Shown here piece after piece: positions 1 through 64,000 of a stretch of 64,000 nucleotides of DNA. The notes beneath the pieces are model-generated. The model ran no database searches. It saw only the letters and a list, made by a program, of their open reading frames with translations, and was not told where the DNA came from. The position numbers and the translations under genes are program-made. How positions within the stretch are numbered: the first letter of the stretch is position 1; every line of letters starts with the position of its first letter. This DNA is from a virus (Duplodnaviria > Caudoviricetes): IMG/VR virus record IMGVR_UViG_3300031813_000669, positions 9,058-73,057 of that record. The stretch is one strand, 5' to 3'.

Positions 1-501
1 ATTTTTAGGTTTTCTTAATTTCTGTTTCCATTCTTCAGTAAATAATTTACCTTTATTTGGTCCAGTATAATCGGTTAGTTTACGAGTAATCCAAGATTCT
101 CTCAGTTTTTGTTTGGTGTTTTCAGAATGTTGTTTCCCTAATAATGATTCTGATAATTTTTTACTATGTTCTGGGGTTCGCACTCTGCCTTTTAACCTTT
201 GACTTATTTGTTTTCTTGTTTTTTCAGATATTATTGTACCGGATGCACCTTCTCCACCATCAGTCATATTACGAAGTATACCAGTACTATTATCCTTTCG
301 GCCGAACCAACGGATATAATATCTTTCTAATATGAATGATTGTAATTCTGTAAGGTTATCTTGAACTATTATTATTTTATTTTTATCTTTTGGTGGTTTA
401 ATTCTGTGATTTGATGAATACATTCGTTTGTTTTTACCTTTACCAACATAATAAGGTGTAAAATCTTCTCTGAGATAAAAATATACGTAATAAATATTCA
501 T
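1..501 (-). CDS. GIY-YIG-like (Seg-type) homing endonuclease with NUMOD3-like repeats, C-terminus beyond window edge
   Basis: Absent from the ORF track. Manual translation from ATG at 501 gives MNIYYVYFYLREDFTPYYVGKGKNKR...PNKGKLFTEEWKQKLRKPKN, and the frame stays open to base 1. Confidence 0.85.
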   Translation of the reverse strand, partial: MNIYYVYFYLREDFTPYYVGKGKNKRMYSSNHRIKPPKDKNKIIIVQDNLTELQSFILERYYIRWFGRKDNSTGILRNMTDGGEGASGTIISEKTRKQISQRLKGRVRTPEHSKKLSESLLGKQHSENTKQKLRESWITRKLTDYTGPNKGKLFTEEWKQKLRKPKN

Positions 502-557
502 TGCTGATACTCCTGTTTAGTATTAGAGCCATTAAGTCTGCCAGGACTGTGAATGGC
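502..557 (-). promoter_or_regulatory. Structured endonuclease leader, copy A
   Basis: Minus strand reads GCCATT-CAC-AGTC-CTGGCA-GACT-T-AATGGC-TCTAATACTAAACAGGAGTATCAGCA-ATG, the same architecture as copies B and C. Confidence 0.75.
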
Positions 558-568
558 ATTTTTTGTGC

Positions 569-598
569 TTGACAAAAACACCTAGTTTGGTGTATAAT
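569..598 (+). promoter_or_regulatory. Sigma70-type early promoter
   Basis: TTGACA-18 nt-TATAAT upstream of the small-gene cluster. Confidence 0.7.
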
Positions 599-601
599 AT
601 G

Positions 602-609
602 TATTTATA
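602..609 (-). promoter_or_regulatory. T4-type late promoter
   Basis: TATAAATA on the minus strand upstream of leader A and the endonuclease. Confidence 0.6.
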
Positions 610-633
610 TTAGTTTGTAATTGGAGATAAGTA

Positions 634-846
634 ATGTTTGATACATGGTTTGATAAAGTTTTCTTTGGTTTTTTGGGTTTATTGTTTTTTGCAATGATTA
701 TTATTCTTTTTGTTGGAATGCCTATGAGTGTTCATATAAACGAACAATGTTATCAGAAAGGGTATACTGGTGGTGTGTATACCAGTAATGGTATTTACTG
801 TCATAAGACAGGTCAATTTGGTGAAGATATTGTGGAGAAACTGTAA
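634..846 (+). CDS. Small hypothetical membrane protein
   Basis: 70 aa with one hydrophobic segment, GGAG SD, and TAATG stop/start coupling to the next gene. Confidence 0.7.
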   Translation: MFDTWFDKVFFGFLGLLFFAMIIILFVGMPMSVHINEQCYQKGYTGGVYTSNGIYCHKTGQFGEDIVEKL

Positions 847-1031
847 TGAATAGTCACGATAAATTTGGTGTAATTTTATTCAGTTTGTTGATTGTTGGTG
901 TCACTATTTGTATTGTAACAGGAATATTGACAAACAGAGAAACCACTAAACAATATATTGAAAATGGTTATCAGGAATGTTGGCATCCTATTTCTGGTAC
1001 TAAGTGGCAGAAGGAGTGTCAAAAGTTATGA
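846..1031 (+). CDS. Small hypothetical membrane protein
   Basis: 61 aa with an N-terminal hydrophobic helix; coupled start. Confidence 0.7.
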   Translation: MNSHDKFGVILFSLLIVGVTICIVTGILTNRETTKQYIENGYQECWHPISGTKWQKECQKL

Positions 1032-1324
1032 GTAAAGTTACCGATACTCCAACATTTTCATATACTGGAAATACTACATTTACTTTTGCAGACGCTCAAG
1101 CAGTTTCATTTACAACACCTATTGGTGATCTTTACCTTTATGGTAAGGATAATAAGACCAAATATATGTATGTTCCGCAAGATGATATTACTGTTCTTGA
1201 GTTATCATTAATCATGAGATTGTTTATCTCTGCATTACTTGCGTCTAGGGGATATATTCATTATAATTATTGGGGATATGTAAAGGAACATAATCTTGAA
1301 AGACATTTTGTGGAGAAACTGTAA
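1028..1324 (+). CDS. Hypothetical protein
   Basis: Likely ATG at 1028 overlapping the previous stop (ATGA). Confidence 0.65.
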   Translation: MSKVTDTPTFSYTGNTTFTFADAQAVSFTTPIGDLYLYGKDNKTKYMYVPQDDITVLELSLIMRLFISALLASRGYIHYNYWGYVKEHNLERHFVEKL

Positions 1325-1578
1325 TGAATGAAAAGATTAGAGAACTTGCTGAACAGGCGGAAGAAATGTGCTTGCGCGCCGAACCTTGGCGAATTTTGTC
1401 GGTCTGCCAATCAGTAGACAAGGTTTGGAGAGAAAAGTTTGCCGAATTGATTGTCAAAGAATGTGCAAGTATTTGCGAACATAGATATACCTATATGAAT
1501 AAAGATATGTCAGAAGGAGCATTTGAGGCAATGGCTTGTCACGATTCAATTTTAGAACATTTTGGTATTGAATATTGA
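1324..1578 (+). CDS. Hypothetical phage protein (MNEKIRELAEQA...EKFAELIVKEC type)
   Basis: Coupled start and SD; motif resembles small proteins common in proteobacterial phages. Confidence 0.7.
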   Translation: MNEKIRELAEQAEEMCLRAEPWRILSVCQSVDKVWREKFAELIVKECASICEHRYTYMNKDMSEGAFEAMACHDSILEHFGIEY

Positions 1579-1590
1579 GTAATATTCCAT

Positions 1591-1657
1591 TATAAATAGA
1601 TATAGGTCACGGAATTGCAGTTCCCACCTATTCTAATACTATAACGGAGTATCAGCT
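1591..1657 (+). promoter_or_regulatory. Late promoter plus structured endonuclease leader, copy B
   Basis: TATAAATA (1591-1598), then ATAGGT-CAC-GGAA-TTGCAG-TTCC-C-ACCTAT-TCTAATACTATAACGGAGTATCAGCT-ATG. Confidence 0.8.
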
Positions 1658-2368
1658 ATGGATATTTATATCCCCACTATATTATTAATCAAACGACACA
1701 ATAAAACTGGAAAGAAGTATTTCCACAAAACTACCAAACTTGATTTAATTGAATCATATCCGGGTTCTGGAAAACATTGGAAAAAACATTTAAAGAAACA
1801 CGGTAATAATTGGACTAATATCTGGATTAGTGAAGTTTTCCATAATAAAGACGATTTAGTTGAATTTGCAGAATTTGTTAGTGAAGTATTAGATATTGTT
1901 AAAAGTGATGAATGGGCAAATCTCATACCAGAAAATGGATTAGATGGCGGTAGCATATCAGAATATTATACTGAAGATATTCGTAAGAAAATGAGTGAAT
2001 CTAAGAGAGAGTTTTTAAAGAATAATCCTAATCCACATATTGGTTTAAAAAGAAGCGAAGAAACCAAAAGAAGAATAGGAGAGAAATCTAAAGGAAGAAA
2101 ATCTTGTCTTGGTTGGATACCGTCTGAAGAAACTAGAAAGAAAATAGGAAATGCTAATAGAGGTAAAATACGAACATTAGAAACAAGAAAACTAATGTCT
2201 GAAAATCACAAGGGAAAATTACATTCAGAAGAAACCAAAAATAAACTAAGAGAAATTAATAAAGGGAAGAAAATGGTTTTTGTTGAGAGAGTATGTCCAT
2301 ATTGCAATAGAATTGGCAAAGGTCCAAATATGACTAGGTATCATTTTGATAATTGTAAGGAGAAATAA
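1658..2368 (+). CDS. GIY-YIG-like homing endonuclease with NUMOD3 repeats and a C-terminal Cys-rich tail
   Basis: KKYFHKT...YPGSGKHWKKHLKKHG catalytic-type region, NLIPENGLDGG, repeated HSEETKxK motifs, CPYC...HFDNC. Confidence 0.85.
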   Translation: MDIYIPTILLIKRHNKTGKKYFHKTTKLDLIESYPGSGKHWKKHLKKHGNNWTNIWISEVFHNKDDLVEFAEFVSEVLDIVKSDEWANLIPENGLDGGSISEYYTEDIRKKMSESKREFLKNNPNPHIGLKRSEETKRRIGEKSKGRKSCLGWIPSEETRKKIGNANRGKIRTLETRKLMSENHKGKLHSEETKNKLREINKGKKMVFVERVCPYCNRIGKGPNMTRYHFDNCKEK

Positions 2369-2369
2369 T

Positions 2370-2591
2370 ATGATTGGTGAAAAGGTTGATAGGTTCTCAT
2401 TTGAACAACAGATTTTCGATTGTTGGAATGTAACAAAGGATATTAATACACTATTCGAAGCAGTAGTGGAAAAGGATTTGACAAAGGATCAGATTTCTAA
2501 TACACTATTGGGTATGCACCAGTTATATGAATTGAAGTTTGGTAAGTTATTTGATATGTTTGAAGAATTGTCATATAAGAAGGAACTGTAA
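2370..2591 (+). CDS. Conserved T4-like-phage hypothetical protein
   Basis: ATG at 2370 with GGAG SD; FSFEQQIFDCWNVTKDI motif. Confidence 0.7.
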   Translation: MIGEKVDRFSFEQQIFDCWNVTKDINTLFEAVVEKDLTKDQISNTLLGMHQLYELKFGKLFDMFEELSYKKEL

Positions 2592-2965
2592 TGTCTTGGT
2601 GTAGATGGTCAACACATTGTGATAATGGTAGAGATTCGAACCTATATGTTTATGAGGGTGGAGAAGGTCTTTATATTCATGTTGCAGGAAGGCATCTTAT
2701 TAATTGGGAAGATGCACCAAAGGAAATGTTGGAATCTGAAATGACACAAGAAAATGTCCAAGAATGGATTCGACAATATGACATTAGGTCTAAATGGATA
2801 GAAAAACATGGTGTATTTGGTCCTATCGGTCTACCTTATGATGGTGAAACTTTTATTCTTAACAACAAAGAAGATATTAAGAACACTCTTGATATGTTGA
2901 AGGAAGCAGGGTATAATTTCCCTGACCTTATCTATGATTATATTGATGAATTTGAGGAAGAATAA
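2591..2965 (+). CDS. Hypothetical protein
   Basis: 124 aa, coupled start. Confidence 0.7.
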   Translation: MSWCRWSTHCDNGRDSNLYVYEGGEGLYIHVAGRHLINWEDAPKEMLESEMTQENVQEWIRQYDIRSKWIEKHGVFGPIGLPYDGETFILNNKEDIKNTLDMLKEAGYNFPDLIYDYIDEFEEE

Positions 2966-3291
2966 TGGAAGAAGTTAGACACAAACATTATGAATATATT
3001 ATTGCATGGGCTAAAGGTGCAAAGATTCAACGAAGTGTAAAACAATATGATGTGGTTCCCACCCGTAAAGAACCACAATTCATATGGATGGATGATAAAA
3101 ATCCTACATGGTATGAAAATGATGAATACCGTTTGAAACCAGTATATAAATCCCAAGAAGTAAAGATTACACTTTTATATCATAATTGGTATATTGAACC
3201 AGTGGATGAGGGTAAGGGTAACTGTCTTATCACTTATAATGCTGTTGATGAACAAATTATTGATATTACTATTTATATAATTTGGAGTTAA
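2965..3291 (+). CDS. Hypothetical protein with RHKH..II.AWA.G..IQ...EYR.KP module
   Basis: N-terminus paralogous to 4385..4855. Confidence 0.7.
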   Translation: MEEVRHKHYEYIIAWAKGAKIQRSVKQYDVVPTRKEPQFIWMDDKNPTWYENDEYRLKPVYKSQEVKITLLYHNWYIEPVDEGKGNCLITYNAVDEQIIDITIYIIWS

Positions 3292-3294
3292 AAT

Positions 3295-3480
3295 ATGCGT
3301 GTCTATCTAGTATGGTTGACAGCTGGCAGGTCACATTCTGCCACATTAGTTACTGTTTTCAAAACTCGAAAGGCCGCAAAGGCTTTTATTGATAAGGAAA
3401 TTGATCTTAAAAAGTCTCTTAGCATTCAAGAGGTCGTGGTGCTCGATGATGACTCGGAAGACGCACCACTAACACAATAA
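3295..3480 (+). CDS. Small hypothetical protein
   Basis: 61 aa with GGAG SD, followed by a terminator. Confidence 0.6.
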   Translation: MRVYLVWLTAGRSHSATLVTVFKTRKAAKAFIDKEIDLKKSLSIQEVVVLDDDSEDAPLTQ

Positions 3481-3492
3481 AATCAATGACTT

Positions 3493-3527
3493 AGGGACGC
3501 ATTTCCTTCCTGGTTGCGTCCTTTTTT
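3493..3527 (+). terminator. Intrinsic terminator
   Basis: GGACGCA...TGCGTCC stem followed by T6. Confidence 0.75.
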
Positions 3528-3616
3528 ATTGTCTGTCACTCTGCCTTGCAGAACTTCACCCTCCGCCGCTAACAAATCCTGCCAGCTCTGTTTCTTCCTG
3601 GTTGCCGTCCAGCCTC

Positions 3617-3644
3617 TTGACATCCACCGTGGTTGTGTTAGAAT
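3617..3644 (+). promoter_or_regulatory. Early promoter with extended -10
   Basis: TTGACA-16 nt-TAGAAT, with GGTTGTGT preceding the -10. Confidence 0.65.
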
Positions 3645-3691
3645 GTATCCATAGTTTGAGACAACACATTGATTTTTTAGGAGATTATATT

Positions 3692-4009
3692 ATGAAAGAT
3701 ATTGATAATGTTTATACTTTGGTTGATAGTGTAAACCACACAGTAGAGAGTTTTGTTTTTGACCACATGACCAAGACCAAGGCAGAGAATCTTGGTCTTG
3801 ATAGCCGTGCTGGTTATACCTTATATGTGAATGGTGATTGTATTGCGGTTACAAAGTATAATGATCGTTCACTACAGTATTATGGTGGTTTTGAGTATGT
3901 TGATTCGGCTGATCGTGTAGAACTTGGAGAATATGTATTCTATATGGCTGAATCTGATCGGGTTCTTAATTGTATTGAATGTTTTAATGAAGTTGAAGTA
4001 GGAGTTTAA
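3692..4009 (+). CDS. Hypothetical protein
   Basis: ATG at 3692 after AGGAG SD, preferred over the upstream TTG at 3602. Confidence 0.7.
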   Translation: MKDIDNVYTLVDSVNHTVESFVFDHMTKTKAENLGLDSRAGYTLYVNGDCIAVTKYNDRSLQYYGGFEYVDSADRVELGEYVFYMAESDRVLNCIECFNEVEVGV

Positions 4010-4010
4010 T

Positions 4011-4392
4011 ATGAAGATTGATCGTAATACCCTTATCGAAATGATTGCCAATCAGATGACTGATAATGCTGATCTTGATGATCTGATGGATTATTATTAT
4101 AATGGAACTGTTGACTTTCTTGATGACCTTTCCGATGAGGAATTGCTTGAACAGGCAGATTGGGTTGGTGTTACCAGTGATGCCGAAGATGAGTAATTGG
4201 GATGAATTCAATGATGATTGTTTGCACCATCATGGTAAGGTATTAACAGGAGAATTCAAGCATTTTTGTCACGAATTCGATTACCTGCCTATTGATGAAA
4301 CGGTATTTGAATTCCAGTTTTGTACCTGTGTTTATATTGATTGGGATATGAATAAGAAACGTAAATTAGTTGAGGAAATGAGAAATGAATAA
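4011..4392 (+). CDS. Two small acidic hypothetical proteins (4011..4196 and about 4189..4392)
   Basis: Tightly packed ORFs with SDs and overlapping starts. Confidence 0.6.
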
Positions 4393-4855
4393 TAGACATA
4401 AACACGCTGACATTATCCATGCTTGGGCAGAAGGTAAAGAGATTCAGTATTATTCTAAAATTTTTAAAGACTGGCTTGATTTAAGTGAACGTGAACCATC
4501 TTGGAATCTGGGTGATGAATATAGAGTAAAACCAGAAACTCCATATGATAAGATTATTGAATCAGTTGTGAATGAAGTTGATTTTGAAAGTATTCATAAA
4601 ATAATGATTGCTCTTAATTGGACATGGAATTTTGCAGACAAAGATTGTCGTGGTGGATACAAATCAGGAGTACCTACTATCCATGATATGAAAAATACGG
4701 TTATACGACTGACAAATGAACTTCTAGTAAATAAGTTATATGAAAATTCTACTGGGGGATTTACAGTAAAGTGGTATAATAATTGTCGTACCACTATTAC
4801 AGTAAGTTTTAAAGCTGTTTCTGATATTTTTGTTCCTGTTGAGAGGATTATATGA
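4385..4855 (+). CDS. Hypothetical protein with RHKH...AWAEG..IQ...EYRVKP module
   Basis: Paralogous N-terminal module, coupled start. Confidence 0.7.
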   Translation: MNNRHKHADIIHAWAEGKEIQYYSKIFKDWLDLSEREPSWNLGDEYRVKPETPYDKIIESVVNEVDFESIHKIMIALNWTWNFADKDCRGGYKSGVPTIHDMKNTVIRLTNELLVNKLYENSTGGFTVKWYNNCRTTITVSFKAVSDIFVPVERII

Positions 4856-5271
4856 CTCGTATTGTGATCAATGAATGCTACGGTGGTTTCGGTTTAAGTA
4901 GAAAAGCTGTTCTTCGATACCTAGAAATTAAGGGACAACAAGTATGGGTTGAACCTGATAAATGGGGTGATAGTTATTGGTTGGTTGCACCAGAAGATCG
5001 TATGATTCTTAAAAGTGGACCAGATTTTTATTCTATGAGTTTTGAAGATCGTATTGAACATAATAGAATCTATGAAGAACAAACTTTCTGTCCTCGTAAG
5101 GTAGGAAGAGATGATCCAGTATTAGTTCAAGTGGTTGAAGAATTAGGTAGGCAAGCGAATGGTGGCTATGCCCAATTAGAAATTGTAGAAATTCCTGATG
5201 ATGTTGATTGGGAAATTGAGGAATTTGATGGTATGGAACATATCGCTGAAAAACATAGAACTTGGAGATAA
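4852..5271 (+). CDS. Widespread conserved phage hypothetical protein
   Basis: VINECYGGFGLS...RDDPVLVQVVEELG...EIPDDVDWEIEEFDG.EHIAEKHRTW motif. Confidence 0.8.
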   Translation: MTRIVINECYGGFGLSRKAVLRYLEIKGQQVWVEPDKWGDSYWLVAPEDRMILKSGPDFYSMSFEDRIEHNRIYEEQTFCPRKVGRDDPVLVQVVEELGRQANGGYAQLEIVEIPDDVDWEIEEFDGMEHIAEKHRTWR

Positions 5272-5670
5272 TTATGAATAAAAACACTGTGATTATTGTT
5301 TTGGGTATTATTGGTCTGTCTTTGTTTATTGATAAGGTGGCCACAAACCATAGTGAGATTAAACAGGATCCCACTAACCAATATCTGTATGATGAAAAGG
5401 AAACTAAGCTTGATAAGCAATATCAAGAAATACAAAAGACCTTGACTGTTATTGAATCTGAAATTAAGAATCTGGAGAAGTAAAATGACATATCGTGAAC
5501 TGCTTGACAAACTTCAAGTTATGGCTGAGTTTGAACCTACAATGCTTAACCGTGACGTTATGGCATCATATGAAGATTCTGAATTCTTCTCTGTGGATAA
5601 TATCATGGTGGAACCTCTTGGTAATGATTATCATGATAATAAGCAACCTCTATTAATTCTTGGTACTTAA
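5262..5670 (+). CDS. Two small hypothetical proteins (5262..5483 membrane-anchored; about 5485..5670)
   Basis: ORF track and gene packing. Confidence 0.55.
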
Positions 5671-5774
5671 TCTCATCAACGGAGGACATAGCCATGGTAT
5701 CAAGTGGAAATGTCTTTGTCAAGCTGTAATATATACTTGTGACCATTTGGTCAATTTAAAAAGAGGAAAATACT

Positions 5775-6812
5775 ATGGAGATATACAATGTCCTGTTTCA
5801 GGATATTTCATATCTGTGGATGATATTCTTCATTATGATCTCTGCCGGACTAGCAAAGGAGTATAAACTATTTGCCCCGGCTTACGCCTATGTTAAGAAT
5901 ACATTCCGCAGTAATAAATTCGTAGTAGTTATCCTAAGCGCAATCGGTGGTATTCTGCCGATTGAAGGTCGAGTTACTGTATCAGCTGGGTTACTTGATA
6001 CGGTGGCTCCAAAATGTTGTCATGGCCGACAAAAGTTAGGAATCGTGGACTATCTAGCGACACACCACTATTATATGTGGTCACCGTTAGAGAAAACTGT
6101 TATTCTACCTATTGCGGCTTTTGGTCTTACATATTGGGGCTGGCTCACCTTAATTGCACCCATGTTGATTGTTAGTTTGGTATTCATTACATGGTACATT
6201 TGGCACCAGGTACATGATGAAGAAGTACCAATCACACCTGGGAACTTCAAAATCAGTTCAGTATTGAGAGATCCAATACCTATGTTCCTTGCAATCGGAG
6301 CGTATGTATATGGTATCGACCATATTGTATGTTTTGGATTGCTGACAATGTATTATATTCTTATTACACAACAATGGTCTCCTAGGAAACTGTTGGGATA
6401 TGTTAAATGGAATGTATTGACTATTGTTGGTGCAGTTATTGTCTTAGGAAACTACATTAAAACCCACGAGCAAGATTTTCATAATCTTATTCTTAATATT
6501 GGTATTGATGTTCACACCTATTCCGGTCTGGCGACAATTTCTGCTATTGGTTTTCTTGCTAGCTTCTTAATGGGAAGTTCTGGTAAGTTTGCGGCGATTG
6601 CTGTATTAATGTCTCAAGTCTACGGACATGAGTATTTTCTATGGTTTTTTGCAGTAGATTTCTCAGCGTATCTATTGAGTCCTACCCATAAATGTGTCAT
6701 TATCGGTCACAAGTATTTCAATACACCATTGAAAACTTATTATAAGGCCTTAGGCACTTGGGGATTCCTTGTATTATTAACAGGAGCAATAGTTACATAC
6801 TTCAAAATTTAG
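5775..6812 (+). CDS. Polytopic inner-membrane permease-like protein (possibly ion-transporter superfamily/DUF401-like)
   Basis: 345 aa with many hydrophobic segments, His/Cys motifs (KCCHG, THHYY, SPTHKC), GAGG SD. Family assignment is inference. Confidence 0.6.
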   Translation: MEIYNVLFQDISYLWMIFFIMISAGLAKEYKLFAPAYAYVKNTFRSNKFVVVILSAIGGILPIEGRVTVSAGLLDTVAPKCCHGRQKLGIVDYLATHHYYMWSPLEKTVILPIAAFGLTYWGWLTLIAPMLIVSLVFITWYIWHQVHDEEVPITPGNFKISSVLRDPIPMFLAIGAYVYGIDHIVCFGLLTMYYILITQQWSPRKLLGYVKWNVLTIVGAVIVLGNYIKTHEQDFHNLILNIGIDVHTYSGLATISAIGFLASFLMGSSGKFAAIAVLMSQVYGHEYFLWFFAVDFSAYLLSPTHKCVIIGHKYFNTPLKTYYKALGTWGFLVLLTGAIVTYFKI

Positions 6813-6821
6813 GAGTATTAC

Positions 6822-8975
6822 ATGAAAAAAATTATTTTAATTTTGGGGCTTCTTATTGCCCCTAGTATCGCTTTGTCTTTAGATATCCATACACTAGAAC
6901 CTGTCGATGTATGGGGTGATAATTATCATCAGGCTGACATGAATACACTAACCACAGTTGGTGGTCGTATTCCCGTTTTACCTATTGATAGTTCAAGAAA
7001 TGTTCAAATCATTAATGAAGAAACAATCAAGGATCGTGGTACACAATCTTTGAATCAGGCTATGCAGAATAGTGTTTCTGGTATTGATATTAATGCCAAT
7101 GCTTCTGACCCGAATCGTAGTAATTTTATGATTCGTGGTTTCCAGATTGACGATGATTGGGGTACCAAGATTGACGGTCAAATGGAATTAGAATGGGCCG
7201 ATTTTGAATGGTTTGATGTTGACCACATGGAAGTATCTAAGGGTCCTAATGCAGGAACCATGGGACTGTCAGATCCAGGTGGGTTTGTTAATTATGTTAC
7301 CAAGAAGGCAAATTGGAATGATCCCCTTCTTGAATTCACTCAGAATGGTGGTTCTTATGGGTACACCAAAACCAACATTGCCTACACCACTCCTGTGAAC
7401 GATTGGATGGCGTCTAGGACTGTGGCCACATTTACCAATGGACAAACCCCATGGTTGAATAATGGTTATAATAGTACGCCTGATAAGATGCGTGGATTCT
7501 TCGGTCAAAACTTTATGTTTAAATTGGGGGAGAAATCTAGTCTGCAATTTGATATTCGTAATCTTTATGATTCTCAGAATTATGGTGCAGACAGTTATCT
7601 TCCTGCTGTTGGTTTTGGTCCTGCACCAATCAATATCAGAACCAATATGGCTTCCCCACAAGATTTTGTTCGATTGAATAATACCAATGTTGGCTACCAA
7701 TTCAATACTGAAGTTGATGATAAAGTCTCATTTCATCACGATTTCAAGTATCAGTCTAATAGTAGAGTATACAAATACATGATGCCATATAATCTTGTGA
7801 ATAACAAGATTTTACAGCTAAGTTATTATGATTTCAATACAGTAAAACAGTATGAGAGTACCGATAATTATTTTACATTTAAATATGACTTATTTGGATT
7901 AAAGAATAATCTCGTTACTGGTTTTAATTATATCAATTCAAATACTAATACTGTTAATAATTCTACTGTACCGTTGAGTACCGATACTTGTACGTCCACT
8001 AATGCAATTTGGTGTTTGAACATTTATAATCCTTCTTATGCTGGATTTAATTGGGTTACTGGTGCAACAGCAACAGCAACAAACGGTAATAGTGGTACTG
8101 GAGGTGGTCGTAACGATAACACAGCTCAGGGTGCATTTAGTCAACAAAATGCAGCTGTATATGCACAAGATGAATTGTATCTGATGGATAATTGGATACT
8201 GAATACTGGTGTTCGTTATAATCATACCTATCAAAGTGGAACTGGAATCAATTCACCAACCAATACAAAGGTCAATCCTAATGTTGGTATGGTGTATAAG
8301 ATTCTACCTAATCTGTCAGTATATGCTGATTATGCTCAAGGTTTTATGCCTCAAACTCAGGTCAATATGGGTTATGCACCACCGCAAAATTCATATCAGA
8401 CTGAAACCGGTATTAAATTGATTGATAAGGACTATTCGTTTACTGCCTCTTGGTTTACTCTTAACAGAACCAATGCACAAACTACCAATCCTAATGCACC
8501 AAATTATGTTACTTATACTGGTGAAGTCAATACAAATGGTTTTGAATTGGATGGGATGTATAAACTACCTTGGGTTGAAGGGTTATCAATTCGTGGTAAC
8601 TATGCGAACCTAAATAGCTCTATAACCAAAGATTTAGATCCAGCATTAATTGGCAATAAGTTCCCATCAGTACCTAAGAATCAAGGTGGTGGATGGGCCA
8701 TGTATGATACTGTGGCCTGGGAACTACCAATGGGATTTGGTATAGGGTTTATGCACTCTGGTCAGAAATATGGTGATACTGCAAACTCTTTTGTATTGCC
8801 GGCATATACCACAATGGATATGATGGGATATGTTGATTTGACCAAGAATGCTAAATTGAGTCTGAATCTAAAGAATGTTACTAACGAAAAGTATTATGCG
8901 GCCGCATCAAATCGGTATGCTATTTTACAAGGTCAACCATTTGTAGCAATCGTTAACCTGGAGATTAAATTCTAA
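6822..8975 (+). CDS. TonB-dependent outer-membrane receptor (siderophore/metallophore-receptor-like)
   Basis: Signal peptide, TonB-box-like LEPVDVWG, plug motifs (NFMIRGF; MEVSKGPN...GGFVNYVTKK), LSLNLKNVTNEKYY and terminal Phe. Confidence 0.9.
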   Translation: MKKIILILGLLIAPSIALSLDIHTLEPVDVWGDNYHQADMNTLTTVGGRIPVLPIDSSRNVQIINEETIKDRGTQSLNQAMQNSVSGIDINANASDPNRSNFMIRGFQIDDDWGTKIDGQMELEWADFEWFDVDHMEVSKGPNAGTMGLSDPGGFVNYVTKKANWNDPLLEFTQNGGSYGYTKTNIAYTTPVNDWMASRTVATFTNGQTPWLNNGYNSTPDKMRGFFGQNFMFKLGEKSSLQFDIRNLYDSQNYGADSYLPAVGFGPAPINIRTNMASPQDFVRLNNTNVGYQFNTEVDDKVSFHHDFKYQSNSRVYKYMMPYNLVNNKILQLSYYDFNTVKQYESTDNYFTFKYDLFGLKNNLVTGFNYINSNTNTVNNSTVPLSTDTCTSTNAIWCLNIYNPSYAGFNWVTGATATATNGNSGTGGGRNDNTAQGAFSQQNAAVYAQDELYLMDNWILNTGVRYNHTYQSGTGINSPTNTKVNPNVGMVYKILPNLSVYADYAQGFMPQTQVNMGYAPPQNSYQTETGIKLIDKDYSFTASWFTLNRTNAQTTNPNAPNYVTYTGEVNTNGFELDGMYKLPWVEGLSIRGNYANLNSSITKDLDPALIGNKFPSVPKNQGGGWAMYDTVAWELPMGFGIGFMHSGQKYGDTANSFVLPAYTTMDMMGYVDLTKNAKLSLNLKNVTNEKYYAAASNRYAILQGQPFVAIVNLEIKF

Positions 8976-10060
8976 ATGGGTATAGAAGTTCCCGATTACG
9001 TTATATTTCAAGGCCGGTGGTTTTGTGAAGATGAAGTCACCGCCAATTATGTTCGATGGTCTGAATGGAAAAACATACCAGAATGGGAATATATTGAAAT
9101 GCGGGAACATATCAAGAAAGGTGCCAAGTACCAAATCCGGATATTGAAGCAAATTCATATTGAAGGATTTGGTGCTGGTGATATAGAATCGAATCCAAAC
9201 GTCTGGGTCAATCCTGGACTCTGATTTTTCATGGGTGGGGCTTGCCTTCCTGGCCGGTTGTGTTAGGATGGTCCCACAAATTGATGAGGAGGTTGTTATG
9301 AAGATGTTCGCATTACAGAATCGGGATGCTACTGAATTTTATTGGTCTACTGAATATGGTTGGACCGATATTGACCATGCTGATTTCTTTTTTGGTAATG
9401 AGCTAGATGAAACCTATTGTTTAGAACTCTTAGACAAGACTAAGGGTAAATGGGTTATCAATGAAGTTAAGTTGGATATTGCAGTATGATTTATTTGTTA
9501 GAAACTACAAAATGGTCTGATGATACCCCAAACCATATCTACACTTTTACTGACAAGAAAACGTCAAAAGTGTCCGGATACATACCAGCTGGTGGAAAGG
9601 ATATTGTTATGTTCAAAAAGCCTATGCCTTTTGATAAACGCAAAAGGACTTTCAAAGAAATCAAACTGGAGTAATCTATGCTTCTACTTGTCAAATTAAT
9701 AATCTATCTTATTTCTGCACATATATTTTATAATGCAGGATTCACTTCAGAAGGAAAACTTTTAGAATTTATTACTTTGATGAGTTGTATTTTATTAATG
9801 GATATATGTTCTTACTTTACAGCAAGACATACTATTATTAAGGAACTCTTTGAACAAGAAGAAGAATGATTAGCCAATTTTATAATTCCCTTATTGATCT
9901 CCAAGAATGTATTGAAACCCTAAAACAATCTGAATCCCTGTCTGATCTTGATGTGTCTGAACCGGAATTGAAGGCCATGAAGTTCCTGTATCGTTCCTGT
10001 GGTGAATTCCGGGCCATCTATGAGAACCTAGAGGATGATGACGGCTACCGATCCCATTGA
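8976..10060 (+). CDS. Run of five small hypothetical proteins (8976..9224, about 9298..9489, 9486..9674, 9678..9869, 9866..10060)
   Basis: Tightly packed ORFs; promoter TTGCCT-16-TAGGAT at 9242-9269. Confidence 0.6.
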
Positions 10061-10110
10061 TCTCCGTCGATTGTTTCTTCCTAGTTAGCACTCTGTTTCC
10101 CGATCAGAGC

Positions 10111-10138
10111 TTGCGTTTCCCACCAGTTCATGTATAAT
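10111..10138 (+). promoter_or_regulatory. Early promoter
   Basis: TTGCGT-16 nt-TATAAT upstream of the ATPase gene. Confidence 0.55.
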
Positions 10139-10182
10139 GGACTCATAAATTCGTTGACACATTTCTTTTTTATTATTTTATT

Positions 10183-11007
10183 GTGAGGTATATTATGGCT
10201 CGTGGAGTTCCTAAGAATGGTTTTCGTATGACTGCAAAACGTAAGGCTGAAATGACTATCGAAGTCAAAGAGTCTAGGTTTACTATTAACCAGCGTTTTG
10301 ACTTTGTTTCTGATATGGTATCAATGCTCGGCAAGGGTGACCAGGCTTCGGTTGTTGTGACTGGTCCTGGTGGTCTTGGTAAGTCACACACTGTATACCA
10401 GACTCTTGTTAAGAATGGTTTCAAGGACGTTACCACTCTTGATGGTTTCAAACCTGGTGATGTTATCGGCAAGAAATACTTTGTTGTAGTCAAAGGTTAT
10501 TCGACCGCCAAGGGTTTGTATCGTACTCTGTATGAGAATCGTAACGGTGTTATTGTATTTGATGACTGTGACTCGGTACTCAAGGATCCTGTTTCTCTTA
10601 ACATTCTAAAAGGTGCGCTTGATTCTTATTCTAAGCGTATTATCTCTTACAAAGCAGATATTCGTGATGATGATCTGCCGAATGTATTTGAGTTCAAAGG
10701 TCGTGTTATCTTTATTTCTAATCTTTCTTCATCACAGCTCGACCAGGCCATTATCTCACGTTCAATGGCTGTCGATCTTTCGATGACTAATGAACAGAAA
10801 GTCGACCGTATGCGGTTCCTTATCAATCAGGATGATTTCATGCCTGAATATGATAAGTCACTCAAGACTGATGCAATCAATCTTATTGCTTCTCTTGTTG
10901 ATTCTGTTAAAGACTTGTCGCTTCGTACCCTTATCCAGGTTACCAAGATTCGCAAGTCTGCTGACAAGAACTGGCGTGATCTCGCTGAGTATGCAGTCTG
11001 TGGTTGA
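10183..11007 (+). CDS. P-loop NTPase (AAA-like)
   Basis: Walker A GPGGLGKS, Walker B VIVFDDCD; probable start at ATG 10195. Confidence 0.85.
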   Translation: MRYIMARGVPKNGFRMTAKRKAEMTIEVKESRFTINQRFDFVSDMVSMLGKGDQASVVVTGPGGLGKSHTVYQTLVKNGFKDVTTLDGFKPGDVIGKKYFVVVKGYSTAKGLYRTLYENRNGVIVFDDCDSVLKDPVSLNILKGALDSYSKRIISYKADIRDDDLPNVFEFKGRVIFISNLSSSQLDQAIISRSMAVDLSMTNEQKVDRMRFLINQDDFMPEYDKSLKTDAINLIASLVDSVKDLSLRTLIQVTKIRKSADKNWRDLAEYAVCG

Positions 11008-11047
11008 CATTGACACAAGGATGTGTTACCATTTTCATGTAAATTAA

Positions 11048-12202
11048 TTGAGGTTTTATATTATGAAGTTAAATCAAAATCAAAAGGACTTTCTACAAGC
11101 TGTTAAAGAGGTGCTTGGTGATAAGGTTATTGTCAACCGAGCAGAAATCGACCAAGTGGTTTCGGAGAAAGGTGTTAAGTTTCCATTCTGGTTGACTGCC
11201 AAATCAACTTATCGGGTAGGTCGTGGAGAGTATTCACTACCAGGTACCAATCAGGTAGCTCCCCAGGTAACTATTCCGGAAACAGTTGAAGCAATGGCTC
11301 AGGTAGTTCATCTTCGACAACCTAAACTGATTGATGAATCTGATTCATCTGTTCCTGAAGTATGGCCTGATTATGTACCTTTTGGTTTTTATAAAGACCT
11401 GTTGAATATCGTCAAGTCTAGTATGTTTTATCCTATCTTTATTACTGGTCTTTCTGGTAACGGTAAAACTTTGATGGTTGAACAGGTATGTGCAAAACTG
11501 AATAGGGAGTGTATCCGTGTTAATATCTCTATCGAAACTGATGAATCTGATCTATTGGGTGGTCCTACTCTGGTTAACGGTAATGTTGTTAATAGAGATG
11601 GCCCGGTTCTGGTAGCAATGAAACGTGGTGCTGTTCTTTTGATTGATGAGGTGGATCGTGGCTCAAACAAGCTTATGTGCCTGCAAGGTATTCTTGAAGG
11701 AAAACCATACTTCAACAAGAAATCAGGCGAAATGGTCCACCCAGCACCAGGTTTCAACGTCATTGCAACCGCAAATACCAAAGGTCGTGGATCAGAAGAA
11801 GGTCGGTATCTTTCGCAGATTCTTGACGATGCCTTCCTTGAAAGGTTCCCGATTACTGTTGAACAAGAATATCCAGATGTAAAGACTGAAAAGAAGATTC
11901 TATCTCCTTTGATTGATGATCCGGAATTTGTTGATAATCTTGTTAAGTGGGCTGATGTGGTTCGTATCTCTTTTGAACAAGGTGCTATTGATGAACTTAT
12001 TTCAACCCGTCGATTGGTTCATATTGCGAAAGCTTATTCTATCTTTAAGAATAAGATGAAGGCGATTGAACTTTGTGTAAATCGGTTTGATGTAGATACT
12101 AAAACTGCATTCTTGGATTTGTATACAAAAGTTGATGAAAAAGTGGAAGATCAAACTCCACTTGAACAAGCTGAAAATAAAATGAAGGAAATTCCATGGT
12201 GA
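11048..12202 (+). CDS. MoxR/CobS-like AAA+ ATPase
   Basis: GLSGNGKT, TDESDLLGG, LLIDEVDRG, TANTKG, AFLERF. Own promoter TTGACA-17-TACCAT at 11004-11032. Confidence 0.9.
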   Translation: MRFYIMKLNQNQKDFLQAVKEVLGDKVIVNRAEIDQVVSEKGVKFPFWLTAKSTYRVGRGEYSLPGTNQVAPQVTIPETVEAMAQVVHLRQPKLIDESDSSVPEVWPDYVPFGFYKDLLNIVKSSMFYPIFITGLSGNGKTLMVEQVCAKLNRECIRVNISIETDESDLLGGPTLVNGNVVNRDGPVLVAMKRGAVLLIDEVDRGSNKLMCLQGILEGKPYFNKKSGEMVHPAPGFNVIATANTKGRGSEEGRYLSQILDDAFLERFPITVEQEYPDVKTEKKILSPLIDDPEFVDNLVKWADVVRISFEQGAIDELISTRRLVHIAKAYSIFKNKMKAIELCVNRFDVDTKTAFLDLYTKVDEKVEDQTPLEQAENKMKEIPW

Positions 12203-12807
12203 TTGATATTATGTCTAATGTGATTTTTCATCCTATGAAAGATTCTAGCAGATTGGATCTTGGTGTCCGACCCAAGTGTTCGATTGATGGTTGTGATAAT
12301 GACTGTCAATTTATGGGTTCTTATAAGAAAAACGGAGAACCACAATTCAGAAAGATTTGTTCATCCTGTCATTCCAAAATTACAGCTGAAAAAAGAGGAT
12401 TGAAAAACATGGGACAGGTCATTGCTGTTAATGCTGGTTTTTCTTCGATTTCGGAATATCAAAATGCTTTGGCTGTAGAAAAGGGATTTACTGATTATTA
12501 TGATTATCAGAATGCTTTAGCTATCGAAAAGGGTTTTAAGAGTTATTCTGATTACCAGAATTCAAAACATCCTTATCGTAAATACAGAAAAGATTATTGT
12601 GAGAACATTGATGGTAGACTAGGTTACGTTTGTACCACAACCATTCATTGGGATGGTATGTTAGATGTGGATCATATTGATGGAAATCCGTCAAATAATA
12701 ATCCATTGAATTTGCAAACATTATGTAAGTGTTGTCATGCTCTCAAGTCTAACATGAGTGAAGATTATAAAACAGAAGGGAGAAAAGCCCTTGGAATCAA
12801 ATATTGA
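12196..12807 (+). CDS. HNH endonuclease with Cys-rich N-terminus and internal repeats
   Basis: DVDHIDGNPSNNNPLNLQTLCKCCH; CSIDGC and CSSCH motifs. Confidence 0.85.
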   Translation: MVIDIMSNVIFHPMKDSSRLDLGVRPKCSIDGCDNDCQFMGSYKKNGEPQFRKICSSCHSKITAEKRGLKNMGQVIAVNAGFSSISEYQNALAVEKGFTDYYDYQNALAIEKGFKSYSDYQNSKHPYRKYRKDYCENIDGRLGYVCTTTIHWDGMLDVDHIDGNPSNNNPLNLQTLCKCCHALKSNMSEDYKTEGRKALGIKY

Positions 12808-12814
12808 GGATATA

Positions 12815-13078
12815 ATGGTGATAGATATGAATGATGATGAGAAGCTGAATCTAAAGGAACTGTTAAAGACTAATGTGGTTGAGGTTAAGTTTAAGAAAGT
12901 CAACGGTGATGAGAGGTTGCTACAATGCACTCTCCAGCCTTCACTTCTCCCAGAGTCGGTGGTGAAGGAGGAGACACGGAAGCAGAGCGACACTTCTCTT
13001 GCTGTCTGGTCGATTGAAGATGATGGTTGGCGATCCTTCCGTTGGGAGTCTATTATTTCGTTTGGTATTAAGGAGTAA
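12815..13078 (+). CDS. WYL_2/SH3-like small protein (T4 a-gt.4-like)
   Basis: VEVKFKKVNGDERLLQCTL...AVWSIEDDGWRSFRWESI; ATG at 12815 with GAGG SD. Confidence 0.75.
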   Translation: MVIDMNDDEKLNLKELLKTNVVEVKFKKVNGDERLLQCTLQPSLLPESVVKEETRKQSDTSLAVWSIEDDGWRSFRWESIISFGIKE

Positions 13079-13080
13079 AT

Positions 13081-13323
13081 ATGAAGTTTGTTAGTATGTT
13101 GTTTGCATTGGTATTGGTCGGTTGTTCTGATGCGGAATTAGGTAAGATTGAAGCAATTGGACAAGGTGGACATATTGAATGCTGGTCTGGAAATCATAAG
13201 TATTATGAAGGTGAGTCAACAGGTAAGATCATGACTGAACATGAAACTGATGGTTGGTTTTTTATGGAAAAAGGTACTAATGATTTGATCCGTGTTTCTG
13301 GTCCCTGTGTGATTCGTAACTAA
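13081..13323 (+). CDS. Putative lipoprotein
   Basis: Hydrophobic leader with LVGC lipobox. Confidence 0.7.
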   Translation: MKFVSMLFALVLVGCSDAELGKIEAIGQGGHIECWSGNHKYYEGESTGKIMTEHETDGWFFMEKGTNDLIRVSGPCVIRN

Positions 13324-13377
13324 ATAACAAAGAAGGAACGATTTAAACAAGGACGTTTCTTTTTTATTTGGTGAATT

Positions 13378-13897
13378 ATGAATGAGAATAAGTTTATTGT
13401 AATTAAAGGTAGAAATACAGTTGTTGGTAAATATGGTTTGCATTATGAAATTTATGATACTGTGAATTTCATTTGTTCTGAAAAAGAACTTCAAAAATAT
13501 CAAAGGCGATATGTTTATTATAATCTATATCATGTCGACCACAAAATGAAACCCATTCGTTTTAGACGGGATGTTAATTGCCGTAGACGCCACCTATTAA
13601 AGTGTGATGGCACTATTTTTGCTGAAAAAGTAAAGATTTTTGACTATCAAGATGGTACCTATTATGGTTTTATTCCTGTAGAGGCATTCAATTACTAATA
13701 TGACAAAATTCCAATTAAATAAAAAGGATGTAGAGAAGATTCTCGAAATTATGAATAAGTTTCCTCAAGACAGAAATTATGAACTTGAGTATCATCCTGG
13801 TGCTATTGGGTATAGTATTGAAATGACTGTTCCAGTTTCACTAAAAGGTCAAATGGGAACATTTAAAATTGATATTACTGATCCGGGAGAGTGGTAA
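13378..13897 (+). CDS. Two hypothetical proteins (13378..13698, 13700..13897)
   Basis: ORF track and gene packing. Confidence 0.6.
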
Positions 13898-13903
13898 AAT
13901 TTC

Positions 13904-13945
13904 TTGACAAAAATGGTCAGAAATTGATATAATCCAGTATAAATA
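13904..13945 (+). promoter_or_regulatory. Tandem early (sigma70) and late promoters for pmoC
   Basis: TTGACA-18-TATAAT (13904-13933), then TATAAATA (13938-13945). Confidence 0.7.
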
Positions 13946-14030
13946 AAATTGATGATTTGGGGTGTGACAGGATGACGCACCAACCCGACAAGGATGTTTA
14001 AGTGTAACTTTAAGATGTTAAGAGGTAATT

Positions 14031-14807
14031 ATGGCTACTATTGCTAAAGATGTTGTAACGTCAGAGGCACCACTACTCAATAAGGCGTGGTTGACCGCTG
14101 CATTTGGTATCTATGCTGTGTTCTATTTCTGGGTACGTTGGTATGAAGGCGTATACGGATGGGCTGCAGGACTAGATTCATTCGCACCAGAGTTTGAAAC
14201 TTATTGGATGAATTTCTTGTATACAGAAATTGTCCTAGAAGTGACAACTGCAAGTATTCTATGGGGTTATATTTGGAAGTCAAGGGATCGTAACCTTGCC
14301 GCTATTACTCCAAGGGAAGAACTCCGCCGTAATATGACACACCTTGTATGGTTGTTTGCATACGCAAATGCAATCTACTGGGGTGCATCATACTTTACTG
14401 AACAGGATGGTACTTGGCATCAGACTATCGTAAGAGATACTGATTTTACTCCAAGTCATATCATTGAGTTCTACCTGTCATACCCAATCTACATTATCAC
14501 TGGATTTGCGGCATTCTTGTATGCCAAGACCCGTCTGCCATTCTTTGCAGAAGGTCTATCCCTGCCTTACCTGGTGACTGTGGTTGGTCCTTTCATGATT
14601 CTACCTAATGTTGGCCTCAACGAATGGGGACACACCTTCTGGTTCATGGAGGAACTCTTTGTGGCTCCCCTCCATTACGGATTTGTGTTCTTCGGATGGT
14701 TGGCACTAGCAATTGCAGGAGTTCTTCTCCAAGTGTTTGCCTCATTTGGCAACCTTATTGGCAAAGAAGTAACTGAAGCAGTAGACAGTGGTCTTATTGC
14801 TAAGTAA
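14031..14807 (+). CDS. pmoC: Particulate methane monooxygenase subunit C (auxiliary metabolic gene)
   Basis: WVRWYEGVYGW.AGLDSFAPEFETYW; EQDGTWHQTIVRDTDFTPSHIIEFY (D126/H130/H143); NVGLNEWGHTFWFMEELFVAPLH (N197/H201/H215); Methylococcus-like C-terminus AVDSGLIAK. Confidence 0.98.
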   Translation: MATIAKDVVTSEAPLLNKAWLTAAFGIYAVFYFWVRWYEGVYGWAAGLDSFAPEFETYWMNFLYTEIVLEVTTASILWGYIWKSRDRNLAAITPREELRRNMTHLVWLFAYANAIYWGASYFTEQDGTWHQTIVRDTDFTPSHIIEFYLSYPIYIITGFAAFLYAKTRLPFFAEGLSLPYLVTVVGPFMILPNVGLNEWGHTFWFMEELFVAPLHYGFVFFGWLALAIAGVLLQVFASFGNLIGKEVTEAVDSGLIAK

Positions 14808-14837
14808 ATTTAAGATTAACTTACGTCTAATCTTATG

Positions 14838-14863
14838 AAGGGGAACTTCGGTTCCCCTTTTTT
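14838..14863 (+). terminator. Intrinsic terminator with UUCG loop
   Basis: AAGGGGAAC-TTCG-GTTCCCCTT followed by a T run. Confidence 0.9.
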
Positions 14864-14878
14864 ATTTCGGAGAAAAAT

Positions 14879-15364
14879 ATGATTAAACTATTTTTATTAC
14901 TTTTATGTTTTAGTACTGCAAACGCAGAAACACTTCCTAATCCAAACATTCCACCAGTTTCGGATTTGATTAACGGAGAAATTCTTCCAATGCAACCTTC
15001 ATTGGCAAAAGAACAGTCGATGGAAATGAATCAAACGATTGGAAAGATGACACTCTTTACTCATAAGACACTTAGAGAAAAGGGTACCAGGGCACCTATT
15101 CATGTTCATCCTTTTGGTGGACAAACTTGTGTTGTCTCTGGTGAAATGACACTATACATGGACGGTGCAAAACCTGCAAGAAAAGTCGCGGGAGAATGTT
15201 ATTGGATGCCACCTAAGATTCGTATGAGTGGTGTTAATACTGGTGATACTGATGCCCTAATGTTCGATACTTTCCTTGTGGACACTGAAGAAGATATATG
15301 GATTATTGTGGAACCAAATCTTCCATTCAATCAAAAGCAATATAATACATTTAAACATCACTAA
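14879..15364 (+). CDS. Exported cupin-domain protein
   Basis: Signal peptide ending TANA; cupin motif PIHVHPFGGQTCVVSGEMTLY and AGECYWMP. Confidence 0.8.
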   Translation: MIKLFLLLLCFSTANAETLPNPNIPPVSDLINGEILPMQPSLAKEQSMEMNQTIGKMTLFTHKTLREKGTRAPIHVHPFGGQTCVVSGEMTLYMDGAKPARKVAGECYWMPPKIRMSGVNTGDTDALMFDTFLVDTEEDIWIIVEPNLPFNQKQYNTFKHH

Positions 15365-15368
15365 AAAT

Positions 15369-15393
15369 AAAGGGGAACTAAGTTCCCCTTTTT
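15369..15393. terminator. Bidirectional intrinsic terminator
   Basis: AAAGGGGAAC-TAA-GTTCCCCTTT between convergent genes. Confidence 0.85.
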
Positions 15394-15394
15394 A

Positions 15395-15751
15395 TTATGC
15401 TCTTGATGGATATAAACCATTTATACAAATAATATAAATTGGTTCTTCAGAATAATTCTTCTGAATTTCCCTAGATTCTACGACCGGATCACACAAATAT
15501 CCAAAATTACCAGGATCACCAGTTTCGTGGGATCTTTTAACTTCAGTATTTCTAACAAAGTATTCTCTTTCTTTGAAACTCAAATTAGGTAATGCAAAAT
15601 CATTAATGCCGTCTCCACCATAAGTTGTGCCTAAGATAGAATACAAAGCTTCAAAATGTTTAATTGGTAATTTTTGACCATTACATAATGCAAATCCTTC
15701 TGGCGCATAATTACCAGCAAACAATTTAATTACTCCCAAATACTCTTCCAT
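15395..15751 (-). CDS. Phage tail-collar domain protein
   Basis: YLGVIKLFAGNYAPEGFALCNGQ.L.I....ALYSILGTTYGGDG...FALPNL; late promoter TATAAATA at 15787-15780. Confidence 0.9.
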   Translation of the reverse strand: MEEYLGVIKLFAGNYAPEGFALCNGQKLPIKHFEALYSILGTTYGGDGINDFALPNLSFKEREYFVRNTEVKRSHETGDPGNFGYLCDPVVESREIQKNYSEEPIYIICINGLYPSRA

Positions 15752-15791
15752 ATTATTCTCCTAATTTAAAAATACGAATTATTTATAGGGC

Positions 15792-15820
15792 TTGACAACC
15801 CTGTGTGGTTGTGTTACAAT
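15792..15820 (+). promoter_or_regulatory. Early promoter with extended -10
   Basis: TTGACA-17-TACAAT with GGTTGTGT. Confidence 0.75.
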
Positions 15821-15849
15821 GGTCCCCTAAATTATGTTATGGTGATCTT

Positions 15850-16230
15850 ATGTCAAATCTTGATGCGTTCTTTGAACCCGCCACTCTCCATGATCTTGGT
15901 AAATTTCTGACCGATGACGAACAGAAATCATTGACCAAGGCAGAAGTCCAATCCAAAATTCGTCAGCGTCGATCTCAGATGCTGGTGCATTCCCGTATCT
16001 ATTATGTCCTTGATGAAAATATCGTTTCTGACGATAAATGGCAACAATGGGCAAACGAATTGCGTGATCTACAAGAACAATATCCTAAGTATTGTAAAAT
16101 AGATTTTTATGATCGTGAGTTTGCAACGTGGAATGGTGATTCCGGTGCATTCCTTCCGTTGAATGATCCTTATGTAGTGGGTAAGACTCAACAAGTTATT
16201 AACCAATGGTATAAAGAAAATGAAAAGTAA
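15850..16230 (+). CDS. Stand-alone NAD-dependent DNA ligase N-terminal (domain Ia-like) protein
   Basis: LVHSRIYYVLDENIVSDDKWQQWANELRDLQEQYP resembles LigA domain Ia; no adenylation domain. Confidence 0.7.
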   Translation: MSNLDAFFEPATLHDLGKFLTDDEQKSLTKAEVQSKIRQRRSQMLVHSRIYYVLDENIVSDDKWQQWANELRDLQEQYPKYCKIDFYDREFATWNGDSGAFLPLNDPYVVGKTQQVINQWYKENEK

Positions 16231-16607
16231 TACACCGAAAACCACCTATGATTCTGATGATTTGGGTATTATTTTATCTGGTCAAAAAGAAAGTAAACCA
16301 GTATACATGAAGTGTGCTTATAATTATTATAAGATTAAACGTGTGGTTGACATGGGTGATTTCTATATGTTAGAATCCCCCGAAGAAGATGGTGTTATAG
16401 GATTAGACGATGAGTAATATCTATCAACCTTTAGTATATACCAGTTTCAAAGGTAAATGTTATGAGTTTCCTGAAGAATTATCTGAAAGGTGGGATTTCC
16501 TAACTACTAAATTGGTATATGCAGAACAAGAGAATTTCGAAGAACTATTGCGTGGATATTCAATAGTATTTAAATATGAGTTCGGTCAATATGAGATAAA
16601 ATCTTGA
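16220..16607 (+). CDS. Two small hypothetical proteins (16220..16417, 16410..16607)
   Basis: Overlapping starts and stops. Confidence 0.6.
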
Positions 16608-16756
16608 GGTAATATTATGAATGATGAAGTAAAACAACTACTTCTTGATTGTCAGGTATTGTTTGAAATGGAATATGGTGATAAGTGGAAAATTCTAAGT
16701 AATGATTCTAAACTTAAACAAACCATGTTGAAATTGAAAGAAGTATTGGGTGAAGA

Positions 16757-17380
16757 ATGAAAGTATACATTGGACCATATACACATTGGATCGGACCATA
16801 TCAGATTGCTGATTGGTTAGAGCATTTTTGTGTTCTTGAAAGGGACCGTGATCGTATTGGTGAATGGTTAGCCAATACTTGGGTCAAAGATTTCTGTCAA
16901 TGGATTGAAGATAAAAAAAGCCGTAATATGTTTATTCATATTGACGGTTATGACGCATGGAATGCCGATGATACCATGGCAAGAATCATTCTACCTGTTA
17001 TGAGAAAGGTCAAGGAAAATAAACAGGGATATGGTTTTATTGATGATGAAGATGTTCCAGAAGAAATTCGTTCTACTAATGCTGGTCCTAAAGAAAATGA
17101 ATGGGATTGGGATGATAATGCAGAAAAGCGTTATGAATGGGTATTAGATGAAATCATCTGGGCATTTGAACAGATTCTAGCTCCTAATGCAGAAGACCAA
17201 TTCCATACTGGTGTTATTGACCATATATGGGAACCATGTGAAAACTCAAACCTGAGTAAATTAGGTCATGGACCAAAACATACCCATGAGTTTGATATAG
17301 ATGGATATAAGGTCTGGTCTAAGAGAATTGATAACGGAACAACCTTATTTGGTAAGTATTTCAGAACATTTTGGACTTAA
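16757..17380 (+). CDS. Conserved T4-like-phage hypothetical protein
   Basis: YIGPY..WIGPYQIADW; IHIDGYDAWNAD.TMARIILP; W..VLDEIIWAFEQ; GTTLFGKYF. Confidence 0.8.
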   Translation: MKVYIGPYTHWIGPYQIADWLEHFCVLERDRDRIGEWLANTWVKDFCQWIEDKKSRNMFIHIDGYDAWNADDTMARIILPVMRKVKENKQGYGFIDDEDVPEEIRSTNAGPKENEWDWDDNAEKRYEWVLDEIIWAFEQILAPNAEDQFHTGVIDHIWEPCENSNLSKLGHGPKHTHEFDIDGYKVWSKRIDNGTTLFGKYFRTFWT

Positions 17381-17391
17381 TGGTATAGTAT

Positions 17392-18409
17392 ATGTCGGAC
17401 GAAAATACAAAAGTAAAACATTCTAAACGTATATTTCATACTGAAACAGTTATTGCTAAGAGAAGAAAACTTCTTAAACAGTATAATATGGATTGGGATA
17501 ACAACAGAATGATTAAACAGAAACACCGTCTATCTAAGATGAATGGTATCAACTGTGGTAATCCGGGTTGTATGTTGTGCATTAACCCCAGAAAGTATGG
17601 TGAAAAGACCATTCAAGAATTAAGTTTTGAACAAACAGAAAAGTGGAGTGAAGAATGATTGAATTTGAGAAAGATACTTGGGAAGAGTTTGTATGCAATT
17701 TTGCTGGCAAATTAAGTGTTGGGTATACCATCGAAGATGCTTTGAAAAATTTTCTGAAAGAATATTGGACAGTTCTCAATGTTCTGGAAAGTAAAGCAAT
17801 GGAAGAAGAGAAAGAAGAATCTCTTGATGCTTACTTTGAACGCAGAATGAAACCTGTGTGGAATTATGTGTATAATCTGAATAGAGAAATTGGTAAGTTA
17901 AAGGCTGATGTTGCTCTATTGAAGGAAGCTGATGCTGCCAGAACAATGACTTATGGTCCTATAAAGTATCCAAATAATATTCCACCGACTCATGAATATC
18001 CACTGGATTGGTATAAAGTTACCGCACATTCAAATGCACAAGATAATCAACGTATTCCTGGTTTGATGCCAGAAGGATTTGCAACTACTGGTTATATGCA
18101 AGTAGTAGATCCAAAGTATACAGCTGCACAGATGAAAGATTGGTCTGGACTGAGGTTCGATGATCCGGCAGAGAGAAGGTAATGAATTTACTTAATTATT
18201 TTGGTGCTAGAAGGAGGTTAGTTGAGGTAAACAAAACCATTATGGCTATGGGTGGTGAAGAGGAAGCACCCCCATTACTTTTAGCTCAAAGTGATATGAC
18301 AGCTGATGAGGTAACATATTTCTACTATGAATCAATTTCTGATGTGATATATACTTTTATATTCTTATTGATTTTAATTGTTGGATATGGAGCAGCTGAT
18401 GCCCTGTAA
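17392..18409 (+). CDS. Three hypothetical proteins (17392..17658 with CGNPGC.LC; 17655..18182; 18182..18409)
   Basis: Coupled ORFs. Confidence 0.65.
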
Positions 18410-18911
18410 AAAAATGATATTGGATATTTCATTGTCAGAATTGAACAGTGAACTACAGTATGAAAAAGAAGGATTTTTCACCCGAAAAAACTCAAAAGGT
18501 GGAAAAATTATAGGTTCCAGAGCAGGAAATATTGATAGAAATGGTTATGTACACGTTTCCATCAATAAAAGAAGGTATCTAGAACATCGATTGGTTTGGT
18601 TGTATCACCACGGTTATTTACCAGATAACTTTATCGACCATATCAATAGAAATCCTTCTGACAATAGAATAGAAAATCTCAGAATTTGCCCAAATAATCA
18701 TAGACAAAATGCACAAAATACTGGCAAATTTTCACATAATACATCTGGACATAAAGGTGTAGGTTGGTCTCCAGGAAAAGGTAAGTGGAGAGCAGTAATT
18801 GGTGTTAAAGGTAAGAGTATACATTTGGGTTATTTCAAAGATAAAGTGAGTGCAATACAAGCTAGGAAAATTGCCGAAAAGCAATTCTTTGAATTTAGTG
18901 AAGAGGATTAA
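18378..18911 (+). CDS. HNH homing endonuclease with AP2 DNA-binding domain
   Basis: HRLVWLYHHG...IDHINRNPSDNRIENLR; NTSGHKGVGW...KWRAVIGVKGK.IHLGYF. Confidence 0.92.
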   Translation: MLDMEQLMPCKKMILDISLSELNSELQYEKEGFFTRKNSKGGKIIGSRAGNIDRNGYVHVSINKRRYLEHRLVWLYHHGYLPDNFIDHINRNPSDNRIENLRICPNNHRQNAQNTGKFSHNTSGHKGVGWSPGKGKWRAVIGVKGKSIHLGYFKDKVSAIQARKIAEKQFFEFSEED

Positions 18912-18914
18912 ATA

Positions 18915-19651
18915 ATGGGTTTCGACCTAATAACAAAGAGAGATTGTCCGCATTGTGGTAAAGAAATTGGTGGAGGTCGTGGTAACCTAAAGACCCACAT
19001 GAAAAAGTGTGCCAAGAAACTTGGTATTCTCGAAGATGTATTTGTACCCGTAAAGGAAATAAAAGGAGAAAATGAAATGAGTCTATTTGTTGAAGTGCAT
19101 TCACTAGAAAAAGGGTGTCAGGTTATTATTAACCTAGATCATGTTATTGAAATTGCACCATTGGTTGCTGGTGGTTGTGCATTGTTTATGACTGATGGTT
19201 CTAATAAGATTTCGATCAATGTGGCTGATTCGTATGAACTATTCAAGCAGTTTGCCATGCAGACCGTTAGCTCAGAAGATATTGCAAGAAAGATTAAGTC
19301 ATTGAAGGGTGCATAATGTCTAGGATCAGTTTTACTTTTAGTGATAGAACGTATGAATCTATTGGTCCAGTGTGTAATGGTGAAAAACTTCAAAAACCAA
19401 AGAAACCTGAAAAGGTTGTTAATCTTGAAATTGATAATGTAGAATCGATGCACATTGCTGAAATTGTTCATCACTTTGAACAATTCTTGAAGTCTAGTGG
19501 ATATGTTATCTACGGAAATATTCGTGTTGTTAATCCTGGTTTCGAGTCACAACAAGAAAAATATTTTGGTACAATGTGGAAAGAACCTGATACTATTACA
19601 ACTGTAAATGTATCAGCACAAACTCCACAAAATGGTAGATGGCAACTATAG
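18915..19651 (+). CDS. Two hypothetical proteins (18915..19316 with N-terminal Zn-ribbon; 19316..19651)
   Basis: ORF track; CPHC...HMKKC. Confidence 0.6.
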
Positions 19652-19699
19652 TGTTTAGATAAATACCTGATTAATTAACAACTAATTAGGGATTTATAA

Positions 19700-21007
19700 A
19701 TGTTCATATTAGTAATAGACCCATGTGGTTTAACACTTGACTGGTGCCTACGCTGTATTGCAGCTGGGCACACAGTCAAACTTTTCACAGAAGGTAAAAA
19801 AGCAGAACCAATTGGACAGGGACTTGTTGATAAGGTAACCAATTGGAAAAAGTATGTTGATGTTGCTGATTTAATATTTTCTTCCGACAATCTGAAATAC
19901 ATGGATGAAATTGATGACCTTATCAAAAAAGGTTATCCAGTATTTGGTCCAGGTAAAAGAGCCGCAAAACTAGAACTTGATCGTATGTATGGTCAAGACG
20001 TTATCAAAGAATTTGGTGGTCCAATCATACCATCATATCCATTCAAGAATTACGACCAAGCAATTCAATTCATCAAAGATAATCCTAAGAGATATGTTTC
20101 TAAGCCAATAGGTGAAGAAGAAGATAAATCTCTGTCATATGTTGCAAAAGATGAGGCAGATATGATTGGATTCTTATCTAAGAGAAAAGAACTAGGTAAG
20201 GCCGCATCATTTATTCTACAAGAATTCAAACCCGGTGTCGAGGTAGCGGTAACAGGTATTTTCGGACCAGGTGGTTGGGAACCCTATTGGTGTGAAGGAT
20301 TCGAACACAAAAAATTAATGGTTGATGAAAAAGGTCCCAATACAGGTGAAATGGGAACTGTTATTCGTTACACCAAATACTCTAAACTAGCAAATATACT
20401 AATGAAACCAATGGAAGAAACTCTTCATAAGATTGGTTATGTTGGTATGTTAGACGTTAATGTTATTGTTGATGAAAAAGATGGTACACCATGGCCGATG
20501 GAATGGACCGCACGTCCAGGTTACCCGATGTTCAACATCATGTTGTCTCTCCATAAAGGCGATCCTGCCGAATGGATGTTAGATTGTGTCAAAGGTAAAA
20601 ACACTCTGGAAGTTGAGGAGAAGACTGCCGTTGGTGTTGTTATCTGCAACTCTGACTTCCCTTGGGCTAAGAAGCCAATCGAAACCTATCTTGATTTCCC
20701 TATTATCACAGATGATTGTGATATTGACCACGTTCATCCTTGTGAAGTAAAACTATGTACAACCATGAAGATGATTGATGATAAGGTTGTGGAAGATATT
20801 CCAGAATGGGGAACCGCAGGTACCTATGTTTGTGTTTGTACTGGTGTAGCTGATTCTATTACTGAAGCAAAAGATAAGGCTTATAAACAAATTAAAAATG
20901 TTAAAGTAGGAAATGACTACGGTTATCGTACTGATATTGGTGAAAAATGCGAAAAATATCTCAAAAAATTAAAGAAATTTGGTTATTGCACAGGATGGCG
21001 TTTTTAA
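19700..21007 (+). CDS. PurD-like (phosphoribosylamine-glycine ligase-like) ATP-grasp enzyme
   Basis: FGPGKRAAKLELDR, ILQEF..GVEVAV, EHKKL...EKGPNTGEMG, YVGMLDVN, EWTARPGYP. The canonical PurD GSGGREHA N-terminal motif is absent. Confidence 0.75.
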   Translation: MFILVIDPCGLTLDWCLRCIAAGHTVKLFTEGKKAEPIGQGLVDKVTNWKKYVDVADLIFSSDNLKYMDEIDDLIKKGYPVFGPGKRAAKLELDRMYGQDVIKEFGGPIIPSYPFKNYDQAIQFIKDNPKRYVSKPIGEEEDKSLSYVAKDEADMIGFLSKRKELGKAASFILQEFKPGVEVAVTGIFGPGGWEPYWCEGFEHKKLMVDEKGPNTGEMGTVIRYTKYSKLANILMKPMEETLHKIGYVGMLDVNVIVDEKDGTPWPMEWTARPGYPMFNIMLSLHKGDPAEWMLDCVKGKNTLEVEEKTAVGVVICNSDFPWAKKPIETYLDFPIITDDCDIDHVHPCEVKLCTTMKMIDDKVVEDIPEWGTAGTYVCVCTGVADSITEAKDKAYKQIKNVKVGNDYGYRTDIGEKCEKYLKKLKKFGYCTGWRF

Positions 21008-21558
21008 TCAATTTTCTTACATTTCCATCCTTTATATTGATTTAATTTATTTTTTGACACCATATTCATACAACCAACATTTAAATTATTTTCTCTACAA
21101 AACTTCGACATATTTTTTATAATATATGACTTTCCGGCAGGATCAATAATCAACCAATTACATGATTTTGATTCTGCCACTTTCAATATATGATTTTTAT
21201 CTTTTGGTTTACCCTTATTAATACATCCATATCTGTTACCTTTGAAATGTAAGCTTATTTCTTTTTTTCTTTTTTCTGTATGTTTGTAACCAATAGTACT
21301 TTCGCCGCCATCTGTTTTATTGTGTAGAATTCCAGATCCATTATCTTTTCTACCAAACCAACGTATGTAATATCTTTCCATCATCAAAGCTTGGATTTCA
21401 GACAAATCTTGTTTTATAAAGATTATTCTGGATTTGTCTTTCGGAGTGGAAATTCCATGTTTCCTATGACATTTATAGGCTCTATTTTGCTTTCCTTTTC
21501 CAACATAATATGGTGTATAATTTGAACGCAAATATAAATAAACGTAATAAATACTCAT
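21004..21558 (-). CDS. GIY-YIG-like (Seg-type) homing endonuclease
   Basis: YYVYLYLRSNYTPYYVGKGKQNRAY; ERYYIRWFGRKDNGSGILHNKTDGGE; NUMOD-like tail. Confidence 0.88.
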   Translation of the reverse strand: MSIYYVYLYLRSNYTPYYVGKGKQNRAYKCHRKHGISTPKDKSRIIFIKQDLSEIQALMMERYYIRWFGRKDNGSGILHNKTDGGESTIGYKHTEKRKKEISLHFKGNRYGCINKGKPKDKNHILKVAESKSCNWLIIDPAGKSYIIKNMSKFCRENNLNVGCMNMVSKNKLNQYKGWKCKKID

Positions 21559-21624
21559 GCTGATACTCCTGTTTAGTATTAGAATAGGTGGGGATTGCAG
21601 TCCCGTGACCTATATTTATTTATA
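21559..21624 (-). promoter_or_regulatory. Late promoter plus structured endonuclease leader, copy C
   Basis: TATAAATA-AAT-ATAGGT-CAC-GGGA-CTGCAA-TCCC-C-ACCTAT-TCTAATACTAAACAGGAGTATCAGC-ATG. Confidence 0.8.
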
Positions 21625-21628
21625 GCAC

Positions 21629-21657
21629 TTGACTTAACGACTCATGTATGTTACAAT
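21629..21657 (+). promoter_or_regulatory. Early promoter
   Basis: TTGACT-17-TACAAT with TGT extension. Confidence 0.7.
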
Positions 21658-21688
21658 GACCATTCTCATGACTGTTTTATAATACACT

Positions 21689-22258
21689 ATGAATATTTTC
21701 TATCTTGATTCTGACCCAAAAGTTTGTGCTCAAATGCACAATGACAAGCATTGCATTAAAATGATTTTAGAATATGCACAATTACTCTCTACTGCTCACC
21801 GTGTTCTCGATGGCGTTATTACTCAAGGTACTTCTCCGTCTGGAAGAAAGCGAACAACATACAGACTTGCAGACCATCGTGAAAGTGTGCTTTATTCTGC
21901 TACTCATATCAACCACCCTTCCGCTATTTGGGTAAGACAATCTCACAATAATTATATGTGGTTGTCTGAATTATTGATCGAATTGTGTAAAGAATACACA
22001 TATCGTTACGGTAAAGTTCATAAGGTTGAACGTGATGGTCTTTTGAGTCAGTTATTGCATTCACCAGAAAATATCAATCTCAGTAAATCCTTTACAGAAC
22101 CGACTCCAGCTATGCCTGATGAGGTAAAAATTTTAGGTAATTCTATTGAGTCGTATCGTAATTACTATATAAAGAATAAAACTAAACTTGCCTCATGGAA
22201 AGGTAAAGTAAATTCACGTTCAATACCGGAGTGGTATAATGCCAGTTTATCAGTTTAA
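21689..22258 (+). CDS. Pyrimidine-dimer DNA glycosylase (DenV-like) family protein
   Basis: MNIFYLD.DP..CAQMH.DKHC.KMILEYAQLLSTAH; THINHPSAIWVRQS..NY.WL. Confidence 0.8.
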   Translation: MNIFYLDSDPKVCAQMHNDKHCIKMILEYAQLLSTAHRVLDGVITQGTSPSGRKRTTYRLADHRESVLYSATHINHPSAIWVRQSHNNYMWLSELLIELCKEYTYRYGKVHKVERDGLLSQLLHSPENINLSKSFTEPTPAMPDEVKILGNSIESYRNYYIKNKTKLASWKGKVNSRSIPEWYNASLSV

Positions 22259-22520
22259 AAATGTAAATACAGGTGAAGTAGAAGAACACATGATGAGTTA
22301 TACCAAATTGGATGAGTTTAAGGAACAAAATCCACATTTGGAAAGACACTTTGCACCGGAGAATCTACCAGTCCTTGGTGATAGTATGAGAATGAGTTTA
22401 CCCAAGTATAGTCAAGGTGACCCCGCTTTTGAACATGGTGTAATTGATCGTATTAAAGAATCTGTACCAGGTAATACACTCAAAGACAACCATAAAACAC
22501 AAGGATCTAAGTGGATTTAA
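22239..22520 (+). CDS. FmdB-like small conserved T4-like protein
   Basis: MPVYQFKN..TGE..E..MSY..LDEFKEQNPHL. Confidence 0.7.
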   Translation: MPVYQFKNVNTGEVEEHMMSYTKLDEFKEQNPHLERHFAPENLPVLGDSMRMSLPKYSQGDPAFEHGVIDRIKESVPGNTLKDNHKTQGSKWI

Positions 22521-22547
22521 TTTTCTCAACAACCCAACAGGGATACC

Positions 22548-23249
22548 ATGGCAACAAAAAAAAGAACAGCCGCAGAGGAAGCACAGAAGCAACATTTCTC
22601 AATAAGAAATATTGAGCCATTAACGGAGAATCAAGCAAGAGCATTCGAAGCATACGAAGAAGGTAAAAATCTAGTATTATCAGGGTCAGCTGGTACAGGT
22701 AAAACTTTTCTTGCAATGTCTATGGCATTACGAGAACTGATTAAAAATCCCGGTTCGTATTATAAGAAATTGATTATCATCCGTTCTGCGGTACCATCAA
22801 GGGATTTGGGTTTTGTACCTGGTACATTGGAAGAAAAGTCCAAGATATACCAGGATCCTTATATGAATATAGCTAATGAACTAATTGGGAGAGGCGATGC
22901 CTGGCATTTTTTGGTTAACAAAGAGATTATCGAATTTCAGACTACTTCTTTCTTACGGGGTCTTACTTTTACTGATTGTATCATTATCTTTGATGAGTTT
23001 CAGTCTGCTACATTTCATGAAATTGATACCGTTTTAACTCGTATCGGTGAGAATTGCAGATTCGTTCTATGTGGTGATTTCTGTCAGAATGACCTAAGTA
23101 TTAAAAGAGAAAAGTCTGGTTTTGAAGATGCAATCAGAATTCTACGTCAGATTAATGATGTAAAAGAAGTTAAATTTACTATTGATGATGTTGTTCGTTC
23201 TGGTTTTGTTCGTGAATATTTAAAAGAGAAAGAAAGACAAGGACTATGA
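22548..23249 (+). CDS. phoH: PhoH family ATPase
   Basis: LSGSAGTGKT, RSAVPSRDLGFVPG..EEK, FLRGLTF, DEFQ, GD..QNDL, DVVRSG. Confidence 0.95.
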   Translation: MATKKRTAAEEAQKQHFSIRNIEPLTENQARAFEAYEEGKNLVLSGSAGTGKTFLAMSMALRELIKNPGSYYKKLIIIRSAVPSRDLGFVPGTLEEKSKIYQDPYMNIANELIGRGDAWHFLVNKEIIEFQTTSFLRGLTFTDCIIIFDEFQSATFHEIDTVLTRIGENCRFVLCGDFCQNDLSIKREKSGFEDAIRILRQINDVKEVKFTIDDVVRSGFVREYLKEKERQGL

Positions 23250-23917
23250 AATTTAATTATTGCCCACCTATACAGATTCCTGAACTGGAGTCAGTAACAT
23301 ATCCAGATGGAAAAAGATATTATCTCACCCCAGACGGAGATAAGTTTCCATCAGTTACAACTGTTGTGGGTTCGGTAAAAAAGAAACAGATAATGGAATG
23401 GAGAAAACGTGTTGGTGATGAAGAAGCCAATAGAGTATCCAGAGTAGCATCAAACAGAGGAACAACCGTTCATACCTTGTGTGAACGGTACCTCAATAAT
23501 GAATCTGTTGGTTCTGATGATATTATGCCCGATGCCTTTGCTATGTTTAGGTCAATCAGACCTATTCTTGATGATATTAATAACATTCATTATCAAGAAC
23601 AAGCACTATGGTCCAAATCGTTGGGTCTAGCAGGTCGTGTTGATTGTATTGCAGAATTTAAAGGTCAACTTTCAGTAATCGACTTTAAAACTTCAAACAG
23701 AATCAAACACGAAGAAGATATTGAAGATTATTTCTGGCAATGCACCGCATATGCTTTGATGTATGAAGAACTGGTGGGAATACCTATTCATAATATTCAT
23801 ATCATTATGGCTGTTGAAGGTAGTAAACCAATTGTGTTTAGTAAAAGAACAGAAGATTATATTTCAGGTCTGGTCAAGGTCATCCGAGACTACAACAAGG
23901 GCTTGACAAATTCTTAA
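23246..23917 (+). CDS. Cas4-like PD-(D/E)XK exonuclease (T4-like phage exonuclease A type)
   Basis: PSVTTV, RGTTVH, AGRVDCIA, IDFKTS, YFWQ.TAYA. Confidence 0.9.
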   Translation: MKFNYCPPIQIPELESVTYPDGKRYYLTPDGDKFPSVTTVVGSVKKKQIMEWRKRVGDEEANRVSRVASNRGTTVHTLCERYLNNESVGSDDIMPDAFAMFRSIRPILDDINNIHYQEQALWSKSLGLAGRVDCIAEFKGQLSVIDFKTSNRIKHEEDIEDYFWQCTAYALMYEELVGIPIHNIHIIMAVEGSKPIVFSKRTEDYISGLVKVIRDYNKGLTNS

Positions 23918-23931
23918 TTTTCATATATAAT
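23903..23931 (+). promoter_or_regulatory. Consensus sigma70 promoter
   Basis: Perfect TTGACA-17-TATAAT. Confidence 0.85.
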
Positions 23932-23937
23932 AGTACA

Positions 23938-24069
23938 ATGAAAGTAAAAGAACTCATACAAAAATATTTCGAAGCAATCTTCAACAAAGACTCCCAAAAG
24001 GAAGAAAAGTTGTATAAGAAGATTACCAAGAAGAGTCTGAAAGGTAAAAAGACTCAAAGAATTCGTTGA
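23938..24069 (+). CDS. Small basic hypothetical protein (43 aa), probably leaderless
   Basis: MKVKELIQKYFEAIFNKDSQKEEKLYKKITKKSLKGKKTQRIR; ATG 6 nt after the -10; TGA overlaps the next ATG. Confidence 0.55.
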   Translation: MKVKELIQKYFEAIFNKDSQKEEKLYKKITKKSLKGKKTQRIR

Positions 24070-24713
24070 TGTTGTTGAAAATAATGATACTGGAAATAAA
24101 TGAAAAAGATTTAACCGATATCAAAAGAAAAATTAAATATCTGGTTAATCTCAAAGAAAACTTAATGAAAGAACAAGATATTAGGCTTGTTCAGGATGAT
24201 AAACTTGAGAAAAAACTTAGAGGTAAGGAAAAAGATTACCAATCAATATTGAGATTATATGAATCTAATATTAGTCAAATTTATGAGAAAAAAGATATAA
24301 ATTCTTTTTATGTTTATTTTCATTGTGATCCCAATATACCATTGAATATTAATAAAAATGCAAAAAATTTATTTGCAGCTTCTATAGGATTAACTCATCA
24401 ACCTTTCTATGTTGGTAAAGGAACAGGTGATAGATTCAATGATACTAACAGGAATGATAGTTACGCAAAGAAAAAACAACAGATAAAACAGTCCGACAAA
24501 GAAATTATTATAGTTAAATGGAAAGAGAATTTAACTGAAGATGAATCTTTTTCATATGAATCAAAATTTATTGATATTTTTGGATTAATTTCGTTCAGTC
24601 AATATAATTGGTTGGTCAATTTAGACGAAGGTAAAGATAAAGAAAAAAGAAGAAATCTATATAAGAGAGGTTCAAAAAGAATTTTACTATCGAATAAAAT
24701 GATAGTTAATTAA
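24066..24713 (+). CDS. GIY-YIG-like endonuclease
   Basis: FYVYFHCDP...PFYVGKGTGDR, E..SFSYESKFI..FG, LVN. Confidence 0.8.
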   Translation: MMLLKIMILEINEKDLTDIKRKIKYLVNLKENLMKEQDIRLVQDDKLEKKLRGKEKDYQSILRLYESNISQIYEKKDINSFYVYFHCDPNIPLNINKNAKNLFAASIGLTHQPFYVGKGTGDRFNDTNRNDSYAKKKQQIKQSDKEIIIVKWKENLTEDESFSYESKFIDIFGLISFSQYNWLVNLDEGKDKEKRRNLYKRGSKRILLSNKMIVN

Positions 24714-24715
24714 TC

Positions 24716-24789
24716 TGCCACATATTTCTGTGGCAACTTTATAATGTAGTTGCAGGAAGACAGCGGGGCAGTACCGCTCCACTCCACCA
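24716..24789 (+). ncRNA. ssrA: Permuted tmRNA, acceptor (3') piece
   Basis: GAC-AGCGG-GGCAGTA-CCGCT T-arm, then CCACTCC-ACCA. The 5' boundary is approximate. Confidence 0.88.
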
Positions 24790-24800
24790 AAAGGACATTT

Positions 24801-24962
24801 ATGACAGATTTGGAAATAATAGAAGAAGTCAATCAATGGTTTAGTAAAAATCATCATATGTTCAAAACTGATGAATACTACGGGATTGATATTGTCTGTG
24901 AGTTGTATAAACTTGTCAATAAGTGTGCTTCTGATGGGGTGGAACCAGTATCGATTCGGTAA
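24801..24962 (+). CDS. 53-aa ORF in the tmRNA intervening segment
   Basis: AAGGA SD at 24791-24795, ATG at 24801; MTDLEIIEEVNQWFSKNHHMFKTDEYYGIDIVCELYKLVNKCASDGVEPVSIR. Confidence 0.55.
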   Translation: MTDLEIIEEVNQWFSKNHHMFKTDEYYGIDIVCELYKLVNKCASDGVEPVSIR

Positions 24963-25130
24963 TGAAGTTATAAGGGGATCGGCAAGAATCAGAAGCCGTT
25001 AGGATTGGGGTTACCCGGTCGAAGATGATAAATAAAAGTAATTGCAAACGATAGCGATTATTCTTACGCTCTTGCAGCGTAAGTGAGGTTTCGGTAGGTT
25101 GACCTTATCACAAGAATAACCTACCACTTT
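24936..25130 (+). ncRNA. ssrA: Permuted tmRNA, coding (5') piece with tag ORF 25044..25082
   Basis: GGGGTGG pairs with CCACTCC including G3.U70; pseudoknot CGGC/GCCG plus AATC/GATT; TAATT-GCA resume context; tag ANDSDYSYALAA-stop; second pseudoknot GTGAGG/CCTTAT plus GGTAGGTT/AACCTACC. The 3' end is approximate. Confidence 0.9.
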
Positions 25131-25180
25131 TATCAACAACAGAAGGTAACTACAAATTATTATTTGATTTTGACTCAATC

Positions 25181-25205
25181 GGGAATTTACAACTCCCTGT
25201 TTTTT
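25181..25205 (+). terminator. Possible terminator after the tmRNA precursor
   Basis: GGGA...TCCC hairpin followed by TGTTTTTT. Confidence 0.45.
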
Positions 25206-25314
25206 AAACACTCCAAAAAGTAAAAAAAGCGAAAAAGTCTATTCGTAACTGGAGACCAAGAGTTTTCTGAGAATACTATTCTCTTAAATCTCGTAATCAA
25301 GAGGTAAGAAAACG

Positions 25315-25668
25315 ATGTATTCGAAACATCTAAAACCAAAACTTTTGTCATTAATTTTTCTGGCATTGTTATCAACAAACTTAATGGCACAAACTGGTAC
25401 AGCATCATGGTATGGACATCCACACCATGGTAAAAAAACTGCATCAGGTCAGATATATAATATGCATCATTTGACAGCTGCTCACCGGACAATTAAATTA
25501 GGATCTAAAGTAAAAGTAACCAATTTAAAGAATAAAAAGTCTGTGGTTGTTACAATCAATGATCGGGGACCTTTTGCAAAAGGTCGTATTATTGACCTTT
25601 CTCATGCAGCTAAAACTGCAATTGATATGGATGGTACTGCAAAAGTGAGTTTAGAAATTTTGGATTGA
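25315..25668 (+). CDS. RlpA-like double-psi beta-barrel lytic transglycosylase, exported
   Basis: GTASWYG...TASG..YNM..LTAAHRT; [18 protein letters not shown]; signal peptide. Confidence 0.9.
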
Positions 25669-25843
25669 CACAGAGATCAAACTATGATATCCTTTACTGT
25701 ACATGAATATTGTGAAGATGGTATAATGATAACCAGGCATGAACCTATTGAACCTCCTGTTCAAGGTCTGTCTCCAAATTATACATCTACAATCAAAATG
25801 AAAAAGTCTGAATTGACGCATCTAATTAATATATTGAGTGATT

Positions 25844-26071
25844 ATGTCGAAACCAAGTAAGGATGAAATACAAGAATTTAGTATGATGATTGAGGTTATG
25901 GCATCCGATCTTAAATGTAATAGGTTGGATGCCATTCTTCATCATTGTGAAGAAACTGGTCTTGAAGTTGAAGTGGCCAGCACATTACTATCATCTGCTC
26001 TGAAAGGTAAAATCAGAGAAGAATCTGAACAACAAAATTTGGTAAAGAAATCATCTAAACTGCCAATATGA
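25844..26071 (+). CDS. gp33: Late promoter transcription coactivator
   Basis: FS..IE......DAILH.CEE.GLEVE.ASTLLS.ALK.KI..E....NL.K; directly upstream of gp59. Confidence 0.85.
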   Translation: MSKPSKDEIQEFSMMIEVMASDLKCNRLDAILHHCEETGLEVEVASTLLSSALKGKIREESEQQNLVKKSSKLPI

Positions 26072-26670
26072 TTTTAATTGAAGGTGAAGGTTTTAGTGCC
26101 TACGCCATTTATAATGCAATACATCTGCATTTTACTTCAAGTAGTTATGATTACTTCAAGTATAATGGCGGTACTAATGTAAGTAAAGATTCATTTCTGA
26201 AAAGGAATGATAAATATAAGTTTCATAAACTATCCAGAAAATACTCAAATGATGAGTTAAGAGATTATTTTGTCTCTAATTTTATTCATGCTGAGGTAAA
26301 CTGGGTAGGTGATATTGTAGGTGAAACGGGTGAAACTACCTATCGTGACTGGAAGAAAAGGAATCAAAGTCTGACTTATGTATATCAGAATGATATCAAG
26401 ACTTTATTTGATGAGGTAGATAGTCCAGGTGATCTTTTGGCAATTAAGTCAGGTAACTATCCTAGACTGTTGAAGGTAACAATGGAAGGTAGAATTTCAC
26501 TTGAAACTTTATGTATATTGAATGATATTATGAATTTCTTTCCTATGTGGGAAAAAAAGATAGATGATGATATAATATGGCCGACCTGGAAAAGAAAGGT
26601 TGAACGATATACACCGTTTATCAATTATGATAAAGATAAGTTTAAGAAGATACTGAAGGAAGAAATATGA
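26068..26670 (+). CDS. gp59: Helicase loader
   Basis: AY.IY.AI.LHFTS.SYDYFKYNG; DKYKFHKLSRKY; ISLETL.IL. Confidence 0.92.
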   Translation: MILIEGEGFSAYAIYNAIHLHFTSSSYDYFKYNGGTNVSKDSFLKRNDKYKFHKLSRKYSNDELRDYFVSNFIHAEVNWVGDIVGETGETTYRDWKKRNQSLTYVYQNDIKTLFDEVDSPGDLLAIKSGNYPRLLKVTMEGRISLETLCILNDIMNFFPMWEKKIDDDIIWPTWKRKVERYTPFINYDKDKFKKILKEEI

Positions 26671-27158
26671 AAAAGCCACAAATTAGTTGCATCTACCTTG
26701 ATATGGATGGGGTTATTGCAGACTTTGAAAAGAGATATAAAGAACTCTTTCATATGGAACCTAGAGAGGCTGAAAAACAGGAAAAGTTTAGGCCATTCTT
26801 TGCTGAATTTATCAGAAACCAAAACTTTGCTTCACTTGAACCAATGGAACATTCTATGGATGCCATTTCTTATTTGAAGAAACTCCATGTTCCTACGCAG
26901 ATACTTTCTTCTACAGCCAATGAGAAATATTATGATGATATTTCTAAACAGAAGATGATTTGGTTACAGAAGTATGGTATCACATTTAACCCTATTTTTG
27001 TTCCAGGTAAAAGACTGAAACAACAATATGCCGCACCTGATAAGATTTTGATTGATGATACAGAAATCAACATCAAGCAATGGAATGAAGCAGGAGGCAT
27101 TGGTATTCTCCATAAAGATTGGGAAACCACTCTGGCCATTCTTAAAATGTATGTCTAA
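26667..27158 (+). CDS. HAD-superfamily 5'(3')-deoxyribonucleotidase-like protein
   Basis: IYLDMDGVIADF; ILIDD; W...GGIGILH. Confidence 0.88.
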   Translation: MKKPQISCIYLDMDGVIADFEKRYKELFHMEPREAEKQEKFRPFFAEFIRNQNFASLEPMEHSMDAISYLKKLHVPTQILSSTANEKYYDDISKQKMIWLQKYGITFNPIFVPGKRLKQQYAAPDKILIDDTEINIKQWNEAGGIGILHKDWETTLAILKMYV

Positions 27159-27166
27159 ATAGGGGA

Positions 27167-27195
27167 TTGACAATAAATCTATATTATGTTATAAT
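27167..27195 (+). promoter_or_regulatory. Consensus early promoter for gp32
   Basis: TTGACA-17-TATAAT with TGT extension. Confidence 0.85.
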
Positions 27196-27265
27196 CCGTT
27201 TTTCATTATGTGTAAGTGATATATTCCGTTAATACACCGTTATACACCGTTAATAAGAGGTAATT

Positions 27266-28171
27266 ATGTCTAATTTTGCAAATCTAAAAAAGCAGTCTGG
27301 TAATCTTGATAAGCTTGCAAAGGCTATCGAGCAACTCAATTCTTCCGATTCTGAATCATCTTCCGATAAGTTCTGGCGTCCTGAAACCGATAAGGCAGGC
27401 AATGGTATGGCAACTATTCGTTTCCTACCTGGTGCATCTGTCGATGGTGATGATGCACTTCCTTGGGTTAAGGTATTCTCCCATGGATTCCAGGGTCCAG
27501 GTGGTTGGTTGATCGATAACTGTCTCACCACCAAGAATCAGCAATGTCCTGTTTGTGAACACAATTCTACTCTTTGGAATTCTGGCATCGAAGCGAATAA
27601 GGATATCGTTCGTAAACAGAAGCGTAAGTTGAATTATATTTCTAATGTTTACATCGTTTCTGATCCTAAGCATCCAGAAAATGAAGGTAAGGTTGTTCTA
27701 TTCAAGTATGGTAAGAAAATCTTTGATAAGATTACTGAAGCAATGAATCCGCAGTTTGAAGATGAACCAAAGTTCAATCCCTTTGATCTCTGGAAGGGTG
27801 CCAATTTCAAGTTGAAGATTCGTAAGGTGGATGGATATCCTAACTACGATAAATCTGAATTTGAATCATGCTCTGTATTGAGTGATTTTGATGATGGTGA
27901 ACTTGAAAAGATTTGGAAGTCTGAACATTCATTGAATGATCTGCTTGCAGACAAGGAATTTAAGTCTTATGATGAATTGAAGAATCGTCTTGATCGTGTT
28001 CTTGGTCTGGCTGGAGAATCTCGTCCTAAGACGACCGTTGAACAGATTAAAGAGTCTGCACCTAAGTCTCGTCCTGTTGCGGAAGATGCACCATGGCAAG
28101 ACAAGGCAACGATCTCTGAAGATGATGATGACCTAGATTCATACTTCTCCAAGTTGGTTGAAGAAGATTAA
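27266..28171 (+). CDS. gp32: Single-stranded DNA-binding protein
   Basis: FWRPETDKAGNG.A.IRFLP; HGFQGPGGW; CPVCE; GKKIFDKI; FDLWKGANFKLKI; acidic tail. Confidence 0.97.
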   Translation: MSNFANLKKQSGNLDKLAKAIEQLNSSDSESSSDKFWRPETDKAGNGMATIRFLPGASVDGDDALPWVKVFSHGFQGPGGWLIDNCLTTKNQQCPVCEHNSTLWNSGIEANKDIVRKQKRKLNYISNVYIVSDPKHPENEGKVVLFKYGKKIFDKITEAMNPQFEDEPKFNPFDLWKGANFKLKIRKVDGYPNYDKSEFESCSVLSDFDDGELEKIWKSEHSLNDLLADKEFKSYDELKNRLDRVLGLAGESRPKTTVEQIKESAPKSRPVAEDAPWQDKATISEDDDDLDSYFSKLVEED

Positions 28172-28184
28172 TAATCTCCTAACT

Positions 28185-28214
28185 AAAAACCCCGCTTCGG
28201 CGGGGTTTCTTTTT
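28185..28214. terminator. Bidirectional terminator with UUCG loop
   Basis: AAACCCCGC-TTCG-GCGGGGTTT between convergent operons. Confidence 0.9.
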
Positions 28215-30435
28215 ACCATCTAACTTTCATAGGATTGTTACTCATATAATTCGCAACCTGTAAAGACCAATCTTTGTCTCTCACAGGAATAGATGAGTAG
28301 TCTACAATACCCTTTTCGTTCTTAGATACATTATTTTTGACAGAATTGACTGTCATAGATTGTACCGCTTTATTCCAAGTTGATTCCATAACAGTAGTAG
28401 GATCAGAATTAGGGTCTTCTTTTACTTCTGTTTTTCTTTCTATGGTTGTTAAGGATTCAATCTTTAATCTTATCTTATCAATAGTGGCTGGATCTTCGGC
28501 TTTATCTACAACCTTTTTCAGACCTTTCTGGAACATATCATAATATTTTTCCGCATCAGCCATGAAATCCAATGTTTCTATTTTTTCGGCCTTCTTTATG
28601 GCTTCTTCTTGTATAGGCTTTAATTTCTCAGCAACACCTTGTACTGTTGCTCCTCTTAAAGATGAATAGGTTTCTTTTGCTTTGGCTGATACTTGAGTAG
28701 GTATTTTAGACGCAGACTCTTCAGCCTCCTCGACCTTTTCTTCTGCTTTTTCTTTTGCATCTTCCAATTTTTTGAAAGTTTCTGAACTTGTAACAGTTTC
28801 ACCAAACTTTGTTAATTTACCTTTAGCATAATTGGAAAGTTCTACACCCTTTTCTTTTAAGAAATTCTTTGCAGGTTCTTCAATTTGTTGTGCTATGTGT
28901 CTGGGTAACATTAAATCATAGAATTCAGCATGACCTGATATTTTTGATCCATCAGGACGTTTGATATAATCGGTAACATCAACTGACAATTTATCTTTTT
29001 CAGATTTCATTTGACCGACTTTATTCATATATGCGTCTTTGTCAAAAGTATAGCCGGTACCGACCAATTTTTCTTCAATATGATTCATTTGTTGTTTTCT
29101 CAATTCAAGTATTTTTACTAATTGAGAATTAACTCGGTCTTGATATTCTTTATCACCTTCTTCGGGAGTTTTAGCCAAGACTTCATCCAACTTTTCGGGA
29201 TGATCCATTACATCTTGTAAATAATCTTCACTTTGGAATCTTTTTTTAATATCTTGTTGTGCAGCTGTCTTCTCTGGCATTTGACCAACAATATCTTTTA
29301 AAGTGTCTTGGTACCCTTCTCCATATCTAAGTGTTTTAGCAAAACCAGAGAGACTTGTTACTGCGGCTTGTATTCCGAAAATTGCAGATAGACCTTTCAT
29401 CCACCAAGGACCTAAAGCACCAACAACCATACCAGCAACTCCACCATTTTTACTAGCTTCTGCCATTATAAATCCCATTAAGGATTTTAATGAGTTACCT
29501 ATGAGTGAAGGTAACTGTTCCGAAATAAAAGTAGAAATTCCATCAATAACACTAGATATTTGAGATGTTACCCAGTCCACAACTTCTTTGATAGTACCTT
29601 GTACACCTTCAGATAATGATGTTGACTTATCTGACAACGACTTAAATATTGGTGAATTCTTTACCATGTTAATGACAGGACTTATAAAATCCATAATACC
29701 TTCATAGATACTTTTTATAACATTGATTACAGAAACAATTTTATCACCATATGATACTAGACTTTTTAAAGTTTCTTTTGCAAATTCTTTGATTTCATCT
29801 CGAAATAGATAAACTAATCCAGTAATTGCGGTTGCAAGACCAACCCAGAAAGTACCTTTTAAAATAGATCCAACCTTTCCAAAGAAACCTTTCTTCTTTT
29901 TTAGTCCAAGGTCTTTTTCAACTTTTTCATACTTTCTTTCTCTTTCCTGTTGTTTTTCTTTTTTCAGACCTTTCTTAGAATCTATTTCTTTCTTCTCTTT
30001 CTCTGCATTTTTTGTCATGAAACTATAAATTTTCATAAGAACGTTTTTATAGTATTCACCCAAAGGTAAATCAGGATCAAGATCATATTCTTCATCTTTA
30101 ATTGTAGATGCTGATTCTTTTATAGGCATTCTATTAACAAGTTCAGTTACAGCCAGAACTGTATTTTCTAAACTTTTCATATCTTTTTCAAGATCGGTCA
30201 TGCGACCCAAAATTGCAGGAATTCTGGCATCATCGGCTGATCCACCAGCTTCTTTTTCAGCTATATCAAATTGTCTTCTTTCCGAAAACGTATTTTTTGT
30301 CGAATCTAAAATGGAAGAAATTATATCTTCAATACCAGAAACACGATCTTCTAAATCAACAACCCTTTTTCCTTGGTTCTGATCTTGTAACTGTTTAATA
30401 ACTGCACTTAAATTCGGTTGTCTTTTTTTGGCCAT
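28213..30435 (-). CDS. Tape-measure/baseplate-hub-like helical protein (gp29-like position)
   Basis: 740 aa, coiled-coil rich with a hydrophobic segment, downstream of gp26/gp51. Confidence 0.55.
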   Translation of the reverse strand: MAKKRQPNLSAVIKQLQDQNQGKRVVDLEDRVSGIEDIISSILDSTKNTFSERRQFDIAEKEAGGSADDARIPAILGRMTDLEKDMKSLENTVLAVTELVNRMPIKESASTIKDEEYDLDPDLPLGEYYKNVLMKIYSFMTKNAEKEKKEIDSKKGLKKEKQQERERKYEKVEKDLGLKKKKGFFGKVGSILKGTFWVGLATAITGLVYLFRDEIKEFAKETLKSLVSYGDKIVSVINVIKSIYEGIMDFISPVINMVKNSPIFKSLSDKSTSLSEGVQGTIKEVVDWVTSQISSVIDGISTFISEQLPSLIGNSLKSLMGFIMAEASKNGGVAGMVVGALGPWWMKGLSAIFGIQAAVTSLSGFAKTLRYGEGYQDTLKDIVGQMPEKTAAQQDIKKRFQSEDYLQDVMDHPEKLDEVLAKTPEEGDKEYQDRVNSQLVKILELRKQQMNHIEEKLVGTGYTFDKDAYMNKVGQMKSEKDKLSVDVTDYIKRPDGSKISGHAEFYDLMLPRHIAQQIEEPAKNFLKEKGVELSNYAKGKLTKFGETVTSSETFKKLEDAKEKAEEKVEEAEESASKIPTQVSAKAKETYSSLRGATVQGVAEKLKPIQEEAIKKAEKIETLDFMADAEKYYDMFQKGLKKVVDKAEDPATIDKIRLKIESLTTIERKTEVKEDPNSDPTTVMESTWNKAVQSMTVNSVKNNVSKNEKGIVDYSSIPVRDKDWSLQVANYMSNNPMKVRW

Positions 30436-30443
30436 TTTAATGA

Positions 30444-32756
30444 TTACTCATCGTTAATGTAACTGAATGGATTTGAAAAAATAGATGGATCATCATTAGT
30501 AAAACTTCTATCAACAACAGAATATTTATTTTGTTGAACATTAGTTTGCACATTATTAGTGTGCAAAGATGGCATTTGTAAATTCGGGTCTTTTTTTTCT
30601 TTTCTTGGTATTTCTGTATTTTTATTCAGGTAAGGTGCAACCATTTCTTCAAGTTTTCCAGACTTCATCATATTATTGGTTTTGTCTACCAGATTACCAA
30701 GTAATACTTTCTGTTTCTCAAACATATCCATAGCCATGTCGAGAAAGTCCATACTTTCTTCTGATTTACCTTCATCAATATCAGTTGATTCTGGGAATTT
30801 ACCACCTTGACTGTTTACACCACCTTCTCCTTTTTCAACTTCTATTCTGGAAGGTATATCATACTTTTCTTGAGGTGTTGTTTGATTGATGTGATCTCTC
30901 AATGCTGCCGCAATATCTTCTGGTGGAGTATAATCTGTCTTCCAGGTTCTTCTTTTGCCAATGTCAACGTGAATGAAAGTCTTGTATGCACCAATCCCAC
31001 CAAATCCTAGTCTGCTGGCAGTACGAATGAATTTGACTCTATCAGATGTTCCCCATTGTGCCACATTGATATCCACAGCCATCCTGTGTGTGTGATATGA
31101 ATCCTTTGCGGCACCATGTCCTGCTTTTCTCAGGGCTTCATTGTATGCAGGACTTCTATAACCTGAATTGATAATGAAATTACTCACACCAAGTTCTTCT
31201 CTTAGTTTCTGAACTTTCTTAGCAAGAACCTTTAAAATTCCAGTTTGATCGGGATGTAAGAATCTAAGATTTTTCAAGTCACTTTCAGTTGCAATATCAT
31301 TATCATTTGCAGACTTAACTTCTGCGGTTGTTGAATTTACTCCAGTTTCACCTTTATCTGACGTTTTTGTATTTCTAGGTATTCTGTATGAATCAGGTTC
31401 ACCAGACAATGCAGATTTAAGTACGTCTTGTTTTGGTGCAGGAGTTTCTAGTAAAGCTTTTTCTTCGGCTGGTTTAAACGCTAATGATCTAGGTTCTTTA
31501 ATTGATGTATCAGGTATTTCATTTTTTATTGCAGCCTGAGCTGGATCAATCTTAGTTTCAGGTGTTATTGGTGGTGCTTCTAGAGGTGTTTTATTTCCAG
31601 TAAGTCTTTCTTGATAGGCAGATTGATATTTACCCACCTTATTATACATGAATTGTTTTACTTCACCTACAGTTCTTGCCTGACCTGTTTTTTTATCGTA
31701 GAATACATTTCTGTTTGCTTGTGCAGCCTCAGGCAATACATTTGCGGCAATATCAGAATCATCCGCACGATAAAATCTTCTAGCGCCAGCTGGACCAAAG
31801 AAGTGTCCTGCATAAGTTTTAGTTAAATCTTTTGTGCCTAATTCTTTTTGTGTTTCTTTCATATACAAAGCACCAGCTAATGCATTAGCCTCTGGATCGT
31901 ATATGCTTTTTCCTCTTAATTCTGGGTATTTTTCTTGTAAACCAGCCCATGTACCTTTTGTGATTTGAAACAATCCCTTTGCAGATGATGTTCCAGCGCC
32001 GGCATTTGATTTGAATCCACTTTCTTGTCTGGCAATTGCATACAAACTTGCTTTATCAACACCCGTTGCGGCTGCTGCTTTGTCTATAGCGGAAGCCACC
32101 TGTTCACTTGGCATTGTAAGACCACCAACATCGATTGGTTTTCCTGCATCATATACAGTATCATCACCACCAAAGTCAGGTAGATATGGCTTGACTGTTT
32201 CTGAGAAACTTGTTGAGATATCATCAAGAGTAGAAATGATACCTTGAATGGCTTCAGTAATACCTAACTCATCGGATAAGTTCTTGATTGTTTTACCTAA
32301 TCCTTCGATACCTAGAAGTTTTTCAATTTGTTCCCAATGATTGTAGACAAATCTACCCATAGAAAAGTATTTGAAGTATCTCCAGAGTTTACCCAAAAGA
32401 CCTTCTTTTTCTTCTTCTGGTTCTTCTTTTTCTTCTTCTACTTTTTGCAACAATTGTATTTGTTGTTCAGTTTGAATATCATCTTCTTTTTCTTCTTCAC
32501 TTTCTAGTTTTTTTCTATCAAAACTTTTATTGTAAGAATCACGAACAATAAATTCATAAAGTTTATTGAGAACATCAGATCCATCATTTTTATCTTTTTG
32601 GATCTTATCTTTTGATTTGTTATCTTCCATTGATCTAATGAAAGTTGTAGATATATTAAACCCTCCAAACCTTTTTTTTAGAGATTCGGCAATATCTTTC
32701 TTTTCTTCTTTTGTTAAAGAAGAATCCATTTCATTAACTGTTGGTAAGTATGCCAT
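30444..32756 (-). CDS. Virion-associated protein with SLT lytic transglycosylase and peptidase M15 domains
   Basis: AIARQESG...SSAKGLFQI..GTW (SLT); SGYRSPAYN...SYHT...AVDI...GIGAY..FIHVDIG (M15). Confidence 0.85.
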   Translation of the reverse strand: MAYLPTVNEMDSSLTKEEKKDIAESLKKRFGGFNISTTFIRSMEDNKSKDKIQKDKNDGSDVLNKLYEFIVRDSYNKSFDRKKLESEEEKEDDIQTEQQIQLLQKVEEEKEEPEEEKEGLLGKLWRYFKYFSMGRFVYNHWEQIEKLLGIEGLGKTIKNLSDELGITEAIQGIISTLDDISTSFSETVKPYLPDFGGDDTVYDAGKPIDVGGLTMPSEQVASAIDKAAAATGVDKASLYAIARQESGFKSNAGAGTSSAKGLFQITKGTWAGLQEKYPELRGKSIYDPEANALAGALYMKETQKELGTKDLTKTYAGHFFGPAGARRFYRADDSDIAANVLPEAAQANRNVFYDKKTGQARTVGEVKQFMYNKVGKYQSAYQERLTGNKTPLEAPPITPETKIDPAQAAIKNEIPDTSIKEPRSLAFKPAEEKALLETPAPKQDVLKSALSGEPDSYRIPRNTKTSDKGETGVNSTTAEVKSANDNDIATESDLKNLRFLHPDQTGILKVLAKKVQKLREELGVSNFIINSGYRSPAYNEALRKAGHGAAKDSYHTHRMAVDINVAQWGTSDRVKFIRTASRLGFGGIGAYKTFIHVDIGKRRTWKTDYTPPEDIAAALRDHINQTTPQEKYDIPSRIEVEKGEGGVNSQGGKFPESTDIDEGKSEESMDFLDMAMDMFEKQKVLLGNLVDKTNNMMKSGKLEEMVAPYLNKNTEIPRKEKKDPNLQMPSLHTNNVQTNVQQNKYSVVDRSFTNDDPSIFSNPFSYINDE

Positions 32757-32947
32757 TATCGTCTAGAATTTTGTTCTCTTATTTTCTGGTTTTCTTGCTC
32801 AATATATTGTATCAACAAATTAACATAAATTTCTCTTTCCCAAGGCAACATAGATTCTAATTCATTCAAACTATATTTGTGATGTTGCATCAATGAAAAA
32901 TTGGTCTTATAATGATTGACTAGGTTATCATGACGAAATACTATCCG
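32756..32947 (-). CDS. gp51: gp51-like baseplate hub assembly protein, likely expressed by -1 frameshift from gp26
   Basis: HDNL.N.YKTNFSLMQHHKYSL.ELE.MLPWEREIYV.LL. No ATG precedes the conserved N-terminal part. Confidence 0.8.
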   Translation of the reverse strand, partial: RIVFRHDNLVNHYKTNFSLMQHHKYSLNELESMLPWEREIYVNLLIQYIEQENQKIREQNSRR

Positions 32948-33666
32948 AAAAAATTTTCGAGACCCTCCACGGTAATGGAATGGTCGTAACCACATTTGTC
33001 ACATTTCATTTGAATGTCTTTCTTGATTTTCGGAATATTATCAAAGAATTCTTGTATTTTTGCAAACTGATCTTTATTCAAATATTCAATAAAGTCCATT
33101 AACTCTTTTGGTGTTGTTTCATTTGAGTAGTAATATTGTTGACCATCAAAGATATAATCTACTGAATCTACAATAATTTTAAATGCCGCATCAACAGAAT
33201 TGGTTGATGATGACAATTTTTCGACCAAAGAGAATTCTGGGTATCTCATTGCTATTGAGATTTCATCATTTAATTGAATAATGTTAGCATCTTTTTTATA
33301 TTCATCAACACGAATATCATTCAGATCAATGACAACTTTCATCTTGTTGCCACATTTCTTACCTTCAACTTCGTTGTTACAAATATAATTGTTTTCTACT
33401 ATTTCACCTACTGATTTAGCTCTCAAGGTTAAGAAATAGAATTCAACATCAACTACAGGTAGTTTATCAATATCAATACCTTCAGTCAAAGTACAATTGT
33501 GAAGTATTTGTTTGATATTTCTTTCAATAGTTTCTTTGTCATTAGCTTCTAAAGCCATTAACAAAACTTTTTGTTCACGAACCAAAAAAGGTCTAAATTT
33601 AATTTCCTTTTTAGATAATGGTAACTGTATGTAATATACTGGCGTATCAATTTTTGGCAAAGCCAT
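32941..33666 (-). CDS. gp26: Baseplate hub subunit/assembly chaperone
   Basis: MALPKID.P.Y...LP.SKKEIKFRPFLVREQK.LL; RAKSVGE; C..C...H.ITVEGL.NFF. Confidence 0.92.
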   Translation of the reverse strand: MALPKIDTPVYYIQLPLSKKEIKFRPFLVREQKVLLMALEANDKETIERNIKQILHNCTLTEGIDIDKLPVVDVEFYFLTLRAKSVGEIVENNYICNNEVEGKKCGNKMKVVIDLNDIRVDEYKKDANIIQLNDEISIAMRYPEFSLVEKLSSSTNSVDAAFKIIVDSVDYIFDGQQYYYSNETTPKELMDFIEYLNKDQFAKIQEFFDNIPKIKKDIQMKCDKCGYDHSITVEGLENFFG

Positions 33667-33688
33667 TTTATATCTCCTTCAAATCAGT

Positions 33689-34273
33689 TTATGTTCCTAA
33701 TAGTGATCCTATAGCTGAAGTTCCTAATTGTTTTGCAACAGAATCAATAGTTGCTTCTTGCCATTTGGTGTATGCAAATGTTACTGTTAGTTTGTGATAA
33801 CCTTCATTAGACCAATCCAAATCCAATTGATTTACTACAATTGGGAATGCATCAACTAAAACTGCTCTATATGTGACTTCATTATTATCATTATATTGAG
33901 TAATTCCTATATCAGAAGCATAATTTACTTTGTAGTTGAAATTATATGTAGATGATGGATTAATATATTCTTGCCATTGGTCAAAAAATAATTTCTCACT
34001 CATATCCCTAGATACAATAAATGTCATAGAAACATCATTGTAAATAGATTGATATGGGAATTTTTCTATCGGTGCAGACCCTATTTTTCTTTCTGTTGTA
34101 CCTAGAGTTCTACCTGGCATTTCTGACATTTCACAACGAAAAGTTAAATTTCTGGTTGTAGATAGATATAATGGCCACAGATCAAATGGTATAGGTATGT
34201 TTATGTCATATCTACTAGGTCTAGCAAATCCTTTATCAAAATTAGCTAAAAACTCTCTTATATTAGCGGCCAT
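33689..34273 (-). CDS. gp54: Baseplate tail-tube initiator (gp54/gp19-like)
   Basis: GFARPSRY; LTFRCE..EMPGR; F..WQ..I; L.VTFAY..W. Start at 34273 coupled to the gp2 stop. Confidence 0.8.
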   Translation of the reverse strand: MAANIREFLANFDKGFARPSRYDINIPIPFDLWPLYLSTTRNLTFRCEMSEMPGRTLGTTERKIGSAPIEKFPYQSIYNDVSMTFIVSRDMSEKLFFDQWQEYINPSSTYNFNYKVNYASDIGITQYNDNNEVTYRAVLVDAFPIVVNQLDLDWSNEGYHKLTVTFAYTKWQEATIDSVAKQLGTSAIGSLLGT

Positions 34274-34872
34274 TAAACTTTTCCCTTGATCGTATCTACT
34301 GATTCTTGCCAAACATCTTTAGCTTGAGCTTTCTTAAATTGATGTACAGGTAAAAATAATGCAACATCCCATTCTTCTGGTTGTACTGTCAATATTTTTG
34401 ACCTGATATGTCCTGTCAAATATCTTTTAACACAAGGTTTGAATTCTTTAAATCTCTTTGTTATACAAAGTAGTTCATAAGTAATTCTCAGTCTTTTTAT
34501 TTCATTATCTTCATTGAGAACAGCATATTCAAGTAACTTATCCATAAAGTTAATTCTATACTTTATAGGTAAATAATGTAAATTCAAACCAAGAAAACCA
34601 TCATTGTATTTTTCCAATGGAATAACCAAAGGAAATTTATCATAGTAAGGTAAGTCATTTTTACCTTTTGGATCATAATAAAAGAAATATAAACCACCCA
34701 AAACAAATTTTCTAGTATGTCTGGACTTTTCGTTAGATATACTTTTTGCTATAGGATATGGGTTTTTTATTTCAGAAACTTTCTTCGTCAACCATTGTAT
34801 AGAATCACGGCTCATTGTTTGCAATTGAGCCGCTGATTTATTTTGTGTTAGTGTTGTTAATTTTGAAGCCAT
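34273..34872 (-). CDS. gp2: DNA end protector protein
   Basis: G..YFFYYDPK.K..LPYYD.FPLV; GLNLHYLP...R; KPC.KRYL..H. Confidence 0.92.
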   Translation of the reverse strand: MASKLTTLTQNKSAAQLQTMSRDSIQWLTKKVSEIKNPYPIAKSISNEKSRHTRKFVLGGLYFFYYDPKGKNDLPYYDKFPLVIPLEKYNDGFLGLNLHYLPIKYRINFMDKLLEYAVLNEDNEIKRLRITYELLCITKRFKEFKPCVKRYLTGHIRSKILTVQPEEWDVALFLPVHQFKKAQAKDVWQESVDTIKGKV

Positions 34873-34880
34873 ATATGTAT

Positions 34881-35348
34881 TTAGGTGAGTAATAAGTCAC
34901 TTTCTGTTAATGATTTGAAGGCATCTCCATCAGAAGAAACCATCACTATAAATTCCCATTTTCTATCTTTGCAGTATTCTATTGCAGACTTCCATTTTGC
35001 TTGGTTTACACCCCAAGTAACTACTTCATTAATATATTGTTTGGTAACTCTTTTCTTTTTTTCTGGTGGCCTAGATTGTTTTTCTGGTTTTACCTCAATC
35101 AATAGCGTTTTAATGCCTTTATTTGAGTTGACTTTAACTAGAAAATCTGGAAAATAACGGTGCCATCTACCATCAACTGGTGATTTATATGGTATCTTGA
35201 TTTCTTCTGAAGACCAAGAAATTATATTTGGATCTTTATCGAAACGGTCCATTATCCTACATTCCCAAGATGACCTATAAATAATGTTTCTATGATCACC
35301 TACATACTTTTGGGGATTTCTTGGCGTAAACTTTCCTTTGTAAGACAT
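34881..35348 (-). CDS. gp4: Head completion protein (TnsA-like nuclease fold)
   Basis: YKGKF.P.NPQKY.GD...IIYRSSWE; WSSEE..IPY.SP.DG..HRYFPDF; IEVKP; NQAKW. Confidence 0.93.
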   Translation of the reverse strand: MSYKGKFTPRNPQKYVGDHRNIIYRSSWECRIMDRFDKDPNIISWSSEEIKIPYKSPVDGRWHRYFPDFLVKVNSNKGIKTLLIEVKPEKQSRPPEKKKRVTKQYINEVVTWGVNQAKWKSAIEYCKDRKWEFIVMVSSDGDAFKSLTESDLLLT

Positions 35349-35382
35349 AAATACTATATATATTTAATCCGGATTTAATTAA

Positions 35383-36621
35383 ATGGCACAAATAGACGTA
35401 TTTCCTTTATCTGTCAATGGTGTTATGCCACCAATGAATTTGATTTCAAATGCATTAGCTGGTAAAGGAATAACATCAAATTATCTTTATCCTCTCGATT
35501 TAGGTAGCAACTCAAATTATGGTCATGCTGTAATATTCAGCGCCGTAAAACCTCAATATACATCATCAATAAGTGGTGCATTATCAAATATAATGAATTT
35601 GATAAATCCCCAAACATTATTGAACTTAAACGGTCAGTTTAACCCACAAGGATCAATCTCCTTATATATGCCGGATACTTTAGCTGTTAATTATTCACAT
35701 AATTATGGTGAAGTAAGTCTTACTGAAGCTATAGGTCCCGCTTCATACTTTGGTGCTTTATTGGCTGATGTTGGAAGTAAAGGAAAAGGTACTGATGTTG
35801 ATAAAGGTAACATAGCACAATTAATAGCTAAACAAGGTATAGGACAACAAGGTGCAGCTGCCGGTTTTGCTGGAATAGCTGGTGCTCTTGGTGGTAATTT
35901 TGGTGAAGCCTTGTCGGTAGCACAAAATGTAATGGGACAAGTTGCTAACCCACATTTACAAATGTTATATAAAGGTATATCACTAAGAGAATTTCAATTT
36001 GAATTTAGATTTACACCATCTTCTTCACAAGAAGCATCTGAAGTTGATAAAATAATAAATCAATTCACATATTGGTCTTTACCTTCTGTTAATGCTGGAT
36101 CCGGTGTAAGTCATCAATACTTAGAACCGCCAGAAATGTTTGATATATCTTTTGTATTCATGGGTGGAACAGGAGTTGCATCAGCGGTATCAAATTTCTT
36201 TAGAAACATAGGCACAAATATATTTGGATCACAATTGACCTCACTTTTAAGTCCAGGACAAAGTAACATATCAAACGGAAATAAAGCAAAAATATTTCAA
36301 ATATACCATAGATGTGTTCTAATGAGTATGAGTGTAGATTATGCTCCTAACGGTTGGGCATCATTCAACGATGGTTATCCAGTTGAAACGAGATTAATAT
36401 TACAATTCAAAGAAACTGATATTGTCACAAAACAAGACATGAAGGGTGGAGTTGGTTCTCTTGGTGTATTTGGTAATGCAACTCAACAAGAATTACAAAA
36501 TGTGGAAGCTATGAATCCTGACACCTACAATACTATTGGTGAATTACCTTTAGGTCCAACACTTTCTGATGTTGGTGGTACAACTTATACCGACCTAGCC
36601 AATATGCCAGGATTTCCATAA
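35383..36621 (+). CDS. gp48: Baseplate tail-tube cap
   Basis: LYMPD.L...YS; NPHLQMLYKG..LREFQFEFRF.P.S..E; C.L.SM.VDY.P; L.FKET.I. Confidence 0.85.
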   Translation: MAQIDVFPLSVNGVMPPMNLISNALAGKGITSNYLYPLDLGSNSNYGHAVIFSAVKPQYTSSISGALSNIMNLINPQTLLNLNGQFNPQGSISLYMPDTLAVNYSHNYGEVSLTEAIGPASYFGALLADVGSKGKGTDVDKGNIAQLIAKQGIGQQGAAAGFAGIAGALGGNFGEALSVAQNVMGQVANPHLQMLYKGISLREFQFEFRFTPSSSQEASEVDKIINQFTYWSLPSVNAGSGVSHQYLEPPEMFDISFVFMGGTGVASAVSNFFRNIGTNIFGSQLTSLLSPGQSNISNGNKAKIFQIYHRCVLMSMSVDYAPNGWASFNDGYPVETRLILQFKETDIVTKQDMKGGVGSLGVFGNATQQELQNVEAMNPDTYNTIGELPLGPTLSDVGGTTYTDLANMPGFP

Positions 36622-37250
36622 TGAAATATTTTAAGAATTTACCAATAATAACACAACTTGATCCTTCAGGTAATCAAATAACAGTAAATAATCTGTTGAC
36701 CCGAGGTTATTTCCTTCCTTCATTATTGAATAATATATTATTATTTTATCAATATGATCTAAGAGATGGTGATAGACCGGAGGAAATTGCTTACAAATAT
36801 TATAATGACATTTATTCTTATTGGATTGTTTTGTACTCTAATGGTATTATAGATCCACAAACACAATGGCCATTAACAGATCAACAATTTGAAATATATC
36901 TAAATGACAAATATAGTTCAGACGCCAATACTGCTGGAATGACTGTATTACAGTATGTGCAAGAAACAACTAAAACATATCAACAAATAATTACAACATA
37001 CGATTCAGAGAATCTACAAAAAAATGTTATAACTATCGAAATTGATGAAGATACATACAATTCATTGAATCCTATAACTCAAGTTTTTACTCTGAATGGT
37101 GTAGAAATAACAAAAAGTGTTGATAGAAATATACAAACATTGTATGAATATGAAGTTTTGACTAGACAAACTAAAAGAAAAATTAATATTCTAAACAGCA
37201 AATATTATAATAGTGTTATCTCACAATTCCAGTCATTGATGGTACAATAA
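36621..37250 (+). CDS. gp53: Baseplate wedge subunit
   Basis: MKYFK.LP; DGDRPE.IAYKYY.D...YWIVL..N.I.DP..QWP; YEYE. Confidence 0.9.
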   Translation: MKYFKNLPIITQLDPSGNQITVNNLLTRGYFLPSLLNNILLFYQYDLRDGDRPEEIAYKYYNDIYSYWIVLYSNGIIDPQTQWPLTDQQFEIYLNDKYSSDANTAGMTVLQYVQETTKTYQQIITTYDSENLQKNVITIEIDEDTYNSLNPITQVFTLNGVEITKSVDRNIQTLYEYEVLTRQTKRKINILNSKYYNSVISQFQSLMVQ

Positions 37251-37251
37251 T

Positions 37252-38739
37252 ATGAATTTTTTACAGGGTTTATCTGATGTAAGTAATTTCTTATCTCAAG
37301 GAATAAACAACATCGGAATAGGAAATTTTGGTGGTGGTATTAATGATGGTACCATATCAAGTTCTGAGCCTGCTGTTCCAGATTTGTCCTCACCTTTTGA
37401 TTTTAACTTAAAAAGTGTTATCTTATCCGATTCTTCAGGATCATCTAGTTTAGATTTAACTGCATATCTAGTTGAGTTGAATTATTATGAAGATATTTTT
37501 GGAGACTGTATTTCTGGAAAGGTAGTTCTTTCAGATTCGGTGGGTGTTATATTCCAGAGTAGAATGAATGGTACCGAAAAATTAACAATATCATTTACAT
37601 CAGGTACAAATACAGGTAAACCTGATTTAATACAACATAGTTTTAGAGTATACTCAATTTCAGGTAGACATTTTGATATAGGTGGAAACTTTGAAAACTA
37701 TACTATAAATTTCTGTTCAGAAGAAATGTTGTTATCCGAAAAATACAGAATATCAAAATCATATAAACAAAAAACTATATCTGATATGATTAATGATATA
37801 ATGAAAAACTATCTACTCACTAATAAAAAATTAAACATAGATAGTACAACAGGAATATATGATATAGTTGTACCAAATAAAAAATTGTTTGAAACAATTA
37901 ATTGGTTAGCCTATTATGCACAATCTACATCGTATACTGGTGCAGATATGTTATTCTATGAGAGTAATAGTGGATATTATTTTAAATCATTACAATCATT
38001 GTATACACAATCTCCAAATTTTGCATATGCCTATAATCCTGCAAATATAGTTCCTACAAATTCCGATGCTTTTAATAACGAAGTATTGACTATAATGAAA
38101 CTTGATATTTTAAATACTTTTGATACATTAAAAGCAACAACAAAAGGAACTTTTACAAATAGATTGATAACCATTGATCCCATTCTAAGGAAGAAATATA
38201 TCAATGATTTTAATTACAATGATTATCAATCAAGTTCAAGAAAATTAAATGAACATGATGTAACAAACAATTCCGATAACGGAAGTAGACCATCATATTA
38301 TGACAGAATGGGTCAAAGTCTATACACCATAGGAAATAGCATTGTTGAGGCAGGTCCATTAAATCTAATGGTAACAAATTCAAATCAACAAGCCCAATCA
38401 CCAACAATTAGTCAAAATGCAGGATCGGTAGTTAGTGATTTCTTTGTAGAAAGAACTGCAAAATACAGAAATGCTCAATTAGCATTATCCAATTATACAA
38501 GAATAAAAATTATGGTTCCTGGAAATTCAGCAATAACTGTCGGAACTGTTCTTGATATTGATGTATTTGGTGCTGACGTTGAATCTATGGAATCGACTGC
38601 ACCAGGAAAGAGAAAAGAAGATTCATATTTATCTGGAAATTATCTAGTTACAGCAGTTAGACATGTAATCAATTTGAATAGATATATAACAGTAGTAGAA
38701 CTAGCGAAAGAAAGTAACAGAAATACAGGCAAAGGATAA
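37252..38739 (+). CDS. Baseplate hub protein (gp27-like)
   Basis: Lies between gp53 and gp5; EL.Y.EDIF...ISG.V...DS; FYE...GY.FKSL; SG.YLVTAVRH. Confidence 0.65.
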   Translation: MNFLQGLSDVSNFLSQGINNIGIGNFGGGINDGTISSSEPAVPDLSSPFDFNLKSVILSDSSGSSSLDLTAYLVELNYYEDIFGDCISGKVVLSDSVGVIFQSRMNGTEKLTISFTSGTNTGKPDLIQHSFRVYSISGRHFDIGGNFENYTINFCSEEMLLSEKYRISKSYKQKTISDMINDIMKNYLLTNKKLNIDSTTGIYDIVVPNKKLFETINWLAYYAQSTSYTGADMLFYESNSGYYFKSLQSLYTQSPNFAYAYNPANIVPTNSDAFNNEVLTIMKLDILNTFDTLKATTKGTFTNRLITIDPILRKKYINDFNYNDYQSSSRKLNEHDVTNNSDNGSRPSYYDRMGQSLYTIGNSIVEAGPLNLMVTNSNQQAQSPTISQNAGSVVSDFFVERTAKYRNAQLALSNYTRIKIMVPGNSAITVGTVLDIDVFGADVESMESTAPGKRKEDSYLSGNYLVTAVRHVINLNRYITVVELAKESNRNTGKG

Positions 38740-39044
38740 TGTTTGATACCAGTAATTTTATTGGAAAAAACGGTTTTGTATGGTGGATAGGTGTAATAGA
38801 AGATCGTGTTGATCCTTTAGCCATGGGTAGATGTAAAGTGAGAATTCATGGATGGCACTCAGATAATAAATCAATATTACCTACAGAAGAACTACCTTGG
38901 TCTTTACCTGTTTTTCCTGTAAATAATTCACAATCCTGGACAGCACCACTTGTTGATGATTGGATTCTGGGATTTTTCATGGATGGAGAAAACGGACAAT
39001 TTCCTGTTATGTTCGGTGTTATACCTTATATTAAAGAGACATAA
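38739..39044 (+). CDS. gp5: gp5 N-terminal OB-fold domain as a separate gene
   Basis: WWIGVIEDR.DP..MGRCKVRI.G.H; LPW; GFFMDG...Q.PV..G.IP followed by a stop. Confidence 0.88.
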   Translation: MFDTSNFIGKNGFVWWIGVIEDRVDPLAMGRCKVRIHGWHSDNKSILPTEELPWSLPVFPVNNSQSWTAPLVDDWILGFFMDGENGQFPVMFGVIPYIKET

Positions 39045-39045
39045 A

Positions 39046-39687
39046 ATGGCAACAGATAATCCAAATTTAGCACCAGTAAATCCAAATGGAAAAGAAACTG
39101 ATCCACCCAAAAAACCTCAGGGTGTGAATAGTTCTACCTCATATCAAAATTCAGGTTCATCCTTACCAAAACTATCACAAGGTGTTTTGAATGACACTAT
39201 GACGGAAATTAATAACCTACTTCCTGTTGCTGGTTGTCCTATTAGATTACCAAACACTTTAAATAAAATTATGACCCAAATGGGGTTATATCCAGAAGTT
39301 GAAGCTAATAGGCTAGCAGAATGGGCTGAAAAATTAGGAGAATTCTTAGCTCCAATTGTTGAGGCTATTGCTAATGCTGTTAAAGCTTTGAAACAAATAA
39401 TGAATGAGATTATGTATTACATAAACCAAATGATGGAATTAATAAAAGAAATTCAACAATTTATTAGTGATGTTATGTCATTTGTATCATTCGTTTTGTC
39501 TTTACCTGCTCGATTAATGCAATTAGTTATGAATTGTTTAAGTTCGTTGATATCAGGAGCTTCAAATTATGTTAGCGAAGCATTCACCAGTTTCCAAACC
39601 GCAATATCTAACGGAGTTAGTACTGAAGTTCCTCTAAACGAAACAACAGGAACATATACTACTAAACCACCAAAAGCTAATACATAA
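39046..39687 (+). CDS. Helical hypothetical protein within the gp5 locus
   Basis: ATG two bases after the gp5-N stop. Confidence 0.65.
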   Translation: MATDNPNLAPVNPNGKETDPPKKPQGVNSSTSYQNSGSSLPKLSQGVLNDTMTEINNLLPVAGCPIRLPNTLNKIMTQMGLYPEVEANRLAEWAEKLGEFLAPIVEAIANAVKALKQIMNEIMYYINQMMELIKEIQQFISDVMSFVSFVLSLPARLMQLVMNCLSSLISGASNYVSEAFTSFQTAISNGVSTEVPLNETTGTYTTKPPKANT

Positions 39688-39694
39688 ATTGATT

Positions 39695-40012
39695 ATGGAC
39701 GCAAATACACATATTAATAAATTATATCAAAGTATAAGTTCTTTGCAGGAACATATTGGTAATTTACAAAACCAAGTTAATACACTAAATGATGTACATC
39801 AATCATTCAATGATAATCTTAGTGAAGGAACTATACATCCTGATACATTAGATAAAATACAAAGTATACAAAATCATGTTATTGATCGATCTAATCACCT
39901 AGAGAATTTAATATCCAATGTTTTACATCCAGACGTTATTGAAAATAAAATCAAAATGATAAAATTGATACACGATAATAAAAATTATATTGATGTGAAT
40001 CCAGGAGATTAA
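39695..40012 (+). CDS. Coiled-coil hypothetical protein within the gp5 locus
   Basis: His/Asn-rich heptads. Confidence 0.6.
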   Translation: MDANTHINKLYQSISSLQEHIGNLQNQVNTLNDVHQSFNDNLSEGTIHPDTLDKIQSIQNHVIDRSNHLENLISNVLHPDVIENKIKMIKLIHDNKNYIDVNPGD

Positions 40013-40013
40013 T

Positions 40014-40949
40014 ATGGCAACAGATGCATGGTTTAGACCGGATAATAGTACTGAAGAAGAAAAACCATTATACCCTTATAATTCTGTAAGAAGTACAGAA
40101 TGTGGTCACTACGAGGAATATGATAGCACCCCCGGAAATGAAAGAATAAGAGTTCAACACAAATCTGGAACATATAAAGAATATCAAGCGACAGGAAATT
40201 GTGTTCACCATATCACAGGAAATGGTTACCATATTGTATTACAAGATGATAATGTAAAAATAGAAGGTTCTTGTCATGTAACAATAATGAAGGATGCAGA
40301 GATTCATGTAGCTGGAGATATGCATTTAATTGTGGATGGAGACTTCACACAGACTGTTAAAGGTAATTACAATCTTGCGGTTGAAGGAGATCACACATCC
40401 GATGTGTCTGGAACTCACCAGGTGACTGCCTCAGACGTACAACACGCTTCATCAGGCACATTGACACACAGCGGAGATTTGAACATCCGAGGTGATATCA
40501 TATGTCAACAATCAGTCTCGGCTTTAGGAAATTTAACAGCGGGTGGTCACTTGAGTATTCAAGGATCAATCATGGCGGAAGGCATGATTCCTCAAACAGG
40601 AGGAGAACCTCTACCACACATAATAACCGGAATAGTTCCTGGAATTGGCCTAACAATTAATACTGTTGGTGCTATTCAAGCAGCCACAACAATGGGAATT
40701 TTACTACAAGCAGGCATTGGTATATCAGCTACTGCTGGTGCAGGAATTACTGCTACCGCTGGTGGTGCTGTATCACTAACAGCTGGTGCGGCTGCGTCAT
40801 TGACTGCCGGAACATCAGCATCAATAACAGCTGGGGCAGATGCCTCTATGACTGCTGGTGGTGCAGTAACAGTAAAAGCGGCTGGAGCTGCAACATTACA
40901 GGCAGCAGGTATAACAAGTATCAAGGGATCTTTGATAAATCTGAACTAA
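40014..40949 (+). CDS. gp5: gp5 C-terminal beta-helix spike protein
   Basis: YPYN.V..TECGH..EYD.TPG.ERI...HKSGT..E; V.GD repeats; Ala/Gly/Thr 8-residue repeats. Confidence 0.85.
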   Translation: MATDAWFRPDNSTEEEKPLYPYNSVRSTECGHYEEYDSTPGNERIRVQHKSGTYKEYQATGNCVHHITGNGYHIVLQDDNVKIEGSCHVTIMKDAEIHVAGDMHLIVDGDFTQTVKGNYNLAVEGDHTSDVSGTHQVTASDVQHASSGTLTHSGDLNIRGDIICQQSVSALGNLTAGGHLSIQGSIMAEGMIPQTGGEPLPHIITGIVPGIGLTINTVGAIQAATTMGILLQAGIGISATAGAGITATAGGAVSLTAGAAASLTAGTSASITAGADASMTAGGAVTVKAAGAATLQAAGITSIKGSLINLN

Positions 40950-40958
40950 GGAGAATTT

Positions 40959-41342
40959 ATGGCAGGCCTAGGATTAGCTTTACAAAACAGCGTAGTATCC
41001 TGTACAGATGGAATAATAGGAATACCCTGTAAATTTACTCCAACAGGAACTCCAATTTCTTGGTTTTGGAATACACCACTTATTAGTTCAGCCTCAGCAT
41101 GTAGCACAACAGTAAAAGTAAATGGACTAGGAATAGTTAGAGCTGGAGATGTTATGATGATGCACCCAGATGGATCAATATGTACACCCGTTCCAATTAA
41201 TCATGCTCCACCTTTGGTAGCTACTTCTGCAACCGTTTTTGTTGAAGGTAAACCTGTGGGTAGAATAGGTGATCTTTTTAATGATGGAAATGGATATACA
41301 CACACAATAACAACCGGTTCATTAAATGTCTTATCAGGATAG
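40959..41342 (+). CDS. PAAR-like spike tip (gp5.4-like)
   Basis: TVKVNG..IVRAGD...H; SATVFVEGKPVGRIGD; TGS.NV. Confidence 0.85.
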   Translation: MAGLGLALQNSVVSCTDGIIGIPCKFTPTGTPISWFWNTPLISSASACSTTVKVNGLGIVRAGDVMMMHPDGSICTPVPINHAPPLVATSATVFVEGKPVGRIGDLFNDGNGYTHTITTGSLNVLSG

Positions 41343-41355
41343 ATATAAATAAACG

Positions 41356-41748
41356 ATGGCAACAAAACAATACATATACTCAGACATAGATTTGAGATTT
41401 AATCCCCAACCAGCAATTGGAGATGTATCTATCAGTTATGACGAGCAAGCTGTTATTAGGGCTGTTCGTGGACTATTGTTGACAAAACCTTATGAAAGGT
41501 TATTTAATCCTACCATGGGTTCACAGGTTGATAATTTATTATTTGAGCCTATTACTCCTATTACTGCAAATTTATTAAGACAAGAGATCATTAATACCAT
41601 AACAAATTGGGAACCAAGAGTTACAATAGCCACAATAGATGTTGTACCTTATCCAGATCAAAATGGTTTTAGTGTATCATTATTTCTTTATATTGGAAAT
41701 AAAACAGAACCTACTGGAATAAATTTAATATTAAAAAGATCAAGATAA
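41356..41748 (+). CDS. gp25: Baseplate wedge subunit
   Basis: YSDIDL.F..P; A.IRAVR.LLLT..YERLFNP..GS; WEPRV. Late promoter TATAAATA at 41344-41351. Confidence 0.93.
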   Translation: MATKQYIYSDIDLRFNPQPAIGDVSISYDEQAVIRAVRGLLLTKPYERLFNPTMGSQVDNLLFEPITPITANLLRQEIINTITNWEPRVTIATIDVVPYPDQNGFSVSLFLYIGNKTEPTGINLILKRSR

Positions 41749-41801
41749 TTTGTACTCACTTTAAGCACAAATAAATAAGAATAAAAATAAAGGTTTTTTA
41801 A

Positions 41802-43877
41802 ATGGCTGCAAATACCTCAACATCTCTAGTCGGATTAGATTTTGATTCAATCAAAAATAATCTACTCAACTATCTACAGAGCCAAGATACCTTTAAGGAT
41901 TACAATTTTCAAGGATCAGGTCTATCTGTACTTCTTGATGTATTAGCATACAATACTCAATATAATGCATTCTATCTGAACATGGTTGCAAACGAAATGT
42001 TCCTGGATACTGCATTACAAAGATCGTCAGTTGTATCTCACGCTAAATTACTGAATTACACACCAAAGTCTGCAATAGCTCCTACTGCATTTGTTGACAT
42101 AACAGTTAATAATGTTGGTACAACAAGTTTAACACTTCCATCTTTTACCAATTTCTTATCTGAATCGGTAAATGGAGTTAATTATAATTTTGTTACAACT
42201 AAATCAACAACAGTTAGTGCAAATAATAATACTGTTAATTTCTATGGTGTTGAGTTAAAACAAGGAATACCAGTAAAATATACATTTACTGTAAACTCAA
42301 CAACAAATCCAACATATACATTCCAATTACCGGATTCTGATATTGATACTAGTACAATATCCGTTTCTGTTCAGAATTCATCTTCGAATAATTATACTCA
42401 AACATTTGTTGAATCCACTAACTATCTCACACTAACACCAGATAGTAGAGTTTATTTCTTACAAGAATCTTTAAATGGTAATTATGAAATTTCTTTTGGT
42501 GATAATATTCTCGGAAGAAAATTAGATGATAATAATGTGGTTATTGTAAATTATTTGATAACACAAGGAACTTCAAGTGCGGGTGCAAATAATTTTGTAC
42601 TCATGGATTCTATACCTAATTTTGGTACCACCTCAGTTAAAGGAAACACTCCTGCTTCACAAGGGTCGGAAAAGGAATCTATTGATTCAATAAAATATCA
42701 GGCACCAAAATCATACTCTGCACAAAGAAGAGCTGTAACAAATGAAGATTATATTACAGCAATACAACAAAATAACATAGGATTTAACTTTGATGCAGTA
42801 AATGTTTGGGGTGGCCAAGATAATGATCCTCCCGTTTATGGTCAGATATTTGTTTGTTTGAAACCAAAAGGATCTTACACATTCACTTCAACACAGAAAC
42901 AAAGAATTATTTCTGATATACTTAAACCAATTTCTATAGTAACTGTGGAACCAACTATTGTTGATCCAGATTACACATATATTGTTGTTAATTCTAATGT
43001 TGTTTATGATCCAAAGAAAACAACTTTATTACAATCTGATATACAAAATTTAGTACAGACAACAATTTTAAACTTTGCAGCCAATAATTTGAGTACTTTT
43101 AATTCAACCTTTTCCGCAAGTGAATTGATGAGAGAAATTCAAATTGCTGATATATCAATTGTCGCAAATGAGATATCAATAAAGTTGCAGAAAAAATTAT
43201 ATCCTATTTTTGGATCTTCTATATCATACAATTTGAATTTTACTGTGCCTTTACAAAAAGGAATATTAACTAGTGGTATATCAAGTACACCGTCATTAAC
43301 ATTTAATAACCCATATAATCTTGCTAACACAATTAATGATGTATATATTGAAGAAATTCCTACATTTACTGCTGGAATTGACACAATTAATATCATTAAT
43401 TCTGGGTATAATTATACAGTCACACCTACAATAACAATTACTGGTGATGGTAGTGGTGCAACTGCAAATGCAACAATAGATTCTCTAGGAAGAATTAACT
43501 CAATACTCGTAACAAATTCTGGAAATAATTATACTAGTGCCGTTGTTACCATTACAAATGGACCTGGTGATAATAGAGGAACAGGTGGACAAGCTGTTGC
43601 TGTATTGAAAGGTAGATATGGTCAATTAAGAAGTTATTACTACAATAGTAACAATGTTAAAACCATATTGAATCCAAATATTGGTATAGTAGATTACACA
43701 AAAGGAATTATAACACTAAATTCTTTCAATCCTATTGATAGTTCAGATCCATTGGGTTCATTATCAATAATAACAAATCCAGTATCTTCAATCATATCTT
43801 CAACTTTTGATAAAATAATAACAATAGATCCTTTCGATCCTAATGCTATTACTGTTAATGTAACTGCCAAAACATAA
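41802..43877 (+). CDS. gp6: Baseplate wedge subunit
   Basis: LDFD.IK..L..YL.SQ..F.DYNF.GSGLS.LLDVLAYNT.Y; ESI.SIK..AP; QRRAVT..DY. Confidence 0.95.
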   Translation: MAANTSTSLVGLDFDSIKNNLLNYLQSQDTFKDYNFQGSGLSVLLDVLAYNTQYNAFYLNMVANEMFLDTALQRSSVVSHAKLLNYTPKSAIAPTAFVDITVNNVGTTSLTLPSFTNFLSESVNGVNYNFVTTKSTTVSANNNTVNFYGVELKQGIPVKYTFTVNSTTNPTYTFQLPDSDIDTSTISVSVQNSSSNNYTQTFVESTNYLTLTPDSRVYFLQESLNGNYEISFGDNILGRKLDDNNVVIVNYLITQGTSSAGANNFVLMDSIPNFGTTSVKGNTPASQGSEKESIDSIKYQAPKSYSAQRRAVTNEDYITAIQQNNIGFNFDAVNVWGGQDNDPPVYGQIFVCLKPKGSYTFTSTQKQRIISDILKPISIVTVEPTIVDPDYTYIVVNSNVVYDPKKTTLLQSDIQNLVQTTILNFAANNLSTFNSTFSASELMREIQIADISIVANEISIKLQKKLYPIFGSSISYNLNFTVPLQKGILTSGISSTPSLTFNNPYNLANTINDVYIEEIPTFTAGIDTINIINSGYNYTVTPTITITGDGSGATANATIDSLGRINSILVTNSGNNYTSAVVTITNGPGDNRGTGGQAVAVLKGRYGQLRSYYYNSNNVKTILNPNIGIVDYTKGIITLNSFNPIDSSDPLGSLSIITNPVSSIISSTFDKIITIDPFDPNAITVNVTAKT

Positions 43878-43880
43878 TAA

Positions 43881-46800
43881 ATGATAGACAGTATACAAAA
43901 AACTTCCATATTAGTTCCATCACAATTACCTGAATGGATTCGTGATGATGAGAACTATAAACATTTCGTTTATTTCCTTCAAGCTTACTATCAATGGTTG
44001 GAGCAGGAAGGTAATGTATTGGATTATTCTAAAAATATTCCAAATTATCAAGATATTGATAAAACTACTGATCAATTCATGCAGTATTTTATCAATGATT
44101 TCTTACCTTACTTCCCTGAAGATGCTTTAATCAGTAAAACAAAAGCATTAAAATTTGCAAAAGAATTATATCAAACAAAAGGAACTCCTGCTTCTTATCA
44201 ATTTCTATTCAGAGTATTGTATAACTCTGATTGTGATATAGTTTACACCAAAGACTTTGTATTCAAAGCATCATCGGGTAATTGGTATGTTCCAAGAAGT
44301 CTAAAACTAGCAACAGATGACCCTAACTTCTTATCTATAGCTAATTATAGAATATTTGGTGAAACATCAAAATCATTAGCGGTTATTGAATCTGCTTTAC
44401 AAAATGGTTTAAAAACCGAAATATTTATTTCGGATGTACAGAGATTATTTCTATCAGGTGAATATGTAAAAATTCTTGATTATAATTATCAAGATGTTTA
44501 TTTTTTAAATGGAAATAGAGTAGATAAAGGAACTCCCGGATCAGAACTACTTAGAGCTAAATTAGTAGGTCAGATAAGCCAAATTAATATTGATCCTTCA
44601 AATAGAGGATCTTACTACCAACAATATTATCCTGTTGTTGTGTACGGTGGTTTAAATGCCGAAATATTAAATCCGGTAGGAGCTAAAGCTGAAGTTGGTG
44701 ATGTTACGACCGGTATATTACAAAGTATACAAGTAGTTGATGGTGGATGGGGTTACAGAACTGATCCAAATACACAAATTGTATTTCCAGACTTATCTCA
44801 AAATGCTCCTATTGCTGCGGTTTCAATAACATTATCATCTTTGTTGCCTTATGCTAATATCAGCAATCCTGGATTTGGTTATCAAAATAATGATCCAATT
44901 TATGTAAATTATCAGAGTGTTAATTATCATGTAGCTGATGTTAAATTAGTTAATAACTTAGGACAAATACTACAAGTAAATTATGTTTCAGGTACGGATG
45001 AAAATACAATTTTAGGATTGTCAGCGAATGTAGTTTCTTCTAATGCTAATGCACATGGAGCTGTAATAACATTTCCTTCTAATACCAGAAGTTCTGCAGC
45101 AAATTTAACCTATGCACCTATTAACACTTTACAGTTAGCTCAAAATATTACGATAGGGTCTGGTAGTTATACATTTACAAAATCATCCGCTAATGCAAAT
45201 ACCAAATTATCAAATGGTTTAGATTTTGTAACATTTCAAACTTATTCTATAGGTCAAGTTGCAGTAGAAAATGGTGGTGGTGGTTTAACAACCTCTCCTA
45301 AAATCCAAGCTTTAGCTGTATATGATACAGATATTGCAACATCAACATCTGACATATCGGATACTGCTCATATTTACAAACTGGGTATACTTTCTCCTAT
45401 CCAAGTTTTAGGTGGAGGTAATGGATACCGAGTAAATGACGCAATTGTTTTTAGCGGAGGATCTGGTTATGGTGCATACGCTAATGTTACTAATGTAACA
45501 CCATCAGGTGCAATAACCGAAGTAACATACTATCAAGGAAATTTGACATATCCTCTCGGAGGAATGGGATATAAATCCGATTCTTTACCTACATTGAGTG
45601 TAAAATCAGCCAATTCTTCAGCATCAGGAGCTTCTCTTGTTGTTACTGGTATACTTGGTGCTGGTGCAGTATTATCTGGAGTAACCAGTCAAGCAGGACA
45701 AATTACCACAATTAATGTTATTGACAACGGACAGGACTATACTTCTGCACCAAATTTATCATTAAAAATTCAAGATTTTATTGTACATAACTTATCTCCT
45801 TCCAATTTCCCAAAAAAAGGAGATGTTGTATATCAAGGTTCGAGTTTAAACAATTCAACATGGAACGCATATGTTGAATCTGTAACTTTCTTAACAACTA
45901 TACAAAATGTATCATACTATAATTTAAGAGTATATAACTATAACACTTATCCTGATCCCAACAAAACAATTTATAATGTAAATAATAATCCAGTTAATGC
46001 TACCATAACTAATAATAAAATTATTTCAGATACTATAAATGGTCTTGGATTAAAAATAGGCAATCTAACTTTGTCATATTCTTATGATACAAATATAGGA
46101 ATATATGGATTTAATAGTTACGGTGATGGTAAAGCAAAAGCGGTTGCACAATTCCTAAACGGACTGGTAATAGGTCAAGGACAGTATCTAGACACAAGTG
46201 GACAACCAAGTTCTTATAGTGTACTTCAAAATGAAGATTATAATAATTTCACCTACAAATTAACTGTAGAAAAAGAAATATCAAAATATAAGAATATATT
46301 GTTGAATCTGTTACATCCAGCTGGATTGAAGGTTCTAGGAAGATTCTCTGCAAAATCTCAATCTGATTTTATAGTTCGTTCAGAAGATGAATTATTAACT
46401 GGAAGACCATTGTATAGTGCTAATGCTTCTGGTATAGTAGGAAGTTATGTGACAATGGTAACTGATTTTGTTAATAAAAGTAACAATATCATTACTTTCA
46501 ATAACATAGATGGTGCAAACCTAAACAATTTCATATACACCAATAGTATAATACAATTAACACCAACAAATGGACCAAATGTACGATCTTCTGTTCTTTC
46601 GGTTAATGCTACAAGTAACCAAGTAACATTATCAACAAATACTTGGTTGACTTTCTCTAATATAGCTTACACACACATCACCGCTGGATCCAATGTTATA
46701 AATATTGATGTATTAACAGGTGCTTATAACATAATCAATGATGGTGTTTATAGTGATCCTAATTATCCTTTAAAAGATATAGCTTATGTTGGGGATAATT

Positions 46801-47162
46801 TAAAAATTAGTAACTATCCTGATTCTAATGATTTTTCAACTGAAGATGGATTATATTCAATATTACTGGAAAATGGAACAGACACTTTAATATCTGAAGT
46901 ATCACATGCAAATGCAGTATTTACTATAACTCAAATAAATTATGCAGCGAATACCATATCAGTTATTGCTCCAGCTGGCGGAATACTAAGTTATTCTAAT
47001 ACTTTTGTTTCAGTAAACAGAACATTTGTAGCATACAGCACACTTACATCAGATCAAGTTAGAATATATGGACAAGTTGGATATGCTTATTATCCAGAAA
47101 TATCGAATGAATTAGGACAAACAATAACGACCGAAGACGGAAGATTAATATTACTAGGATAA
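43881..47162 (+). CDS. Baseplate wedge initiator (gp7-like)
   Basis: SQLPEW......FVYFL.AYY.W; Y.TKGT..S.QFLFR.L; LLHPAG.K.LG; follows gp6. Confidence 0.75.
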   Translation: MIDSIQKTSILVPSQLPEWIRDDENYKHFVYFLQAYYQWLEQEGNVLDYSKNIPNYQDIDKTTDQFMQYFINDFLPYFPEDALISKTKALKFAKELYQTKGTPASYQFLFRVLYNSDCDIVYTKDFVFKASSGNWYVPRSLKLATDDPNFLSIANYRIFGETSKSLAVIESALQNGLKTEIFISDVQRLFLSGEYVKILDYNYQDVYFLNGNRVDKGTPGSELLRAKLVGQISQINIDPSNRGSYYQQYYPVVVYGGLNAEILNPVGAKAEVGDVTTGILQSIQVVDGGWGYRTDPNTQIVFPDLSQNAPIAAVSITLSSLLPYANISNPGFGYQNNDPIYVNYQSVNYHVADVKLVNNLGQILQVNYVSGTDENTILGLSANVVSSNANAHGAVITFPSNTRSSAANLTYAPINTLQLAQNITIGSGSYTFTKSSANANTKLSNGLDFVTFQTYSIGQVAVENGGGGLTTSPKIQALAVYDTDIATSTSDISDTAHIYKLGILSPIQVLGGGNGYRVNDAIVFSGGSGYGAYANVTNVTPSGAITEVTYYQGNLTYPLGGMGYKSDSLPTLSVKSANSSASGASLVVTGILGAGAVLSGVTSQAGQITTINVIDNGQDYTSAPNLSLKIQDFIVHNLSPSNFPKKGDVVYQGSSLNNSTWNAYVESVTFLTTIQNVSYYNLRVYNYNTYPDPNKTIYNVNNNPVNATITNNKIISDTINGLGLKIGNLTLSYSYDTNIGIYGFNSYGDGKAKAVAQFLNGLVIGQGQYLDTSGQPSSYSVLQNEDYNNFTYKLTVEKEISKYKNILLNLLHPAGLKVLGRFSAKSQSDFIVRSEDELLTGRPLYSANASGIVGSYVTMVTDFVNKSNNIITFNNIDGANLNNFIYTNSIIQLTPTNGPNVRSSVLSVNATSNQVTLSTNTWLTFSNIAYTHITAGSNVINIDVLTGAYNIINDGVYSDPNYPLKDIAYVGDNLKISNYPDSNDFSTEDGLYSILLENGTDTLISEVSHANAVFTITQINYAANTISVIAPAGGILSYSNTFVSVNRTFVAYSTLTSDQVRIYGQVGYAYYPEISNELGQTITTEDGRLILLG

Positions 47163-47166
47163 AAAA

Positions 47167-49701
47167 ATGTCTACAGTTAAAATTTCAGAATTACCATTAC
47201 TTACCCAACTAAATGCTAATACCGCAAATAGTTTGTTTGTGGGTGTCGATATACCATCAGGTGTAACTGGTAAATTTACTGCACACACTCTAGCACAAGG
47301 TTTATATTCTAATGAAATTTTAAATGTGGGTGGAAATCCTCTTTTATTCACCAATACTATATCCCAGTTTGCTGCATTTGATTCCTCATTCTTACAAATC
47401 AACCTACAGAACATCACAGGATCAGGATCCTCAGATTTTGTTGCTACTGCTAACATCGGCACACAAGCAAACAATTATATCGACATGGGCATCAATGGAT
47501 CGACTTTTAGTGATCCTAATTTCTCTTCAATGAAATCTCTTGATGGTTATTTGTATGTGCATGGTTCAAGTGATTATTCTTCAGATGGTAATCTTGTTGT
47601 AGGAACAGCATCAAAAGGTGCTAATGTATCAATTATTATTGGTGGTACAAAGTCTAGTAATGTTGTGGCGACATTCGGCAACAACAGCACATATTTCTAT
47701 AAAGACGTATTTACAGGCAATGTTACTGTAACTGGAAACTTTATACTTTCTGATGGATCTGTAGCTGCATCAAACACATATATGCAGGCTAATGATTTAA
47801 CAACATTAACTTTGTCTAGAACTTATACCGATACAGCCAATACATTCTTAAAAGCCAATGATGCATTAACTTTAAGTTCAGCTAAATCATATACTGATAC
47901 TGCAAATACATTTCTACAATCCAATATTGCTTCGACATTAACATTATCTAAAAACTACACAGATACCACCAATAATTTCATACAATCAAATTATCTTGCT
48001 AATACAACAGGAAGATTTAATGGTTCATTAACCATAACTGGTAATTTGACTGCAAATACCTTTGGAACTACAGTTTCATATGATAATATATCTTCCAACA
48101 ATGCAGTATTCTCGAAAAATATTACTGTTCTAGGATCAATTACAGCTAACACATCATTAGGTAATGTTTTCTTTTCAAATATAACAACAATAACAACACA
48201 AGCAAATACACTACAATTCTTCTCTCAATCATCATCAAATCCACCACCACAAACATCTGGTCAGATATGGTATAATGGTGATATTCAGTCATTAACAAAT
48301 GATACTGATATTGCAGGCGATAGACCAGGTATAGGTAGAGTATTGTATGAAAGAGTATACAATCAGACCGGTGCAACCATTCCTGCTGGATCTGTTGTAA
48401 GATTACAAGGTAATGTAACATCTAATAATATTCCTTGGGTTACTCTAGCTGATGCAACAACGGCGGCGAATTCTTTGGCTTCCGGTTATGTGAAGAATGC
48501 AATTGCAAATGGAGCTTACGGTTACACCTATAGTAGTGGTATTGTTGAAGGTTGTAATACTTCAATGTACACTACTGGTGATATACTGTTCTTGACTGCA
48601 ACTCCAGGTGCAGGTACAATGGCAAATACTGCTCCATTAGATCATGCCAATGCATCTATACAGATCGCAAAAGTAGTATCTTCGAATGCAACATCAGGTA
48701 AACTTCGTGTTCAGATTATAGATCGACCTGCATACGGAAAGGCAAATGGTTCTGTCGTATACGCAAACAACAATATTCTTGTTGCAACACAGATGTTGTT
48801 CTTGAATGATGATTTAAGAACAGTTAATATTGCAGGTAGTATTTCAGCAGTTGGTAGTATTGCGTTGACTGGTTCAATTACAATGAACAACTCCACATTT
48901 GCTGCAAATAGTGCTGCTGTTAACATTATTGCTTCCGCTAATGGTGCAACCCAAGCACCTATTGCTGATGGTACATTGTTACAATTAACAGGTAAAGATG
49001 GTTATAATGCCAAAGTAATTCTTGATTCTGCTGGTGCATCAAATAGTACATATGCACTTTTCAATGGTCGTTCCATGAGAGGTACTGCACAGAATCCTAC
49101 CGCAACACAAGCAGGAGATACGATAGTAAGATTTGGTGGTAATGGTTATGGTGCAACAGGATTTGGTTCTGGTGTTGGTTCTGGTGGTGCAAAGATGGAT
49201 TATGTTGCACTTGAGAACTACACAGACACACAGAAAGGAACACAGATTATATTAGCAACAACACCCGTTGGTTCTAATGCACTAACAACCGTTGTTACAT
49301 ATGCAGCTAATGCTATTAACTATGCACAGAATACATCACTATTCATTGCAAACACCATTCACTATAATGCAAATTATAACAATACAACAGTAACACAGTT
49401 AACCAATAAATCAACTGCTGTTTATGCAAATGGTCGAACTGGACAGATCACGACCAGTGGTGCGAATTTAAATAAAGGTGCGGCAGTATCATTTACAGTA
49501 TACAATACATATGTTACCAGTGCAAAAGATGTTATTATTATTAATATTGCAAGTGGTGCATCAGTAAATTATGATGTTAGTGTGAATGCAGTCTCACCGG
49601 GAAGCTTTGTTGTTGTTATAGATAACTGTGATGGAACACCATCCGGATCAAATGCGGCAGATACTCTGATATTAAACTTCGCAATCATTAATGTAACCTA
49701 A
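47167..49701 (+). CDS. Virion structural/fibre protein
   Basis: MSTVKISELP N-terminus; 22-aa YTDTANTF repeats; beta-rich Thr/Asn/Ala composition. Confidence 0.65.
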   Translation: MSTVKISELPLLTQLNANTANSLFVGVDIPSGVTGKFTAHTLAQGLYSNEILNVGGNPLLFTNTISQFAAFDSSFLQINLQNITGSGSSDFVATANIGTQANNYIDMGINGSTFSDPNFSSMKSLDGYLYVHGSSDYSSDGNLVVGTASKGANVSIIIGGTKSSNVVATFGNNSTYFYKDVFTGNVTVTGNFILSDGSVAASNTYMQANDLTTLTLSRTYTDTANTFLKANDALTLSSAKSYTDTANTFLQSNIASTLTLSKNYTDTTNNFIQSNYLANTTGRFNGSLTITGNLTANTFGTTVSYDNISSNNAVFSKNITVLGSITANTSLGNVFFSNITTITTQANTLQFFSQSSSNPPPQTSGQIWYNGDIQSLTNDTDIAGDRPGIGRVLYERVYNQTGATIPAGSVVRLQGNVTSNNIPWVTLADATTAANSLASGYVKNAIANGAYGYTYSSGIVEGCNTSMYTTGDILFLTATPGAGTMANTAPLDHANASIQIAKVVSSNATSGKLRVQIIDRPAYGKANGSVVYANNNILVATQMLFLNDDLRTVNIAGSISAVGSIALTGSITMNNSTFAANSAAVNIIASANGATQAPIADGTLLQLTGKDGYNAKVILDSAGASNSTYALFNGRSMRGTAQNPTATQAGDTIVRFGGNGYGATGFGSGVGSGGAKMDYVALENYTDTQKGTQIILATTPVGSNALTTVVTYAANAINYAQNTSLFIANTIHYNANYNNTTVTQLTNKSTAVYANGRTGQITTSGANLNKGAAVSFTVYNTYVTSAKDVIIINIASGASVNYDVSVNAVSPGSFVVVIDNCDGTPSGSNAADTLILNFAIINVT

Positions 49702-49721
49702 TTTGAGTAATAAATAAAACC

Positions 49722-51107
49722 ATGGCAAATATATCACTTCTAACATCAGGTTTAAAAAATACTACTGTAGTACAGATGGCCTACGCTCCTTCTTCTTATA
49801 TAGAAGGTAGTGAAGATAACGAAGTTAATCTATCTCAATTGTATTGCGTACTTTCCTCGGTGACACCATGGCCAGATGATAATAATCCACCGACACCAAC
49901 CCAAGATCAGTATTCAGTTAAAAAATTTCTAAAAAATGCATTTGTTGCTAAGTTGATAACAACAAACAATATATCTCCTGTAGTTCATAGAAATGATTGG
50001 TCCGCAAACACCATCTATGATTATTACAGAGATGACAAAGAGATGACAATTACTGATGAAAACGGTTACTTAGTGTATAATTTTTACATTAAGAACAAGT
50101 ATGATCAAGTATTCAAATGTTTGTGGAATAATAATGGTAGTCAATCTACAGTAGAACCATATTTTGAACCAGGATATTACTCCACAAATAATATCTACAC
50201 AGGTGGAGATGGTTACAAGTGGAAATACATGTACAGTATAAGTTCACAACAAAAAGTGAATTTTATGGACTCTACTTGGATGCCTATACCTTTCAATTTT
50301 AATTGGCCTAATCCAATTAAAAGTCAATATGGTTATGGTAGTTTAGATGTTATCAATGTATTAAATGGAGGAACAGGTTACAACCCTTCATTAGGTGATA
50401 TATTAGTCAATATAACTGGAGATGGAACTGGAGCTTCAGCTAATGTAGCTCTATCAGGTAATGTAATATCCGATATAATCGTGACAAATCCAGGATCAAA
50501 TTATACCTATGCTACTGCAACAATACAATCACCATCAGGTAATGGTGTTGTAATTTCTGCAAATACTGTTTCACCCATTGGGGGACACAGTTGGGATCCT
50601 ATGTCTGAACTTGGATGCAATCATGTGATGATTACAGTAGAATTTAATGGAACTGAGACATATAATAACATAAATTATATGCCAACTGACATAACCTATT
50701 ACCAAATGGGAATATTAGTAAATCCAACATCAAAATTAACAACTTCTGTAGCAAATTCGAATATATACAAATGTTCCACCGATTTAGTTCTATCAAGCAC
50801 AGGAACAAAATATACAATAGGTGAAACTGTCTTCCAAGGATCAACACTAACATCTTCAACATTTACTGGTACAGTTTTAGATTTTGATGCATTTAATAGT
50901 GTATTGAGTCTGATAAATACTAAAGGAACTTTAGCAGTCAATCAAGCAGTTGTAGGATCATCATCTAGCGCTTCTAAAGTTTTAATATCATATATGACAC
51001 CAGATTTCATACCTGTCTCAGGTTATCTAGCATATATAGAAAATAGATCAGGAATACAAAGAAGTTCTGATGGAATTGAACAATTTAAATTAGTATTAGG
51101 ATATTAA
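49722..51107 (+). CDS. gp8: Baseplate wedge subunit
   Basis: PW.DD..PP.P; R.DW...TIYDYY; VFKCL.N; GDGY.WKYMY; YIENR..I.RS.D..E..K.V..Y. Confidence 0.88.
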   Translation: MANISLLTSGLKNTTVVQMAYAPSSYIEGSEDNEVNLSQLYCVLSSVTPWPDDNNPPTPTQDQYSVKKFLKNAFVAKLITTNNISPVVHRNDWSANTIYDYYRDDKEMTITDENGYLVYNFYIKNKYDQVFKCLWNNNGSQSTVEPYFEPGYYSTNNIYTGGDGYKWKYMYSISSQQKVNFMDSTWMPIPFNFNWPNPIKSQYGYGSLDVINVLNGGTGYNPSLGDILVNITGDGTGASANVALSGNVISDIIVTNPGSNYTYATATIQSPSGNGVVISANTVSPIGGHSWDPMSELGCNHVMITVEFNGTETYNNINYMPTDITYYQMGILVNPTSKLTTSVANSNIYKCSTDLVLSSTGTKYTIGETVFQGSTLTSSTFTGTVLDFDAFNSVLSLINTKGTLAVNQAVVGSSSSASKVLISYMTPDFIPVSGYLAYIENRSGIQRSSDGIEQFKLVLGY

Positions 51108-51116
51108 GGTAACAAA

Positions 51117-54100
51117 ATGGCACTAAATTTTAACGTCAATCCGTATTATGATGATTTTGATCCTAGCAAAAATTTCCATCGTATACTTTTTAAGCCAGGC
51201 GTAGCAGTACAAGCTAGAGAATTAACACAATCTCAAACAATTTTACAGAATCAAATATCCAATTTAGCGGATAGTTTTTTCTCTCAGAATTCTCCTGTTA
51301 CTGGTGGCCAAGTAACAACAAATGTTAAATGTTATTACCTTAAACTCAACACAACATATAATGGATCACAAATTGTAGCAGCAAATTTCTTGAATAAAAA
51401 CATAACAGATGTAACTGGAACTATATTAGCTAAAGTTATAGCTACTGCTGAAGCAACAGGATCAGCTTCAAATCCTGGAGATCCTCCTACATTGGTAATT
51501 ACATATCTTTCTGGTGGAGTATTTTCAGATAATATGTCTGTTATTACAACAGATGGAAGCAATCAAATTGCTATCACTATTGGTACAACAGGTGGCACCA
51601 CCTCTACAGGTTATTCATCCGTTGCTTCAATAAGTCAAGGTGTTTTTTATGTGGTTACTGGATGGTCTCAATCCAATGTTCAAAATCCAGATGGAACATA
51701 TTCAAAGTATTCAATAGGCAATTTTGTAAATGTTGCTCCCCAGACTATTATCTTAGATAAGTATGATAATGCACCCACGGGTAGAATTGGCCTTAATGTT
51801 GTTGAATCTATTGTTGATTATATTACAGACACATCACTTCTGGATGAGGCAGTTGGTGCTTCGAATTATCAGGCACCTGGTGCAGATAGATATAAAATCG
51901 ATTTAACTCTTGCTAGTTACCCTATTGACTCGGGAACAGAAAGTCTATCCTTTATTGAGTTGGTTAGAATCAATAGCGGAAGTTTGGTAAAAATTGTTAA
52001 CGGAAAAAGTTTCACTTCTTCATTTGAAGATTATTTCGCAAAAAGAGATTATGAGACAAATGGAGATTATATCGTAAATGACTTCAAAATAACTGCATCA
52101 TCTATACCAGGAGACACTACAACTTATAACTTGACAATTGGTCCGGGTGTAGCATATGTGCATGGATATAGAGTTGAGAATAATAGTCCTATAACCATCA
52201 ATTCACCTAGATCACAAAACACACAAACTGTTGCAGGAAATTCTTTCCATACGGATTTTGGAAGTTATTTCATTACAGATTCAATGAAAGGTTTGTTTGA
52301 TTATACAACTATGCCACAAGTTGATTTTCATTGTGTTCCTTCAGCTAATATAAATTTATCTTCAGCAAATACTTATAATTCAACTCTAGTTGGAACTGGA
52401 TTCATAAGAAACCTTGTATTCCAAAATGCATTAAATGGAACAAACCCAAATGGATATTTGTTTAACACATATGTCAATGATATTCAAACCATAACTCTGA
52501 ATGGTAAAGTAAGCACAGCTACAAATACAACAATAACAATTGTTGATACAACAAATAACTTCTCTAATACCAACAATGCATATTATGGTGCTAAGTTAAC
52601 AATAACCGGAGGAACAGATTCACTTCTTGTTTCGGGTGTTAATGAATCTGCGAAAATAATAACAAATTACTCTGTTACTGGCAGCAGCAAAACATTTACA
52701 TTGAATTCTCCATTCTATGTCACACCAGATAGTTCGACAACATTCTCTATCTCATTACAAACTAATCTGGTAGAAAGTATCGTACAAAAATCACTGACAG
52801 GATCTTCTAATCCTACATATGCACTAACAGCTAATACTAATATCAATAATACAGGTAAAGTAAACGGAAATCCAACTGGATATACAATACTCAATAACGC
52901 AACATCACCAGAATTGATCTTTAATATTGGTTCAAGTTATGTTTCAGCTTCCGGAGGTTCAAGTTATTATACGTCCAAAATATTCAGAAATCAAAATTTC
53001 AATATTATTACCGGTCAATTACAAATAACAGCTCCATCAGGAATGTCATTCTCTTGTGGACAGGGAACATTTGGTGGAGGAACAAATAATTCTGCATTCC
53101 AGGAAACATTCCTTATTGTTGATACCAATACTGGAAATATTTTAGATTTTACTTCTTCAGGTAATACTGTAACGGTATTAGGATCTACAGCTACATTTAC
53201 ATCATCAGTTTATGCCTCACAATACACTAGTTCAACAATTAGTGTTATATCACAGTTAAAGGTAACTGATGGTGATGCTTATACCACAATAAAAAAATCC
53301 AAAAATCTTGTTAGTGGATTAGTATCAACAGCTGGAACACTTACCGCTGTATCAGGACTAGCTAATACTTATATTTCTACCGATATTAATAATAATCCAA
53401 CAGGACAAACATATATTCCATATACAAGTCTTGGTTACGGATCTATTAGTTTATATGTAACCGATTTAACCGATATAGTAAAAATTTATGACCTGGGTAC
53501 ACAAGGTACAATACCTTCAGCCGGATCATCTTTAACATCTTTCAATGATATAACAAATTATTTTACATTAGATAATGGTCAAAGAGATAATTATTATGAT
53601 TTCGCATCAATAAAATTGAAAGCTGGATTGTCACCACCAAAAAATGATATTCTTGTTGTTTATAATTACTATCTACATTCAGGCGGCGATGGTTATTTCA
53701 ATGTAAATTCTTATCCGAATTATACTACAATTCCATCCTATTCAGCTAAAGACGGAAACATTTATAATTTAAGAGATTGTATCGATTTTAGACCTTCTAG
53801 AATAAACGGGCAGGCGTCTTATGTATGGGAATACAATAACAGTTTGAGTTCTCTGGGTATGATGATTCCTACACCTGGAGTATCTTCATACTTTCAACAT
53901 AATTACGCATATTATCTGTCCAGAAAAGATAAATTAGTCTTAACAAAAGATGGTCAATTTAATATAGTTTATGGAACACCAGCTATAAACTCCATTTTAC
54001 CTAAAGAACCATTGGGAACACTAGTTCTAGCTAATATATTTTTAGATCCTTATACTTCTTATATTCCTGGTGATATTGTTAATCATCAAACTCCTATTCC

Positions 54101-57100
54101 AAATTTAACTTTAAACAAAGTATTACACAAGCGTTGGGCAAAATCTGATATAACGGAATTGCAGAACCAAGTTAATAATTTGGAATACTATACAGCACTT
54201 TCTGCATTAGAATCTAGTGCTTCTAATATACAGGTACCAGATAACAACAATATTAATAGATATAAAAATGGTATTCTTGTTGATAGTTTTAGTGATTATT
54301 CAGTTTCAGATTCAGCATATCCTGGATTCTCAGCTAAAATTGATATAAGAAATAGAAAATTAGGTCCACAACAACACATTTCTAACTTTCAATTACAGAA
54401 TCCATTAGTATTAAAATTTGCTGCTAATACTGCAACAACATATAAAGTTCACAGTATAGGTTCTTCTGGAACAAATATTTTCACTCTACCTTATACCACT
54501 TCAGACTTTATCGTTCAGAAATGGGCAAGTAACACAATTAGTATCAATCCATTCTCTGTAATCACAGAACAAGGAACACTATCACTTATTCCACCCGCTG
54601 ATAATTGGTTCAATTCAATTAAACCACCGGATTTATTGATTAATACTCCTAATATGCAATTTAATCAATATAATGGAGGAAATAATCTATTGAATTCAGG
54701 CGATGCTTATTCTCCTATTGGTGTATCAACTTACAACCAGCAGGATACAGGATTACAAGTATCCACCAATTATCAAAGTCAATTGATGGGATTATCTACA
54801 ACATCAACCACATCAACTACGGCAGGAGCTTTATCTGTTGATAATGGTGTGATTAACAATAATCAGGTTGCAACTTACATTAGACAACAAGACATTGGAA
54901 TTTACGCAAGAGGGTTGTTAAAAAACTCTAAATTAACATGTTTCTTCGATGGACAATTGGTCGACCAGTATATGTCAGCACCTAACACCATAGAATTAAC
55001 AGGGGTTCAAGGAACTTTTAAAGTAGATGATGTTGTCGGATTCTACGAAAATAACGTGACACAATTCTTCCCAATTGGTCGTGTATTATCGGTATATTAT
55101 TACCCAGATACTACAAATGCAAGAATATATTTGATTTCTTTGTCATCTTATACTCCTACTGTATCCACAACAAAATTAATAAGTGCTAACTTTGATGCAT
55201 CTGGTAAATATGTAAATTCAACAGCTAGTGGAACAGTAACATTTAACGCCAATAGCATTTATAGCTTACATGTAACCAGTTCCGTATCTGGTGTTGGTGG
55301 AAACTACACATCTGTAAATAACATAGTTCCAACATTCTATAAGACACCAAAAATATCGATTCAATCTCCATATGTTGATAGTGCAGGTTTAGTTGTAGGA
55401 ACAGTTGGTGCTGATGGATATAGTACGTTCTTTAATAATTATGCGGTCTGGGGTGATCAGAATAATAGTGCAACTTATGATATAAGATCAACACCTTATA
55501 CAATTAATTTCCCAACTGCTGGACAATATGTTCTATATGTATCTGCAACATCATCTGTAGTAAAACCTTCAACTGTCTATTTTGATGGTGTTTCTGTCGT
55601 AACAAATTCAAGTCCTTATAAACCAACAGTAATACCTTTGACTGTTTCGACAGCAGGAAATCATACATTATCCTGGTATGCTCAGAATTCATTCGGCGCT
55701 CCATTCCAGGCTGGTATAGCGGTTGCTATCTATGATGGAACTGCTTTATTGTTGTGGGATTCACTATCCACACCAGGAACTTATAACAATAATGTAGCAC
55801 AACAATATAACATGCCATTAGGTGGAGCATTCTATACCGGTTGTAAACAATTAACATTAGATTCAAATGCTTCTAATATTGATAACTTCTATACAGGATG
55901 TACCATTCAAGTAACCACAACTCATGTCTACGGACACGATTATGGTGCGGTATATTATCCTCCTGTTACCTTAACCGGTTCATACCTAGCAACAGGAATG
56001 TATTATGCAACAGGTTCATATCAAGTTCCATCATCTTATGATGTTACAACACAAGTATGGGAGGCAACTTATCCTGGAGACTCTGATGGTATTGGCACTT
56101 GGCAAACAAGTACATATACTGTATACTATGATTATACTGTATACTATGATTATCCTGTATATTACACATATCCAGTTTATTATCAATACCAGGTTTCTAC
56201 CTATGAAAATAGTGTAATAAACCAAGTACAGTCAATCGACAGTACTGTTTACTTAACTGCAATTGATAGATTCACAGCAAATATAACTAGTTATACAGGT
56301 TCAACAAGAACTGCTGTTATAGATGGACCTATTAGTGTATCATTAGGATATAATCAAAAATATGGAACACTAAATTCAACTTATACCATAACAGGTCAAG
56401 TTCAAAGTGTTGCCGGAGCAATTAATTCTGGAGGAGTACCAGCATTAAGTTCTAATGAAAACGGAGAATTTGTCGCTGTATTCCATTGCCCAGGATCTAT
56501 TTTCTTGAGTGGTAATAAAACATTTAGAGTAGACAATAGAAATATTCTTTCTCAATCTACATCAGCAACAACTTGGGCTGAAGGTGTATTCTTAGCGGGA
56601 AGTATTCAAGATCCAACAATACTTTCAGCTTCAATTGATTCAGCTAATAAGAGCATCCAACCTATAGATTATAGTGTTGCTGTGTCAACAACACCTAGAC
56701 CACAAGGTATATCTGATCCTTTGGCACAGACATTCATAATATCAAAAGACAATTATCCTAATGGTGCTTTCATATCTTCTGTGAAATTGTTCTTTGCAGG
56801 ATCAAGTGCAAACACTCTATCCACTATTTTGAATGCTCCTGTAACACTTTCCATAGTTGGAACAGTAAATGGTGTTCCTAATGGACAAACATTGAATTAT
56901 TCAACAGTTGTTAAAAATCCTGCTGATATTATACCATATGTAAGTGCGTCACCAAGTGTAACAAATGCAAACACTTATGTTCAATTCAGCTTTAGTGCTC
57001 CAGTTTACATAGAACCAGGTGTACTATATGCAATTGTTGTACAATCAAATTGCGCTGATTACTACTTATATTATGCACAACAGAATGCAACACCATTGGC

Positions 57101-58385
57101 CGGAATGGGGGCAACTAATATTGGTGCAGCCCCATACTGTGGTGCATTGTTTGAGTCTCAAAATTCTATAACATGGACAGCAGATCAAACTAAACAAATG
57201 ATGTTTGCTATTACCAATTGTGTATTCAATACTTCCGTATCACCAACAATACCTTTTATTATTCCAGCTGGTTTGCCTTTCAGAAAGTTAATGCAAAAGT
57301 CTGTTGATTATTTTGTAAATCCTTACACAGTATCAGCTACACATAATACTTTCTCAACGAATGCGATTTATAATTCGTTTAACTTAACCACATCTGATTT
57401 TATACCTACTGCAACTTCAATAGGATATACATATCAGACTGCTCTAACGAAAACAGGTACGGTAACAGATCCAGCTGTTGTTTATCCTGGAAGATTAGGT
57501 TCACCTATGGCCAGTGATATTTTCTTTGATGATGGACTTGGTGCGAGAGTATTGATGCAACACTCTAATACATCATTCATACTAAACACCTCACTGGCTT
57601 CTAGTGATGCTTCAGTTAGTCCTGTATTGAGTGATGATATGTTAAAAGTTCTAACTGTAACAGATAGTATCAATAACATGGAAATATTACCCCATGTTAT
57701 TTCTATAGTTAATGGTGGAACAGGTTATAATGCAAATACAATATACATTTCAACAAGCGCTCCTGATGTAGGAAATGATGTTTGTGTTTTAACTTGCACA
57801 ATAGATGCTAACGGAACTATAACAAAATTATATCCATCTCACGCTGGTTCTGGTTATTTAACTACACCAACAATAACAATAACAGATCCAACAACAAGAA
57901 GTGGAAACACAAATGCAGTTGTTACTGTTACCGGTGAAGATCAGCCAACGGGCGGAAATGCGGTATGCAGATATTTAACCAAGAAAGTTGTGTTGGATGC
58001 CGGTAATGATTCTGGTGATTTAAGAGTTTATTGCACAGCATACAAACCTATTAATACCAACATTTATGTCTATTACAGAATATTAAATGCTTCTGATACA
58101 GATATATTAGAAAATCAAACTTGGCAGTTAATGACACAGGTCACCAACAATAATGTATATTCAAAGACAAGATCAGACTACGTTGAATATGAATATGCAC
58201 CAGGTGCATTCTTGAGTGGTGTTGCAAATAATAGTGTTTCGTATACAAATACTGTAGGAAATACATACACTTCATTTAGACAATTTGTAATTAAGATTGT
58301 ATTGACAACTGGAGATAAATCTAAATCACCTATATTGAATGATTTAAGAACTCTAGCGTTGCCACCAGGATCAGGTATTGTCTAA
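51117..58385 (+). CDS. Large virion structural protein (DUF4815/VrlC-like)
   Basis: FNVNPYYDDFD..KNF.RILFKPG.AVQARELTQ.Q.ILQ.Q; APGADRYKI; KNG.LVD.F; DPLAQTF; LR.LAL. Confidence 0.85.
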   Translation: MALNFNVNPYYDDFDPSKNFHRILFKPGVAVQARELTQSQTILQNQISNLADSFFSQNSPVTGGQVTTNVKCYYLKLNTTYNGSQIVAANFLNKNITDVTGTILAKVIATAEATGSASNPGDPPTLVITYLSGGVFSDNMSVITTDGSNQIAITIGTTGGTTSTGYSSVASISQGVFYVVTGWSQSNVQNPDGTYSKYSIGNFVNVAPQTIILDKYDNAPTGRIGLNVVESIVDYITDTSLLDEAVGASNYQAPGADRYKIDLTLASYPIDSGTESLSFIELVRINSGSLVKIVNGKSFTSSFEDYFAKRDYETNGDYIVNDFKITASSIPGDTTTYNLTIGPGVAYVHGYRVENNSPITINSPRSQNTQTVAGNSFHTDFGSYFITDSMKGLFDYTTMPQVDFHCVPSANINLSSANTYNSTLVGTGFIRNLVFQNALNGTNPNGYLFNTYVNDIQTITLNGKVSTATNTTITIVDTTNNFSNTNNAYYGAKLTITGGTDSLLVSGVNESAKIITNYSVTGSSKTFTLNSPFYVTPDSSTTFSISLQTNLVESIVQKSLTGSSNPTYALTANTNINNTGKVNGNPTGYTILNNATSPELIFNIGSSYVSASGGSSYYTSKIFRNQNFNIITGQLQITAPSGMSFSCGQGTFGGGTNNSAFQETFLIVDTNTGNILDFTSSGNTVTVLGSTATFTSSVYASQYTSSTISVISQLKVTDGDAYTTIKKSKNLVSGLVSTAGTLTAVSGLANTYISTDINNNPTGQTYIPYTSLGYGSISLYVTDLTDIVKIYDLGTQGTIPSAGSSLTSFNDITNYFTLDNGQRDNYYDFASIKLKAGLSPPKNDILVVYNYYLHSGGDGYFNVNSYPNYTTIPSYSAKDGNIYNLRDCIDFRPSRINGQASYVWEYNNSLSSLGMMIPTPGVSSYFQHNYAYYLSRKDKLVLTKDGQFNIVYGTPAINSILPKEPLGTLVLANIFLDPYTSYIPGDIVNHQTPIPNLTLNKVLHKRWAKSDITELQNQVNNLEYYTALSALESSASNIQVPDNNNINRYKNGILVDSFSDYSVSDSAYPGFSAKIDIRNRKLGPQQHISNFQLQNPLVLKFAANTATTYKVHSIGSSGTNIFTLPYTTSDFIVQKWASNTISINPFSVITEQGTLSLIPPADNWFNSIKPPDLLINTPNMQFNQYNGGNNLLNSGDAYSPIGVSTYNQQDTGLQVSTNYQSQLMGLSTTSTTSTTAGALSVDNGVINNNQVATYIRQQDIGIYARGLLKNSKLTCFFDGQLVDQYMSAPNTIELTGVQGTFKVDDVVGFYENNVTQFFPIGRVLSVYYYPDTTNARIYLISLSSYTPTVSTTKLISANFDASGKYVNSTASGTVTFNANSIYSLHVTSSVSGVGGNYTSVNNIVPTFYKTPKISIQSPYVDSAGLVVGTVGADGYSTFFNNYAVWGDQNNSATYDIRSTPYTINFPTAGQYVLYVSATSSVVKPSTVYFDGVSVVTNSSPYKPTVIPLTVSTAGNHTLSWYAQNSFGAPFQAGIAVAIYDGTALLLWDSLSTPGTYNNNVAQQYNMPLGGAFYTGCKQLTLDSNASNIDNFYTGCTIQVTTTHVYGHDYGAVYYPPVTLTGSYLATGMYYATGSYQVPSSYDVTTQVWEATYPGDSDGIGTWQTSTYTVYYDYTVYYDYPVYYTYPVYYQYQVSTYENSVINQVQSIDSTVYLTAIDRFTANITSYTGSTRTAVIDGPISVSLGYNQKYGTLNSTYTITGQVQSVAGAINSGGVPALSSNENGEFVAVFHCPGSIFLSGNKTFRVDNRNILSQSTSATTWAEGVFLAGSIQDPTILSASIDSANKSIQPIDYSVAVSTTPRPQGISDPLAQTFIISKDNYPNGAFISSVKLFFAGSSANTLSTILNAPVTLSIVGTVNGVPNGQTLNYSTVVKNPADIIPYVSASPSVTNANTYVQFSFSAPVYIEPGVLYAIVVQSNCADYYLYYAQQNATPLAGMGATNIGAAPYCGALFESQNSITWTADQTKQMMFAITNCVFNTSVSPTIPFIIPAGLPFRKLMQKSVDYFVNPYTVSATHNTFSTNAIYNSFNLTTSDFIPTATSIGYTYQTALTKTGTVTDPAVVYPGRLGSPMASDIFFDDGLGARVLMQHSNTSFILNTSLASSDASVSPVLSDDMLKVLTVTDSINNMEILPHVISIVNGGTGYNANTIYISTSAPDVGNDVCVLTCTIDANGTITKLYPSHAGSGYLTTPTITITDPTTRSGNTNAVVTVTGEDQPTGGNAVCRYLTKKVVLDAGNDSGDLRVYCTAYKPINTNIYVYYRILNASDTDILENQTWQLMTQVTNNNVYSKTRSDYVEYEYAPGAFLSGVANNSVSYTNTVGNTYTSFRQFVIKIVLTTGDKSKSPILNDLRTLALPPGSGIV

Positions 58386-58615
58386 TGGCTTTAGTTAAAG
58401 TGGAAGGAACATCATTCGTCAGAGATACGGAAAGTATGGCTCTGATTAATAATGATGATACATCAAGAAATGATTATTATAGTAAAGTGAGAATGATACA
58501 CAATCAAAAAGAAGAACTAAATAAAGTAAGGTCGGAGATCGATGATCTAAAAGATAATGTATCCGAAATAAAATCATTATTATTACAACTATTAGATAAG
58601 GGATCAAATGGCTAA
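58385..58615 (+). CDS. Small conserved T4-like protein with a coiled-coil C-terminus
   Basis: VKVEG..FVRD..S.ALIN.D...Y. Confidence 0.75.
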   Translation: MALVKVEGTSFVRDTESMALINNDDTSRNDYYSKVRMIHNQKEELNKVRSEIDDLKDNVSEIKSLLLQLLDKGSNG

Positions 58616-60476
58616 TCATATAGGAACACCAGTTACTTTACTAAGTTATTCAAACACTTTTGGAGAATTAATGGTATCCACCAATCAGTTGGTGGCTGAA
58701 AATAATTTCCTTGCACAAAATAACTATGTAAAATCAACAGGAACTCTTTATCTTTCTGATCCCACATTAGGATTAGTTGTAAACAATCAATCAATATTCG
58801 CCGGAACTTTAGCAATACAATCTCCCGGTATTGCACAGATAACAACTAGTTCTTCTTCACCAGCTGTTTTTATAGCTCAATCTGGATCTGGCGCTTCACT
58901 TAAAATATCCGACTCTGGTGGTTTGGATCCATCTCCGTTTATTGTTGATCAGAACGGTAATGTATCCATAGGAACAACCAATACATTATATTATAAATTA
59001 AACCTTGTTGGTAATCAAGGTTTCAATGTTATTGCTAACAATAACAGTATATCAGCCAACGGATCAACACCAGCATTAACAATTTCACAAGTTGGTTCTG
59101 GCGCTTGTTTGGTTATTAGTGATGATTATAGTGACATTAGTCCTTTTGTTATTGATAATGTAGGTAATGTCACAATAGGTGCAACAACTTCTCCAGGATA
59201 TAAATTATACACAACTGGTGGTGATGTTTCATTTGCAAACAATTTATTTGTAACGGGAAATATAACAAATAAAACCGCAAATGTTACCGCAAACGCAGTA
59301 GTAGCAAATAGTGTTATTGTTGGCCTAGGTGGTATAAACAACACCATTTTCATTAATTCTGGTGGTATAAATGTAGCTAGTGCTATGACCGTACAAGGTA
59401 CCTTTACCATTTCTGGTAGTACAGTCTATAGTTCAAATTCATTTATCATGAATTTTGGAGTAGGCGTATCCAACCAAAATGCTGTTATAGGTGTATACAG
59501 AACAGCTAATACAGGTAATGCCATTATTAGATGGAATGAATCTAATAAGCTCTGGGAAATGAATGATGTTATAAACGGCCAATACTATAGAATTCTAACT
59601 GATGAATTTAAAAGTGATCTAGGTAATTTAAGCAGCACATCAAATATTGCAACATCATTAGCATTAGCAAACGCAAATACATTCTTACAAGCTAACGATT
59701 TTGCAATTTACACTTATTCCGGTGGAGCATTCAATACTGCTAATTCAGCATATGCTACAACTAATTCAGCATACTTTACTGCTAATTCTGGTTACTTTAC
59801 CGCTAATCAAGCTTACCTACAAGCTAATGCGGCATATGTTACAACTAATTCAGCATACTTTACTGCTAATTCTGGTTACTTTACCGCTAATCAAGCTTAC
59901 CTACAAGCTAATGCGGCATATTATACTGCTAACCAAGCATATTCACAGGCTAATTTAGCATACACAAGAGCTAACACATCATCAAATATATTTGTAGGAA
60001 CATCCGGTTCAGCTGTACCTATTAGTGGTGGTATAACATTTAATAGTACAATTGGTGTAACCATTTCAGGAACATCAAATACATTAACTATTAATTCTCC
60101 ACAAGACATAAGACAAAATGCAACTCCGCAATGGGCTGGTGTCAATGTTGCTGGTTATTCTTTGATATTCTCTAATGTGGCCTCATTAACGACAAATACT
60201 GCGAATCAAGTAATTGACCTTTTCTCTACATCTATATACAGATCAGCAAAATATACAGTACAGTTTACGACAGGAACAAGTTATCAAACTTCTGAATTAC
60301 TTGTTCTACATGACGGAGCAAATACGTTTATTACTGAATTTGGTACATTATTCACATCAGGAACATTAGCAACATTTGATGTAAATATTACCTCAGGTAA
60401 CTTAAATTTATTGACAACTCCTATAAATAATACAAGTGCGACAGTAAAGATTGTCAGAACATCAGTAACAGTTTAA
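58608..60476 (+). CDS. Fibre/whisker-like structural protein with heptad AY.TAN repeats
   Basis: NTF.E...TN N-terminus; PF.VD..GNV.IG repeats; C-terminal RSAKY...SE.L.LHDG motif. Confidence 0.75.
   Translation: MANHIGTPVTLLSYSNTFGELMVSTNQLVAENNFLAQNNYVKSTGTLYLSDPTLGLVVNNQSIFAGTLAIQSPGIAQITTSSSSPAVFIAQSGSGASLKISDSGGLDPSPFIVDQNGNVSIGTTNTLYYKLNLVGNQGFNVIANNNSISANGSTPALTISQVGSGACLVISDDYSDISPFVIDNVGNVTIGATTSPGYKLYTTGGDVSFANNLFVTGNITNKTANVTANAVVANSVIVGLGGINNTIFINSGGINVASAMTVQGTFTISGSTVYSSNSFIMNFGVGVSNQNAVIGVYRTANTGNAIIRWNESNKLWEMNDVINGQYYRILTDEFKSDLGNLSSTSNIATSLALANANTFLQANDFAIYTYSGGAFNTANSAYATTNSAYFTANSGYFTANQAYLQANAAYVTTNSAYFTANSGYFTANQAYLQANAAYYTANQAYSQANLAYTRANTSSNIFVGTSGSAVPISGGITFNSTIGVTISGTSNTLTINSPQDIRQNATPQWAGVNVAGYSLIFSNVASLTTNTANQVIDLFSTSIYRSAKYTVQFTTGTSYQTSELLVLHDGANTFITEFGTLFTSGTLATFDVNITSGNLNLLTTPINNTSATVKIVRTSVTV
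59748..59915 (+). repeat. 84-bp tandem duplication within the coding sequence
   Basis: Two copies differing at one base (GCT/GTT), encoding AY.TTNSAYFTANSGYFTANQAYLQANA. Confidence 0.9.
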
Positions 60477-60503
60477 AAATAATAAGAACGAGGAGAGGGA
60501 ATC

Positions 60504-63500
60504 GTGTCTACTAAAAGATTTGTGGCCAAATTCGGCCTAGACAATAACAATCAAACAGCATCAAACATTGCGAATCCCATATTATCTACTGATGCAGTCA
60601 ACATTCAATACGCTAATTCCAATTATGTATCACTAACACTTGGCGGTACAGTTAATGGTAATGTTAGAGTTGAAACAGCTAATGTAACTATAGGTATTAA
60701 ATCCGGCCAAGTATCTCAGAACGCCAATTCTGTTGCCATTGGAGCACAAGCAGGACAATTAAACCAAGGACTTTCCTCTGTATCTATAGGAGATCAAGCA
60801 GGTCAAACAAGTCAAGCAACACAATCTGTATCAATTGGACTGTATGCAGGTCAATCATATCAAGGTTACCAATCAGTAGCAATTGGTTATAATTCAGGAA
60901 ATGCCGGTCAAAGTTACCAATCAGTAGCAATTGGTTCTGGTTCTGGAAATTACGCTCAAGGGTACGGATCAGTATCAATAGGTTATTATGCCGGCAATTA
61001 TCAACAATCATCACAATGTGTAGCAATCGGTTCTCAAGCTGGGCAGGCCGGTCAAAGTTATTATTCTGTTGCAATCGGGACATTATCCGGAAATCAAAAT
61101 CAAGGTTTGGGATCAGTAGCAATCGGTTATGGTGCGAGTGTAACTAATCAGGGATCATACTCATTATCAATAGGTCAGTTAGCTGGATGGGACACACAAG
61201 GAACACAATCAATAGCTTTAGGAACCACATCGGGTAACAAGACTCAAGGACAATACTCTGTAGCAATTGGTGCCAATACTGCTTATAGTAGTCAAGGTGC
61301 TAATTCGATTGCAATTGGTACTAACGCCGGCGGTATAGGTCAAAGTGGCCAAGCATTAGCAATTGGATATCAAGCAGGACAAACAAGTCAAGGCACATTC
61401 TCTGTAGCGATTGGTAAAACTGCCGGATCTTCAAGTCAAGGAGCCCAATCAGTAGCAATTGGATTATCGACCGGTAACATAGCTCAAGGTGCATCTTCAG
61501 TTGCAATTGGTGATACTTCAGGATCCACATCGCAAGGAACGCAATCAGTAGCAATCGGATATCAATCCGGAAAAATAAACCAAGGATCTTCAGGTGTTGC
61601 AATTGGTGATAGTACAGGTTATAATTATCAAGGTGCTAATTCTGTTGCTATAGGTGTACAAACTGGTTCTAATACACAAGGCACACAAGCAGTATCAATA
61701 GGTAATTTTGCAGGATCAAATAACCAGTCAGCATTCTCTGTTGCAATTGGTGCCAATACAGCATCATATTATCAAGGTGCTAATTCTGTTGCTATGGGTA
61801 CCAGTGCTGGTAATATAAGTCAAGGTACTTATGCTGTAGCAATTGGTTATCAAGCAGGGCAAACAAGTCAAAGTAGTGGATCCGTTGCAATTGGTGATCA
61901 AGCAGGACAAGTCGTTCAAGGAAATTATTCTGTTGCAATTGGATATAATGCTGGTTTATCCGCACAAGGACAACAAGCAATAGCTATTGGTCGCCTCGCA
62001 GGATCGGCTAGTCAAAGCGTTTCGTCAATAGCTATTGGATATAATTCAGGTTTACAAAATCAAGGGGCATCATCTGTATCAATAGGTGAGTGGTCTGCCG
62101 AAGTGTATCAAGGAAATTATTCCGTTGCAATTGGTAGTTATGCAGGTATACAAAATCAAGGTAACCAATCAATTGCAATTGGTCAAAACACTGGATATTC
62201 TTATCAAGGCAACAATTCTATATCAATTGGTAATAATGCTGCTTATAATTATCAAGGTGCTAATTCTGTTGCTATAGGTGCTACCGCAGGATCTAATACA
62301 CAAGGCACACAAGCAGTATCAATTGGTAATCAATCTGGTTATAACAGTCAAGGACAATTCTCTGTTGCAATTGGTGCCAATACAGCATCTTATTATCAAG
62401 GTGCCAATTCTGTTGCTATGGGTACTAATGCTGGACAAACAAATCAAAGCACACAATCAGTAGCAATTGGTACTACTGCTGGCAATTCAACTCAAGGTGC
62501 ATTCTCTGTTGCAGTTGGTGCCAATACAGGTTACTCTTCACAAGGCGCCAATTCTGTTGCATTAGGTACACAAGCAGGTAACTATCAACAAGGACAACAA
62601 TCTATTTCAGTTGGTCAATTATCAGGTTCTACAAGTCAAGGATCACAAGCAGTTGCTATTGGTGCTGGTGCTGCTCAAACAACACAAGGACAATACGGCG
62701 TTGCAATTGGTTACCTTTCTGGTCAATCAACACAAGGACAAACATCAATTGCTATTGGTCAACAAGCAGGTCAAACAACACAAGGATCACAATCAATTGC
62801 AATTGGTCAATATGCAGGTAATTTAAGTCAAAATACATATTGCATAGCAATTGGTGCCAATACAGCATCTTATTATCAAGGTGCCAATTCTGTTGCTATG
62901 GGTACTGGTGCTGGTAATATAAGTCAAGGTAACCAATCAGTAGCAATTGGATATCAATCTGGAAGTTCACTTCAAGGTGCATATGGAGTTGCAATTGGTA
63001 ATTATGCAGGTAATAGTTATCAATCATCACAAGCAATTGCAATAGGTTATGCAGCAGGACTATCAAGTCAAGGAAATCAAGCAATTTCTATTGGTTCTGG
63101 TGCTGGTAATTCCAGTCAAGGTCAGTCTTCAATTTCTATAGGAAGACTTTCCGGTAGTGTATCTCAAAATGCCTATTCTATTGCAATTGGTTTTAATACC
63201 GCATCAGCAAACCAATCTTCTAATGCAATATCAATTGGTCCAGGTGCTGGTGTTTCTTATCAAGGTGCAAGTTCAATAGCAATTGGTGATGGTGCAGCTA
63301 GTTCAAATCAAGGAACATATTCTGTAGCAATTGGTAGTGGTGCAGGACAAACCTCTCAGGGCATACAATCTATAGCACTAGGAACAACATCAGGATTTAA
63401 CAGCCAGAATGCATTCTCCATTGCAATTGGTGCTAATACTGCTTATAGTAATCAAAGTGCTAATGCAATTGCTATAGGAACTTTGTCTGGTGGCACAAGT

Positions 63501-64000
63501 CAAGGTGATAGTTCAATCGCATTAGGTGTATTATCAGGACAAACATCACAAGGTGCATCAGCTGTTGCAGTTGGTCCTGGTGCCGGACAAACATCACAAG
63601 GACAAACATCAATTGCAATGGGTACCAGTGCTGGTAATATAAGTCAAGGCATTTCATCAGTTGCAATTGGTTATCTTGCAGGTAATTTTAATCAAAAAAC
63701 ACAGTCTGTTGCAATTGGTTTTGCATCTGGATATACGAATCAAGGCAACACATCCATAGCAATTGGTTCTAATGCAGGTAGAACAAATCAAGGCGCCAAT
63801 GCAATTGCAATGGGTACCAGTGCTGGTAATATAAGTCAAGGTACTTATGCAGTTGCTATTGGTCAACAAGCGGGTCAAACAACACAAGGATCACAATCAA
63901 TTGCAATTGGTCAATATGCGGGTAATTTAGGTCAAAATACATATTCTATATCAATTGGTACTAATTCCGCATCAGCAAATCAACAAGCCAACTCTATATC
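60504..64000 (+). CDS. YadA-head-like repeat tail fibre/adhesin, truncated at window end
   Basis: Absent from the ORF track. GTG start after GAGGAG; MSTKRFVAKFGLDNN...DAVN, then about 68 copies of a 16-aa Q-G-x-x-S-V-A-I-G-x-x-A-G-x-x-x repeat. Confidence 0.85.
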   Translation, partial: MSTKRFVAKFGLDNNNQTASNIANPILSTDAVNIQYANSNYVSLTLGGTVNGNVRVETANVTIGIKSGQVSQNANSVAIGAQAGQLNQGLSSVSIGDQAGQTSQATQSVSIGLYAGQSYQGYQSVAIGYNSGNAGQSYQSVAIGSGSGNYAQGYGSVSIGYYAGNYQQSSQCVAIGSQAGQAGQSYYSVAIGTLSGNQNQGLGSVAIGYGASVTNQGSYSLSIGQLAGWDTQGTQSIALGTTSGNKTQGQYSVAIGANTAYSSQGANSIAIGTNAGGIGQSGQALAIGYQAGQTSQGTFSVAIGKTAGSSSQGAQSVAIGLSTGNIAQGASSVAIGDTSGSTSQGTQSVAIGYQSGKINQGSSGVAIGDSTGYNYQGANSVAIGVQTGSNTQGTQAVSIGNFAGSNNQSAFSVAIGANTASYYQGANSVAMGTSAGNISQGTYAVAIGYQAGQTSQSSGSVAIGDQAGQVVQGNYSVAIGYNAGLSAQGQQAIAIGRLAGSASQSVSSIAIGYNSGLQNQGASSVSIGEWSAEVYQGNYSVAIGSYAGIQNQGNQSIAIGQNTGYSYQGNNSISIGNNAAYNYQGANSVAIGATAGSNTQGTQAVSIGNQSGYNSQGQFSVAIGANTASYYQGANSVAMGTNAGQTNQSTQSVAIGTTAGNSTQGAFSVAVGANTGYSSQGANSVALGTQAGNYQQGQQSISVGQLSGSTSQGSQAVAIGAGAAQTTQGQYGVAIGYLSGQSTQGQTSIAIGQQAGQTTQGSQSIAIGQYAGNLSQNTYCIAIGANTASYYQGANSVAMGTGAGNISQGNQSVAIGYQSGSSLQGAYGVAIGNYAGNSYQSSQAIAIGYAAGLSSQGNQAISIGSGAGNSSQGQSSISIGRLSGSVSQNAYSIAIGFNTASANQSSNAISIGPGAGVSYQGASSIAIGDGAASSNQGTYSVAIGSGAGQTSQGIQSIALGTTSGFNSQNAFSIAIGANTAYSNQSANAIAIGTLSGGTSQGDSSIALGVLSGQTSQGASAVAVGPGAGQTSQGQTSIAMGTSAGNISQGISSVAIGYLAGNFNQKTQSVAIGFASGYTNQGNTSIAIGSNAGRTNQGANAIAMGTSAGNISQGTYAVAIGQQAGQTTQGSQSIAIGQYAGNLGQNTYSISIGTNSASANQQANSI

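Follow-up and report, generated by a model that had tools for sequence, protein, structure and literature searches.

Introduction

Mobile elements that control their own enzyme through a cis-antisense RNA include IS10/Tn10, with RNA-IN/RNA-OUT, and IS200, with art200 (PMC5006887, PMC4513863). In T-even phages and Aeh1, I-TevI, I-TevII, I-TevIII, segB and mobE carry hairpins that sequester the ribosome-binding site, with an embedded late promoter (PMC2988022). For the GOS 'fractured genes', the accessible text of Dassa et al. (2009) reports that 15 of 16 endonuclease genes have hairpins in the 5'-UTR, that 10 genes have a TATAAATA element and that two conserved motifs are mutually complementary, at aquatic phage-like metagenome loci with GIY-YIG and Vsr-like nucleases (PMC2677866). 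An antisense RNA, CfrI, was detected experimentally in cyanophage S-PM2 (Millard et al., 2010, as summarised in PMC2984593).

Here, a structured leader that recurs in a 64,000-nt stretch of a viral record (the window) is compared with these systems. It is a portable 5' end of ∼85-95 bp of unrelated free-standing homing-endonuclease genes in uncultured T4-like phages, and the small antisense RNA predicted for it probably restrains the nuclease.

Results

The cassette and its genes

The three copies in the window (A, B, and C) have the architecture given in the sequence-only reading, including the CAC bulge and the covarying stems, at coordinates that match the sequence (Table 1). A pattern for the 25-nt tail gave 3 matches in the window and 0 in 100 shuffles. 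A fourth copy was identified in the same record outside the window, in addition to the three noticed before. The TATAAATA motif that had been placed upstream of every copy is adjacent to hairpin 1 in copies B and C, and lies further away in copy A.

Table 1. Features of the four cassette copies (SD, Shine-Dalgarno sequence; H1' and P2', hairpin 1 and P2 on the opposite strand).
Copy	Feature	Position	Strand	Details
A	Hairpin 1, full order	557-528	minus	GCCATT-CAC-AGTC-CTGGCA-GACT-T-AATGGC; read from the sequence
A	Tail	527-503	minus	TCTAATACT-AAACA-GGAGTATCAGC; then A-ATG at 502-499
A	P2 arms CTAATACT and AGTATCAG, loop AAACAGG	504..526	minus	SD GGAG 513-510
A	TATAAATA late-promoter-like motif	602..609	minus	45 nt upstream of hairpin 1
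A	Mirrored late-promoter core ATAAATA	490..496	plus	TATTTAT in gene codons 2-4
A	Predicted antisense RNA (putative ends)	503..567	plus	G, P2' (CUGAUACU/AGUAUUAG), H1', AUUUUUUGUG; -19.1 kcal/mol, z -2.0
A	ORF, GIY-YIG-type / NUMOD3 homing endonuclease	1..501	minus	runs past window edge
B	Hairpin 1	1602..1631	plus	ATAGGT-CAC-GGAA-TTGCAG-TTCC-C-ACCTAT
B	Tail	1632-1656	plus	ATG at 1658
B	P2 arms, loop ATAACGG	1633..1655	plus	SD GGAG 1646-1649
B	TATAAATA	1591..1598	plus	3 nt before hairpin 1
B	Mirrored perfect TATAAATA, opposite strand	1663..1670	minus	within codons 2-5
B	Predicted antisense RNA (putative ends)	1590..1656	minus	-20.8 kcal/mol, z -3.1
B	ORF, SegE-like / NUMOD3 homing endonuclease	1658..2368	plus	236 aa
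C	Hairpin 1	21613-21584	minus	ATAGGT-CAC-GGGA-CTGCAA-TCCC-C-ACCTAT
C	Tail	21583-21559	minus	ATG at 21558
C	P2 arms, loop AAACAGG	21560..21582	minus	SD GGAG 21569-21566
C	TATAAATA	21617..21624	minus	3 nt before hairpin 1
C	Mirrored ATAAATA	21547..21553	plus	codons 2-4
C	Second, perfect TATAAATA	21533-21540	plus	
C	Predicted antisense RNA (putative ends)	21559..21626	plus	P2' and H1', then AUUUAUUUAU; -18.9 kcal/mol, z -1.7
C	ORF, GIY-YIG-type endonuclease	21004..21558	minus	184 aa
Fourth	Copy in same record, outside window	G000:C1:4734-4758	minus	stems GGGTAT/ATACCC, GATG/CATC

The complete copy A ORF encodes 243 aa (L002:771-1499, minus strand), and the fourth copy precedes an ORF of 206 aa with matches to endonuclease VII/HNH families of PHROG. 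The A and C proteins have a recognisable GIY-YIG-type N-domain in common (43% identity; signature Y..Y / YY[IV]GKG / R / E / N), for which GIY-YIG was the best PDB profile match (E 0.0036). The copy B protein falls in a separate SegE-like group, and similarity between the B and C proteins was not detectable; the description of all three genes as GIY-YIG genes thus applies to A and C. Pfam at its cut-off called GIY-YIG on 0 of the 3 window proteins. Among the 139 downstream ORFs listed, the Pfam tally was NUMOD3 53, HNH-type about 35, GIY-YIG/SegE 7, DUF7487 4 and TnsA/MTES-type 1-2, and the nuclease types behind the cassette comprise GIY-YIG, HNH and PD-(D/E)xK-type. This tally bears out the earlier proposal that the module is portable and accompanies unrelated endonucleases. 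The proposed autoregulation by the cognate endonuclease is not supported, since the folds are unrelated, yet the same invariant sequence is kept. In many proteins MxIY is an added extension before the true GIY strand, the copy B start MDIYIP is an extra, cassette-supplied N-terminal extension, and the fusion point between cassette and ORF varies after M-x-I-Y.

At least 158 non-redundant copies were found in IMG/VR (three scans, at least 119 stretches each). The cassette was not found in 185,579 prokaryote genomes or in the cultured phages tested, and in the Rfam check no family matched it. Most copies were gathered by sequence anchors and are phylogenetically related, and the counts given here are not counts of independent events. 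Pairing and covariation were analyzed in 125 aligned copies, whereas cell counts and RNAfold energies refer to 158 listed copies; 21 further-analyzed copies were retrieved by a covariance model and not by pattern. Among the loci listed, the upstream neighbour is divergent at 75 of 129 scorable ones.

Hairpin 1 in the mRNA

The covariation of hairpin 1, previously seen in three copies, is strong in the 125 aligned copies. Both sides change at 10 of 10 pairs, double-change cells number 376 compared with 98 ± 10 in shuffles, and 96% of the cells are paired, against 26-47% with the partners slid. Conservation of the C-R-C bulge and of the closing G-C pair (123/125) exceeds what pairing requires. 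Between TAAATA and hairpin 1 lie 5 nt (91 copies), 3 nt (33) or 4 nt (12), so that a late mRNA would begin at the foot of the hairpin; as the sequence-only reading had anticipated, this start lies upstream of both hairpins and the late transcript would include them.

Both the promoter spacing and the over-conserved bulge and closing pair would suit a leader that is structured and acts on the sense strand only. Hairpin 1 at the mRNA 5' end would then be a stabiliser or the operator of an RNA-binding protein, shared phage or host, with the conserved internal loop C-R-C / C|U, and the conserved 25 nt around the SD would be the protein's site or a translational element. 5'-terminal stem-loops can stabilise mRNAs, and the one in the ompA leader is said to do so in work of Emory, Bouvet and Belasco from 1992. 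The top pair of the inner stem also leans slightly to the sense strand (21 G.U versus 12 A.C), so the mRNA hairpin may matter too. Nevertheless, we regard a sense-only leader as rather unlikely because of the observations on P2 and on the flanking motifs.

P2 and strand asymmetry

The second hairpin, P2, overlaps the SD. Sequestration of the ribosome-binding site by P2 in the mRNA is not supported: sense P2 is marginal in the mRNA, with a mean of -1.7 kcal/mol (RNAfold, 158 listed copies), its cells pair in 83.1% of cases on the sense strand compared with 99.9% on the antisense strand (125 aligned copies), and no sense-strand covariation was found. On the antisense strand, P2' is a covarying 8-bp helix with a mean of -6.5 kcal/mol (158 listed copies). 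When all cells of the 125 aligned copies are taken, 98.4% pair in the antisense and 90.3% in the sense orientation.

All 223 non-Watson-Crick P2 cells in the 158 listed copies are A.C on the sense strand and 0 are G.U; they read G.U on the opposite strand. At P2 pair 5, the sense counts in these copies are TA 101, CA 44, CG 13 and TG 0. In the 21 covariance-model copies, P2' shows two-sided changes at 5 of 8 pairs, an invariant G.U at pair 3 (21/21), and UG 10, UA 6, CG 4 and AU 1 at pair 5. The antisense core is more stable in 158 of 158 listed copies (RNAfold means of -16.8 versus -12.3 kcal/mol), and the record's four copies fold at -18.9 to -20.8 kcal/mol in antisense (z -1.7 to -3.1) and at -12.5 to -13.0 kcal/mol in sense (z -0.7 to -1.0). 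A sense-only leader gives no account of P2 departures that are all A.C and outer-stem departures that are mostly so (20 A.C versus 2 G.U on the sense strand), and leaves the covariation of P2 unexplained at its low stability in the mRNA.

Symmetric half-site changes resemble compensatory ones, and DNA hairpins tolerate G.T too. The imperfect palindrome CTAATACT-N7-AGTATCAG might act as DNA, either as the operator of a dimeric protein or through single-stranded-DNA hairpins in replication or recombination, and I-TevI does bind an operator at its own promoter (PMC2988022). However, a DNA-level element is very improbable: a palindromic operator would not hold half-site position 3 asymmetric and invariant (A versus G in 157 of 158 listed copies), nor would it accept one-sided transitions of a single polarity, the nuclease families are unrelated, and the precise spacing to promoter-like motifs and the U-tract points to transcripts. 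The conserved C after AGTATCAG has a pairing role on neither strand and would correspond to the first nucleotide, a G, of the predicted antisense RNA.

The mirrored motif and the U-tract

T4-type late promoters are presumably used by these phages, judging from their T4-like gene content and published T4 biology. In the window, TATAAATA sites show no enrichment over shuffles (12 versus 10.9 ± 3.3), and the motif alone is therefore weak promoter evidence. In codons 2-4, the late-promoter core recurs in mirror image as TATTTAT, independently of the frame: TATTTA is present in 141 of the 158 listed copies, in 115 of them 6-7 nt past P2. The motif persists whatever the reading frame (MxIY, MYL, MLFI) and ahead of both GIY-YIG and HNH proteins, and N-terminal Ile-Tyr is encoded as ATTTAT in 98 of 108 cases, compared with 12 of 71 for internal Ile-Tyr of the same ORFs. 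In the fourth copy and a few others, TATATA replaces TAAATA on the opposite strand.

Selection at the nucleotide level acts on this motif and also on the U-tract. Between the sense promoter and hairpin 1, the cassettes have a purine-only spacer (A 73/76/63%, T at most 14%), whereas A 30-39% and T 31-40% were found after other TATAAATA sites at the same loci. An A-run is retained in the 17 cassettes without adjacent TAAATA (5.9 A per 10 nt), copy A (CACAAAAAAT) and the fourth copy among them. On the opposite strand a U-rich tract thus follows hairpin 1, and it persists where the gene-strand promoter is displaced. The tail past hairpin 1' opens with A plus C/U and includes A's; a simple terminator scan, which is unsuited to a bulged stem, did not call it. 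The neighbour of copy A has a perfect TTGACA-18-TATAAT promoter beyond the U-tract. Neither the retention of TATTTAT at the nucleotide level in any frame nor the avoidance of T and C in the spacer is explained by a sense-only leader.

An antisense-strand terminator with outward and inward late promoters could also be the parts of a PeSL-like cassette that insulates the nuclease gene from adjacent genes and offers a homology patch for ORF shuffling, with the short RNA as a by-product. PeSLs are small composite terminator/promoter motifs of modular shuffling in T4-like phages (PMC2839356, PMC4122927). Cassette and ORF relationships are indeed discordant, as B and C have the same outer stems and unrelated proteins, whereas A and C have related proteins and different stems; the variable fusion points agree with shuffling, an opposite-strand terminator/promoter would matter at the 75/129 loci with a divergent neighbour, and the promoter of the copy A neighbour comes after the U-tract. 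We still consider such a cassette unlikely, since hairpin 1' plus the U-tract would suffice for a terminator. P2', which covaries and has an invariant G.U, is left over together with the promoter 6-7 nt before it, a promoter with its own terminator within ∼60 nt is the anatomy of a small-RNA gene, and PeSLs have early promoters and any ORFs, whereas the cassette has late-promoter motifs and nuclease genes.

The two promoter-like motifs are exact reverse complements over 6-9 bp. In a read-through transcript, (A)TAAATA could therefore pair with the post-AUG TATTTA(T) in a three-way junction that hides SD and AUG, and late transcripts, which lack the 5' arm, would be translated. This principle is established for I-TevI, I-TevII, I-TevIII, segB and Aeh1 mobE (PMC2988022), and copy B has an extra upstream helix (ATTCC-A-TTATA / TATAA-C-GGAGT, -22.6 kcal/mol, z -3.6). 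Masking of this type is nonetheless improbable here. RNAfold did not form the TAAATA/TATTTA helix in three extended leaders, seven A-U pairs are marginal for the closure of a multiloop, the flanking bases are without clear covariation, and complementarity of the upstream 40 nt to the SD region is weakly enriched (mean z -0.31, 11% below -2). Where the upstream gene is divergent (75/129 loci) there is no read-through to mask, and the strand asymmetry is left unexplained.

Discussion

The strand asymmetry, the mirrored late-promoter motif and the opposite-strand U-tract together suggest that the folded RNA is an antisense transcript. The G.U/A.C asymmetry, the motif in codons 2-4 and the U-tract were missed in the sequence-only reading, whose interpretation is supported in part. 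On balance, we lean towards a cassette that makes a cis-antisense RNA of ∼60-65 nt over leader and SD, analogous to RNA-OUT of IS10.

In this model, signals would be present on both strands. On the gene strand, hairpin 1 would be preceded at 3-5 nt by a late promoter of the T4 type with a TAAATA core, and followed by one unpaired base, the very weak SD-holding P2, the ATG and three or four codons from the cassette (M-x-I-Y). On the opposite strand, ATAAATA in codons 2-4 lies 6-7 nt before GCUGAUACU, and the antisense transcript would start at the conserved G of the latter. Its 5' end would fold into the stable 8-bp P2', the loop of which bears the anti-SD CUCC; hairpin 1' would come next, then A(C/U)UUUUAUUUAU as a terminator-like tail, giving a product of ∼60-65 nt with full complementarity to the leader and SD of the mRNA. 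Pairing with the mRNA probably begins at the complementary loops, and the duplex would stop ribosome binding and/or offer a cleavage substrate. Head-on interference between the promoters, ∼75 bp apart, may contribute. The outcome would be a low nuclease level in late infection. We infer that the mirrored motif fires, that transcription terminates at the tail and that repression of the nuclease is due to the RNA. At the 75/129 loci with a divergent upstream neighbour, a transcript started at the mirrored promoter might serve that neighbour instead.

The sense features were partly recognised already by Dassa et al. (2009), and what the accessible text of that paper describes probably corresponds to this cassette, viewed from the sense side. 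There, it is read as a translational hairpin in the mRNA, and that text gives no family, covariation analysis or opposite-strand reading (PMC2677866). CfrI, as summarised elsewhere, is likewise an antisense RNA of a T4-like phage that overlaps a homing-endonuclease gene, but it is about 225 nt long, links psbA to the endonuclease gene and is not a repeated portable cassette (PMC2984593). PeSLs are similarly short, repeated, portable units of promoter and stem-loop at gene boundaries, where they are points of recombinational exchange; they combine early promoters with a same-strand terminator and flank miscellaneous ORFs (PMC2839356, PMC4122927), whereas the cassette occurs specifically at nuclease genes, takes in the SD and the first codons, and bears late-promoter motifs on each strand.

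With the I-TevI-type leaders the cassette shares a late promoter directly before a homing-endonuclease gene, RNA structure around the SD and the purpose of low, late nuclease expression, and copy B holds an extra helix of that kind. It differs in that its late start lies upstream of both hairpins, so that the late mRNA retains both, and in that the SD hairpin has very little stability in the mRNA and the conserved fold is on the other strand. The predicted likeness to IS10 and IS200 lies in a promoter inside the 5' end of the enzyme gene that reads outwards into a short, structured RNA, in the complementarity of this RNA to the leader of the mRNA and its ribosome-binding site, in the size class (about 60-90 nt) and in a logic by which an enzyme that may do harm is restrained by its own element; in IS200 the antisense RNA is, as here, joined with secondary structure in the leader. 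The gene is a transposase gene in those elements and a homing-endonuclease gene of lytic phages here. In addition, the two promoters of the cassette look T4-type late and are mirror images, the U-tract of the predicted antisense RNA is at the same time the complement of the mRNA promoter, and the 25 SD-proximal nt are almost invariant although the genes, in the hundreds, are unrelated.

Architecture and occurrence of the cassette

The leader layout described in the sequence-only reading was found in all three copies of the cassette in the window (copies A, B and C), with an outer stem of 6 bp, the CAC bulge, an inner stem of 4 bp, a loop of 6 nt and one bulged C/T in each. After this 10-bp bulged stem (hairpin 1), direct reading of the three copies likewise gave the tail TCTAATACT-N5-GGAGTATCAGC, with the ATG 0-1 nt further on. 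The 25-nt tail pattern matched the window 3 times, compared with 0 matches in 100 shuffles.

The IMG/VR viral record to which the window belongs (as its bases 9058-73057) is 73 kb long, with an estimated completeness of 44%. A covariance-model search of this record identified exactly four copies, i.e., A, B, C and a fourth one. The stems of the fourth copy, GGGTAT/ATACCC and GATG/CATC, differ again from those of A-C, its loop has 7 nt, and the 206-aa zinc-finger ORF behind it matches PHROG endonuclease VII/HNH families and not GIY-YIG. A fifth nuclease gene of the record, a 203-aa HNH endonuclease ORF (DVDHIDGN...CHALKS), has neither a cassette nor a late-promoter motif; overlapping as it does the end of the gene upstream, it resembles a mob-like insertion that lacks a promoter.

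Positions of cassette copies and other features (G000:C1, coordinates on the viral record; L001 and L023, cassette-bearing IMG/VR stretches)
Feature	Position	Strand	Remark
Copy A	window 502-557	minus	heads gene A
Perfect TTGACA-18-TATAAT promoter	window 569-598	plus	serves divergent genes from 634
Small terminator-like hairpin (ACACCAAACTAGGTGT, then TTTTGT)	window 578-593	minus	
Copy B	window 1599-1657	plus	heads gene B
Long-range helix of copy B	window 1584-1650	plus	
HNH endonuclease ORF	window 12196-12807	plus	203 aa
ATP-grasp-like ORF	window 19700-21007	plus	435 aa; overlap with gene C at 21004-21007
Second perfect TATAAATA in gene C	window 21533-21540	plus	codons 7-9
Copy C	window 21559-21616	minus	heads gene C
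Permuted (two-piece) tmRNA gene	window 24724-25082	plus	Rfam RF04321, 83.4 bits
Fourth cassette copy	G000:C1:4716-4807 (L001:1400-1720)	minus	same record, just outside the window
Cassette locus with decayed ORF	L023:108-198	minus	

The cassette matched no Rfam family, the best match in E-value mode (E up to 10) scoring 18.7 bits where the cut-off is 45, and the permuted tmRNA was the sole match when the whole window was compared with Rfam at gathering threshold. Of four exact-pattern scans of IMG/VR, three gave at least 119 stretches each and a fourth gave 50, which after removal of duplicates left at least 158 different cassettes. Since these were mostly collected by sequence anchors and are phylogenetically related, counts made on them are not independent. 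Among the matches listed, cassette-bearing records range from a few kb up to 372 kb, and a covariance-model search of five large records returned 1, 1, 4, 7, and 16 copies. No exact cassette match was obtained in 185,579 prokaryote genomes, BLAST of two copies against 50,697 GenBank phage records gave chance matches only, and upstream reading and the covariance model showed the cassette to be absent from S-SRM01, S-B68, and RSP15, cultured phages whose GIY-YIG genes are homologous. The cassette is a real, widespread and unannotated feature.

Nuclease genes behind the cassette

The description of the genes behind copies A, B and C as three divergent GIY-YIG genes was roughly right. Gene A (complete, 243 aa) and gene C (184 aa) have a common N-terminal domain with the GIY-YIG signature; gene B falls in a SegE-like group, and Pfam assigns GIY-YIG to none of the three at its cut-off. 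In 24 relatives of the A/C domain, Y5/Y7/Y9, P16-Y17-Y18-x-G20-K21-G22, R26, E61 and N80 are invariant, the motif between the tyrosines and the arginine being YY[IV]GKG, and the top PDB profile matches of the domain are GIY-YIG proteins (E 0.0036). Single-protein, sequence-only PDB searches with cassette nucleases were uninformative. Gene B aligns to L032 over 87 aa with 43% identity and has YFHKT where the SegE-like group has YLGKT; similarity between genes B and C was not detectable. At its other end, gene C overlaps a convergent ATP-grasp-like ORF tail to tail by 4 nt.

In a Pfam tally of 139 downstream ORFs, each 100 aa or longer, NUMOD3 (53) and HNH (19) were followed by HNH_3 and HNH_5 (7 each), GIY-YIG and DUF7487 (4 each), SegE_GIY-YIG (3), HNH_4 (2), and one match each to TnsA-like, MTES_1575, T5orf172 and MUG113. 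The tally is dominated by NUMOD3/HNH-type families, so that the association with endonuclease genes is upheld, and because it spans several nuclease families, the cassette is tied to homing-type nucleases and not to any single fold. Some cassettes are followed by decayed ORFs, in which the ATG has become ACG or only 10-45 aa are left (stretches L023, L103, L015, L022, and L046); in L023 both promoter-like motifs of the cassette are degenerate as well.

Conservation of hairpin 1

The covariation noticed in three copies was borne out in an alignment of 125, where all ten pairs of hairpin 1 have changed on both sides. Shuffles gave 98 ± 10 double-change cells where the alignment has 376, and paired cells made up 96%, compared with 26-47% when the partners were slid. 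The bulge reads C-A/G-C and is closed by a G-C pair in 123 of the 125 copies. Hairpin 1 is a true helix, conserved in its pairing and free to vary in sequence. Inspection by eye for pseudoknots found no conserved complementarity of its loop or bulge to the conserved tail. That the element is a DNA operator is highly improbable, as this clashes with its invariant asymmetric position.

G.U pairs are very rare in hairpin 1 on both strands. The non-Watson-Crick cells of the outer stem, read on the gene (sense) strand, are 20 A.C versus 2 G.U, and those of the inner stem are mixed (12 A.C versus 21 G.U). Such scarcity would be expected of two transcripts that both have to fold.

The second hairpin probably folds on the opposite strand

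The helix judged to settle the folding strand is the second hairpin (P2), CTAATACT paired with AGTATCAG, which overlaps the SD. A role for it in the mRNA as a hairpin that sequesters the ribosome-binding site was not supported: P2 has a mean stability of only -1.7 kcal/mol, 83.1% paired cells and an invariant A.C mismatch. Across the 158 copies listed, the non-Watson-Crick cells of P2 on the sense strand are A.C in 223 of 223 cases and never G.U. All common variants (TCTAACACT, GGAGTACCAGC, GGAGCATCAGC, and GGAGTGCCAGC) disrupt the mRNA helix, whereas the opposite-strand helix (P2') stays perfect with G.U pairs. At pair 5, TA was counted 101 times, CA 44, CG 13, and TG 0. Each scan anchored one arm of P2 only, so sense G.U variants were findable; none turned up.

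When the 125-copy alignment was read on the opposite strand, 98.4% of the cells were paired overall, 99.9% in P2' and 98.4% in the outer stem, and covariation was present in all three helices of the antisense fold. RNAfold gave the stabler core on the opposite strand in 158 of 158 listed copies (-16.8 versus -12.3 kcal/mol). A set of 21 copies was gathered by the covariance model and is hence free of sequence-anchor bias; it contains double-sided changes at 5 of the 8 P2' pairs, with G.U invariant at pair 3 and U.G the most frequent state of pair 5. In the 16 copies of one jumbo-phage record (359,890 bases, behind stretch L031; L269-L294), the P2' sequences have strongly diverged, and C-G, U-A, and G.U at the foot of P2' are kept in all, as are both promoter-like motifs. 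For the four copies of the record studied here, the predicted antisense RNAs form two hairpins and a tail, with folding energies between -18.9 and -20.8 kcal/mol and z-scores between -1.7 and -3.1; for the sense leaders the z-scores are -0.7 to -1.0.

As had been proposed, the late transcript carries both hairpins, the T4-type late promoter (core TAAATA) lying 3-5 nt upstream of hairpin 1. This position bears on masking of the I-TevI kind, in which TAAATA would pair with TATTTA in read-through RNA (PMC2988022) and which is very unlikely as the general function. In I-TevI and mobE the late promoter lies within the 5' arm and not upstream of the hairpin as here; moreover, a TAAATA/TATTTA closing helix was not predicted by RNAfold and has no flanking covariation, and an extra upstream arm against the SD occurs in a minority of copies only, copy B included, with weak overall enrichment. 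Copy B alone has the promoter within such an arm, in a long-range helix of ATTCC-A-TTATA (including part of the late promoter) with TATAA-C-GGAGT (N5 and SD), and its 97-nt fold reaches -22.6 kcal/mol (z -3.6). By this predicted fold, the extra helix of copy B is an I-TevI-type mask that could form only in read-through from the co-oriented upstream gene.

A mirrored promoter motif and a U-tract on the opposite strand

In nearly all copies the ATG is immediately followed by TATTTA(T), which is the late-promoter core in reverse complement, and in 115 of the 158 copies listed TATTTA lies 6-7 nt beyond the end of P2. In the fourth copy of the record this mirrored motif reads TATATA and not TAAATA. 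TATTTAT is retained across reading frames and protein families (M-x-I-Y, M-Y-L, and M-L-F-I), and N-terminal Ile-Tyr is coded ATTTAT in 98 of 108 genes versus 12 of 71 for internal Ile-Tyr of the same genes. These patterns indicate that the opposite-strand ATAAATA, at its fixed spacing, is under selection at the nucleotide level and is a putative outward promoter in the 5' end of the gene. M-x-I-Y is often an add-on ahead of the true GIY strand (MSIYS..PHHYYVYAYLR; in copy B MDIYIP before TILLIKR); the first codons are thus part of the cassette.

T4 late promoters have TATAAATA at about -13 to -6. With this spacing, the mirrored motif would initiate RNA at the conserved G of GCUGAUACU, and an initiating G would explain the otherwise unpaired, >90% conserved C of GGAGTATCAGC. 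TATAAATA by itself shows no enrichment in the window. A second perfect copy lies within gene C on the opposite strand, 7 nt past the mirrored ATAAATA, and a transcript from it would also span the AUG of gene C.

On the same strand, A(C/U)UUUUAUUUAU comes after the counterpart of hairpin 1 (hairpin 1', about -10 kcal/mol); the fourth copy and copy A have AUUUUUU there. The corresponding sense spacer ahead of hairpin 1 consists almost wholly of purines (A 73/76/63%, T at most 14%); behind 198 other TATAAATA sites of the same loci, A makes up 30-39% and T 31-40%. The A-run is retained in the 17 cassettes without an adjacent sense promoter, among them copy A (CACAAAAAAT) and the fourth copy (AATAAAAAAT). 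A simple terminator scan, which cannot handle bulges, did not flag hairpin 1'. In copy A, a perfect promoter for the divergent genes directly follows the opposite-strand U-tract, and a small terminator-like hairpin lies between the displaced late promoter and hairpin 1. An upstream TGTCAA motif, present at variable distance in about 23 of the 158 loci listed, looks like the -35 box of the divergent neighbours' promoters and not like a part of the cassette.

A leader acting on the sense strand only, as mRNA stabiliser or protein operator, would account for hairpin 1 and its bulge; it leaves the strand asymmetry, the frame-independent TATTTAT and the purine spacer unexplained and is considered unlikely. 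Somewhat less probable still is a promoter/terminator insulator and recombination patch like PeSL, in which an early promoter joined to a terminator stem-loop flanks variable ORFs (PMC2839356, PMC4122927). The portability of the cassette, the discordant histories of cassette and ORF and the divergent upstream neighbour in 75 of 129 loci suit such a patch, which leaves P2' and its putative promoter unexplained. Furthermore, where PeSL has an early sigma-70-type promoter and variable ORFs, the cassette has T4-late-type motifs, includes the SD and start codons, and precedes nuclease genes.

Antisense restraint as a candidate function

The earlier interpretation of the cassette as a portable regulatory RNA module is, as a whole, supported in part. 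On the opposite strand, the cassette would have the anatomy of a small-RNA gene, with promoter, two hairpins and U-tract in about 75 bp, placed head-on over the nuclease mRNA leader. The predicted RNA would begin 1 nt beyond P2 and be complementary to the SD and the entire late leader, with the AUG at, or just beyond, its 5' end; the loop of P2' would display the anti-SD CUCC. The most economical reading is cis-antisense repression of nuclease translation, possibly with duplex cleavage and convergent-promoter interference as extras. Antisense restraint of homing endonucleases is, with moderate confidence, the most likely function of the cassette, and would be a fresh variant of a known control principle.

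A more speculative and doubtful extension is a shared, trans-acting 'truce', in which the nearly invariant 25 nt let the RNA of any cassette pair with the SD region of any other cassette mRNA. Pairing could then reach the mRNAs of 4-16 copies in one genome and of co-infecting phages, and resident homing endonuclease genes would jointly throttle each other and any relatives that arrive. Hairpin 1, which varies freely, might set cis versus trans specificity, like the loop changes in plasmid antisense incompatibility groups.

Large phages carry homing endonuclease genes as one of their commonest kinds of selfish element, and how these genes spare the carrier is understood for a few T-even examples only. 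In uncultured T4-like and jumbo phages, the cassette is a single, highly recognisable unit of presumed control that heads hundreds of nuclease genes, covering at least three catalytic folds, with up to 16 copies per genome. It can serve as a sequence tag for locating homing endonuclease genes and their limits in metagenomes, and is a candidate for a compact, naturally modular late-promoter/repressor part.

In the literature searched, no description of an antisense RNA of this kind was found. If the antisense RNA is real, no such control system would have been described for homing endonucleases before, and the family would be a large new one among phage small RNAs, with no entry in Rfam. Dassa et al. 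(2009; PMC2677866) report hairpins, TATAAATA and two mutually complementary 5'-UTR motifs at free-standing GIY-YIG and Vsr-like endonuclease genes of aquatic metagenomes. These elements are very likely the same cassette viewed from the sense strand, and the motif pair may correspond to TCTAATACT and GGAGTATCAG. The CfrI antisense RNA of the T4-like phage S-PM2 overlaps a homing endonuclease gene (PMC2984593). The closest described systems are IS10 RNA-OUT and IS200 art200 (PMC5006887, PMC4513863). With IS10 RNA-OUT the cassette shares stable antisense stem-loops, here predicted, and complementarity over the ribosome-binding site, and a true antisense RNA would represent a clear convergence with IS10/IS200 transposase control.

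Follow-up and report, generated by a model that had tools for sequence, protein, structure and literature searches.

Does a phage with a gammaproteobacterial pmoC gene encode a two-piece tmRNA with an alphaproteobacterial T-loop, and what would such a gene say about its origin? The question was raised by the first-pass annotation of a 64,000-nucleotide stretch of a viral contig (here called the window). The window does contain a circularly permuted (two-piece) tmRNA gene, ssrA, at positions 24716 to 25125 of the plus strand, and both the Rfam scores and the phage protein domains bear out that this gene lies on a phage. An Rfam cmscan search gave a match to the tmRNA_permuted model RF04321 of 83.4 bits (gathering score, 47; E value, 1.8e-14) over the full model (positions 1 to 213), and this match was reproduced on the whole contig. 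The alpha_tmRNA model RF01849 was likewise matched in the window above its gathering score (60.7 versus 50 bits), and the alpha-type model was the best scoring within the tmRNA clan. The RF01849 match was confined to model positions 40 to 271; since positions 1 to 39 and 272 to 355 were not covered, the terminal helices of this lineage model are unmatched. The Rfam scan that had been proposed as a check was thus positive. ARAGORN, proposed alongside it, did not call the gene and found no tRNA or tmRNA genes in the window, in L001, or in the 9 kb of contig outside the window. The program calls most of the syntenic relatives and misses L091, L094, L207, and L209. All sequence elements listed in the annotation were present where it had placed them. 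Its start at 24716 was kept, and its end was moved from 25130 to 25125, where the 3′ pseudoknot stops.

The plus strand carries the acceptor piece, a 146-nt spacer, and the coding piece, in this order; the T-arm, the acceptor 3′ strand, and the CCA all precede the acceptor 5′ strand. The acceptor piece begins with a hairpin (TGCCAC...GTGGCA; 24716 to 24735) that corresponds to alpha_tmRNA model positions 40 to 58 and is kept in the related phage L091 by compensatory changes (GCTATC/GATAGC). The T-arm (24762 to 24778), identified from sequence, Rfam, and covariation, consists of the stem AGCGG/CCGCT and the loop GGCAGTA, which is of the alpha type (GGCRGUA). It is followed at the 3′ end of the acceptor piece (24779 to 24789) by the acceptor 3′ strand CCACTCC (24779 to 24785), the discriminator A, and an encoded CCA. 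The acceptor 5′ strand GGGGTGG (24936 to 24942), placed by sequence, cofolding, and covariation, forms the 5′ end of the coding piece. RNase P would cleave between 24935 and 24936, and a conserved CTTCTGAT motif directly precedes the acceptor 5′ strand in the relatives. GGGGTGG and CCACTCC pair over 7 of 7 positions, including the G3.U70 pair, as had been annotated, and the alanine identity set is complete (G24938-T24783 for G3.U70, A24786 for A73, and CCA at 24787 to 24789). A D-loop analogue (24943 to 24954) contains a conserved TCGA; the corresponding positions T238, C239, G240, and A241 were invariant among the 25 sequences of alignment A2. The second pairing that had been claimed between the pieces is also present: GTTATAAGG (24967 to 24975) and CTTTATAAT (24737 to 24745) form 9 bp, including 2 G.U pairs. 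These strands constitute P2b of helix P2 (5′ strands, 24955 to 24975; 3′ strands, 24737 to 24757), and P2a is formed by 24955 to 24957 and 24959 to 24963 with 24749 to 24753 and 24755 to 24757, giving about 17 bp in the minimum-free-energy cofold. Cofolding of the two pieces yielded exactly the predicted helices at -48.8 kcal/mol, with an inter-piece binding energy of z = -3.6 relative to shuffled partners. A promoter scan returned 7 matches, compared to 8.2 expected by chance, and no RNA sequencing run was listed as containing the locus. No clear terminator was detected 3′ of the second pseudoknot, and the sole terminator-like match inside the gene was its own 5′ hairpin (24716 to 24735).

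The acceptor stem, the T-stem, stem 1 of the first pseudoknot (PK1), and both stems of the second (PK2) covary across the relatives. The acceptor stem and T-stem were paired in 25 of 25 sequences, a figure that is partly a selection effect, because our parser accepted only perfect pairing of these stems; the same genes were called independently by Rfam and ARAGORN. Compensatory changes affected 4 of the 5 T-stem pairs, with both sides changed, and 3 of the 7 acceptor pairs (n = 25), so that covariation between GGGGTGG and CCACTCC is indeed present. G3.U70 was kept in all 25 sequences, with U70 invariant. The covariation score was 0.266, compared to 0.099 for shuffled alignments, and was reached by none of 500 shuffles. 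Because columns of the MAFFT alignment were shifted in PK1 and PK2, column-based counting performed poorly there, and stems were located in each sequence separately. The PK1 region (24980 to 25016) contains stem 1 (CGGC/GCCG; 24980 to 24983 with 24995 to 24998), which occurs as CGTC/GACG, CGCC/GGCG, CGGT/ACCG, and CACC/GGTG in relatives, and a small GGG/CCC hairpin (25007 to 25009 with 25014 to 25016), which was 97% paired with one compensatory pair. The annotation had described an H-type pseudoknot at this position. Its stem 1 is upheld by the covariation, but the second stem (AAUC, 24987 to 24990, with GAUU, 25003 to 25006) comprises only 4 bp without covariation and found no consistent partner across the relatives, many of which have the hairpin alone there. 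For PK2 (25084 to 25125), an H-type pseudoknot that corresponds to the second pseudoknot of the annotation, covariation supported both stems, stem A being TGAGGT/ACCTTA (25084 to 25089 with 25102 to 25107) and stem B GGTAGGTT/AACCTACC (25093 to 25100 with 25118 to 25125). Complementarity of the PK2 stems is kept in relatives despite widely differing sequences, as in the stem B variants GGTGAGT/ACTCACC, CCAGGTGA/TCACCTGG, AGCGATTGT/ACAATCGTT, and TGAGGGTGT/ACATCCTCA.

The tag reading frame (25044 to 25082) was recognized from the sequence and the Rfam match and agrees with the annotation in both the TAATT-GCA resume context and the peptide. An A/U-rich stretch precedes the alanine resume codon GCA (25044), the encoded peptide ANDSDYSYALAA has a hydrophobic (A/L)AA degron end, and the frame closes with TAA (25080 to 25082). 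The tags of the relatives all fit an AND...(L/I/M/T/V)AA pattern, and those of Methylococcaceae, the putative host family, are ANDDNYALAA and ANDDVYALAA.

Judged from its gp59, gp32, baseplate proteins, and PhoH, this lake phage is a T4-like myovirus. The order of the locus is PhoH, a PD-(D/E)XK nuclease, ssrA, gp33, gp59, and gp32, and is common to phage Melnitz and dozens of uncultured freshwater T4-like phages. The genes for the late-transcription coactivator gp33 (25838 to 26071, plus strand; phrog_254, 2e-14) and the helicase loader gp59 (26068 to 26670, plus strand; T4_Gp59_N and T4_Gp59_C) served as synteny anchors (25838 to 26670) shared with the Melnitz annotation. A stand-alone pmoC (14031 to 14807, plus strand; PF04896, 407 bits) was used as the host marker. 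Its product is 82 to 95% identical to PmoC of Methylococcaceae, including copies on bacterial contigs of 277 to 452 kb and on a complete sequence of 5.3 Mb, which is in line with the gammaproteobacterial host that the annotation had proposed; PmoC similarity was the one criterion for this assignment. The host group has one-piece tmRNA, as had been expected: all 5 of the nearest Methylococcaceae genomes gave matches of 203 to 226 bits, none of them permuted, and among 121 genomes sampled from the host order, 119 gave no permuted match above the cut-off. Of 25 large pmoC viral records, 13 contained a permuted tmRNA and none a standard (one-piece) tmRNA; of the 5 records that were at least 90% complete, 4 belonged to the 13.

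Comparison with other phages shows that the window gene is a mosaic produced by recombination. Some 60 permuted tmRNA genes of phages were found, and their acceptor stems fall into at least nine variants. The tRNA-like domain of the window gene matches that of L091, whose 106-nt spacer cannot be aligned with the 146-nt spacer of the window. The spacer, tag, and PK2 match L204 instead: the spacer is near-identical, the tag and PK2 DNA is 96 to 98% identical, and ARAGORN reads the identical tag ANDSDYSYALAA. The T-loop of L204 is the canonical TTCGACT, and its acceptor stem differs from that of the window gene. The window spacer is 88 to 98% identical in L204, L207, L209, and L212, whereas their flanking genes are 65 to 82% identical. 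The spacer, PK1, and the tag/PK2 module assort independently among phages with core genes at this level of identity (65 to 82%). The two separated DNA segments of the tRNA-like domain move jointly, as a co-adapted pair. Cofolding gave -18 to -22 kcal/mol for cognate acceptor and coding pieces, compared to -9 to -13 kcal/mol for swapped partners.

These arrangements bear on the origin of the gene. Among bacteria, the GGCRGUA loop is alphaproteobacterial, as had been stated (about 72 Alphaproteobacteria labels among the 80 genome matches listed). It does not speak for a descent of the gene from Alphaproteobacteria, since L204 pairs a near-identical spacer, tag, and PK2 with a canonical T-loop; the "alpha" T-loop can thus be exchanged as a module and is not a lineage marker. 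Descent of the whole gene from the alpha lineage (RF01849) found no support, with the terminal helices unmatched and modules shared with a non-alpha tRNA-like domain. The exact T-arm and acceptor pattern had no match in 185,579 species genomes, two narrower loop patterns with the acceptor sequence fixed had 1 and 6 matches, and no bacterial tmRNA matched any window module beyond the loop motif. Syntenic relatives scored best as beta type, as alpha type, or as neither, and two of them matched the beta model RF01850 with 120 bits (L121) and 99 bits (L126).

The T-loop and the alpha_tmRNA match could instead reflect an alphaproteobacterial methanotroph host such as Methylocystis, with a two-piece tmRNA that matches the host and a pmoC acquired indirectly from a gammaproteobacterium. 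Phages with pmoC that are predicted to infect Methylocystis exist (PMC7674155; the main text of that paper does not mention tmRNA), and pmoC viral records with PmoC about 60% identical to that of the window mostly have GGCRGUA loops and alpha-style tags. We consider such a host unlikely. Records with PmoC closer to that of the window (72 to 80% identical) also have permuted tmRNAs, but with canonical T-loops, and the similarity of the window PmoC to Methylococcaceae proteins, the non-alpha tRNA-like domain that L204 combines with the same tag peptide and with a spacer and PK2 that are nearly identical, and the lack of any alphaproteobacterial tmRNA resembling a window module all argue against it. 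A gene so scrambled by recombination, with an open reading frame (ORF) overlapping the 5′ end of its coding piece, could also be something other than a rescue RNA: a relic in decay, or a decoy that blocks host trans-translation by titrating SmpB or AlaRS. A tmRNA of mycobacteriophage DS6A that lacks a coding sequence reportedly acts as an inhibitor of the endogenous E. coli tmRNA (PMC11915505). The tag frame, however, is unbroken, its resume context is conserved, and it ends in YALAA like the host tag; compensatory changes maintain the acceptor stem, T-stem, PK1 stem 1, and PK2; the tag and PK2 are 96 to 98% identical between phages with diverged core genes; and the tRNA-like halves cosegregate as compatible pairs. 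These features point to selection on complete tmRNA function and make a relic or decoy very improbable. Equally improbable is a metagenome assembly artefact, for although de Bruijn assemblers can switch strain within a spacer that is 95 to 98% identical among co-occurring phages and L091 is a single short contig, the module junctions were reproduced with 0 differences in contigs from other runs (four lake runs), one spanning 24500 to 24992 (upstream gene, acceptor piece, spacer, and 5′ part of the coding piece) and another 24976 to 25398 (PK1, tag, PK2, and downstream sequence), each other arrangement recurred in two to three independent assemblies (L204/L205/L206, L207/L208, and L209/L210), and three switches within 400 nt that always gave compatible acceptor and coding halves would be unlikely. 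The preferred reading is therefore a functional gene: positions 24716 to 25125 very probably constitute a working circularly permuted ssrA in a T4-like myovirus that most likely infects a gammaproteobacterial methanotroph of type Ib (Methylococcaceae).

The intervening segment (24790 to 24935, plus strand), delimited by comparison with relatives and presumably excised from the precursor, contains an ORF of 53 amino acids (24801 to 24962, plus strand) that starts at an ATG (24801) behind the Shine-Dalgarno sequence AAAGGA (24790 to 24795). The ORF fills the spacer and extends 27 nt into the coding piece to a TAA stop codon, which lies beyond the predicted RNase P site. Five homologs were found with 83 to 98% identity; residues 1 to 46 are conserved, while the tails, which end in ...DGVEPVSIR in the window ORF, diverge. 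The pN/pS ratio (Nei-Gojobori) was 0.04 to 0.13, and the ORF is thus under purifying selection. Searches for its function gave no match in PHROGs, NCBIfam, or the ESM Atlas, and none of the five homologs had a precomputed Pfam domain. One further homolog, L211, apparently lies outside a tmRNA; its context was discarded, as the contig begins with an Illumina adapter. The literature searched contained no account of a conserved protein gene in the spacer of a tmRNA gene.

The slot upstream of the tmRNA gene is variable. In the window it is occupied by a 215-amino-acid gene (24066 to 24713, plus strand) that ends 3 nt 5′ of the tmRNA gene and is tentatively GIY-YIG-like (Pfam LEM-3_GIY-YIG, 26.5 bits, below the cut-off of 27). 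This gene had no DNA match in any of the relatives and no match in PDB or NCBIfam. At this place, L207 and L209 carry an endonuclease of the HNH/EndoVII type, 176 amino acids long in L207. Neither joint transfer of the upstream nuclease-like gene and the alpha-like tRNA-like domain nor a causal link between nuclease and mosaic found support, because L091 shares the tRNA-like domain and has a 233-amino-acid non-nuclease gene at this position. In T4, the GIY-YIG homing endonuclease SegB of the tRNA gene region recognizes a T-psi-C stem-loop DNA motif and drives coconversion of flanking genes (PMC2330249). Both loci have a nuclease-like gene adjoining a phage RNA gene and an RNA gene sequence that is mosaic between related phages; for the 215-amino-acid gene product, however, nuclease activity is suggested by a subthreshold domain call.

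The phenomenon as such is not new. An alpha-like two-piece ssrA at the same locus of a T4-like phage with a non-alpha host has been published for Melnitz EXVC044M (MZ577097; PMC9004378), a Methylophilales (OM43) phage that is likewise a T4-like (Kyanoviridae-like) myovirus. The same study counted 53 two-piece structures among 133 distinct phage tmRNA structures and discussed pelagimyophage tmRNAs beside the Melnitz ssrA (PMC9004378). Both genes have the GGCAGTA T-loop, and both host lineages lack this tmRNA type. The Melnitz ssrA scored 113 bits on RF04321 and has a 142-nt spacer with an unannotated ORF that bears a Shine-Dalgarno sequence and is unrelated to the spacer ORF of the window. The two genes share no similarity detectable by blastn, and a blastn search of the window gene against 50,697 GenBank phage records gave no match. 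The tags differ (ANDNYVPVDYALAA in Melnitz and ANDSDYSYALAA in the window), and the glutamine riboswitch associated with Melnitz was not found in the 64-kb window, where two tmRNA matches were the only results of an Rfam scan at gathering level. The window phage further differs from Melnitz in its freshwater habitat and methanotroph host and in the module exchange, which has not been described for Melnitz.

Caulobacter (Keiler et al., 2000) is reportedly the paradigm of alphaproteobacterial two-piece tmRNA. With this type (RF01849), the window gene shares the permuted order, the GGCRGUA loop, G3.U70, P2, stem 1 of PK1, the tag, and one downstream pseudoknot, but it matches model positions 40 to 271 only and has no bacterial likeness beyond the loop motif. 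The betaproteobacterial two-piece tmRNA (RF01850) has the same permuted architecture, and the phage family straddles the alpha and beta models. The one-piece tmRNAs of mycobacteriophages and huge phages, to which a role in sustaining or sensing translation during infection is ascribed (PMC7162821 and PMC11915505), follow the standard gene order. SmpB is encoded by some huge phages, whereas no SmpB gene was found on the contig of the window, which is about 44% complete. This finding makes dependence on host SmpB plausible; at that completeness, a phage-encoded smpB is possible.

The processing and rescue steps of a functional window gene can be proposed from established tmRNA biology (general knowledge; summarized in PMC9004378 and PMC11915505). 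A single precursor would be transcribed, RNase P would cleave before G24936, and trimming of the acceptor piece would stop at the encoded CCA (24789). Both RNAs would remain base-paired and be charged by host AlaRS via G3.U70, and host SmpB and EF-Tu would deliver the charged tmRNA to stalled ribosomes. Translation would resume at GCA, and the product would gain a ...YALAA tail that, like the tag of the host itself, directs it to host proteases. The phage could in this way sustain ribosome rescue from its own supply during infection, using an RNA architecture that the host does not use. The backup against host defences that cleave tRNA or tmRNA, which the annotation proposed, would be a further, hypothetical role. 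A more speculative joint reading, which we regard as possible but doubtful, is that in permuted tmRNA genes of phages the spacer offers a niche to small protein genes that are exchanged horizontally. Here, RNase P maturation would strip the resident 45-codon gene of its stop codon and turn its mRNA into a substrate of the flanking tmRNA, as a feedback loop or timer. The tRNA-like halves would be swapped as a co-adapted unit between coinfecting phages, perhaps driven by free-standing nucleases in the adjoining slot that could target T-arm DNA as T4 SegB does.

Taken alone, the window tmRNA is one more phage two-piece ssrA of the Melnitz type. The comparison extends two-piece tmRNA to freshwater methanotroph phages, where roughly half of the large viral records with pmoC carry it, and adds two new features: the reassortment of tRNA-like domain, spacer, PK1, and tag/PK2 among co-occurring phages and the presence of a conserved protein gene in a tmRNA intervening segment. 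It follows that the T-loop type cannot be used to infer a donor lineage or a past host switch, the inference made for Melnitz. The acceptor piece and the 5′ part of the coding piece flank a shared spacer and always cosegregate in compatible pairs, which amounts to a natural module-swap experiment. Should SmpB, AlaRS, and RNase P of Methylococcaceae prove able to use the RNA, this would show how little of the tmRNA architecture the host machinery reads.

Rfam assigned the gene to the permuted tmRNA family (RF04321, tmRNA_permuted; 83.4 bits against a gathering score of 47, E = 1.8e-14, span 24724-25082), and the alpha_tmRNA model (RF01849) matched 24717-25083 with 60.7 bits (gathering score, 50) over model positions 40-271 only. 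Every sequence element named by the first-pass annotation, which had proposed a permuted tmRNA, was found in its place, in agreement with Rfam. The acceptor piece comprises a 5′ hairpin (24716-24735), the 3′ strands of P2 (24737-24745, 24749-24753, and 24755-24757), a T-arm with the loop GGCAGTA (24762-24778), and the acceptor 3′ strand CCACTCC (24779-24785), followed by A73 and CCA, and ends at 24789. A spacer of 146 nt (24790-24935) leads to the coding piece, which begins with the acceptor 5′ strand GGGGTGG (24936-24942), giving G3.U70. This strand is followed by a D-loop analogue with TCGA, the 5′ strands of P2 (24955-24975), PK1 with stem 1 CGGC/GCCG (24980-24998), a small hairpin (25007-25016), the resume codon GCA at 25044, the tag ANDSDYSYALAA with its TAA at 25080-25082, and an H-type PK2 (25084-25125). 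Cofolding of the two pieces recovered exactly this architecture at -48.8 kcal/mol. ARAGORN made no call in the window or in the remaining 9 kb of the contig. It likewise missed four Rfam-supported permuted genes of related phages (L091, L094, L207, and L209) and called most of the syntenic relatives; phage tmRNA surveys by ARAGORN alone therefore probably undercount permuted genes.

A pattern scan of IMG/VR detected the same T-loop and acceptor design on 27 viral contigs, of which 25 had a permuted or alpha-type tmRNA according to Rfam. Loci of uncultured T4-like phages were also fetched via the neighboring gp59 (50 to 61% identical to that of the window), and dozens of these phages carry a same-strand permuted tmRNA 1 to 2 kb upstream of that gene. 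In all, about 60 phage permuted tmRNA genes were parsed, and their acceptor stems came in nine or more different sequences. Pairing of the T-stem and acceptor stem was seen in 25/25 aligned sequences, a figure that is partly a product of selection, as the parser required perfect pairing; the same genes were called independently by Rfam and ARAGORN. Both-sided changes were seen at four of five T-stem and three of seven acceptor positions, while G3.U70 was unchanged throughout the alignment. The covariation score was 0.266, compared to 0.099 in shuffles, none of which (0/500) scored as high. Thus, both strands of GGGGTGG/CCACTCC covary; a lack of such covariation was what the first-pass annotation had named as refuting its identification. 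Complementarity of PK1 stem 1 and of both PK2 stems was kept despite very different sequences. The Rfam models, the cofold, and the covariation establish a genuine permuted tmRNA gene. The motif CTTCTGAT (24927-24935), which directly precedes the G that opens the coding piece, is nearly invariant in the 25 aligned genes, and in many relatives a TATACT resembling a -10 element lies just ahead of it; the motif could be a determinant of RNase P cleavage or processing or an internal promoter of the coding piece. One ENA metagenome contig (L211) starts with an Illumina TruSeq adapter fused to phage DNA (positions 1 to 47), an assembly artifact in the public record.

The GGCRGUA T-loop had been taken as an alphaproteobacterial signature, and among bacteria this holds: about 72 of the 80 listed matches to GGGGCRGTACC-N7-TCCACCA were labeled alphaproteobacterial, with both A and G variants occurring, including in SAR11. 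The pattern was also seen on contigs binned as Marinimicrobia, Saccharibacteria (three metagenome-assembled genomes), and Bacteroidaceae; these contigs may have been misbinned and come from alphaproteobacteria or phages, or two-piece tmRNA may occur unexpectedly in these groups. An alphaproteobacterial origin of the window gene does not follow. GGCAGTA is scattered among the syntenic phage genes, where other parts of its carriers (L112 and L180) match those of genes whose loops are TGCGATT or TTCGATT. Some syntenic relatives had beta and others alpha as their clan-best Rfam model, many had neither, and no bacterial tmRNA matching any module of the window gene beyond the loop motif was found. 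Lineage cannot be read from the T-loop type within this phage family.

The 73,057-bp IMG/VR viral contig, of which the window makes up the greater part (about 44% complete by CheckV; G+C content, about 34%), belongs to a T4-like myovirus and encodes the gp59 helicase loader, gp32, PhoH, a PD-(D/E)XK nuclease, gp33, baseplate wedge and tube proteins, and tape-measure-like and lytic tail proteins. No tRNA gene was found across the contig, although the phage carries a tmRNA, and no smpB was detected on this partial genome. The novelty of the phenomenon had been overstated, since both this kind of element and the host mismatch are already published: the T4-like OM43 phage Melnitz carries a two-piece, alpha-like ssrA, and its host has a different tmRNA lineage (Buchholz et al. 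2022, PMC9004378), and two-piece forms made up 53 of 133 distinct phage tmRNA structures (PMC9004378). In Melnitz, ssrA (113 bits with RF04321; tag ANDNYVPVDYALAA) lies between PhoH and the PD-(D/E)XK nuclease on one side and gp33, gp59, and gp32 on the other, in the same slot as the window gene, which is its positional ortholog. Cyanomyophages keep the surrounding synteny but lack the tmRNA.

New here is a modular mosaicism, which became apparent when the gene was split into the acceptor piece (A), the spacer (S), the 5′ part of the coding piece with PK1 (B), and the tag with PK2 (C). Compared to the window, one phage locus (L091) matched over A at 100% identity and over the 5′ part of B at 95%, whereas its spacer was unalignable and its tag and PK2 differed. 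Conversely, a locus on a 178-kb contig (L204), seen in three independent assemblies, was 95% identical in S and 96 to 98% identical in C, with an identical tag, whereas A and the 5′ part of B were completely different (T-arm GGGAG/TTCGACT/CTCCC, acceptor stem GGGGGTG/CACCTCC). Another locus (L212) joined the L204-type tRNA-like domain to a window-type PK1, and two more (L207 and L209) carried a third type of domain. An assembly chimera is countered by contigs from other runs, which reproduced the window junctions without differences. The core genes flanking these loci are only 65 to 82% identical to those of the window, so the phages that have traded modules are fairly divergent. Despite the shared spacer that separates them, A and the 5′ part of B cosegregated in every case; cofold energies were -18 to -22 kcal/mol for cognate and -9 to -13 kcal/mol for swapped halves, with the third type being weaker.

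Phages also differ in what lies between the PD-(D/E)XK nuclease gene and the tmRNA. In the window, this slot holds a tentatively GIY-YIG-like gene (24066-24713; 26.5 bits against a cutoff of 27), which stops 3 nt ahead of the tmRNA and is absent from all relatives. L207 and L209 carry an HNH/EndoVII-type endonuclease (both at 2410-2940; phrog_3322, 2e-24), L204 and L212 have an empty slot, and L091 has an unrelated glycine-rich 233-amino-acid open reading frame (ORF). T4 SegB, a GIY-YIG homing endonuclease in a tRNA cluster, recognizes T-psi-C-arm DNA and co-converts flanking genes (PMC2330249). By analogy, a SegB-like nuclease would be a plausible driver of the mosaicism; because the L091 slot gene is unrelated, a simple link is not supported, and we offer the idea as a hypothesis.

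Also new is the conserved protein gene that the intervening segment harbors. An ORF of 53 codons, starting with ATG at 24801 behind AAAGGA, fills the spacer and ends with TAA at 24960-24962 inside the coding piece. Related phages carry five homologs (83 to 98% identity) at this locus. Conservation spans residues 1 to 46; once the frame runs into the tmRNA, the tails diverge. Nei-Gojobori pN/pS values of 0.04 to 0.13 argue for a real protein gene, to which database comparisons assigned no function. RNase P cleavage before G24936 would excise a spacer carrying the ORF without its stop codon. Spacer-filling ORFs were confined, among the T4-like genes, to the three longest spacers (window, 146 nt; L162, 175 nt; Melnitz, 142 nt), and their peptides are mutually unrelated. 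In the tmRNA genes of L162 (2624-3099) and Melnitz (L202, 1472-1924), the ORFs are Shine-Dalgarno led, encode about 50 amino acids each, and start 7 to 11 nt past CCA; that of Melnitz is unannotated in GenBank.

The stand-alone pmoC (14031-14807; PF04896, 407 bits) encodes a protein 82 to 95% identical to PmoC of Methylococcaceae (type Ib), with matching copies on bacterial contigs of 277 to 452 kb and a 5.3-Mb complete sequence. Each of five such genomes contained a standard full-length tmRNA (203 to 226 bits; tag ANDDNYALAA or ANDDVYALAA) and none a permuted one above the cutoff. A sample of 121 genomes from that order gave only two permuted matches that reached it, and these did so barely (47.4 and 48.5 bits), compared to 65 to 132 bits for phage genes. 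The proposed host mismatch therefore stands, and the phage RNA is architecturally foreign to its probable host. Among 25 large pmoC-bearing IMG/VR records, 13 carried a permuted tmRNA above the cutoff, including 4 of the 5 that were at least 90% complete, and none carried a standard tmRNA above it. This prevalence in pmoC phages is new; the main text of the pmoC-phage paper makes no mention of tmRNA (PMC7674155). T-loop type followed PmoC type in these records: those with PmoC about 60% identical to that of the window had mostly GGCRGUA loops and alpha-style tags, and those at 72 to 80% had canonical T-psi-C-type loops (TTCGACT or TTCGAAA) in genes that were still permuted. An antidefense role of the tmRNA, as had been suggested, does not follow from the data. 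The phage tag ends in YALAA, as do the host tags. We infer that the tmRNA is most likely functional with the AlaRS, SmpB, EF-Tu, and RNase P of the host.

Follow-up and report, generated by a model that had tools for sequence, protein, structure and literature searches.

The stretch analysed here, referred to as the window, comprises 64,000 nt of a freshwater T4-like myovirus (IMG/VR record IMGVR_UViG_3300031813_000669, positions 9,058 to 73,057), the record itself being a 73-kb fragment with an estimated completeness of 44%. Genes for PhoH, a PD-(D/E)XK nuclease, gp33, gp59 and gp32 lie around a permuted tmRNA gene (24724-25082), which is matched by Rfam RF04321 (tmRNA_permuted) with 83.4 bits (GA 47, model positions 1-213) and by RF01849 with 60.7 bits (GA 50); the match is reproduced when the whole record is scanned. 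All features described below are on the + strand. The acceptor piece with the T-arm (24724..24789, from the RF04321 and RF01849 alignments and the sequence) ends in the acceptor 3' strand CCACTCC (24779-24785), the discriminator A (24786) and CCA (24787-24789), and the coding piece (24936..25082, from the Rfam alignment) opens with the acceptor 5' strand GGGGTGG (24936-24942). Together the two strands form an acceptor stem of 7 bp with G3:U70 as its third pair (G24938-U24783). The tag reading frame (25044-25082) encodes ANDSDYSYALAA followed by a stop, with an Ala resume codon and an ALAA end; the same ANDSDYSYALAA is reported by ARAGORN for the homologous gene of L234, of which the tag region is 100% identical to that of the window. 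ARAGORN also calls the homologous tmRNA gene on L242 but finds no tmRNA in the 64,000-nt window, despite an Rfam score far over threshold, and tmRNA genes with long coding spacers may escape detection.

Directly upstream lies a GIY-YIG-type homing-endonuclease-like gene (24066..24713; Pfam PF22945 LEM-3_GIY-YIG, E 7e-6, at 26.5 bits slightly under the 27-bit cut-off). A terminator-like hairpin (24716-24735) directly past its stop overlaps the 5' end of the Rfam tmRNA match and is aligned as a stem by the alpha_tmRNA model. Downstream, a hairpin with an 8-bp stem and a 16-nt loop followed by a T-run (25094..25133), found by eye, is a possible 3' end or terminator of the tmRNA transcript; a terminator scan with a loop limit of 8 nt does not report it. 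Between the tmRNA and gp33 the window encodes an RlpA-like DPBB protein (25315-25668; lytic transglycosylase fold) that has a signal-like segment at its N-terminus; the gene keeps its position in L234, L237 and L239. A phage SmpB was not found in the phage's own record or in two relatives (82% and 92% complete), blastn of the tmRNA locus against GenBank phages gave no match, and promoter matches in the locus were no more frequent than in shuffles.

Between the two tmRNA pieces, from the CCA to the 5' G of the acceptor stem, lies a 146-nt spacer (24790..24935). It opens with AAAGGACATTT, then ATG (24801-24803), and 45 codons run up to 24935, where RNase P is predicted to cut between 24935 and 24936. 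Given that the spacer has no stop, the frame extends 24 nt into the mature tmRNA, the first 27 nt of which (24936..24962) provide a tail of eight codons and TAA (24960-24962), for an ORF of 53 codons in total. An earlier note on this DNA had described this SD-led ORF and its stop within the coding piece, and all of its numbers agree with the sequence.

Permuted tmRNA genes are known from aquatic myophages, such as the OM43 phage Melnitz and SAR11 myophages (PMC9004378), and are covered by Rfam RF04321 (PMC11915505). The window shares with the Melnitz and SAR11 genes the order of acceptor piece, spacer and coding piece and a location just upstream of the region of gp33 (late-transcription coactivator). 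It differs from them in having a protein-coding spacer of 146 nt; neither of the two papers describes spacer ORFs (PMC9004378, PMC11915505).

Coding evidence and protein family of the spacer ORF

The sense ORF fills 135 of the 146 nt of a spacer with 30% GC, whereas the antisense strand reaches 66 nt and 5000 shuffles average 60 nt (p = 0.009 for the observed length). The same ORF was found on independent metagenomic contigs by identity look-up and a word-based search, and its six distinct nucleotide versions align without gaps. Their 22 variable sites fall 5/2/15 on the three codon positions (p = 9e-4), synonymous changes are in excess (p = 8e-7) and pairwise Nei-Gojobori dN/dS is 0.03-0.12, while additional contig variants at 24812, 24821 and 24896 are third-position synonymous in three of three cases. 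The earlier note had proposed aligning homologous phage ssrA loci, and this alignment bears out a conserved ORF, found in the same place in L246 and L370. The substitution pattern identifies the spacer ORF as a genuine protein-coding gene under purifying selection, with translation itself being predicted.

Conservation resides in the 45-codon core (24801..24935), as delimited by dN/dS, the profile family and AF2. A profile search (hmmsearch) of 1.84 billion representatives yields 26 related clusters at E <= 1e-3, of which four reach E <= 1e-10, with a best match of E = 1.3e-14 and coverage of the whole 45-aa core. The 26 proteins are 45-115 aa long and share the motif W-x3-N-x3-F-K-x-D-E-Y-Y-G-I-D-I ... 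L-V-K-x-C. AF2 with the family alignment returns a two-helix hairpin (pLDDT 88), and the protein, with 9 D+E versus 4 K+R, is predicted to be an acidic helix-loop-helix fold. The phage's own record holds one family copy. No Pfam family matches the spacer protein at E <= 0.1, and PHROGs, the ESM Atlas and Foldseek searches against PDB and BFVD give no usable match. Searching IMG/VR for relatives of the peptide found none, and tblastn and HMM searches of approximately 240 tmRNA loci added nothing to the known close relatives. In IMG/VR, a degenerate DNA pattern for DEYYGIDI had one match, by chance, in a large unrelated protein with no RNA gene near it, and L371 was likewise discarded as a chance motif match in an unrelated 236-aa frame.

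The family consists of phage small proteins that are usually encoded within or beside phage tmRNA or tRNA-like genes. In L246 (53% identity) and L370 (64%) the spacer of an Rfam-verified permuted tmRNA holds the ORF, which starts 10-11 nt past the CCA and meets the coding piece in frame 0, that is, at a codon-boundary junction, with no stop in the spacer. P0009, P0020 and P0023 are likewise spacer-embedded and stop-less, judging by residues that match the translated T-arm/CCA or tmRNA 5' end. Other members are found approximately 460 nt upstream of a permuted tmRNA (L247), between a tRNA-like gene and the tmRNA acceptor piece (L245), 18 nt after a T-arm+CCA end (L243), downstream of a GOLLD RNA (L244, member at 736-885, GOLLD RNA at 43-514 with 193.6 bits) and within a plain array of small genes (L248). 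The frequent location beside tmRNA, tRNA-like and GOLLD RNA genes hints at a role in RNA or translation biology.

L243:1-232 carries, upstream of the family member, two T-arm+CCA ends approximately 200 nt apart; no matching 5' acceptor strand was found downstream of them, and they are possibly tandem or degenerate tmRNA-like pieces. The GOLLD RNA of L244 holds a tRNA-like element, and a 60-aa ORF intervenes before the family member.

Free-standing copies were established from L243, L244, L247 and L248, and they stop 4-12 residues past the conserved Cys, whereas embedded members all continue C-x-S-D and then enter the tmRNA, with unconserved read-through tails of 8, 9, 12, 20, 21, 23 and 32 codons in the embedded relatives. 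L241 was dropped as proof of a free-standing copy, given that this 1.2 kb contig starts with an Illumina TruSeq adapter (1-47); other small genes follow the family member in the place of the tmRNA there, the first being a homologue of window 1004-1324, in an order that may be unreal.

The spacer helix and the ends of the gene

In the MFE pair list the two ends of the spacer pair with each other, and the gene is nested in the helix that closes the spacer. The 5' arm (24791..24812) holds the SD AAGGA (24792-24796), the AUG and codons 1-4, and the 3' arm (24908..24930) consists of codons 36-44, the last nine before an unpaired leader, CTGAT (24931-24935). The arms run on continuously from the acceptor stem as a predicted helix of approximately 21 bp, in which the AUG lies within a 13-bp run. 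The segment 24779-24945 folds at -51 kcal/mol, compared with -31 +/- 3.5 for shuffles (z = -5.7). By thermodynamic folding prediction, the start site would be buried in the folded precursor or the excised spacer, with unpaired probabilities of 0.01 for the AUG and 0.20 for the SD, and would be open on the nascent RNA before the 3' arm exists (0.76 and 0.68). The excised spacer, which the earlier note had taken for a ready-made mRNA, is thus predicted to be a poor one because its AUG and SD are buried in the fold. Retention of the SD, which that note had also suggested examining, is incomplete, as the L370 spacer begins AAAAAGCATTT and has no SD.

Sequence variation follows the same outline. 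All 5' arm columns (24791-24812) are invariant among five embedded variants, and synonymous changes in the embedded variants number 0 in codons 1-3 and 36-45 and 14 in codons 4-35. The sole change in an arm, C->T at 24928, replaces G-C by G-U pairing. The only arm mismatch is the G of the SD at 24794; in ORF-less relatives this position is a C and the stem pairs throughout. These relatives, 30 in number and found via gp59 (50-61% identity), carry at the same tmRNA site spacers of 59-87 nt without an ORF, with complementary end arms and then (C/A/T)TGAT right before GGGG. The arms of the window are homologous to those of the ORF-less spacers (for example, L214 and L224) and longer. Across 92 viral spacers (L001-L231) the arms average 10.8 pairs compared with 4.7 in controls, and TGAT directly precedes the tmRNA 5' GGGG in 78 of the 92. 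In the folding model the spacer helix stacks on the acceptor stem, and it probably guides processing. In the predicted fold the T at -1 also pairs with the discriminator A.

Spacer ORFs in other tmRNA genes

ORFs in long phage tmRNA spacers are general rather than a one-off. Among 128 distinct viral permuted-tmRNA spacers, the low-GC set comprises 25 spacers of at least 100 nt. The longest sense ORF averages 80% of the spacer in this set, compared with 45% for antisense ORFs and 43% for shuffles, and 19 of the 25 have a spacer-filling sense ORF at p <= 0.05. The ORFs belong to several unrelated families, usually start just past the 5' arm and mostly have a good SD. Where pairs could be compared in the families other than that of the window, they give a dN/dS of 0.2-0.5 or, at 53% protein identity, saturation of synonymous sites. 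All 15 ORF-bearing loci that were checked have a full-length Rfam tmRNA match. The spacers of 107 cellular alpha-type permuted tmRNAs are mostly < 50 nt, and the few cellular candidates with long spacers are GC-rich and show no sense-strand bias. Glutamine riboswitch aptamers adjoin two ORF-bearing permuted tmRNAs (L079:2150-2198 and L081:778-828), as reported for phage Melnitz.

For 22 other spacer ORFs the position of the stop could be compared: seven stop before or in the 3' arm, six at the conserved TGA at -4 that belongs to the TGAT, six at a conserved TAG/TAA at +10, and three are in frame 0 and run deeper. Hence 13 of the 22 stop within the spacer and nine within the mature tmRNA. The frame of an ORF determines its stop site, as both the TGA at -4 and the TAG/TAA at +10 come from the conserved flank, and the frames relative to the cut are spread about evenly among these families. 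One family shows both states, L009 stopping within the spacer and L010 and L082 reading through.

Protein-coding tmRNA spacers seem to be undescribed so far. Our literature search found no report of them, and the unusual spacer contents given in the 2025 tmRNA database paper are a tRNA-Ala gene and a repetitive element only (PMC11915505).

Translation of the spacer gene and alternative readings

We rank first, at a probability of roughly 55%, the reading in which the spacer gene is translated on the nascent precursor and terminates normally at TAA 24960; a designed non-stop circuit comes second. The tmRNA promoter would drive the spacer gene, and ribosomes would load only on the nascent precursor, during the approximately 120 nt of transcription before the 3' arm appears. 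Translation would then continue across the 3' arm and the acceptor 5' strand as far as TAA 24960, where termination would give a 53-aa product. Only after termination would the helix and the acceptor stem close and bury the start site, so that the two tmRNA pieces could be released by RNase P and 3' processing enzymes. The single precursor and its cut sites are taken over here by analogy with established tmRNA and tRNA processing. If processing got ahead of a ribosome, a non-stop complex would result and the product would be tagged, as a side reaction and not as the selected purpose. The variable tail of 8-32 residues fits a tail that is irrelevant; equally, it fits a tail that is never made because processing removes it. 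What counts against translation with normal termination is that embedded members all lack a stop in the spacer, whereas free-standing ones stop shortly after the Cys.

Long-range pairing is known to restrict translation to nascent RNA in the MS2 maturation gene and in the fold-back of hok mRNA. As in these systems, the start in the spacer is predicted to be open only until its downstream complement has been transcribed (0.76 versus 0.01). Unlike them, both being mRNAs, the closing helix in the window doubles as the processing helix of a stable RNA.

Why the gene is located in the spacer could be answered differently. It may be a passenger, that is, an accessory gene in an insertion-tolerant, well-transcribed helix loop that has spread by recombination and has no functional tie to the tmRNA. 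The tmRNA locus is indeed a mosaic, because the identities of spacer, acceptor piece, tag and flanks disagree: the spacer is 88-98% identical between phages that share only 67-85% identity in the flanking core genes, L234 matches the tag and 3' end at 100%, and the acceptor piece of the window, with the alpha-type T-loop GGGGCAGTACC, cannot be aligned with those of its relatives, which have the canonical GTTCGA T-loop. The acceptor piece has been replaced. Only in the window, L232 and L233 does the GIY-YIG-like gene immediately precede the tmRNA, in a comparison that included L234, L237, L239 and L242, and its position suggests homing-associated co-conversion. A passenger would also account for several unrelated ORF families in the same niche, for the 30 relatives with short ORF-less spacers and for family members in plain small-gene arrays (L244, L248). 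However, in most lineages examined the family is at or beside tmRNA or tRNA-like genes, as the window group, L246 and L370 carry it in the spacer and L245 and L247 a short way upstream of a tmRNA, and the spacer arrangement persists down to 47-64% protein identity. Conserved synteny could explain this proximity, and a functional link fits it too. We consider a mere passenger possible yet on the unlikely side; it is compatible with both nascent translation and the non-stop readings, and differs from the best explanation only on why the gene is there.

Protein genes are also known from other segments that are removed from stable RNAs. Self-splicing group I introns in tmRNA genes carry homing-endonuclease ORFs at a T-loop site (PMC11915505); as there, a protein gene lies within a segment removed from the tmRNA precursor, but the spacer gene comes without an intron or an endonuclease domain and the RNA ends are not re-joined. 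The intervening sequence (IVS) in the 23S rRNA of Coxiella burnetii contains an S23p ORF and is excised by RNase III, although the authors doubt that the ORF is translated (PMC4990558). Both cases have an ORF in a stem-closed segment that is cut from a stable RNA without re-ligation and leaves a fragmented functional RNA, but RNA and protein family are different, and the spacer gene is under clear purifying selection and overlaps the mature RNA. The search of Pfam at E <= 0.1 gave no match of the spacer protein to the S23p-like (IVS-protein) family.

A designed non-stop circuit, as the earlier note had in mind, would resemble E. coli arfA, which has a stop-less mRNA and is repressed by trans-translation (PMC10107115). 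The RNase P cut would serve to sever the ORF from its stop, and a 45-aa product from the non-stop mRNA would be tagged and degraded while trans-translation works and accumulate only when it is saturated or absent, so that the tmRNA gene would carry a sensor of its own activity. In arfA, the cut is made by RNase III. The likeness is that processing within a hairpin would remove the stop of an ORF, leaving the fate of the product to depend on tmRNA activity; the differences are that the cut would be made by RNase P where it matures the tmRNA itself, that the ORF, from its sequence, is inside the tmRNA gene, and that the acidic spacer protein is unrelated to ArfA. The earlier note knew of no described example; a published case of gene regulation by way of a non-stop mRNA is arfA.

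The geometry is as that note described: if RNase P cuts between 24935 and 24936, the processed mRNA would end inside the ORF, upstream of any stop. The sequence-verified embedded members all lack a spacer stop at 47-64% identity (window group, L246, L370), and the read-through sequences of P0009, P0020 and P0023 indicate the same, while free-standing homologues have ordinary stops. The unconserved tails, the nine other spacer ORFs with their stop in the mature tmRNA and the ALAA end of the phage tag also fit such a circuit. Against it, the AUG is predicted to be buried in the folded or excised RNA (unpaired 0.01), L370 lacks an SD and 13 of the 22 other spacer ORFs stop within the spacer. Where the non-stop state can be compared within a family it is not conserved, because L009 stops in the spacer and the related L010 and L082 do not. 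Common descent together with a constrained 3' arm accounts for frame 0, the stop site merely follows the frame via the conserved flank, and Pfam and fold searches show no similarity of the spacer protein to ArfA or any rescue factor. The earlier note had also stressed that the cut falls on a codon boundary after 45 codons and had proposed testing the frame relative to the cut. The boundary is there, but it has a one-in-three chance and is irrelevant to a non-stop mRNA, and the frames of other families are about even. Given that the stop follows the frame, that frames are even and that one family has both states, the codon boundary carries no weight and a non-stop design is not general. We therefore regard a designed circuit at this locus as improbable. 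More doubtful still is a wider version, in which phage tmRNA spacers are a general home for small genes, approximately 40% of which, those of this family included, lose their stop on maturation, trans-translation gates the products and ribosomes time maturation. If true, an ArfA-like sensor would be built into the tmRNA gene, and ribosome traffic through the spacer helix would time the maturation of the tmRNA.

That the ORF is untranslated, with open frame and conservation as by-products of a structured RNA (a long processing hairpin), is very improbable: the strong predicted structure (z -3.1 to -5.7) and the invariant spacer ends would fit, but RNA pairing predicts neither 15 of 22 third-position sites nor a dN/dS of 0.03-0.12, a codon-position pattern on which an open frame arising from a palindromic RNA was rejected, and homologues of 33-58% identity retain the protein motif in unrelated nucleotide contexts outside any tmRNA, where free-standing members fold unremarkably (z -0.5 to +0.7).

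Permuted tmRNA genes have been treated as pure RNA genes and their spacer as disposable. Here, a conserved protein gene occupies the spacer, overlaps the mature tmRNA and has its ends in common with the processing helix, and most long phage tmRNA spacers are also coding, their genes falling into several unrelated families. Such genes form a further class of hidden small phage genes, either masked as RNA by annotation pipelines or called with their context overlooked. The arrangement also provides a natural system of competition between translation and stable-RNA maturation on a single transcript, and offers a concrete and cheap test of whether phages couple protein fate to trans-translation.
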